Positions 1 to 33,119 of a DNA stretch of 33,119 bases are shown piece after piece. The notes under the pieces are model-generated. The model searched no databases. It was not told where the DNA came from and saw only the letters and a list, made by a program, of their open reading frames with translations. This DNA is from a bacterium (GTDB lineage: Bacteria > Zhuqueibacterota > Zhuqueibacteria > Oceanimicrobiales > Oceanimicrobiaceae), in contig JBHHXN010000047.1 in the NCBI GenBank assembly GCA_046757025.1, positions 1-33,119 on the forward strand. Direction: 5' to 3'. Positions within the stretch are counted from its first letter, which is position 1; each line of letters starts with the position of its first letter. The translations under genes and the position numbers were made by a program.

Positions 1-40
1 AGACGACGAATTTCGGTTTCCGGTTTTCGATTTTTATTTT

Positions 41-226
41 TCTTGGCAAAAAAATACAAAAGTTCAGTGTTAATACTATAAGAAAGAGATTACATGACTA
101 TTCCCAAATTAGGTTGATGGAGTCGTTAGGTAATCATTCTGACCATTTCATTTAACGCAAAGGTGCGCAAGAGTAAACTATTTCGTTCTGCAAGCTCTGT
201 GCACGCTCGGCGACTTCTGCGTTAAA
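41..226. repeat. Degenerate palindromic repeat element (end motif plus inverted repeat)
   Basis: CAAAAGTTCAGTG..ATACTAT at 57-79 recurs at 3762-3784; inverted repeat TTTAACGCA (151-159)/TGCGTTAAA (218-226) of the same style as 3339-3491. Confidence 0.6.
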
Positions 227-553
227 ATCAAAGTTGTTATTTCATCATCTTTTGTTCCAATGCAAAACGTGTTTTGAATCGAAAAAAAAAGTCGATGTTG
301 AAATAACTTCTTCAATAAATGGCTACATTCTAATATTTTGGAATTTTTGTAACTTTTTTGATTATAAAGGATTATGTAAATCCAGGTTGCTAAAAATAAG
401 TTAGAAACAATTGATTACACTACTGCGAAACTTGGTGAATTGAAAAATCCAGTTCATCCTGTCCATCCTGTCAAATAAAATAGCAGAGCTTACCTGCTCA
501 AAATAACATAGAATCGAAATACGTAAAGCTCCATCACCTCGCCTGAATCAAGA

Positions 554-2071
554 TTACTCCAGCTTCTCTCGCGCTTTATCGATTTGCTCGCGCAGGCGCG
601 GTTCGTTAAATTCATAAGCCGAGGCAAAATGCGAAAGCGCTTTTTCGATGCTTCCAAGCGCTTTGTAGGCTACCCCCAAATAATAGTGGCACCACGGTTT
701 GATCCAATTCTTTTCTACATTTTGCATGGCTAAAATTTTCTTGAATTCATCGATGGCATTGACATACGCTTTTTGCTTCATATAAATTTTCCCGATTTGA
801 TATTTAACCTCGGGTTTGGTAAGTCTGGAAGCGCGCCTGGTGGGGGTAGGTGAAATGGCGCTTTCATAAATTCCGTTTGCGATGTCGTCCGCCCCGCGTT
901 CGGGTTGAGTGTGATTTACGGCCGCCACACGATCCGGCTTTTTCATGGACTGTTTGATCAAATTCTGTGCTAAATTGTAAGCGTTTTTATGATCTGACTT
1001 TTTCACTTGCTGATAATATTCAACGGCTTTTTGCCTGTCATCAAGCATGTCGTAACATTTCCCCAGATTCAAATTGGCCAGGGCCAACACCCATTTCACA
1101 TTGCCAGTGGAGGCATGCGCCAGGTCGAGCGATTTGGTGTAATGCTCGATTGCCTGCTCAAAATCGTTCAGACTAAAATACAAATTACCTAAGCGAAAGT
1201 GCGTACTGATTTTCAAGACCGTGTTTTGCAAATGGCTGTCGTCTCGGATGACTTTGTTTAACGTGGTCACGGCTAAATCGTACTGGCGAACCTTTTGATA
1301 ATTTTCACCCAGCAGCATTAAATAGCTCAAATTATCGGGATAAAAGTGGACCAATTTTTTAAAATAATTCAACGACTGCTGGTAGTTTTTTTCGATGTAC
1401 AGATGGATACTGCCTAAAAATAACATGGCCTCGGCTTTGGAGTAGATGCCTTTTTCTGCGGCGATTTCCAGTTCTTGCAATCCTTTCTGCCGGTCGGATT
1501 TAATGCCCAGAAGAAACGAGATGGCTTTGGCGAATTTGGGAATGACGTCCGAGTAGTAATGATAAAGCCCCAGGCCCAGGTAAGCGTCGTAGTAGCTGGG
1601 ATCTCTGGCCACGACTTTTTCCAGATAGGAGATGCCTTTTTTACCATACCAGTAGGCTTTGAGCCAATTGCTTTCCCAGCCGTGATAGGCTGCCAGATAC
1701 ATGTGCACGGTGCCCAGATAAAACAAGGCATCCAGTTGACGGTTGGGGTCGGACAATTGTTGCATGGACTTCTTTAAAGCGATGGCAGAATAATCCAGAA
1801 ACTTCTTTTCAAACTCCAGATGATTCTCTTCCAATTGAAAACGGTAGTAATAATTGACGCACTGCAGCAGATATCCGTGGGGATTTTCCGGATCCAGCTC
1901 GATGATCTCGGCGAAGATCTCCGTTGCTTTATCGAACTGCATGTTGTAAGCCAGATGAATGCCGTCCAATGTGCGCTGGTTGTAGTAGTCTGAATTAGCA
2001 AAGGTCAAAGCAGGCAGGCAAAAGGCAATGAGTGTCAGCATTTTTTGGGGTTCAGGATACCGCATAAACAT
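554..2071 (-). CDS. Secreted tetratricopeptide-repeat protein (TTC39/DUF3808-like N-terminal half)
   Basis: 505 aa ORF, GAGGTG RBS-like motif just upstream, hydrophobic signal-like N-terminus (LTLIAFCLPALTFA), many TPR motifs (ALFYLGTVHM, YDAYLGLGLYHYY, THFRLGNLYF, CHYYLGVAY). Confidence 0.85.
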   Translation of the reverse strand: MFMRYPEPQKMLTLIAFCLPALTFANSDYYNQRTLDGIHLAYNMQFDKATEIFAEIIELDPENPHGYLLQCVNYYYRFQLEENHLEFEKKFLDYSAIALKKSMQQLSDPNRQLDALFYLGTVHMYLAAYHGWESNWLKAYWYGKKGISYLEKVVARDPSYYDAYLGLGLYHYYSDVIPKFAKAISFLLGIKSDRQKGLQELEIAAEKGIYSKAEAMLFLGSIHLYIEKNYQQSLNYFKKLVHFYPDNLSYLMLLGENYQKVRQYDLAVTTLNKVIRDDSHLQNTVLKISTHFRLGNLYFSLNDFEQAIEHYTKSLDLAHASTGNVKWVLALANLNLGKCYDMLDDRQKAVEYYQQVKKSDHKNAYNLAQNLIKQSMKKPDRVAAVNHTQPERGADDIANGIYESAISPTPTRRASRLTKPEVKYQIGKIYMKQKAYVNAIDEFKKILAMQNVEKNWIKPWCHYYLGVAYKALGSIEKALSHFASAYEFNEPRLREQIDKAREKLE

Positions 2072-2337
2072 AACACCTCAAAAGAGTCTGCTTGGACAGG
2101 GAACACGGTTCAAACGATAATATATAAAAAATAATAGCAATTGTAAATCTTTTCCCTTATTTTTACAAAAAAATATCAGGATCATATTTACTACAGCCGG
2201 TCTTGCGCAGGTCCGCGGCCCGGGTTTCGGAAGTGATCAATCGTTTTTTTCTCGTGGTTATATATCAAATCAGATTTCTTAATTTATATACCATTTAATT
2301 TGCCAGATTGAGAAAAACTTTATCTCAAAGATTCAAC

Positions 2338-3204
2338 ATGGAACAACCTTCAAATCTGAAGGGTCGGGTTTGTTTGATCACCGGGGCCAACGCCGGAATC
2401 GGCAAAGCCACGGCGTTCGGTTTAGCACAGCAGGGCGCGGAAGTGATCATGGTTTGCCGAAACCAGCAGCGCGGACTGGCGGCTTTGGAAGAGATCAAAA
2501 ACAGAAGTGGCCAGGAATCGCTGCACTTGTTTGTCTGTGATCTTTCGTCGCAAGCTACCATTCGGGAATTTGCGCAGGCGTTTTCTTCGCAATTTAAAAA
2601 ATTACACGTGCTCATCAACAACGCCGCGGTTATTCCGCTCACACGAAGCCTGACGGAGGATGGTATTGAAGCGCAATTTGCCGTGAACCACCTGGCGTAT
2701 TTTCTGCTCTGCAATTTGTTGTTCGGTACCCTGCGGGCCGGAGCACCATCCCGCGTCATCAATGTTTCGTCCGCGGCGCATTTTGGCGTTACTCTCGATT
2801 TTGACGATTTGATGTCAGAGGAAAATTACGATTCTACGGATGTCTATTCAAAAACCAAATTGGCGAACGTGCTGTTCACCTACGAATTAGCACAGCGACT
2901 TACCGGGACCAACATCACGGCCAACTGCCTCAGCCCCGGCGTGGTCGCCACCGATTTATTGAACGATTACATGAAAATTCCGCGATGGCAACGCACTTTG
3001 CATAACACCCTTGGCGTCAGTCCGGAGCGAGGGGCGGAAACACCGCTGTACCTGGCGGCCTCGCCACAGGTTGAGGGCGTCAACGGTCGGTATTTCGAGA
3101 ATCACCAGGCGGCTCGTTCTTCGGCTTTCTCTTACAATCGTACTGCGGCCAGACGCTTGTGGAAAATCAGCGCTCAGTTAACCGGTTTACAGAAAACGAT
3201 TTAA
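2338..3204 (+). CDS. Short-chain dehydrogenase/reductase, retinol dehydrogenase/WWOX-like subgroup
   Basis: TGANAGIG, NNAA, NVSS, YSKTK catalytic motif, PGVVAT. ATG at 2338 preferred over TTG at 2308. Confidence 0.92.
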   Translation: MEQPSNLKGRVCLITGANAGIGKATAFGLAQQGAEVIMVCRNQQRGLAALEEIKNRSGQESLHLFVCDLSSQATIREFAQAFSSQFKKLHVLINNAAVIPLTRSLTEDGIEAQFAVNHLAYFLLCNLLFGTLRAGAPSRVINVSSAAHFGVTLDFDDLMSEENYDSTDVYSKTKLANVLFTYELAQRLTGTNITANCLSPGVVATDLLNDYMKIPRWQRTLHNTLGVSPERGAETPLYLAASPQVEGVNGRYFENHQAARSSAFSYNRTAARRLWKISAQLTGLQKTI

Positions 3205-3265
3205 GAGTACAAGGTTTCTCAGGTTCCATGTCTGAAGGAATCTTTTCACCTGCATAATAGGAATT

Positions 3266-3784
3266 CAGCACGGCGGGGCCGCAACCAAAATATTACCACC
3301 AGCGGGCACAGCACGGCAAAACCGCCAACAAAAGATGAAACGCAGAGAACGCCGAGGGCGCAGAGGAGCTCAAGAAAGAAAATAATCAAAATAATCACAA
3401 AAAGTCTGGTCATTTGAAATGGTCAAAATGCTTCTCGCTTATTGGAAATCAAAAACTCTGCGAACCTCTGCGTCCTTCGCGCCTCAGCGTTAATGGCTTT
3501 CATGCGGTACCGATATTTGGCAATGGGAGTCCGCTCAGAAACTTTGTTAAAAAAACAAAGTTATTCTGAATAATAGAATAAACTTTCGCCACAAAGGCAC
3601 TAAGTCACTAAGAATAAATAACCTACAACAAGTATGAATTTAAAACTGAGTTTTCTGAGTTAATCTATTGAATTCTCTTTTACTCAATGTTTACAATACT
3701 TTGTGTCTTCGTGACTTCGTGGCTATGAATTATTCAAGTTAGGATTTTTTGCACAAAAAAGCAAAAGTTCAGTGGGGATACTAT
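3266..3784. mobile_element. Nested non-coding MITE-like/palindromic repeat elements
   Basis: Two similar left motifs (CAGCACGGC..CCGC..CAAAA at 3266-3290 and 3309-3333), two similar right motifs (3541-3576 and 3746-3784), and two internal imperfect inverted repeats with ~9-bp periodicity (3339-3365/3456-3491; 3588-3612/3699-3723). Confidence 0.6.
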
Positions 3785-3863
3785 CGAACCATGATGATTT
3801 TACCGGGAATGTATTCCTGGCGAAATTTGTTCCACAAAAGAAACGAACCTTACTATCAACTAT

Positions 3864-4175
3864 ATGTGTTGTTTCTACGAAGCAAAAACCGTTCGTGTGG
3901 ATAATCGACGGGTTCCACGCGAGCCCGAAAAGCCCGTCGAAATAGCGGCCATTCGAACAGCTCACGCTGGAGAAATCTGTCCAATTTGCCAGGGGTTTGG
4001 CCGCTTAAAATGCGCTGCCTGCATCAATGGGGCAGTGGCTTTGTTGGGCGGCGTGCAACAGTGCAGCCGTTGTTACGGCTGCGGACTGCGTCCCTGCCAG
4101 GTTTGCCACACGCGTGGTGTGATCCCGGATATTTCAGAAAATTCCTCGCCGGTCTCAGCCTCAATAATAAGTTGA
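3864..4175 (+). CDS. Small DnaJ-type zinc-finger protein without J domain (possibly 5'-truncated)
   Basis: Four CxxC(x)xxG motifs: CPICQGFG, CAACING, CSRCYGCG, CQVCHTRG. Frame stays open upstream to 3798; no clear RBS. Confidence 0.65.
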   Translation: MCCFYEAKTVRVDNRRVPREPEKPVEIAAIRTAHAGEICPICQGFGRLKCAACINGAVALLGGVQQCSRCYGCGLRPCQVCHTRGVIPDISENSSPVSASIIS

Positions 4176-4280
4176 AACTTCAAATAATAAAATCTTGAAT
4201 TTAAAAGGTAAAGCAATTTTATGTCATTTCTGAGCAGCTTGAAAAGCTTCTAACAAAACCACACCCTTTTAAATTGTTTG

Positions 4281-4309
4281 TTGACTTTCGTCAAAATATT
4301 GAGTATCTT
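4281..4309 (+). promoter_or_regulatory. Putative sigma70 promoter with palindrome over the -35 box
   Basis: TTGACT-17 bp-TATCTT; TTGAC-TTTC-GTCAA palindrome. Confidence 0.45.
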
Positions 4310-4782
4310 TTTTAGAATTCATGGGCAATACCCGAAAATGTCGGCTGATTTAGTCACCACGGAGCCGCATGAGAAACTCAGCCATCAATACACGCGCTGA
4401 TTGTTTCTGACTGACTTCTTTCGGATGGGAGAAGCTTTCGTCAACTCGAGGATCCTTTTTCACAATTTCAACTCTGCACGGTCAACTTGCCAGCTTTCAT
4501 TTAAGATTTATGGATAAGTGACGATATTTACGTTGTTTAAAAACAATTGCTTATTTAAATTGTTTTTAGAATAGTTTTTCAAGTTCTGCAAACGCGAATG
4601 ACGGCAAGTGATTAGCACCATGGCAAAAAAATAACCGTGTGTCCATCGAAGGTCAGAGAAACGGTGAGAATATTGAAAGATGCTCACCCTACAGAAACCC
4701 AGGCAGTTGTTTGGCGTATTTATGTTGAGGTTCATCGGGCGTGTGCATACAATCAAAATTGAGAGAATTTAATATAAAATAA

Positions 4783-4822
4783 TGTCAAATTTATTGACAA
4801 CGCAATTTCAAATTAATAAATT
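4783..4822 (+). promoter_or_regulatory. Putative sigma70 promoter with operator-like palindrome
   Basis: TTGACA (4794-4799)-17 bp-TAAATT (4817-4822); TGTCAA-N5-TTGACA inverted repeat; AT-rich upstream. Confidence 0.55.
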
Positions 4823-4920
4823 CAAACGGAATAGTTGTTGTCGAGAAAACAGTTGTTTAATGTTGAGACAGTTAACCATTTTTTTTATAAGCACCTTAAT
4901 TTAAGTTAAATAATAGCTTA

Positions 4921-5340
4921 ATGAGACGATCGACAAAATCAAATTATCCGGCATCTTCTTTGCACTTCTCAGATTTTGTGAATGATCGCTTTGATCAGGT
5001 TAAATTGGAGAGTGGAAAAAAGATGAAGTTATCATTAAAAAACAAGCAAAGTAACAATCGTATGGGGAGTGAAAACCCGGAAAACGTGACCGCCCTGGTT
5101 TTGAATGAGCTCAAGCTGAACGGGGTACTTTGCCCCAGCCAACTTTCCGTTCATCTCGGCTATGGTCTTGAGAAAATTAAACAAGCTCTGGACTTCCTGC
5201 TGCAAGAAGGTTTAATTGAACTGCGGAAAGATTTGGGAGAAGCCCGCTTTAACGGACTTCATGAGATTGCCTATGGATTGAATCGAGGCAAACTGAAGTA
5301 TCTCAGTCCTTCGCAATGGTTTGTACGAAAAGTATCTTAA
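4921..5340 (+). CDS. Small winged helix-turn-helix-like protein
   Basis: VLNELKLNGVLCPSQLSVHLGYGLEKIKQALDFLLQEGLIE fits a wHTH pattern; true start may be ATG 5023 or 5062. Confidence 0.6.
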   Translation: MRRSTKSNYPASSLHFSDFVNDRFDQVKLESGKKMKLSLKNKQSNNRMGSENPENVTALVLNELKLNGVLCPSQLSVHLGYGLEKIKQALDFLLQEGLIELRKDLGEARFNGLHEIAYGLNRGKLKYLSPSQWFVRKVS

Positions 5341-5416
5341 TCCACAAAACGGATATTCCCATCTGCCCAAATACGTGAAAAGGCAGGCAATTAATTTTGA
5401 GGAAGGAGAGAGGTGA

Positions 5417-6226
5417 TTGTTCAATTTTGAGCATTCTTTTGGCACGGATTTATTAGCGTTTTCTTTTGGAGTCTCCACTTTTTTCCTTTTATTTTTTTCT
5501 TACGCCATTCATAAAAATAATCACACCAAAATTTCCATCCGACCGGTCATCAGGCGTATTCTGGTTTTTGCCGCTATCGTCATTATCGGGCACAGTCTGC
5601 TTTTGTTTGTGGCGTTCTTTATTTTTGTGCAGTCGAAAGTTCAAATATTGAAAACTTACTCGGGTTGTTTTCTCAGCGGTTTCATCTTTACCCTGGCGCC
5701 CGTGACGTTCATACGGAGAGTGAACGAATCCCTGACGGAAGATTTCATGAAGAATTTTAGCACGGCTTTTCATTTTCTCAATGCTCTGAAAGAGATCTAT
5801 TATGAAAGCATCGTCAATGAAATTCATTATGAGGTTCGCTTACAGTCCGGGCAGATCGTTACCGCTGAAAGTGAAAATAGCCATCGCGCCATTAATAAAT
5901 CTTACGAAGAAAATAAGACCATGATTGCTATTTATTATCGCGATAAAATATTCAAAGACGCAGAGCGGGCATTTAATATTTTTGACGTGAGAAACGTTCA
6001 AATTAAAAATGGCTATCTATTGCACTATTTCAAATTTTCAAAATACAAACAGTTGCTTGAGCAAATAAACAACCATCCGCCCATTCAAATGAATGGTTGG
6101 GATTGTATCGAACGCCGAAAACAAGACGACTCCCCAGCTCGGGAAAGACGCTTTCACAATCAGCCATCCTTTAAAAGTCGCTTTTTGAATTTGACTTTGC
6201 AGGACCCGAGTGCCTCCGCAAATTAG
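5417..6226 (+). CDS. Hypothetical membrane protein (about 3 N-terminal TM helices, soluble C-terminal domain)
   Basis: 269 aa ORF, strong RBS (GGAGAGAGGTGA) before TTG, three hydrophobic segments in the first 100 aa, AT-rich coding. Confidence 0.7.
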   Translation: MFNFEHSFGTDLLAFSFGVSTFFLLFFSYAIHKNNHTKISIRPVIRRILVFAAIVIIGHSLLLFVAFFIFVQSKVQILKTYSGCFLSGFIFTLAPVTFIRRVNESLTEDFMKNFSTAFHFLNALKEIYYESIVNEIHYEVRLQSGQIVTAESENSHRAINKSYEENKTMIAIYYRDKIFKDAERAFNIFDVRNVQIKNGYLLHYFKFSKYKQLLEQINNHPPIQMNGWDCIERRKQDDSPARERRFHNQPSFKSRFLNLTLQDPSASAN

Positions 6227-6280
6227 TTTATAGTAAGGAACCACTTCAACTCTGTGATTTCCATCAAATAGGAGCGGAAT

Positions 6281-6967
6281 ATGAGTAACCGTGATAAATT
6301 CCAAATGGTGATTGGCCAAATCAAACCGCTGTCAGCCGCTCATGTCGATTACGACCCGGGCGCGTGGCAAAAACTGGACGACACCTGGGACAACAATTTT
6401 ACCCAGGCCGGCTGGCTGAATTATCGCCGCAACATTGTCGAATGGGTTTTGAGTATTCAGGACGACTTTGAGGAAATGTTGGACACCGGCTGCCACATCG
6501 GCCATTTCATCGAAGCGCTGAGACAGCGCGGTTACAAAAAGCGCTATCAGGGGATCGATATCACACCGCAGTTCATAGAACGCGCCCGTGATCGTATGCC
6601 TGACGAGCGTTTCGATATCGGCGACGTGCGGCATCTGGATTTTCCTGATAAATCTTTTGATCTGGTCATGTGTGTGGGGGTGCTCATGCATCTCCCGGAT
6701 ATCAAAGAATCGCTCGCCCACGTTTTTCGCATTGCTCGAAAGTACGTTCTCCTTTCAACCTATGGCTCCAGCCGGGTAACGTACAGCCGCCATGATCACC
6801 AAAATGGATTCCTGAATTATTTTTACAGCAAGGCCAGCCTTCTGGAAGAAGTGCCGCCGAACTGGGAACTCATCGAATACAAAGAGTTTGAGCGACCGGA
6901 CCGCAAAAAGGATAAGCTGATCTTTCAGTTTTTGTTGAAAAATCGGGATGGGGGTCAGGTGAAATAG
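6281..6967 (+). CDS. Class I SAM-dependent methyltransferase
   Basis: Motif I LDTGCHIG, GIDIT, GDVRHLDFPDKSFDLV, VLMHL; AGGAG RBS. Confidence 0.9.
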   Translation: MSNRDKFQMVIGQIKPLSAAHVDYDPGAWQKLDDTWDNNFTQAGWLNYRRNIVEWVLSIQDDFEEMLDTGCHIGHFIEALRQRGYKKRYQGIDITPQFIERARDRMPDERFDIGDVRHLDFPDKSFDLVMCVGVLMHLPDIKESLAHVFRIARKYVLLSTYGSSRVTYSRHDHQNGFLNYFYSKASLLEEVPPNWELIEYKEFERPDRKKDKLIFQFLLKNRDGGQVK

Positions 6968-7099
6968 TCGTTAGCATATCATGGCTGCTTTAAAAAAAAC
7001 TGGTCAGGAGTGGTGCAATGGATTGCAGTCTGGCCAGCGAAGCCCACTTTTTCATACAAATCATCACCGATATTCAAACGATAAAATCTGAAGAACGCC

Positions 7100-7963
7100 A
7101 TGAACAGGAAACGGGCACTCATTTTGATGTCGGATTTCGGTCTGCGCGAGGGATTTGTGGCCAGCATGAAGGGGGTGGCTTATGCCGTGAATACGGAGCT
7201 GAAAATTTACGACCTGACCCATCTCATACCACCGTTCGACATCTGGGAAGGAGCGTACACCTTAGCCAGCGCCATGAAATATTGGCCGGCGGAAAGCGTG
7301 TTCGTAGCGGTGGTGGATCCCGGCGTGGGCACCGAGAGAAAGTCGGTGGTGCTGAAAACACAGACCGGCCATTTTGTGGTGACGCCGGACAACGGCACCC
7401 TGACATTTGTGGTTGAAAAATATGGAGTGGCTTCACTGCGCGAGATCGATGAAAGCCGCAACCGCCTGCCTGGCTCTCAAGACTTCCACACCTTTCACGG
7501 CCGCGATGTGTACGTTTATACCGGAGCGCGGTTGGCCGCCGGCGTGATCAGTTTTGAACAGGTGGGCCCCGTTTTGGAGCCGACGGTGGTGCAGCTGCCA
7601 AGCCAGAAGCCGGTGCGAATTCGTTCAAATGAAATCCTCGGCCAAATCGTGAAAATTGAACAGCCGTTTGGTAATATTTCCACCAATATCCCAAACTCGT
7701 TGTTTGAGGAATTGGAAGTCGATCGAACAATCAATCAAGCGGTGACAGTCGAAATCCTACATGAAAAGCAAGTGGTATTCTGTGAAGACCTACCCTGTGT
7801 GCTGAGTTTTGGATACGTCGCGGCTGGTCGTCCGCTGCTTTATGCCGATTCCCAGCAAATGATGGGATTGGCGATAAACGGCGGCAATTTTGCGGAGCGT
7901 TACCAAATCCAGTCCGGTGCCGACTGGCTGATTAAATTAACAAAAATCGAAAAGTCAAAATAA
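7100..7963 (+). CDS. SAM hydroxide adenosyltransferase / SAM hydrolase (DUF62, halogenase superfamily)
   Basis: SDFG, DLTH, VVDPGVGTER, PDNG, TFHGRD, FGNI motifs; Asp-Arg-His hydrolase triad retained. Confidence 0.93.
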   Translation: MNRKRALILMSDFGLREGFVASMKGVAYAVNTELKIYDLTHLIPPFDIWEGAYTLASAMKYWPAESVFVAVVDPGVGTERKSVVLKTQTGHFVVTPDNGTLTFVVEKYGVASLREIDESRNRLPGSQDFHTFHGRDVYVYTGARLAAGVISFEQVGPVLEPTVVQLPSQKPVRIRSNEILGQIVKIEQPFGNISTNIPNSLFEELEVDRTINQAVTVEILHEKQVVFCEDLPCVLSFGYVAAGRPLLYADSQQMMGLAINGGNFAERYQIQSGADWLIKLTKIEKSK

Positions 7964-8133
7964 GCGGACGGTTCCTTAGTGACATGGAAACAGATCAGTT
8001 TATCGTAATAAATTTTGATCGGGTTGTTCTACGGCAGGATTAAAATGAACTAATTTCAATTTTCGAATCTGAATTTGAAAATTCCCAAAATTCCAGCTCC
8101 CTTTCGTTCAATCGGATGATAGACTATTGGGCC

Positions 8134-9568
8134 TTACTTCAACAGAAGTATCCTTCCTGTCGAAACAAAATCTCCGACCCTTAATTTGTAAAAATATGTG
8201 CCGCTGGCCTCCGTCCTTCCGCTGGCATCTTTGCCATTCCACTGTACTGAATAAGAGCCGGCCGGTTTGTTTTCTTGCGCCAGACTTCGCACATTCCGCC
8301 CCAACGAATCATAAATTCTCATTTCAACCTGGCCAGCCCTTTCCACAGTATAATTGATGATGGTAGATGGGTTGAACGGATTGGGATAGTTTTGCTGCAA
8401 TTGAAATGTGTGCGTCACTACCACCTGTTCCTCTTCGACTGAAGTTGTCACACTCGGGCCCGTGTTGTCGATGATATGCCTTAAAGAGGCCCTGTTTGTC
8501 CCACCATTTTGACTGACCGCCGCCACCGTGAGATTATAGGCTTCGTCTGGCAGTCCATTCGTTTCAACATGGAAAATATACGGCGGAGAAGTCATCAGTT
8601 TCTCGGTGTGTATTATATCTAAGAATCGTCCATCGTAGGGTAACCGAGAACGAATTTGACGGAATCAATACCGGCGCCATTAACACGCCCACGGCGGGAT
8701 CGAAGGCCGTCACTTCATAGTCAACCGCACCGCGCACGGTTTTGCCAAACGCTGGGCTGACAATGTCGAGCACGGGTAATGTATCGATAGGAGCCGCGGG
8801 CACGACAACCTTAACTGCCAGGGAATCGTTATTCTTTTCCAGCACCTTGATTTCTATCCCGGCTTGTTCATCCCGAATGGTCTTTCCCACAGACAAGGCT
8901 GCATCCTCAGAATCCCTGTTCAAAAGCTTCGAGCCCGGCCTCATATCCAGAAGCAGAGACCTTGATGTATTTGAGGGTCTAACCTGAATGAGGATGGCCC
9001 CAACGTTAGCCAGCTCCTCCTGACTGCGATAAAATACCCAGTATTCAGTATCCGGGCTCCTGCGGATTTTCAACGCTGAGTATTCATTGACTGATGTGCC
9101 CGATATCGGTGGTTTTTCAAGAGCTCGGATGATATAGGTTCCCGATTCTGAAACCGTCAGGATACTCTCTGGTGGCAACCAGCCGGCGCGGAATTTAAGC
9201 CATGGATTAAAATGGTGAAATTTATCGGTATCCCCCATGATGTCAAAGCGATCTCCGTATTCAATTAACGTTCCTTCAGTAGATAGGGGGTTGGCTGCTG
9301 CGACCCGCCAGAACGATGCATGTCTCCAACCAAAAGTATGCCCGGTCTCATGGGAGGTGATCAAAGGAGCGTCGATTGCCAGAAAAAAAGTCCGGAAATT
9401 GAAACCCGCAACGCCCCGAAATTCCTGTAGCCAGAGCTTTTTGGTGAAAATGGCCTCACGATCGTAATCGCGCTCGCGGAAGCCTGCATCTTCGGCGATT
9501 TTGATCGCATCGGCGCTCGGGTTCCTTCCCAGGAGAGCCTTATCCTCCGATGGTGAGCTAAAATACAA
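8134..9568 (-). pseudogene. 5'-truncated, frameshifted secreted metzincin peptidase (M11/M6-like) with Ig-like and T9SS-A/FlgD-Ig C-terminal domain
   Basis: HETGHTFGWRH zinc motif and EYGDRFDIMG Met-turn; reading continues AFDPAVG / NGAGIDSVKFVLGYPTMDD / LDIIHTEKLMTSPPY only through two frame changes near 8685 and 8625; C-terminal QNYPNPFNPST..IYDSLGRNV..WNGKD..SGTYFYKL; no signal peptide or RBS at the 5' end. Confidence 0.82.
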
Positions 9569-9789
9569 ATTAAATCAACGCATGGCAAGGTGTTAAGTTA
9601 AGAAAGTCCCATTTCATGTGAAGCACAACAATTACTATTAGTCTGCTATTTACTTTTTTTATGTCTACTATTAGACAGTGGGTGGCCTTTTGTTGCGGGT
9701 CCCTGTCATTTATCCTTCACAATCCGCTTGGTAAGTCCAAGCTGCTTGACTTCACCATAAGGCAGCTCCCAAACCCGTTGTTGGGCAGT

Positions 9790-9963
9790 CCCGCCCATTT
9801 CTTCCGGATGACGTTTGTTGTGGAAGAGTATGAAGCGTTTTACTCACTGGACGTAAGCTTCTTCGGTGCGACGACTGAAGTGCCGGGTGCGAATGGTCTG
9901 CCGCTCCCGCTCTAACAGTTTCGGCTTTTTAACTTCCTTTTGACTGCTGCTCAAATGGTTCAT
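9790..9963 (-). pseudogene. intI: Integron integrase N-terminal remnant
   Basis: Manual translation from ATG 9963 (GGAG RBS): MNHLSSSQKEVKKPKLLERERQTIRTRHFSRRTEEAYVQ*VKRFILFHNKRHPEEMG, matching the IntI N-terminal consensus; conserved Trp is TGA (9844-9846); similarity ends after EMG. Confidence 0.88.
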
Positions 9964-10172
9964 CCGCTCCACCCATTTCTTTAGTGTTAACTAATGGTTT
10001 TTTGGGAGACGAGGTTGTGTGATTCACTGATATTCGGGAGAGATTCCGTGGTCGGAATGCTGGTGTCGACTGGGGTAGTTATCAGTGAATGAAATATTAT
10101 AAAAATTTAATCATAAAAAAGCAGGATTTTTTTGATTGCGGATTGGTGTGTGTCGTCCTAAATCTGGACAAA

Positions 10173-10221
10173 GAACTTTAAACTTGCAACTTGAAACATC
10201 AAACTAAAAACTCGAAACTGT
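10173..10221. repeat. Degenerate heptamer tandem repeat
   Basis: gaacttt aaacttg caacttg aaacatc aaactaa aaactcg aaactgt. Confidence 0.7.
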
Positions 10222-10260
10222 CTTAGTTCACCGCAAATTACCCGGGCGTAAATAAATTCC

Positions 10261-10300
10261 CGGCTGTGGAGACCAGCCGCCTGGCCGATCTCCACAACCG
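10261..10300 (-). terminator. Stem-loop after the lipoprotein gene, probable terminator or RNA stabiliser
   Basis: CGGCTGTGGAGA..TCTCCACAACCG inverted repeat 10 bp past the stop at 10311; weak U tract. Confidence 0.5.
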
Positions 10301-10310
10301 ATTAAATGGC

Positions 10311-11732
10311 TCAGTTCTGTTCACAGGTTGCCGCATCCGGGCGTGTTTTGCTGGCGTTGAAATGCTCCTCCACGCGTCCAAATGGCGCCGTGTTCCCGCC
10401 TTCTGGTCGCGGTACATTCAGGGTGACGCCGTTGCTGGTTTGACCGCTGGCATCGGTGATGGTGACCGTGACATCGAAACTGCTTTCGTTTCCGAACAGC
10501 CAGCAGGTTAACACCGTGATCGCGCCTTGAAAACCGTCGCCTGTTATGGTTGGGCTTGAAACCGTAAAGCCGCCGGTCATTCCAGAAGGCAAAGACACCC
10601 AGGAGACATTCACCACGGTGCCGGTAGTCACGCTGCCCTGGGGATGGCTGTAATTTAGCTTGAATTCGAACAAACTTCCCACGGGTCCGTTGAAGATGTT
10701 GCAATTGGTACTGTCGTTTACTTGTAAAAAGGTAGAGACAAAATTGGAAAGAATCGCGCTTTCTACCACCGGTTCCGCTGAACCGACGATGAGCAACTCG
10801 CTGAATCCGCCGGCCTCTGGATTTTGCGGCTCGTTGAGCAGCAGCCGAATGGAGCGGCCCGTAGCCAGCGGCGCCACGTTGACCACTGGCAGGTCTTTCG
10901 ACTGCGGATAGGGCACGGTTTGCTCGAAGCGTTTTTCACCTTTACCGCTCAATTCGCTGAACACCTGGAAAGTGATCGTTCCGAATCCAAAACCATTTTG
11001 ATAGGTCGGATCCGTGTGTCGGGAATTGTTGACGATACCGACGGCGGTGAAAAAGTCGTCCTGGCGGCCGTTCCAAGTAAAGGTGGAGGTGCTGCCATCG
11101 ACGCTAGAGCCGGCCGATAACCAGGACGTGCCGAATTCAAAATCCACGGCCAGCCGCGGCGAGAAATTACCCGGCGAGCGGGTAGAAGACGCCTGAACGG
11201 TACCCGAAGGGGCGACAAGATTTGGGGCTTGCAGAATGATAAACACCGGCTCTTCCACAAACTGTCCCGGCAGCAAAGTGACGATGGCGTCACCCACTAA
11301 AAACAGCAGCTCCTGGCTGTCGGAAGCGGTCACCAGGATTTTGAAACTCTGCTGTTCACCGGTGACCGGAATACTGAGCTCGCCGGAAGCCCGGTTGTTG
11401 GCGATGGTAAGGACTTGCTCTTTGATCACCACGTTGTTGGTGGCCGAATCGAGCACGGAAACGCGAACGTCATCAAATGCGAGGAGCGCGTTGTTGCCGG
11501 TATTCGCGGCAAGCAAACTGCTTTTGTTGTGCAGGCTTTCTGGTGCCTGCTCGAGGTTGTTTGCCAAATGGCTTTTTGTTTCATCGGGAAAAACCAGCTG
11601 CAACGATATCCTGGCATCGGCGAACGGGCTGGTTAATTGGCGATTTTTTTCACAGCTATTAAACGCCGTGACTGTAAAAATCAAAACGGCTGGTAAAAAT
11701 AACCGGGCAAACGGTTTATGCAATTTTCTCAT
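10311..11732 (-). CDS. Beta-rich lipoprotein with discoidin/F5-8C-like central domain (putative surface protein)
   Basis: Lipobox-like TAFNSC after a basic/hydrophobic leader, GAGG RBS; VQASS..RLAVD..TSWLS..RSIRLLL..GFSEL pattern; Ser/Thr/Val/Gly-rich beta domains. Confidence 0.7.
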   Translation of the reverse strand: MRKLHKPFARLFLPAVLIFTVTAFNSCEKNRQLTSPFADARISLQLVFPDETKSHLANNLEQAPESLHNKSSLLAANTGNNALLAFDDVRVSVLDSATNNVVIKEQVLTIANNRASGELSIPVTGEQQSFKILVTASDSQELLFLVGDAIVTLLPGQFVEEPVFIILQAPNLVAPSGTVQASSTRSPGNFSPRLAVDFEFGTSWLSAGSSVDGSTSTFTWNGRQDDFFTAVGIVNNSRHTDPTYQNGFGFGTITFQVFSELSGKGEKRFEQTVPYPQSKDLPVVNVAPLATGRSIRLLLNEPQNPEAGGFSELLIVGSAEPVVESAILSNFVSTFLQVNDSTNCNIFNGPVGSLFEFKLNYSHPQGSVTTGTVVNVSWVSLPSGMTGGFTVSSPTITGDGFQGAITVLTCWLFGNESSFDVTVTITDASGQTSNGVTLNVPRPEGGNTAPFGRVEEHFNASKTRPDAATCEQN

Positions 11733-11812
11733 TTTTTATTTCCTCATAGTTTACTGATCTATTCAAAAAAATCATCCGCTAAAGCTGCACGAAACGGTTG
11801 GCTGCGTTTCCG

Positions 11813-12961
11813 CTAAAATCGAAACGCCAGTCCGCCGCGCAGCTCCAATCCGGTGACATCGACTTCGGTCTGCGGATTGACGTCGATGCTGCCCTTTGAA
11901 TAAATAAATGTCGGGTCAAACGACACGCGGTTGGAAAAGTTCAAAACAAAGCCGCCTCCAAAGCCGTAGATCGTGGCGCCCTCAAAGCCCAGGTCGTTGT
12001 CGCCGTAAAGCTGCGCCTGCGCCACGTACTTCAGGCTAAAGCTGCCGCCCAGCGGCTGAATAAAGGCCGCCCGCAGCTCGACCTCGCTGCCGTTGCTGAT
12101 CAAGCTGGCGTCCATGGTGGTTTCATCGATGCGGTTGTCCGAGCGCCAGCGGTAAATGGCCGAGAGTATGACCGGATTTAAAAAGCCCAGTGGCGCCAGC
12201 AACTGACCGCGCAGGAGGAATTTATCGCCGGCTTCGAAAAAAGGCGCGTCGTTGATTTCATCTTCCCCGTAATTGGTGTAAATGAAGTCAGCCAAAACTT
12301 TTGCCCGGCCGCCGACCATTTCGAATTCTCGTTCCACACCAACCGTGAGGTTGAATTCATTGCCAGGGGCAATTTCAAAATCCTGACCGCTGAGGTTGGC
12401 GTCGTATTTCTGACGCAGGGAAAAACCGACGCCCGCGCCCAGCACCCAGGTGCCCAGCTCCTGCGCCAGCGCCAGGCCGAAATGGTAGCTGAAGCCGGTG
12501 CCAAAATTGGTGACCGGATTGTTCAGGGGGCGGTTGGAAGCGAGCCCGGCGATGGTCATTTCGTCTGCTGTGAGCTCGGTTTCACCGCTGGGAATGCCGA
12601 CTCCAAACGTGAGCAGCGCCAGGTTGTCCCCCACAATGAAAGACGCCCGTACAAAAGTGTCGGTGACGTTGTGAAATTCATCGGTTTTGCCGTTGGGCAG
12701 CTCCTTGATGCCGATAAACGGTGCGGTGGCCACGTCCAGACCGAGACGGGTGCCGAGGGGAAGCGAATACGACACTGGAATTGTAAACTCAGTAAAGCGG
12801 TCCAGGGCTTCGGTGTCGTCAAATGTCCACGACTTAATGTGAAATGTGGGTCGGAAGTGTTGCGAACGAATAAATTCTAACTGATTGATCTGCGCTGGTA
12901 AAATACCAACCAGGCTGCAGAGTAAGAGAGTCAAAGTAACATAAAAATATCGTTGTTTCAT
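11813..12961 (-). CDS. Outer-membrane beta-barrel protein of unknown family
   Basis: Signal peptide, alternating amphipathic Gly/aromatic-rich strands, C-terminal beta-signal GLELRGGLAFRF; GAGGT RBS. Confidence 0.8.
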   Translation of the reverse strand: MKQRYFYVTLTLLLCSLVGILPAQINQLEFIRSQHFRPTFHIKSWTFDDTEALDRFTEFTIPVSYSLPLGTRLGLDVATAPFIGIKELPNGKTDEFHNVTDTFVRASFIVGDNLALLTFGVGIPSGETELTADEMTIAGLASNRPLNNPVTNFGTGFSYHFGLALAQELGTWVLGAGVGFSLRQKYDANLSGQDFEIAPGNEFNLTVGVEREFEMVGGRAKVLADFIYTNYGEDEINDAPFFEAGDKFLLRGQLLAPLGFLNPVILSAIYRWRSDNRIDETTMDASLISNGSEVELRAAFIQPLGGSFSLKYVAQAQLYGDNDLGFEGATIYGFGGGFVLNFSNRVSFDPTFIYSKGSIDVNPQTEVDVTGLELRGGLAFRF

Positions 12962-13132
12962 TTTTTACCTCGTATGGTTAAGCTGTTTAACGAGCCTGAT
13001 TTTCGGAGATTTTTGAGATGGCTGCATCCCGCACAAAACGCGGAAACTGCAAAGACCTCTTTTACCTTTTTTTGAAGATATATTGTGTTTGCTGCCATTC
13101 ATTAAGCATCCGTTTAAAGGAGTATTTTCAAA

Positions 13133-14497
13133 TTATTTATTGCTTGCCGGTGGCAGCGGAATGATGATGGGCACCGTCGCGGTGGTTGGAATCGCCGAAT
13201 CCGTGCCCGTGGCTTCCTGCACCGGTTCCCGGGTGTCGTTATCCCCTTGGGGTGTTTGGCCGGTTTGTGCGGCGTGGCTGGTATTGAACAAACGCGATAC
13301 TTTGCGCAACCCGCCAAAATCTTCAAAGGTAGAATCAAAATCGTTTTCTAACGCCGCTGTTGCAATTTTAGGTTCGCTGGCGGCTTGTTCGGATATCTCC
13401 AAGTCCTCCACGCTTTGTTTGGCCAGCTCAAAATTGGGGTCCAGCGACAGCGCTTTTTCGTATTCCTGTTTGGCGCGATCGAACATGCCGCGGTCTTCAA
13501 AATCCAACCCGCGAGAGTACGCCAGGAACGCCAGTAGATTTTCCGTGGAGATTTTCTCGATGGCTTCTCGTTCCGTCTTCGAAAGCACGATGCCCAGGTC
13601 GGAGATGATGGAAAAAGCCAACTTTTTCTGCATGCGAAAAAGAGTGGGCAATTTGCCGCTCACTTCTTCGACGGGTGATAATTGCGAGGTGGCGGTTTCT
13701 GCTAACGCCGCATCGATGCGGATATTTTCATCGCTGAGCTGGGTGATGCCGCCGCTGACCAGCTTTCGGGCGCCGATGAGTTTGCCCACGCGCGGGGCGG
13801 TGCGGTTGTCCACCAGGCCGGTGCTGCCGAGCTCGAGCTCTTCCAGCAAAGTTTGCAATTTCAACCGTTCCACTACTTTGAGCTGCCTCACTTTTGACAG
13901 GTCGGTGATCAGAATCTGTGCCAGGCCTTTTTGCAGCGGGTCCAGCTCGGAAGCCTGACTGATGTTCCGAAAGTAAAGCACGGCGATGGTGTTTTCTGGA
14001 ATCGCCTCCACGTTCAGGTTCTGCTCCTGCGAAATGGCTGCCGAGATTTCCCGGGCGATTTGCTCGCTGGAAAGTTGTTTAATCCGCCGGGAGATCTCAT
14101 TTCTAAATCCACCCGAACGACTGAGATCACGATAATTTTTGTACTCGTCGATGGCTTCCTTGAGCATATCTTTCGATTCATAAGTTAAGCCCAGATAGAA
14201 AATCGTTTTGCTGTCCCGGGGATTCAATCCTTTGGCCTCCTGAAGCTTGAGCAACGCTTCGTCAAAGCGCCGGGCTTTGAAATAGGTGATCCCCAGCTCG
14301 CGTTTGATGCGGGCGTCAGCGGGCTTTTCTTTTTCCGCCTCCTGAAACAGTCGGATGGCTTCGTTGTAGTCCTTCTTTTGCAGGCTGCTCAAACCGCTGC
14401 TGTAGCGGCTGGCGGTACAGCCCACAAGCCCCGTCAGGCAAAGCGACCAGATAATCATGAGGGCAAATTTACTTCTTTTTTTTATTAATTTATGCAT
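13133..14497 (-). CDS. Lipoprotein, TPR + CsgG/HfaB (FlgO/TolB-N-like) domain + TPR + extended C-terminal tail
   Basis: Start reassigned to ATG 14497 (GGAG RBS); lipobox LVGC; TIAVLYFRN..ITDLSKV..VVER..L..LLEEL..VD..TAPRVGKLIGA motif. Confidence 0.85.
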   Translation of the reverse strand: MHKLIKKRSKFALMIIWSLCLTGLVGCTASRYSSGLSSLQKKDYNEAIRLFQEAEKEKPADARIKRELGITYFKARRFDEALLKLQEAKGLNPRDSKTIFYLGLTYESKDMLKEAIDEYKNYRDLSRSGGFRNEISRRIKQLSSEQIAREISAAISQEQNLNVEAIPENTIAVLYFRNISQASELDPLQKGLAQILITDLSKVRQLKVVERLKLQTLLEELELGSTGLVDNRTAPRVGKLIGARKLVSGGITQLSDENIRIDAALAETATSQLSPVEEVSGKLPTLFRMQKKLAFSIISDLGIVLSKTEREAIEKISTENLLAFLAYSRGLDFEDRGMFDRAKQEYEKALSLDPNFELAKQSVEDLEISEQAASEPKIATAALENDFDSTFEDFGGLRKVSRLFNTSHAAQTGQTPQGDNDTREPVQEATGTDSAIPTTATVPIIIPLPPASNK

Positions 14498-14608
14498 AAT
14501 AAATCTCCAGTTAATATTTGATGAATTTGATTTTTTAGCAGTCGATTCTCCAATGATTGGCCGAAAAGTCAAAAAATGTCATTCTAAGCTTGTGCTCCGA
14601 TTTGGTTT

Positions 14609-14643
14609 AATTCCCAATTCTTAATTCCTAAATTCTAATTCCG
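14609..14643. repeat. Degenerate heptamer tandem repeat
   Basis: aattccc aattctt aattcct aaattct aattccg, between two genes of the cluster. Confidence 0.65.
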
Positions 14644-14667
14644 ACTCATTCACAGAAAATCTAATTT

Positions 14668-15828
14668 TTAAAAAAATGTGCTTCGGTCTTTTTTGGACAA
14701 AACCATGTACTCCAGCTCCGAATTGGACAAACGCCTCTCCGGGAGTCGGGTTACCTTTTGTCGGGCCAGATCAAAATCCGCATCCCGAGCAAGGGCTTGG
14801 CGGTAGTGATGGATGGCCTGGGTAAAATGGCCCTGGTCCTCATAATCCAGACCCTTACAAAAGCCGATAAAAGCTAAATTGCTGCTGGTCACCGGTTTCT
14901 GCAGGGCCGTCTGTTCTTCAAAAGTGGGATTGATTTTCAATTCATCTACCAGCTTAAACAGCAGACGCTTTTGCAGTTGCAGCAGGTCTGCAATGCTGCC
15001 TTCCACACTCACGCCGGCGCCGCTCAATCGACCGCTGCGGGTTTCCACCACACCGGCGGATATCCGGATTCGGGTTTCGCTGATGCGCTCGATGCCGCCG
15101 GTGAGCAGTTGCTTAGCCTGTAAAATTTTACCCACATTTGAAATTTTCATTTTATCGTACAGTTGTGCTACGGAGTAATTTTGCACGGTCAGCAAACTCT
15201 TCAGTTTTTGTCGTGGTACCAGGTGCAGGGTTTTGATTTTAGCCAGATCCAGGGTGAGCGTTTCAGCGAATCCTTTGATGATGGGCGCCAGCTCCCGCCA
15301 TTTCGAAAGGTTGCGGAAATAGATTACTGTCAGTGAATTGCCTGGCAGGCCGGCTGTATCCCCCTTGGTCAGCCGCTGCAAACGCTTCCGAATTTCGGCC
15401 GAATATATTTTGTGTTCGTTTTTTGCAACCCGCACGTAGAGCTCTTTTCGCAGAGAGGACTTGGGTTTCAGTGCGGCCAGGTCTCGGTAAATGGCAGCGG
15501 CTTCGGCATATTTTTTTGCGGATTCGTAACTCATACCCAAAAACAAAAGCGTGGCCGGGTCGGTCGGGTTGATGGCTTTTGCGCGCGTTAATTTTTCAAT
15601 GGCGGCGTTAATTTGCTGAGTTTTAAAGTAAGCGATTCCGAGGTTGCGTTTGATTTTCCAATCGGTAGGTTTTTCGCCTTCACTGACTTTGAGTTTGACG
15701 ATGGCAGAACGATAATCTGCAGATTCAGAAGCAGGGCGCTCAGCCAAGTGCGCCCGATGACCACATGCTGCCACGAGCAGCAGCAAAAAGCCCATCCAGC
15801 GCAAAGCAGTCCTATTTTTATCAGCCAT
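14668..15828 (-). CDS. Lipoprotein, TPR + CsgG/HfaB-like domain (paralog of the downstream gene)
   Basis: Lipobox VAAC; collinear with 13133-14497 (IKRNLGIAYFK vs IKRELGITYFK; YFRNLS vs YFRNIS; KGLDYEDQG vs RGLDFEDRG). Confidence 0.85.
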   Translation of the reverse strand: MADKNRTALRWMGFLLLLVAACGHRAHLAERPASESADYRSAIVKLKVSEGEKPTDWKIKRNLGIAYFKTQQINAAIEKLTRAKAINPTDPATLLFLGMSYESAKKYAEAAAIYRDLAALKPKSSLRKELYVRVAKNEHKIYSAEIRKRLQRLTKGDTAGLPGNSLTVIYFRNLSKWRELAPIIKGFAETLTLDLAKIKTLHLVPRQKLKSLLTVQNYSVAQLYDKMKISNVGKILQAKQLLTGGIERISETRIRISAGVVETRSGRLSGAGVSVEGSIADLLQLQKRLLFKLVDELKINPTFEEQTALQKPVTSSNLAFIGFCKGLDYEDQGHFTQAIHHYRQALARDADFDLARQKVTRLPERRLSNSELEYMVLSKKDRSTFF

Positions 15829-15878
15829 GCTTTAGCCTGATTTTCGGGAAGGGGCGTTCCATGAAAACTCCGGCTCTA

Positions 15879-16916
15879 CTACAAAGTCAGCGGCTTGATA
15901 ACCGACAACATTTCCTGGGCTTTTTGAAAGTTCGGCGCAACAGCCAGAGCCTCTTCCAGTTTCACAAAAGCATCTTTGTAAGCCTCATCATTGGCTTTTG
16001 CCATGGCGTCGCCAAACAGCGCCAGGGCTTCTATGGGGATGTCGTCTTCACCCAATTTGTCCAACTTTTTCCGCTCCGCTTTCTGGATATCCACATCCAG
16101 ATCTTTGGTGATTTTCAGCGTGAGCTTTTTCGCCAGATCGAATATTTTGTCTGGTTTGCCTTCCACCGACGCGGTTTTAAAAATCTCGCCGGTTTCCGTT
16201 TTCACCAACCGCACATCCATGCGGAACGTATCGCCGAGCCGGATGAAACTCCCGAACACAAACGAATGCGCTCCCAGCAATTTCCCGATCCGCGGCGCGT
16301 ATTCCGGATCGACAACGGTCTTGCCGCCGATTTTGGTCTCGGTCAACTTCAGCTCCTCGATGAGAAATTGCAAACGCTCGCGCTCCACCACTTTCAATTT
16401 ACTCAACACCGAAAAATCGCTGATGAGGATTTTTGAAAGCGCGCTGCCAAGGTTGGCATATTTGTCCGCGTCCGTCACCGAGTTGTTCTCGAAATCGATG
16501 ATGGCGATGGTTTTGATTCCCGGTCCCTTGGACTGCAAGCTCAGGGACATGCCGGCTTTTTTCACGGAACGGTAGTAATCGGCCATCAGGCGTTGGTGCG
16601 GCCACCAGCTATCGCTGGGTTTGTAACGGGGCTCCCGATTCAACACCTGTGCAAAGACTTCCTCGGCTTTGATATCCTTGCCGGTGGAAACGTAGGCCAC
16701 CGCCAGATATTCACTGGCTTCGAGATAGTCTTCCTTCGACAGGGTTTTGGTGGCCACCAATCGTTGCAGCAGCTCGATGGATTTTTGAAATTTGCCGTTG
16801 TTAAAAAGTTGAATCGCCTCCTGCAGCTCCATGTTTTTTTCACCGGCTTGTGCAAAGCAATTTAACAGCAGCACAGCGGTAATAATGGTGACAAACCACC
16901 TCGTTGATTTAACCAT
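15879..16916 (-). CDS. Periplasmic TPR + CsgG/HfaB-like domain protein
   Basis: AAGGAG RBS, Sec signal (..FAQA); TIAIIDFENN..LISDFS..VVERERLQFLIEEL..VDPEYAPRIGKLLGA..GSF..RLVKTETGEI. Confidence 0.87.
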   Translation of the reverse strand: MVKSTRWFVTIITAVLLLNCFAQAGEKNMELQEAIQLFNNGKFQKSIELLQRLVATKTLSKEDYLEASEYLAVAYVSTGKDIKAEEVFAQVLNREPRYKPSDSWWPHQRLMADYYRSVKKAGMSLSLQSKGPGIKTIAIIDFENNSVTDADKYANLGSALSKILISDFSVLSKLKVVERERLQFLIEELKLTETKIGGKTVVDPEYAPRIGKLLGAHSFVFGSFIRLGDTFRMDVRLVKTETGEIFKTASVEGKPDKIFDLAKKLTLKITKDLDVDIQKAERKKLDKLGEDDIPIEALALFGDAMAKANDEAYKDAFVKLEEALAVAPNFQKAQEMLSVIKPLTL

Positions 16917-17026
16917 TTTTTACTCCTTCATTTAGTTTATTTTATAGGTGGATAACACGACCCTGTGTGTCAGTCGGGAAATACCCGTTGGCAAGATTAG
17001 CGTGTTTTCACACTGGTTTAAAAAAG

Positions 17027-17149
17027 CTTGTTCCCAAACTCCAGTTTGGGAACAAAATTGTATGAGAAACTTTGTTTCTTCTCTCTAAATCGGTCATTCG
17101 AAACAGATTTTTCCACACTTGCGTTCCAAAATAGAAATTTTGGAACGAG
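17027..17149. repeat. REP/REPIN-like composite palindromic element
   Basis: TTGTTCCCAAACTCCAGTTTGGGAACAA hairpin, inner GAAAC..GTTTC motifs and a second hairpin CGTTCCAAAAT..ATTTTGGAACG. Confidence 0.75.
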
Positions 17150-17398
17150 AACGCGGTGGAAAATATGGCAGAAATTGCTCATTTAATCCTTAAGTTGACG
17201 CAAAAACGCCTTGCGGTACAGGCTGGAAGCATCTTGTAAATAAACAGCGTTTCCGCAAAATCAAAAAAACTCTTTATGCATGACAAGAACCGCAGATTTG
17301 GACTTTTATACGGTCTCTTAAGATTGAACACCTAAAACAAGAACAGTCTGGAAAATACCTGTGCAAAACGCTCAGGCAGGCGGTTTCCAGGAATACAT

Positions 17399-19267
17399 TT
17401 AATTTTTTATGAATACAAATTTCACGGTTTCTTCGGCACCGCTCAGGACAACTATTTTTTGCTGCTCCTTTTGTGCGGCGTATCCGAACATTTTGGCGCT
17501 GATCTCGTAAACGCCTTTTTTTAAAGACAACGATTTAGGGGTTTGCCCGTATGCCTTGCCGTCGATAAAAATATTGGCCACGGCCATCGTTTCGGCGCCT
17601 TCTGCGAGGGTCACAGCCAGCACCGTGAGGGTGCCGTGCGGCTCCTCCTGCAAATTGAAATTCAGGTTTTTTTCTACGCCGCTTTCGATTTGTACTTGTG
17701 AACTTTTCTCCACAAACCCGGCTAAGTTCACTCGAATGTCGTGTGCGCCCGCCGGCAGATCGGTAAACTTGTGCGGCGTTTGAAAATTCGTAGCGCTGCC
17801 GTTTAGGTAGATGCGCGCACCGCGTGGATTTGAATCGACGAAGATACTGCCAATCGGGTGTGCCATTTCATCGGAAGAAGATTGCGTTTCCTTGTTTGTG
17901 TGCGCGATGGCCGGTTTTTCTTCAATTTTACTTTCACTGGCGGGTTTTTGGGCGGAAGTCGGCAAAGCAACCAGTTGAATAGCGGTCGCCAGTGTGTCAT
18001 TTTCCGCAATGGTGAAATCCTTTGACCAGACTTCAAATCCTTTCAAGGTTAATGAAACCGAGTGCAAACCGCTGCTTACCGGGCCAACCGTTGCCGGCGT
18101 GGTTGCTTCCGTGGATTTGCCGTTTAAAAATATCAACGCGCCTGGCGGCGTGGAATCCAGTTTCAGGTAACCGACGTCCGCTGTGAACAGACTTTTGATT
18201 TTTGGGTAACTAATGATCGCCACGACGATCAAGATCGCCGTAAGGACCAGCGGAACAATCATCCGGCTCTTGCTCGCTGTCGGTTTTGCAGGCGTTTCGC
18301 GCACCCTGGGAATCGTTCGCTGAGCGTCGGCGTTGTGCGGTTTGGTCTGCTGCGCTGAAGGTGTCTTCGCGACCGGTTTGTCCCGCATCACCACGGTGTT
18401 GACGTCGTCGGTTTCGAAGCTGCGAGTGGGACGAATCGTTTTTAAATCCGTCAACATTTTTTGCACCGAGTCATATCGCTGGTCCACCTCTTTGGCAATG
18501 GCCTTGTGAATAATCCGCTCAAGCGCCGGCGGGACGTCGTGGTTCAACTCGGTCATGGGCACAGGAGCTTCGTTTACGATGTTGTACAGCATGGACATTT
18601 CGTTGTCGCCGGCAAAGGGCAGCTTGCCGGTCAAAAGCTCGTAGAGCATGACTCCCAAAGACCAGATATCGCTGCGGTGATCGATGTCCTGCCCGCGCAC
18701 CTGTTCCGGCGACATGTACGCCGGCGTGCCCATGGTCGTGCCCGCTTGTGTGATGCGGGTGGCGTTACCGAGCTTGGCCAAGCCGAAATCGACAATTTTG
18801 ACGAAACCGTCTTTGGTGATGATGATGTTGGCGGGTTTGACATCGCGGTGCACGATGCCGCGCTCGTGCGCCTTGGCCAGACCGCTGCCGATCTGCTGGA
18901 CAAAATGAACCGCCTCCTCCACAGAGACGATCCCTCCTGCCATGCGATCTTTCAGAGTATGCCCATCGTAGTAGGCCATGGCGATGAACATTTCGCCGGC
19001 GGCGGTTTCATCGACTTCGTAGATGGTGCCGATGCGGGGATGATCCAGCGCGGAGGCCGCCTGCGCTTCATGCATGAAACGTTTCTTGGTTTCCTCATCA
19101 CTGACCAAATTCGGCTGCAAAAACTTTAACGCCACCGTGCGTTTCAGGTTGATGTCTTCCGCCATATACACCATGCCCATGCCGCCGCCGCCCAGGTAAC
19201 GAATAACTTTATAGTGCGAAATAATCTTGCCGATTCTTGGATCATTCTGCGTCAACGAGCTCTCCAA
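17399..19267 (-). CDS. Membrane Hanks-type Ser/Thr protein kinase with three PEGA domains
   Basis: [58 protein letters not shown]; repeats [40 protein letters not shown]. Confidence 0.95.
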
Positions 19268-19612
19268 TGATATTTTGTTTTCTTTAAAGTAAATACTACT
19301 TGTTCAGTAGAAAAGAATAAAAGACTGGCAATTGTATTTTTAGAATGCAATGTTAACAGACCACAAAGGATAGAGACACTTTGAGTGGATTTCAGAATAC
19401 GGTTACATTTTTTGAAATAATATTGTAATTATCAAAAAGTTAATAACTTGATGAAAAGATGCAAGGATTTTTTCTATTCAATTAATTTGCTTCGGCGCTT
19501 ACAGCGCCAACATCGACAATTTTTTGTCGATATGTTTAAGTATCGAAACTCGAATATCGAAACCAATTTGCGGAATGAAGAACGAGGATGGAGCAATGAG
19601 CATGCGATTTGG

Positions 19613-19860
19613 TGTCTGATTGAAAAAGGTCATTCTGAGGCATCCCGCGTAGCGGGAGACCGAAGACTCTTTTCCTACGGAGACGATTTGTTTAGAGAAC
19701 TATCCCTCTGCACAAATTCACCACTTTTGCCTTTTCTCGCATATTGGGTTGCATGAGATTTTTCGTCGCTGTGCTCCTCAGAATGACAAAATGTGGTGTT
19801 TTCGTTCAAACATTATTTACATGATAATTCTGCAATCCGCCATCTCCAATCTGCAATCGG
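19613..19860. repeat. Palindromic repeat element with flanking heptamer repeats
   Basis: Perfect 12-bp IR GTCATTCTGAGG (19629-19640)/CCTCAGAATGAC (19776-19787); imperfect outer IR 19613-19626/19799-19812; caatccg ccatctc caatctg caatcgg at 19833-19860. Confidence 0.72.
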
Positions 19861-19962
19861 AATGTTTCAAGTGTCCTTTTGCCTTGAGGTATTAGCCATC
19901 TTTTCGCAGCAGCGTCTGCGAAAAGACGTAGTTCCTGAGAGCGATGGCAGCCAAGAAATTTC

Positions 19963-19991
19963 TTGACAATTTATCGCCGGCTTTTTAATTT
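19963..19991 (+). promoter_or_regulatory. Putative sigma70 promoter of the second kinase
   Basis: TTGACA-17 bp-TAATTT about 160 bp upstream of ATG 20154. Confidence 0.5.
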
Positions 19992-20153
19992 ACTTCGAGT
20001 TTCGATATCTGACTGTCGCTTTGAAGAAGATAGCTCAGTTTAATATGACTAACGACAGTAGGTGTTGAGCATTTACATATTGACCTTTTTCTTCTGGTAA
20101 AATTCCTGGCTCATAAAAGCGGTTCTAATGATTCCACAAATAAAGGTTGCTGA

Positions 20154-21815
20154 ATGGAGACCATCGGTAAATACAAAATTTTAGAAGTGCTCGGAGAAGG
20201 GGGTATGGGAGTGGTTTACAAGGCTTTCGATCCGTTGATGGAACGAGAGGTGGCCATCAAAGTCTTGCTGGAAAGCGCCTTTAAAATTCCGGAATATAAG
20301 GAACGATTTTATCGCGAAGCCCGCTCCGCCGGCAAGCTGTCGCACCACAACATCACCATTGTGCACGATTTAGGGGAAATTGACGGTAAGCCGTACATCG
20401 TTATGGAATATCTGGCGGGCACCGATTTGCGCGCCATCATCAAAAGTAAAAAGCCCGTCAGTCTGCTGGACAAAATCGACTATGCCATTCAAATTTGCCA
20501 GGGACTGGCGTATTCGCATTCCAGGAACATCATTCACCGCGACATCAAACCCGAAAATATTCGCATTCTGACAGACGGCAAAGTCAAGATTATGGATTTC
20601 GGAATTGCCAAACCCCTGAGCAGCAAGATGACGCAGACCGGGATGGTCATGGGCACGCCGCACTACATGTCGCCGGAACAGATCCAGTGCGAGAAAGTGG
20701 AAAAAGCTTCGGATGTTTTTTCATTCGGGGTGCTTTTCTATGAATTGCTTACCTCCAGGCTGCCTTTCCCCGGCGACAGTCCGACCACCGTCACCCACAA
20801 AATCGTGCACGAAAAACCACAGCCCCTGGGCGATTTGGAAATCAAAAACCAATCATTGATTGCAAATATCATCCAGAAATGCCTGCAGAAAAATCCCAGT
20901 AAACGGTACCTCGGTTTTTTAGATATTTCTAAGGATTTGGAAAAGGTCAAGCAAGTGCTGTACACAGTTGAAAAGAAAAGAATCGATCAAATTCAGACAC
21001 GGCAATGGAAGTCGATTCAAAAGCAGCTTAAGTCTGCCCGTAAGGCGGTGAAAAAGCAGCAGTACCAGCAGGCTGAAACTTTGCTTACCTCCATTCTGCA
21101 GATGGACCCACAGAATGCCACGGCCCTGGAGCTGATGGCCGGTGTCAATGAATCTCTCCAAACCGCAGCGGAAAAGCAGCAAATCGCGGAGCTACTCCAT
21201 GCGTGTAAAATGGACATCGACAACCGAAAATTCCCGCACGCACAAAAGAAAATCACCCGGATTCTGGCTCAGCAGCCCAATCATTCCGAAGCGCTGTCTC
21301 TCAAACAACGCATCGCGGAATTGACCGCCTCCGATCAGCGGGAAACGCGCATCCTTCACGCAGATGACGATCAAACCATTCTGATTCCAGACAAAGTGCC
21401 AGAGATTGAAAGCGGCACGATGGTTGAAAAACCCATGCGTCGAAAACGTCCCCTAAAAGCTTTGCTGGCAGCAACGGGGTTGCTGAGCCTCGCTTTGCTG
21501 ATTCTCTATCGCGTATTTTTCTATGCTCCCGCGCCTTCGTACGGGTTTGTGGAGCTCAACATTCTGCCCTGGGCAGAAATCGCTAAAATCGTGGGAACGG
21601 ATGAGTCGGCCCAAACGGTGACGCTCAGCGATCAGCTCCCCCGACTCACGCCTTGTCGTTTTAAATTGCCGGCGGGCGACTACACCGTGTTTTTAAGCAA
21701 TCCCGCGTTCGAAGAAACGCTGCGGGTTTCGGTTTCCATCAAAGCCGACCAAATTGAAAAAGTGCAGCAAAAGCTGCCCGGTTTCGATTATCAAACCCTG
21801 GTCGGCCGTTTGTGA
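20154..21815 (+). CDS. Membrane Hanks-type Ser/Thr protein kinase with cytoplasmic TPR-like helices and a PEGA-like ectodomain
   Basis: LGEGGMGVVY, VAIK, HRDIKPEN, DFG, GTPHYMSPE, DVFSFG; TPR-like ILQMDPQNATA and ILAQQPNHSEA; TM LLAATGLLSLALLILY; NILPWAEI..TP..LPAGDYTV. Confidence 0.95.
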   Translation: METIGKYKILEVLGEGGMGVVYKAFDPLMEREVAIKVLLESAFKIPEYKERFYREARSAGKLSHHNITIVHDLGEIDGKPYIVMEYLAGTDLRAIIKSKKPVSLLDKIDYAIQICQGLAYSHSRNIIHRDIKPENIRILTDGKVKIMDFGIAKPLSSKMTQTGMVMGTPHYMSPEQIQCEKVEKASDVFSFGVLFYELLTSRLPFPGDSPTTVTHKIVHEKPQPLGDLEIKNQSLIANIIQKCLQKNPSKRYLGFLDISKDLEKVKQVLYTVEKKRIDQIQTRQWKSIQKQLKSARKAVKKQQYQQAETLLTSILQMDPQNATALELMAGVNESLQTAAEKQQIAELLHACKMDIDNRKFPHAQKKITRILAQQPNHSEALSLKQRIAELTASDQRETRILHADDDQTILIPDKVPEIESGTMVEKPMRRKRPLKALLAATGLLSLALLILYRVFFYAPAPSYGFVELNILPWAEIAKIVGTDESAQTVTLSDQLPRLTPCRFKLPAGDYTVFLSNPAFEETLRVSVSIKADQIEKVQQKLPGFDYQTLVGRL

Positions 21816-21844
21816 CGATCAAACAGATTTGATGAGGGGAAAAA

Positions 21845-22915
21845 ATGACGACGCAAATGAATAATTTGATTTTGATCATCACCTGCCTTTTTTCGTATTC
21901 GGCCTGGTCAGCGGAATGGTACGAAAATTACGAAAATGCTCTGAATGCCTTAAATCAGCAAAAGTGGCAGGAAGCGTTGCAGCTCCTGAATGCCGCTATC
22001 GCCGTCAAGCCCGAGCCGGCAACCCGGGCGCAAACATACGGTACGCAGGTTATCGACTACCTGCCTTATCTGTACCGCGGAATAGTGCATTATAGTTTGG
22101 ACCAAATCGACGAAGCGCAGGCGGATTTAAAAACCGCTGAAATGTACGGCGCCGTAAAACGGGCCACTGCGGACCCCGAAGCCTACCCTTTGCTGCTGGA
22201 TCATTTAGTTCTGGTGAAAAAGCGCATTCAAAAACTAGAAAAGGACAAGCTCGTCGCCTCGATTTTTGAGCTGGCGCTGGCGTTGATGAATCAACAAAAT
22301 TATTCCAAAGCGAAGGAAAAACTGCAAACGGTTTTGAAACTGGCGCCCGAACATGAGCAGGCACAAAGCTATTTGCAGTTTGTTGAAAGCGAAATGGCGA
22401 ATGCGCCACCCACAGATGCGTCCGCTGAAAACGACGATCTGCGAGAAAAATCCAAACCGAATGCGCAAAAAAAACTTCAAGACTTGCTCCATGAGGGTAT
22501 TTTATTATTTAACAACGGGCAGTTAAAAAAATCAAAAAAGAAATTTGCCGCTGTTTTAGAACGGCAGTTAGACTCGCTTCAGGCTTCGAGCTATTTTGAA
22601 AAGATAACGCTCATCGAATCCAAATTCGAAAAGGGGATAACCGCTTACTTTGAGGGCCAAAACGATCAGGCCATCCAATATTTTACCGATGCCGAAAAGC
22701 TGTACCCCCACAGCGCGCACATTTATGCTTTTCTGGGCTGCGCTTTTTCAGCAAAATATTTTCTGACGGGCGAGCACGACGAGGAAATGAAAAACAAAGC
22801 CGTGCAGAATTTTAATCAGGCCAAATCTCTGACTCCGAATTACCATTTGGACCGCCGGTTTATTTCACCTCGAATTATTGAAATGTATGAAGGTTTACAA
22901 ATGAGCAGTAAATAA
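21845..22915 (+). CDS. Secreted/periplasmic TPR protein
   Basis: GAGGGG RBS 30 bp after kinase stop, signal peptide (..SAWSA), TPR motifs (YLYRGIVHYSL, VLKLAPEHEQA, IYAFLGCAF). Confidence 0.85.
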   Translation: MTTQMNNLILIITCLFSYSAWSAEWYENYENALNALNQQKWQEALQLLNAAIAVKPEPATRAQTYGTQVIDYLPYLYRGIVHYSLDQIDEAQADLKTAEMYGAVKRATADPEAYPLLLDHLVLVKKRIQKLEKDKLVASIFELALALMNQQNYSKAKEKLQTVLKLAPEHEQAQSYLQFVESEMANAPPTDASAENDDLREKSKPNAQKKLQDLLHEGILLFNNGQLKKSKKKFAAVLERQLDSLQASSYFEKITLIESKFEKGITAYFEGQNDQAIQYFTDAEKLYPHSAHIYAFLGCAFSAKYFLTGEHDEEMKNKAVQNFNQAKSLTPNYHLDRRFISPRIIEMYEGLQMSSK

Positions 22916-23154
22916 ACTTGTGGATGATAATTGGAGGTAGTCCAGTATCGGGCGTCATTAAACCCCCTGCGCGTTTTTAGCAGGAAGCCATTTGAGACAT
23001 GGCGTGCCTTGTTAAGTAGGCGATTTAAAACCTCTTCGCGATGGCGTTCCTTCGACGAAGTTCAGGACTGGCCCCGCCGAGCCAGGAAGATTTCACCCTC
23101 GGCAAGGAGGCCTTCGAGAACACAGGGTCGTTTTCGTTCAGGCTGAAGCGAATT

Positions 23155-23197
23155 TTTTCATGGTGAGTCCCGAAACAAATTCGGGAAACCATGAAAA
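23155..23197. repeat. Strong REP-like hairpin upstream of the lytic transglycosylase
   Basis: TTTTCATGGT..TCCCGAA-ACAAA-TTCGGGA..ACCATGAAAA. Confidence 0.6.
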
Positions 23198-23305
23198 CTC
23201 TTTAATAGTCCATCAAAACAGATTTTCAACTGGTCCTTCATACTAAAAGTGAACTTATAAAATTGAGATAGAGGTTCCGAGTGAAAACCAATCAAGCGGG
23301 GTAAA

Positions 23306-24808
23306 ATGAAAAGACTGCTAAAAAAAATCGGCTGGTATCTCATCTCCAGCAAGTTTTCTATTTTTATTTTCGGCGTGGCAGCCGGCTGGATTCTTTCGGT
23401 GGTCGTGCTTAAAATTCCGACGGAATATTTGTTTTCAACCCATGAAACCGATATTGAGGTGGAAACCAGGAAGTTCGATCCGTTCGAAAAATTTACGGTT
23501 CCGCTCAACGATCGCATCAGCGCCAAGATAAACTCCTACCTTAGTCCGGGCCGGCGGGTAGATTTGCTGTCCAGTTACAAACGCTCCGGCAAATACCTGC
23601 CGATGATCACGGCCATTTTTGAGGAATACAACTTGCCGCAGTATCTGGTCTATTTACCCATCCTGGAAAGCCGTTTTTTACCCAACAGTCGTTCCCGCGC
23701 CGGCGCCGTCGGGCTGTGGCAAATCATGCCGGTAACCGCTTCCGAATACGGTTTAAAATACAATCGCTGGATCGATGAAAGACGAGATCCCGAAAAGTCC
23801 ACCATTGTCGCCGCCGAATACCTGCAGTTTCTGTATGACAAATTCAAAAATTGGGAGCTGGTCCTGGCCGCTTACAATTACGGCTACGGCAAGCTGCTGC
23901 GTGCCATGCGGCGAGATAAAGCCAAGAGTTTCTGGCAGCTCAAACGCATTCCCAGAGAGACCTACAATTTTGTCCCCAATTTCTACGCGATTTTGCACAT
24001 CTTCGCCAATCCGGAAAAATACGGCGTGCGGCTGCCGGACAAAAACACCCCACTGGAATACGAAACCATCGACATCGAAGCCACTTTTTCCATCGATCAA
24101 ATCGCCCGCTTAGCCAATGTGTCTCCGTCCATCATCAAAAGTTTTAATCCGGCTCTCACCGGCAACATCGCGCCCAGCGGCAAGTACTCCATCCGGGTAC
24201 CCACGGGCGTGAAGGAGCATTTTCTGGTGCAATACAAAAAAAATCCGCTGGACCGCGTGGAAATCACCTACACCACCTATCGTGTTAAAAAAGGCGACTC
24301 GTTGTACAAAATCGCCAAAAATTTCGGCACCACGGTGAATGCCATCCGCGCGGATAACAATCTCCGCAGCAGCCGCTGGATACCCGTAGGTCTAAAATTG
24401 CGCATTGCCGCCATTACTGTCATAAAGCAATCGGTGTCCCCCGAAACAACGGATATGCTCACGGCCCAGGCCAGCGACTCATCGCAGATCAATAAAATCA
24501 AGTTCGTTTATAACGTAGAAAGGGAAGGGTTGGATGTCGCTACCCTGGCGCGCTACTATGCGGTTTCCGAAAATAATTTAAAAGAGTGGAATCCCTGGCT
24601 GGATTCCAATAAATTGCAGCAAGGTGAAGATGTGTACATTTTTAAATCTCTGGATGAAGTCACATTTCATCGCACCCGCCGGGGCGATTCGCTCTGGAGG
24701 CTGGCGAAAAGATACCACACCACCGTAGCCAATCTCAAACGCTGGAACCAGATTTGGGGATCCAAGATCTATCCCGGCAGCCGGTTGATCGTGGGGTTGC
24801 GGGGTTAG
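23306..24808 (+). CDS. mltD: MltD-type lytic murein transglycosylase (SLT domain + LysM repeats)
   Basis: PILES (catalytic Glu), GAVGLWQIM, DERRDPEKST, LAAYN; LysM YRVKKGDSLYKIAK and RRGDSLWRLAK; N-terminal TM anchor. Confidence 0.92.
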   Translation: MKRLLKKIGWYLISSKFSIFIFGVAAGWILSVVVLKIPTEYLFSTHETDIEVETRKFDPFEKFTVPLNDRISAKINSYLSPGRRVDLLSSYKRSGKYLPMITAIFEEYNLPQYLVYLPILESRFLPNSRSRAGAVGLWQIMPVTASEYGLKYNRWIDERRDPEKSTIVAAEYLQFLYDKFKNWELVLAAYNYGYGKLLRAMRRDKAKSFWQLKRIPRETYNFVPNFYAILHIFANPEKYGVRLPDKNTPLEYETIDIEATFSIDQIARLANVSPSIIKSFNPALTGNIAPSGKYSIRVPTGVKEHFLVQYKKNPLDRVEITYTTYRVKKGDSLYKIAKNFGTTVNAIRADNNLRSSRWIPVGLKLRIAAITVIKQSVSPETTDMLTAQASDSSQINKIKFVYNVEREGLDVATLARYYAVSENNLKEWNPWLDSNKLQQGEDVYIFKSLDEVTFHRTRRGDSLWRLAKRYHTTVANLKRWNQIWGSKIYPGSRLIVGLRG

Positions 24809-24984
24809 TAGAAAACACACGCGAAAGCGTCTGTGTGAAAACGAAACGCAAGCATCTTGCTTGCGAGAATGCATTTGCAAAGAACAAAAGAATTTAGCAA
24901 AAAGAATTGACCTGTTTTAACAAGCCAGAGACTTGTTTTACCCTGTTTTCACACAAGTTCTCAAGCCAGAACCTCCGAAATCGT

Positions 24985-25851
24985 ATGCAGACAAAACAAA
25001 ATCTCAAAGCAGGCCTGGATCCCCAAAGGGCCATCGCCCTCATCACCGGGGGCGGCGGAAAGATCGCTGAAGCCGTTGCAGGAAATCTGGATGAGCTGGG
25101 CTATGGACTCATTCTGGTGGATATCAGCCAGAAAAGCCTGGCGCGTGTGGCCGCGCAACTTACTCAAATTCCCATCTTGATTCAATGCGATCTTTCGCGG
25201 CCGGCTGAAATGCAGAAGTTGCTCGCTCGCGTTGAATCTGAATATTCGGCCATTCAGGTGCTCATTAACTGCGCCGGTTATATTCAACCCGGAGAATTAG
25301 TTGATTTACGCGCAGAAGAAATCGACAAGCATCTGCAAGTCAACCTGGCCAGTGTGATGCAGCTCACGCGCGGCGTCGCCGCTTTGATGAAAGCGCGAAA
25401 ACGCGGTCACATCATCACGCTTATTTCCATGGGCGGCATTATCGCGCTGGCGGGCAGCGCCTGTTATTCGGCTACCAAATTCGGGCTGCGCGGTTTTAAT
25501 CATGCTTTACACATCGAGCTAAAGCCCCACAACGTGCAGGTGTGCGGGGTGTTTCCTTCGGCGGTGGATACGCCGATGCTGCAGCACGAGATCGAGCACC
25601 ATGGCTCGGCGCTCAATTTTGTGGGCGCGGTGCAAAATCCTGAGAAAGTCGCGCAAAAAGTCATGCTGGCGCTGCGTTGCAATAAAGTCGAAATCTACGT
25701 ACCGTACGCAGGCAGTTTGTCGGCGCGGCTGCTGGCCGCCTGCCCCGGGCTATTCACACGATTGTACCCGCTGCTGGAGTGGATAGGTAAAAAGGGGCGA
25801 CAGAAATACCTTCAGCAGTGCAAACGCAAGTTGGTTCATTCAACAAATTGA
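24985..25851 (+). CDS. Short-chain dehydrogenase/reductase
   Basis: TGGGGKIA (variant Gly motif), NCAG, YSATK, PSAVDT; ATG 24985 preferred over TTG 24907. Confidence 0.88.
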   Translation: MQTKQNLKAGLDPQRAIALITGGGGKIAEAVAGNLDELGYGLILVDISQKSLARVAAQLTQIPILIQCDLSRPAEMQKLLARVESEYSAIQVLINCAGYIQPGELVDLRAEEIDKHLQVNLASVMQLTRGVAALMKARKRGHIITLISMGGIIALAGSACYSATKFGLRGFNHALHIELKPHNVQVCGVFPSAVDTPMLQHEIEHHGSALNFVGAVQNPEKVAQKVMLALRCNKVEIYVPYAGSLSARLLAACPGLFTRLYPLLEWIGKKGRQKYLQQCKRKLVHSTN

Positions 25852-25873
25852 CAAAAAAAGAGACGTTGCGCAA

Positions 25874-26341
25874 ATGGAAAGAAGTATCAAAATCATCGCT
25901 ATTTTACATGGCACCACCGCCGTGGGTATCGTGATCTTCTGGATAGGATTTTACAATGGAGTCCTTTTTCCAGTGGCGTTCATGCGTTCAAAAATCGCCC
26001 ATTTCGACGGTTATTACGCCTGGGAAACCGCTTTCACCATTCCGGACATGTTACTCGCCAGCGCCATGATGTTTGCCAGCGTACGATTGCTAAAAAACCA
26101 AAATGACCAGACGGCGGTATATATTTTACTTTCCGCTTCCGGCGCCCTGATCTTTCTGGGTCTGCTGGATTTTGTTTACGACCTCGGCAATGGCATGTAC
26201 CGATTACATCATTTTTACTCGTACCTGCTGTTGTTGATCGGCGTGTGTTTACCCATTCTGGGATTGGTCTCAATTTTTGTTTTGAACAAACATAGCCGGC
26301 AGCTAAACCTAAAAAAGGAGCCCAAAGCATGGCAAAATTAG
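25874..26341 (+). CDS. Small four-TM membrane protein of unknown function
   Basis: 155 aa, four hydrophobic segments, WETAFTIPD motif; overlaps the start of the next gene. Confidence 0.8.
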   Translation: MERSIKIIAILHGTTAVGIVIFWIGFYNGVLFPVAFMRSKIAHFDGYYAWETAFTIPDMLLASAMMFASVRLLKNQNDQTAVYILLSASGALIFLGLLDFVYDLGNGMYRLHHFYSYLLLLIGVCLPILGLVSIFVLNKHSRQLNLKKEPKAWQN

Positions 26342-27855
26342 ATCGTTTGGATAACTGTCTTTCCACCCGCGAAGGGCATCTGTTTGTGGAAGAATGCGAT
26401 ACGGTGGAGCTCGTCAAGCAATTCGGTTCTCCGCTGTGGGTGGTCTCGGAGGATCAGTTGCGCAGAAACCTCCGCCGTTTTCAAATCGCTTTTCAAAAAG
26501 GCTGGCCAGACGGGCCAGTGAAAGTCATGCCGGCAGTGAAAGCAAGCTGGGTTTCGGCGGTGCAGAGAATTATAGCCGCCGAAGGGTGCGGCTGCGACAT
26601 CTATTCGCCGGGAGAATTGACCATCGCGCTGCAGGCCGGCTTCGACCCGCAATTCATCTCGGTCAACGGCGTGCCCAAGCCGGCGGAGCACATTTACCGC
26701 TGCGTCAAAGAAGGGGTGCGCCTCACCATCGACAGCGTGGAGGAGGTGGACGTCATCGAGCAGGCAGCCAGGGCTCTGAAAAAAACCGCAAAAGTTCGAC
26801 TGCGGCTCAAGCCAGCGCTGTCGGAATTCACCGACCACAGCGATTTTGTGGCAGAAGGATTCGTTCCAACTGACATCGCAGCTCTGGCTTACAAAGGCGG
26901 CCTTTCCACAGAGGAGGTGCTGAAAATTGCGCAAAGACTCATCAAAATGAAGAACGTCAAGCTGGTTGGATTTCATCAGCATCACGGCCGGCACCATCGT
27001 TCCACCGACTACTGGCGGGCACAGATGCGTGCTTACGCAAAGGAGATGGGCAAAGTGGCGCAAGCGCTGGGTGGCTACCAGCCGCAGGAAATCGACATCG
27101 GCGGCGGCTTTGCCATTCCCCGGGATCCGCACAATGCTGCTACCGATTACAGCGAACCCGTGCAACTGGCGGCGCTGCACACCCTCTCCAAAGGCCTGCG
27201 GCTGCTGGGAGAGGAGCGGCGGTACAAGGTTTTGTCGCGGCTGCTGGAATCGTTTGCCATGTTTCCCAATCAAACCGCCGCGCCGGAGATCGAAGAATAT
27301 GCTGAAGTCTGTACCGGCACCTTACGCCAGGAACTGCCGCGACACGGCATCGAGACCAGAGGCATGATGCTGCAGCTTGAACCAGGGCGAAGCTTACATG
27401 GCAACACCGGCATCCATCTGACCACGGTGTGCAATCTCAAACGCATGACTTCCCCTATTAAGTGGCACCAGGTGATCGTGGACACCACGGAGTTCTGGCT
27501 CACCGGCGGTCGTTACGAGCATCATTTACACGATTATGTCTTTGCGAATAAAACAAATGCCGAAATGGTGGACAAAGCAGACGTCATCGGCGCCAGTTGT
27601 TTTGGCGACCGCGTGCTGCCCACCGTGGCCATTCCCGAAGTGGAGGTGGGCGATATTCTGGCCCTGCTGGACACGGGTGCGTACCAGGAAGTCTCCATGA
27701 GCAACTTCAACGCCATGCCGCGACCGGCGACGGTGCTGGTGACCGGCGCCAGCGCCAGCCTCATTCGCCAGCGCGAAACCGAAGCCGACGTCATCAAGCG
27801 GGATGTCATCCCGGAGCACTTGGAGAGAAAAAAGACCGTGGAAGTGTCCGATTGA
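26329..27855 (+). CDS. PLP-dependent group IV (Orn/DAP/Arg) decarboxylase, LysA-like but non-canonical
   Basis: PAVKAS (PLP lysine), SPGE, HQHHG, DIGGG, EPGR, GASCFGD, GAY..SNFN..RPA; AAGGAG RBS. Confidence 0.88.
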   Translation: MAKLDRLDNCLSTREGHLFVEECDTVELVKQFGSPLWVVSEDQLRRNLRRFQIAFQKGWPDGPVKVMPAVKASWVSAVQRIIAAEGCGCDIYSPGELTIALQAGFDPQFISVNGVPKPAEHIYRCVKEGVRLTIDSVEEVDVIEQAARALKKTAKVRLRLKPALSEFTDHSDFVAEGFVPTDIAALAYKGGLSTEEVLKIAQRLIKMKNVKLVGFHQHHGRHHRSTDYWRAQMRAYAKEMGKVAQALGGYQPQEIDIGGGFAIPRDPHNAATDYSEPVQLAALHTLSKGLRLLGEERRYKVLSRLLESFAMFPNQTAAPEIEEYAEVCTGTLRQELPRHGIETRGMMLQLEPGRSLHGNTGIHLTTVCNLKRMTSPIKWHQVIVDTTEFWLTGGRYEHHLHDYVFANKTNAEMVDKADVIGASCFGDRVLPTVAIPEVEVGDILALLDTGAYQEVSMSNFNAMPRPATVLVTGASASLIRQRETEADVIKRDVIPEHLERKKTVEVSD

Positions 27856-27920
27856 ACATCGTTGCATGTTTATTTCAAGAGGATAATTTGAAGTCAGTTT
27901 AAATCACCCTTATTCAACAT

Positions 27921-27955
27921 AAAAAAGGGAGCCTCAAAGCCATGAGACTCCCTTT
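27921..27955 (-). terminator. Rho-independent terminator between convergent operons (possibly bidirectional)
   Basis: AAAGGGAG..CTCA-AAGCCA-TGAG..CTCCCTTT stem with A6 on the left (U tract on the minus strand). Confidence 0.78.
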
Positions 27956-27974
27956 GCTTGCTCAATGCTTCGCG

Positions 27975-28163
27975 CTATTCCTTCTTGCCCCCTCCGTCAA
28001 TGATCATTTTCGCTGTCAGCAGGATCAAAACGCCGAGATAGAGAAATGAAACGCCAAAAGGCCACAGCGTGCGTGTTGGCGCCACCATATTGGTCAAAAA
28101 TGCCAGCCCTGCAAAGACCACGGTGACAATTAACCACTGGGTAAGATATTTTTGGAAGGTCAT
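27975..28163 (-). CDS. Small two-TM membrane protein (62 aa)
   Basis: AGGAGG RBS well spaced from ATG 28163; two hydrophobic helices; followed by terminator. Confidence 0.75.
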   Translation of the reverse strand: MTFQKYLTQWLIVTVVFAGLAFLTNMVAPTRTLWPFGVSFLYLGVLILLTAKMIIDGGGKKE

Positions 28164-28230
28164 TTTACACACCTCCTGTTTTAGTGAATAATTTGATCAC
28201 TCCCCCATTTTGAACGACATCAACCCCCGG

Positions 28231-29043
28231 TTATCTTTTCAACGCCTGATTGAGTTCGTCTCTGGAAATTCTCTGTGTTTTAGCTAAATCGTCTGTAAGC
28301 AGTTTAATACGCAGCACGATGGCGGTGAGATGGTCGTTGGCGCCTTTCTGGTAGCAGTTTTCTTTGAATATCTGACAAACCAGGTTTAAATCGTGGTGGT
28401 TGTTTTTGAGATTGTCGAGCATTTCTGCTGGCGAGTTGTGATTGTAAATACCATCCGTGCACAGGATGAAAATATCCTCGTTTTTCAGAAGGACTTTCTG
28501 CAGGTCCGGTTCCACCTGCGGCTCCACGCCCAGCGCTTTGGTGATGATATTGGATTGCACGTGCTCGAGATTTTTTCGCTGTTTTTTGGGCAGACTGTCG
28601 AGTATTTTCTGCAACCGGGAATGGTCTTTGGTGAGCTGGTGCAGTTTGTTCTTTCGGTAAACATACACCCGGCTGTCGCCCACATGTCCGATGATGGCAA
28701 AATTTCGTGCAAAGGCCATAAGGGCAATGGTGGAAGCCATTTCGCGCTGTTCCTGCTGCGCCAATTGGTAGATGACTTCGTTGCCTTCCGCGATCAGGCC
28801 TTTTACGAAATCAATCACCATCTCGGAGGAGGCAGACAATTTGGAGCGGTTGTCCAAAGCCTTTTTCTGAATGGCGTTGACCGCGGACTGACTGGCTACG
28901 TCGCCGGCGTAAGCGCCGCCAACCCCGTCGGCAATCGCAAAGATGCGTGCGTCGGGCATCACCAGCAGGCTGTCTTCGTTTACTACTTTTTGAGGATTCA
29001 AACCTCGGTCCGTGATGCTGGCAAATTCAATATCAATCATCAT
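28231..29043 (-). CDS. PP2C/PPM-family Ser/Thr protein phosphatase (Stp1/PstP-like, soluble)
   Basis: NEDS, IADGVGG, HVGDSRVY, LTKDHS, ITKALG, LCTDGI, GANDH; start overlaps the SEDS gene stop. Confidence 0.95.
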   Translation of the reverse strand: MMIDIEFASITDRGLNPQKVVNEDSLLVMPDARIFAIADGVGGAYAGDVASQSAVNAIQKKALDNRSKLSASSEMVIDFVKGLIAEGNEVIYQLAQQEQREMASTIALMAFARNFAIIGHVGDSRVYVYRKNKLHQLTKDHSRLQKILDSLPKKQRKNLEHVQSNIITKALGVEPQVEPDLQKVLLKNEDIFILCTDGIYNHNSPAEMLDNLKNNHHDLNLVCQIFKENCYQKGANDHLTAIVLRIKLLTDDLAKTQRISRDELNQALKR

Positions 29044-30589
29044 ACAATTCAGCCCTTTGCCCGTTTCGGTGCGACAGCCCCATCAAAAATCCGACGATGA
29101 TCAGGGAAATCAGAAATGAAAATCCGCCGCGGCTGATAAACGGCAGGGTGATACCGGTCAGCGGAATCAGCTTGATCACCCCGCCGACATTGACGAAAAC
29201 CTGAATGGCAAGCATGCTGGTAAAACCCACGGCCAGCAATTTTTCAAAATCATTTCTTGAATCCACCACCACGCGCATACCCAGAAAAAATAGCAGTAAA
29301 TAGAGAAAGAGAATCACGGCCGAGCCGGCCAGGCCCAGCTCTTCGGCAATGGCGGCATAGACAAAATCCGACACCACCAGCGGAATGTTGGTTGGGTACC
29401 CCAGACCCAGTCCCGAGCCGCTCCAGGCACCGGCGTTGAGCGCAAAAAAGGAGTTCATGATCTGATAAACGTTGTCCCACCATTTAGCGTCGTGCGGTAA
29501 TTTCCAGATATCAGACCATATCAGGAAGCGCTGTAAAACATGCGTTGGCGCGATGCCTTCGAGCAGCAAAATAAATTTGGAAGTGAGCACCGTGACAGCG
29601 ATGCCGGCAAACAGATAGATGTATTTGCGCGTGATCACAAAAATCATGATCACCACCAGTCCGCCGTAGATGATCACCTGTCCGAAATCCTTCAGCAAGA
29701 CAAATAACAGTTGTGGAATCATCCAGATCAGGATGAACGGCCCCCAGGGCAACAGCAACCGCTGCAGTCGTTTGCCTTTTATTTTGGGCGCTTTGCGGGT
29801 GAAATCATCTTTGAAGCGTGCAAAAAATCCGGCCAGAAAAATGATGATGGTGATTTTAAATGCTTCCCAGGGAGTCATTTGATAGACAAACCGGCCGCGC
29901 GTTTTGACTTCGCTTAAAGCGACAAAAACCATGAGTAAAATAATCGTAAGCGTGACCCAGAAAAACGGCCGTGAAAGCGAATCCATGAATTGATTACTCG
30001 AACATTTTTTTACCAGGTAAACCAGTGAAAACAGGGCGATGAGATAGGAAACGATCAATCGTGACCAGCCGGGCAGGTTATCTAAAAATTCCTGCATCAC
30101 CTGACTCAATTTCATTTTTTCCAGGCGCAGTAGTTCCTGCCCTTCCTCCTGAATAGCTTCCAAACTTCTTTCGGCGGCGGTTTTTTCTTTCAGCGTGTCC
30201 GAGACCGCCAGCTCGGCAGTCAGGCTGTCGGTGCTCATTTTCTTCAAAGCCGCAGCGGAATATTGTTTCACCAGAGTTTCCTGAAAATCCACATTGATAG
30301 CGGCGCTGATGCGGTACTGTACCACAAACCCGATGCCGGTGAGCAGCGCCACCACCACCAGAATGGCAAAATCGCCTTTATAATTCTTTTTCAAGATAAA
30401 ATAAATGACCAGGAAAAAACCCATGAGCAAGGCGTTGCGCACCAGCACCGTTATGCTGGGGTCATACCCTCTGGCATTGCCGGCCACATAGACCGAAAGC
30501 ATCCCTAAAATTGAAATCAGGATGGCCAGCGTGATGCCAAATAGGGGATTAATTTTTGGAGTCGTCTTTTTTGACACTATCTGCCTCAA
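29033..30589 (-). CDS. rodA: SEDS family peptidoglycan glycosyltransferase (FtsW/RodA/SpoVE), actinobacterial RodA-like
   Basis: Polytopic; PWEAFK, KDFG, YQI, GSGLGLG, SDFVYAAIAEELG (catalytic Asp), PLTGITLPFISRGG. Start may be GTG 30577. Confidence 0.9.
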   Translation of the reverse strand: MRQIVSKKTTPKINPLFGITLAILISILGMLSVYVAGNARGYDPSITVLVRNALLMGFFLVIYFILKKNYKGDFAILVVVALLTGIGFVVQYRISAAINVDFQETLVKQYSAAALKKMSTDSLTAELAVSDTLKEKTAAERSLEAIQEEGQELLRLEKMKLSQVMQEFLDNLPGWSRLIVSYLIALFSLVYLVKKCSSNQFMDSLSRPFFWVTLTIILLMVFVALSEVKTRGRFVYQMTPWEAFKITIIIFLAGFFARFKDDFTRKAPKIKGKRLQRLLLPWGPFILIWMIPQLLFVLLKDFGQVIIYGGLVVIMIFVITRKYIYLFAGIAVTVLTSKFILLLEGIAPTHVLQRFLIWSDIWKLPHDAKWWDNVYQIMNSFFALNAGAWSGSGLGLGYPTNIPLVVSDFVYAAIAEELGLAGSAVILFLYLLLFFLGMRVVVDSRNDFEKLLAVGFTSMLAIQVFVNVGGVIKLIPLTGITLPFISRGGFSFLISLIIVGFLMGLSHRNGQRAELYDD

Positions 30590-32207
30590 AGTAGCCTAAT
30601 TCATGCGCTTTTAGATAGATCTGTTTGGCAATGGGCGCCGCCGCCGAACCGCCGTAACCCGCGCCTTCCGCCACCACCGCCACCGCTATTTTAGGATTGT
30701 CCACAGGCGCAAACGAAATAAACAACGCGTTGTTGACGATGTTCTTTTTCCAGGTGCCGTCAGCCATTTTTATGGGCTGGTTGATTTCTGCGGTGCCGGT
30801 TTTGCCCGCGGCTTCCACTTCGCTCATGCGCAACCGCCAGGCGGTGCCGCCCTGAGTCCACACCACCTCGCGCATCATCTTCTGCACGGTTTTAGCGGTC
30901 TCTTCCGAAACCACACGATGCCACACCTCTGGCGGCTGGTGCAGCTCCAGTTTGGGTTTCATCAGCACGCCGTTGTTGGCAATGGCTGCGGCAATCAAAG
31001 CTAATTGCAGGGGCGTGGTCAACACTTTTTCCTGCCCGATGCTCGACCAGGCCAGTTCATGGGCGTTTTCGGTGGGCGGAAACGAGCTGCGAAACACCAC
31101 GATGCCTTTTTTCAGCGCTTCGCTGGCGGTGTTCCATTCCACGGGTTGATTAAATCCAAAACGGTAGGCGATGTCGTGCATGAGGGAATCGCCCACGGTC
31201 ACACCCAATCTGGCAAAATAAGCGTTGCTGGATTTTACCAGCGCCCGAGTCATGTCGATGCTGCCGTGACCGCGCCAGACACGGCCGCGTTTGCGGTAGC
31301 TAGCCCGCTCATGATCAAACACCCGTTTTCTGCGCACCCCCGGCGGAAGATAACCGTTGGCGCCGATGGTCCAGACCGGATTCAGCCCCTTTTCAATTGC
31401 GGCACAGGCCACCACCGTTTTAAAGGTGGAGCCGGGCGGGTAACGCCCTTTTAGGGCGCGATTGTACAGCCGCTTGCCTTCTTCATCTTTGACGATCCGC
31501 ACCCAGGCCTCGTCCACGGAAACCGAATCCGGATGAAAACTGGGCGCACTCACCAGCACCAACACGTCGCCGGTAGCCGGCTCGATAGCCACCACCGCGC
31601 CTTTGTTGTCGCCAAAGGCTTCGTAAGCGGTTTTTTGTAGCTCATAATCCAGCGACAGCACGATGTCGTTGCCCAGGGGTTTCACCCGAAAATATTTATT
31701 GTTGATGAAATTATCGTTTTCTTCCGGGCTGTTCCGGGTCCAGCCCATCAATTTTTCGAAATAAAATTTTTCCAGTCCGGATTTATCGCGTTCTACGTCG
31801 GAATAACCGATGAGATGGGAAGTGGCTTCCCCTAAGGGGTAGTATCTTCTTGGCAACTCGTCATCGTTGGGTTGGGTGTAGCCGGCAAAAATTCGGAAAT
31901 CGTCGTGGTGGCGGTCATAAATGGTGCCTTTGATGGTAGTGGCTTCTACGATCCAGGGACGCGGATCGTGCAGCTTTTGGGTCTCTTCAAAATAATCGTT
32001 ATCAATGAAAAGCTGCCAGTAACTCTGGTAGCCAATCAACGTCAGGTAGGCCATCACAAACACCCACAACACCACGGAAATATCTTTTTGCCGGGCGAAT
32101 GAAAACACCCCGCGCAAATTTTTTCGCGCCACCACCAGAATACGAATCAGGTACAGACCCAGGGTGACAAGAAGAAGATACTTTATGATGATGAGTACGA
32201 GCAACAT
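30549..32207 (-). CDS. pbpA: Class B penicillin-binding transpeptidase, PbpA-like
   Basis: KGTIYDR, RYYPLG, GLE, PGSTFK (SxxK), SSN (SxN), KTGTAE; two N-terminal TM segments; short pedestal domain. Confidence 0.92.
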   Translation of the reverse strand: MLLVLIIIKYLLLVTLGLYLIRILVVARKNLRGVFSFARQKDISVVLWVFVMAYLTLIGYQSYWQLFIDNDYFEETQKLHDPRPWIVEATTIKGTIYDRHHDDFRIFAGYTQPNDDELPRRYYPLGEATSHLIGYSDVERDKSGLEKFYFEKLMGWTRNSPEENDNFINNKYFRVKPLGNDIVLSLDYELQKTAYEAFGDNKGAVVAIEPATGDVLVLVSAPSFHPDSVSVDEAWVRIVKDEEGKRLYNRALKGRYPPGSTFKTVVACAAIEKGLNPVWTIGANGYLPPGVRRKRVFDHERASYRKRGRVWRGHGSIDMTRALVKSSNAYFARLGVTVGDSLMHDIAYRFGFNQPVEWNTASEALKKGIVVFRSSFPPTENAHELAWSSIGQEKVLTTPLQLALIAAAIANNGVLMKPKLELHQPPEVWHRVVSEETAKTVQKMMREVVWTQGGTAWRLRMSEVEAAGKTGTAEINQPIKMADGTWKKNIVNNALFISFAPVDNPKIAVAVVAEGAGYGGSAAAPIAKQIYLKAHELGYFEADSVKKDDSKN

Positions 32208-32213
32208 CTGCGA

Positions 32214-32930
32214 TCACTCGGCTGTAAAGGTCATGATGATGGGATCTAATTTGCAAAAGCGGATTTTATCCCCAATGGAAATTTCCCGGCGGCCTTTGAT
32301 GGGAGCGTCTTCGTCGTTGATGTAGGTGCCGTTGGTGCTGCCTTCGTCCACCAGCGTGATTTTGTCCTTCGAAACAAAATGAAGGCTTGCCTGATTTTTG
32401 GAAATTTTTTCGAATGGCAAACAGATTTCGGCGCTGGAAACGCGGCCGATTTGATATTTGGTTCCGGGGGTTAAGTACCACTTCAGTCCTTTGCCCTCGC
32501 CATCGATCACCGTCAAACGAATTTTGGCCGCTTCTTTCGGGGACTCGTCCTCCTCTTCTGGAGTGGAGAACCAGCAGCGAATATCGGCTTTGTGTTTGGA
32601 AATGGTGGCGGAGGAGTTGATCTGCAGTTTGATCTTGGGACGCGGTAATTCGTAATCTTTCTCGGCCACGTATTTTTGCAGACGATCGATCATGACCGTC
32701 TCTAACTTTTTGATGGCATGCGCGTGTTTGATGAACACCGTATTGTTGACCAGGACGTCGTAATTGTCGGGCGCCATGAGCTGCTCCGGATCGTGAGCGT
32801 CGAGATTTCTGTCCAGTTTGTCGATCAATTCTCCATACAACCTTTCTTGCTCCAGCGGATCGATGAACCACCAGAAAATGGAAAACAACATTTTGCGAAT
32901 GCCGTGGTCGATACGTCGAATTAGACTCAT
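32214..32930 (-). CDS. fhaA: FhaA-like protein (DUF3662-like N-terminal domain + C-terminal FHA)
   Basis: APDNYDVLVN..LQKYVAEKDYEL..KIKLQI resembles the FhaA N-domain; FHA motifs IGR, ISKNQA, DEGSTNGTYIN, GDKI. Confidence 0.8.
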   Translation of the reverse strand: MSLIRRIDHGIRKMLFSIFWWFIDPLEQERLYGELIDKLDRNLDAHDPEQLMAPDNYDVLVNNTVFIKHAHAIKKLETVMIDRLQKYVAEKDYELPRPKIKLQINSSATISKHKADIRCWFSTPEEEDESPKEAAKIRLTVIDGEGKGLKWYLTPGTKYQIGRVSSAEICLPFEKISKNQASLHFVSKDKITLVDEGSTNGTYINDEDAPIKGRREISIGDKIRFCKLDPIIMTFTAE

Positions 32931-32964
32931 AAATTTTCTCTTGATTATGGTAACTGTTCAGCCG

Positions 32965-33119
32965 TTAGCTGTTGGCTTTTAGCTTGCTGATAAGGTTATT
33001 TATCATCATTTGTTTTTTGTTTAACTGATCTAAAACTACTCTGATATCTCCAGATGAGATGATAGATAGTTCTTCAATAATAATTAATTGAGTTTCCAAT
33101 TCAAACGATGAACCTAAAG
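32965..33119 (-). CDS. Four-helix-bundle protein (23S rRNA IVS/Avd-like family), 3' part only
   Basis: Manual translation from 33117: LGSSFELETQLIIIEELSIISSGDIRVVLDQLNKKQMMINNLISKLKANS*; GS..ELETQL motif; heptamer repeats AAGCTAA AAGCCAA CAGCTAA CGGCTGA overlap the stop. Confidence 0.85.
   Translation of the reverse strand, partial: LGSSFELETQLIIIEELSIISSGDIRVVLDQLNKKQMMINNLISKLKANS

Follow-up and report, generated by a model that had tools for sequence, protein, structure and literature searches.

An accessory SEDS/bPBP wall gene set and a candidate surface-display gene set around mltD in an uncultured KSB1 bacterium

Genes at the locus

The window, that is, the whole stretch of DNA that was analysed (33,119 nucleotides), is from an uncultured KSB1 bacterium. 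All of the components listed in an initial annotation were found in their places within about 23 kb. In particular, the two kinases, the PP2C phosphatase and the FHA protein lie together with a SEDS/bPBP pair and an MltD, and the catalytic motifs are intact. The features are as follows, where A and B denote two gene modules.

10311..11732, minus strand: lipoprotein (Cys27; model pLDDT 72.8); module A
11813..12961, minus strand: outer-membrane beta-barrel without a family name, with a C-terminal Phe and no POTRA domain; module A
13133..14572, minus strand: lipoprotein with TPR, TolB_N/CsgG-like and TPR parts and a conserved tail; core of module A
14668..15828, minus strand: second TPR and TolB_N/CsgG-like lipoprotein (Cys22), without the tail; module A
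15879..16916, minus strand: exported TPR and TolB_N/CsgG-like protein of 345 aa, following the kinase gene; module A
17399..19267, minus strand: Hanks kinase with a transmembrane (TM) segment at 336-354, three PEGA repeats and intact HRD and DFG; front end of module A
20154..21815, plus strand: accessory Hanks kinase (kin553) with cytoplasmic TPR, TM segment 437-455, one weak PEGA and intact HRD and DFG
21845..22915, plus strand: accessory exported TPR protein of 356 aa
23306..24808, plus strand: MltD-type lytic transglycosylase (SLT and LysM), anchored by an N-terminal TM segment; its gene lies between A and B
24907..27855, plus strand: SDR, small membrane protein and LysA-like decarboxylase, between mltD and the PP2C gene and in neither module
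28231..29043, minus strand: soluble PP2C phosphatase of module B, with intact PP2C motifs and no TM segment
29033..30589, minus strand: SEDS glycosyltransferase of module B (D408), the third SEDS of the genome
30549..32207, minus strand: class B PBP (bPBP) of probable PbpA-like type, module B, without a PBP_dimer match
32214..32930, minus strand: FhaA_N and FHA protein of module B; a paralogue precedes it on contig C92 (18839-19690)

The genes of the region run in three transcription directions, and strong hairpins follow the lipoprotein gene and the PP2C gene. The tRNA search of the window found none, promoter scans of the window were near chance, and a search for an RNA holder in positions 10300-20000 listed none. 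In addition, T6SS core genes were absent among the scanned proteins of the window, where one weak TssQ TPR match fell below the cut-off.

Three of these features were rejected as parts of a core system. The second kinase had been counted as a core part in the initial annotation, which did not hold, and no more than 4 of the 133 KSB1 genomes gave a match to the C-terminal half of kin553. The 356-aa TPR protein has close relatives only in G011 and G014. Furthermore, the trio with the LysA-like decarboxylase had no match at E<=1e-20 among the fetched loci and was taken as a local insert.

Module A: barrel, TPR lipoproteins and surface lipoprotein

The barrel was found in 88 of the 133 KSB1 genomes, and look-alikes occur in Gemmatimonadota, Zixibacteria and Ignavibacteriota. 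Its model (pLDDT 75.2) has 16 strands by our own count, and the barrel begins at residue 35. Fold searches gave generic barrels only, the best being CdiB (Z 19.4, rmsd 3.8, 294 aligned, 8% identity); the sugar channel CymA reached Z 18.0, and OprB scored similarly. The barrel has no Slam match in Pfam or NCBIfam, no NCBIfam family and no TPR. It differs from Omp85/TpsB in having no POTRA in the model or in Pfam, and the likeness is one of fold only. When 67 barrel loci were mapped for their neighbours, 29 had the order TPR lipoprotein, barrel, lipoprotein (type I), and 21 flanked giant cargo (type II). Two loci (L089 and L111) have the barrel and lipoprotein, with no CsgG-like gene detected upstream.

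The core TPR lipoprotein likely starts at Met26 (position 14497), and its Cys52 is invariant. Meanwhile, the second TPR lipoprotein is missing from some copies of module A (G009). Among the matches listed when PDB sequences were searched with the TPR lipoprotein, most were proteins with TPR repeats. The three genes described as CsgG-like are present, but their domains match only positions 9-103 of the 210 positions of the CsgG profile. This N-terminal half is what they share with curli CsgG and holdfast HfaB. However, they lack both transmembrane hairpins, which another, full-length CsgG-like protein encoded in this genome does have, and no curlin or Csg partner was found among the proteins of the window. 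Thus, these proteins are unlikely to be pores, and we rejected CsgG-type pores; a "CsgG/HfaB family" label on such proteins does not imply a pore.

In the lipoprotein model, a first strand (39-47) is followed by a disordered loop (51-83) and by six further strands to about residue 166, which together make a seven-strand N-domain. After it come a CBM32/discoidin-fold domain at 169-320 (match to 2v72 with Z 12.5, rmsd 2.6, 124 aligned) and a C-terminal beta-sandwich. The part after the N-domain differs between loci (Big_2, PEGA, LamG or none), and numerous partner lipoproteins consist of the N-domain alone (177-201 aa) or have Ig repeats. The look-alikes of the N-domain in the predicted-structure atlas are Bacteroidota lipoproteins with TM 0.57-0.62, under the bar for naming, and one of these clusters is 16% Mfa2 (TM 0.58). 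The N-domain profile gave nothing significant against PDB sequences. In addition, no type V pilin was listed in fold searches with the whole lipoprotein, where the matches were filled by CBM32 and other domains and barely covered the N-domain.

Two segments of the core TPR lipoprotein may link it to its neighbours.

13214..13294, minus strand: conserved segment of the tail (residues 427-453) that both module types have; candidate barrel plug
13151..13180, minus strand: C-terminal amphipathic strand, residues 465-474; candidate donor strand

All 29 loci with a downstream lipoprotein have the tail strand, versus 1 of the 21 giant-cargo loci; shuffled tails have it in 15% of cases. The 29 and 21 loci do not count as independent evidence, since a single split on the barrel tree separates the two types. 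This distribution suggests that a strand donated by the TPR lipoprotein keeps the surface lipoprotein tethered to it, an idea that we put forward tentatively. In the loop after the first strand of the lipoprotein, an [LM]xK motif occurs in 17 of 29 loci (shuffled mean 4.6) and a K/R in 27 of 29; the window's own loop has the Lys and lacks the motif. Furthermore, cognate anchors and tails were similar in a fixed register (146 versus 78, p 0.0014), but the register-free test failed (p 0.07; 0.30 within clades; shuffled tails reached 375 versus 350 observed). Thus, cognate similarity was not counted as evidence.

In its predicted layout, the lipoprotein resembles the type V pilins of Bacteroidia (Fim/Mfa), as described in the available part of PMC13655056: a lipobox, an anchor strand and a loop with a basic residue, here a candidate cleavage site, then a beta-sandwich. 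C25 proteases are a further likeness, as the window genome also encodes two C25 peptidases and SprA. However, the tandem of two transthyretin-like domains (NTD and CTD) of the pilins is not seen, as the second domain is of CBM32 fold or missing, and the lipoprotein shows no pilin C-terminal domain, no donor strand of its own and no sign of polymerisation. The candidate donor strand is here on the separate TPR lipoprotein, and a dedicated barrel is co-encoded.

We consider it probable that the TPR lipoprotein, the barrel and the lipoprotein form one surface-display complex. The TPR lipoprotein would sit on the periplasmic face with its conserved tail threading the barrel. With clearly lower probability, its last strand would replace the first strand of the surface lipoprotein, as in the strand exchange of type V pilins. 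The other TPR/TolB_N proteins may bridge to the PEGA ectodomain, and the displayed variable lipoprotein could signal inward through the PEGA kinase. The threaded tail proposed here for module A has a parallel in RcsF-OMP, where part of a lipoprotein passes through the lumen of a barrel and information is carried across the outer membrane (available part of PMC4942254). However, module A differs by its dedicated barrel, its third, surface partner and a Hanks kinase in place of a phosphorelay.

Module A could be read in two other ways. The Slam barrel has 14 strands, and the Slam TPR is fused to the barrel. In a Slam-like translocon, the module A barrel would pass the lipoprotein to the surface, where it would keep its lipid anchor. 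The TPR lipoprotein would act only as plug or as chaperone, with a last strand that binds the substrate transiently or the barrel. The combination of an outer-membrane barrel, TPR repeats and an adjacent lipoprotein does echo Slam/T11SS as presented in the available part of PMC13721041, weak TPR_Slam matches were found below the cut-off, and the cognate-strand test is not robust. However, the module A barrel is unrelated and 16-stranded in the model, and the TPRs are on separate lipoproteins with a TolB_N-like domain. In addition, the barrels of type II loci, which are of this family, serve secreted cargo of giant size, and simple export would not need the conserved basic motif in a disordered loop. 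This reading is possible, with the balance somewhat against it.

Second, module A might be an uptake or ligand-sensing channel, in which a glycan captured by the CBM32-type lipoprotein would enter through the barrel, past the plug, and be reported by the kinase. The CBM32 fold and the similar-scoring barrel matches to CymA and OprB agree with this. However, partner lipoproteins with a bare N-domain or Ig repeats are common, and no sugar-utilisation genes were conserved among the scanned neighbours, so that we think an uptake channel quite improbable.

Module B: an accessory SEDS/bPBP pair with MltD, PP2C and FHA proteins

The gene order of module B is fhaA-fhaA-bPBP-SEDS-PP2C, with the second FhaA-type gene just beyond the window on contig C92, which has a 55-nt overlap with this contig. 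The module holds the third SEDS/bPBP pair of the genome, beside canonical rodA and ftsW, and its SEDS scores under the rodA, ftsW and spoVE cut-offs. D408 of the SEDS is invariant across 13 aligned rows, and the bPBP motifs (S260xxK, S326xN and K469TG) are intact. PbpA-type bPBPs have a PBPA dimerisation domain instead of the pedestal. No dimer domain scored on the bPBP itself, and most of its next relatives carry PF21922. It matches M. tuberculosis PbpA with E 2e-33, and MrdA scores higher. The PP2C has no TM segment in the window or in 6 orthologues.

Profile searches found the module B SEDS in 17 of the 133 KSB1 genomes. The MltD, whose catalytic residue E121 is intact, was found in 15 genomes, all nested in these 17 and including four genomes outside the family. 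This bears out the initial annotation in that the wall-building genes and the lytic transglycosylase belong together. The MltD of the window and the 8 orthologues inspected carry a transmembrane helix at the N terminus and lack a lipobox.

We found no kinase gene of its own directly upstream of module B in the window genome, and the kinases flanking it differ between genomes. In those scanned from other loci, CHASE2, TPR or tandem kinase domains were found, and PASTA in none. It is likely that module B is under phosphorylation control. The SEDS and bPBP would insert new wall, the membrane-anchored MltD would trim or end their strands, and the FhaA-type readers and PP2C would gate the kit under whichever kinase is present.

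The initial annotation knew of no named system with this composition. We did not find the whole composition described either, but module B matches the actinobacterial/firmicute locus fhaA-fhaB-pstP-rodA-pbpA-pknA-pknB, as given in the available parts of PMC6554272 and PMC12516126. In both, two FHA genes with FhaA_N form a block with a PP2C, a SEDS and a bPBP (probably of PbpA type in module B), as a rule close to kinase genes, and both are extra to the canonical elongation and division pairs. However, module B is in a diderm host and has its own gene order, and both its FHA proteins are FhaA-type and soluble. In addition, its PP2C is without a TM segment, unlike the transmembrane PstP; it has a variable kinase partner and no PASTA kinase, and a TM-anchored MltD is co-inherited. 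Judged from sequence, module B represents the actinobacterial fhaA-fhaB-pstP-rodA-pbpA-pkn locus in a variant form found in a diderm. In the literature covered, mostly without subscription journals and supplements (e.g. Table S10 of PMC12516126, which may list these bPBPs), module A and the KSB1 module B were undescribed.

A metagenome scan with distant bPBPs kept 80 of 586 loci, and the 44 loci of at least 9 kb were mapped. A barrel or CsgG-like gene was found in 0 of the 44 and an MltD-like gene in 1. The loci were mostly canonical-looking pbp2-rodA and Gram-positive PbpA-type clusters, and the scan says little on the KSB1 variant.

Linkage of the modules across KSB1 genomes

The initial annotation had proposed that all these genes form one system, a claim that the distribution of the modules among the 133 genomes does not bear out. 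A close orthologue of the 345-aa protein was found in 15 genomes, 10 of them with module B. Among the 17 genomes of the family, 10 have both modules, 3 only A, 3 only B and 1 neither, where 9.9 co-occurrences are expected. Furthermore, module A and its kinase were seen directly without B in seven genomes (G008, G010, G017, G022, G037, G055 and G058), seven genomes have module B without a close A orthologue, and in G005, G009, G011, G012 and G014 unrelated genes surround B, at a distance from A.

By the condition that the initial annotation had set, its one-system claim is thus partly refuted, but the modules are not unlinked. Both blocks keep their gene order across genera, and the A-mltD and mltD-B junctions recur. 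A, mltD and B are contiguous in two genomes, G000 and G004, the latter without intervening genes. A adjoins mltD in 7 genomes, and in 4 genomes B has moved elsewhere while mltD is kept beside A. Contigs could be joined at their ends in G000 and G014, and no join was found for G002, G006, G013, G018 or G057. Our preferred reading, held with some reserve, is that two separable modules are joined at mltD: an accessory SEDS/bPBP/MltD/PP2C/FHA wall kit and a probable surface-display set. They were probably neighbours in the ancestor of the family. They may share phospho-signalling, and neither needs the other.

It is less probable that A, MltD and B make one facultative trans-envelope circuit in the family, in which a cue sensed by the surface lipoprotein would act through the PEGA kinase and FhaA/PP2C on local wall remodelling by SEDS/bPBP and MltD. 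The contiguous genomes and the lack of a kinase directly upstream of B in the window genome agree with such a circuit. In addition, another CsgG-like/OMP gene set leads directly into B in G027, which together with the 7 genomes where A adjoins mltD favours more coupling than the two-module reading assumes. However, co-occurrence in the family is at chance level, each module occurs without the other, and in other genomes B has different kinase genes beside it. The retention of mltD next to the kinase gene could also come from upstream DNA shared by the two, which are transcribed divergently. A stronger version also seems unlikely to us: a new trans-envelope tether device of KSB1 and related phyla with interchangeable adhesin/sensor heads, in which the donated strand would capture a surface protein after its proteolytic maturation. 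The TPR/TolB_N proteins would wire it to the PEGA kinase, which in this family would also drive the SEDS/bPBP/MltD kit so that surface contact triggers local wall remodelling.

That common genes have come together by chance in a genome rich in kinases is hardly credible and already largely refuted: the kinase query matches 24 contigs of this genome, so that two kinases within 23 kb are by themselves weak evidence, and the insert and accessory genes are local, but block orders are kept across genera, MltD is nested in the B genomes and the junctions recur.

The placement and holding of lipoproteins on the surface of diderms outside Proteobacteria are largely open questions, and the sorting step of type V pilins is unknown according to the available part of PMC13655056. 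Module A is a three-protein candidate here, and two thirds of the searched KSB1 genomes have its barrel. This widespread and apparently undescribed gene set likely holds variable lipoproteins on the cell surface. Meanwhile, module B shows that the phospho-regulated SEDS/bPBP locus of actinobacteria also exists in a Gram-negative lineage, there as a third, accessory pair that comes with a lytic transglycosylase of its own.

Organization of the window

The window is the entire contig C47 of a genome (G000; G and L numbers denote genomes and loci of a KSB1 set) of 5.96 Mb, 95% complete. All genes named by the initial annotation were confirmed to be present, with intact catalytic motifs. Transcription across the window runs in three directions:

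Module A run, 10311-19267, minus strand: PEGA kinase to lipoprotein, with three TPR/CsgG-like proteins and a barrel
Middle run, plus strand: starts with the second kinase, includes mltD and ends with a LysA-like gene
Module B run, 28231-32930, minus strand: FHA to PP2C, with a bPBP and a SEDS gene

Strong hairpins lie 3′ of the lipoprotein gene and 3′ of the PP2C gene. In this genome the kinase query matched on 24 contigs and the PP2C query on two. The second kinase and the 356-aa TPR protein (21845-22915) are rare add-ons. In two genomes (G011 and G014; L021:16532-17812 and L029:11217-12500) the second kinase and the TPR gene flank a FadL/PorV/BamG-like barrel that has no match in the window's genome. 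At 24907-27855 there are an SDR, a small membrane protein and a 508-aa LysA-like decarboxylase (57% GC vs 47% for the genome), and these genes had no match among the relatives' loci fetched for comparison; the decarboxylase has a second paralogue on contig C82. In addition, just beyond module A (8134-9568), an ORF with an HExxH motif overlaps another that encodes a FlgD/T9SS-type C-terminal domain; together they look like a single gene for a secreted peptidase, split by a frameshift.

Module B and MltD

The order fhaA-fhaA-bPBP-SEDS-PP2C was kept wherever contigs permit, with about 70% identity in SEDS and bPBP, and both FHA proteins carry the FhaA_N domain. The first fhaA of the window's genome is on contig C92, which shares a 55-nt overlap with C47. 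Unlike in most relatives, the two fhaA genes are about 0.5 kb apart (C92 19690-20076 and window 32931-33119), and this gap holds a hairpin and a short ORF whose product, we assume, resembles a four-helix-bundle protein.

Since a canonical rodA and an ftsW-like gene are encoded elsewhere in the genome, the SEDS/bPBP of module B is a third pair. Most of the next relatives of the bPBP have the PBPA dimerisation domain, and they include clostridial and Kiritimatiellae proteins. An actinobacterial locus with this composition is described in PMC6554272, and PMC12516126 notes it as an extra pair. Module B shares this gene composition, but its PP2C is soluble, it lacks a PASTA kinase, and its kinase is not a fixed one. 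The nearby kinases differ: in G057 a CHASE2 kinase stands ahead of module B, and G027 and G052 have tandem kinases ahead of mltD. Module B is a variant of a known locus. For module A, no published description was found in the literature searched (Slam/type 11 secretion was compared through PMC13721041).

A second, divergent module B copy (37-41% identity) was seen in G057 (L045), with an FtsK-like gene, two PP2C genes and two kinases; an N-acetylmuramoyl-L-alanine amidase stands at the place where other copies have MltD nearby. In G027 (L040:1813-6731), the genes that lead into module B in the same direction are a different CsgG-like gene, one for an OMP beta-barrel and three unknown ones.

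Among 133 genomes with completeness of at least 85%, 17 had a SEDS orthologue and 15 an MltD orthologue, counts that are descriptive because related genomes are not independent. All 15 MltD genomes are nested in the SEDS genomes, including four from three other families. In the two SEDS genomes without MltD (G002 and G015), the contig ends right after module B. MltD and module B share a contig in G000, G004, G006, G018, G019, G027, G052 and G123 and also in loci L052, L054 and L062, and lie apart in G001, G005, G009, G011, G012 and G014. MltD has a TM anchor and no lipobox. We conclude that MltD belongs with module B.

Components and locus types of module A

The initial annotation counted three CsgG-like proteins. 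Three such domains are indeed present, but all three miss both hairpin insertions, which a full-length CsgG-like protein of the same genome has. Because of this absence they are most plausibly periplasmic TolB_N-like domains; their TolB_N match is weak, and the two families are related.

The predicted barrel has 16 strands, counted by eye, and no POTRA. Structure comparison gave generic matches (CdiB, Z 19.4; CymA, Z 18.0; 8-10% identity). A ligand channel is one rival reading of module A. The barrel family occurs in 88 of the 133 genomes, and look-alike clusters occur in Gemmatimonadota, Zixibacteria and Ignavibacteriota with no name attached.

In the lipoprotein model, a first strand (39-47) and a disordered loop (51-83) are followed by six strands. 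There is also a CBM32-fold domain (Z 12.5, rmsd 2.6, 124 aligned) with a further beta-sandwich after it; in other loci the N-domain is followed by Big_2 repeats, PEGA, LamG or nothing. The strand and loop layout recalls type V pilins, in which, according to PMC13655056, a donor strand takes the place of the anchor strand once the following loop has been cleaved. The genome also has genes for two C25 peptidases and for SprA. Atlas look-alikes were Bacteroidota lipoproteins, one cluster being 16% Mfa2, with TM of 0.57-0.62, below the atlas naming bar. RcsF is a precedent for a lipoprotein threaded through a barrel (PMC4942254). Module A departs from curli, Slam, Omp85 and type V pili in at least one of the defining features compared for each.

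Altogether 67 barrel loci were mapped: 29 of type I (order TPR lipoprotein-barrel-lipoprotein), 21 of type II (a giant protein beside the barrel, usually with a FlgD/T9SS-type C-terminal domain, and no lipoprotein of the module A family) and 17 left out for contig ends, missed ORFs or rearrangement, among them L089 and L111 with no CsgG-like neighbour detected. A conserved segment of the TPR lipoprotein tail is common to both types. A terminal amphipathic strand was found in 29/29 type I tails, 1/21 type II tails and 15% of shuffled type I tails, where sorting was by gene order with the tails already known to the sorter; type II tails end in proline runs. The types form one split on the barrel tree, so the correlation counts as a single evolutionary event kept up under divergence rather than as 50 tests. 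At three loci mapped later (G032, G037, G058) the barrel is followed by a large protein as well as a lipoprotein, and the terminal strand is kept (by eye). Furthermore, [LM]xK occurs in the loop after the first lipoprotein strand at 17 of the 29 loci (shuffled mean 4.6) and is missing from the loop of the window's own lipoprotein. A resemblance of each tail to its own partner's anchor strand held in a fixed-register test but not in a register-free one. A rival reading is a Slam-like translocon without strand exchange.

The type II modules (L082-L129, 21 loci, such as L086, L087 and L126) combine a proline-rich-tailed TPR lipoprotein with the same barrel family, and their giant proteins carry Ig-repeat, FG-GAP or LRR regions, mostly with the FlgD/T9SS-type domain. 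In G010, a type II module is joined to a PEGA-kinase front end.

Relation of the two modules and proposed mechanism

A close orthologue of the 345-aa exported TPR protein of module A (15879-16916) was found in 15 genomes, 10 of which also have module B. Within the family, 10 genomes have both, 3 only A, 3 only B and 1 neither, with 9.9 expected for both. Module A and its kinase occur without B in G008, G010, G017, G022, G037, G055 and G058. Module A adjoins mltD in G000, G004, G009, G011, G012, G013 and G014; in two of these, G000 and G004, the series A-mltD-B is contiguous. Five of the 10 genomes that carry both clearly have B at another place, and in 3 the link is ambiguous. Thus, the single machine proposed at first is partly supported: the A/mltD/B junctions recur, but A and B are separable and, within the family, co-occur at about chance. 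A rival reading keeps them as a facultative single circuit. We consider module A separate from module B, and their proximity would be an ancestral neighbourhood that was freely broken up.

For both a module A lipoprotein (P0005) and a module B bPBP (P0032) the longest contig given is 63,523 nt, so a further genome may have A and B linked. The gaps between TPR/CsgG-like genes collect insertions, such as a DarT-DarG pair (G011, L022:3795-5496) and a DUF1828/DUF1829 gene (G002, L047:2191-4142). In two genomes module A directly follows an alpha-2-macroglobulin/PBP1C pair (L071:12036-19856 and L091), called by Pfam on L071 and by matching gene sizes on L091.

From the content, order, folds and profiles established for both modules, we infer a mechanism. 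Module B would make additional wall and trim its strands, with the FHA readers and PP2C acting as the gate. In module A, the TPR lipoprotein would plug the barrel from the periplasm and its last strand would tether the surface lipoprotein. Where there is a PEGA kinase, the remaining TPR/TolB_N proteins may connect to it.
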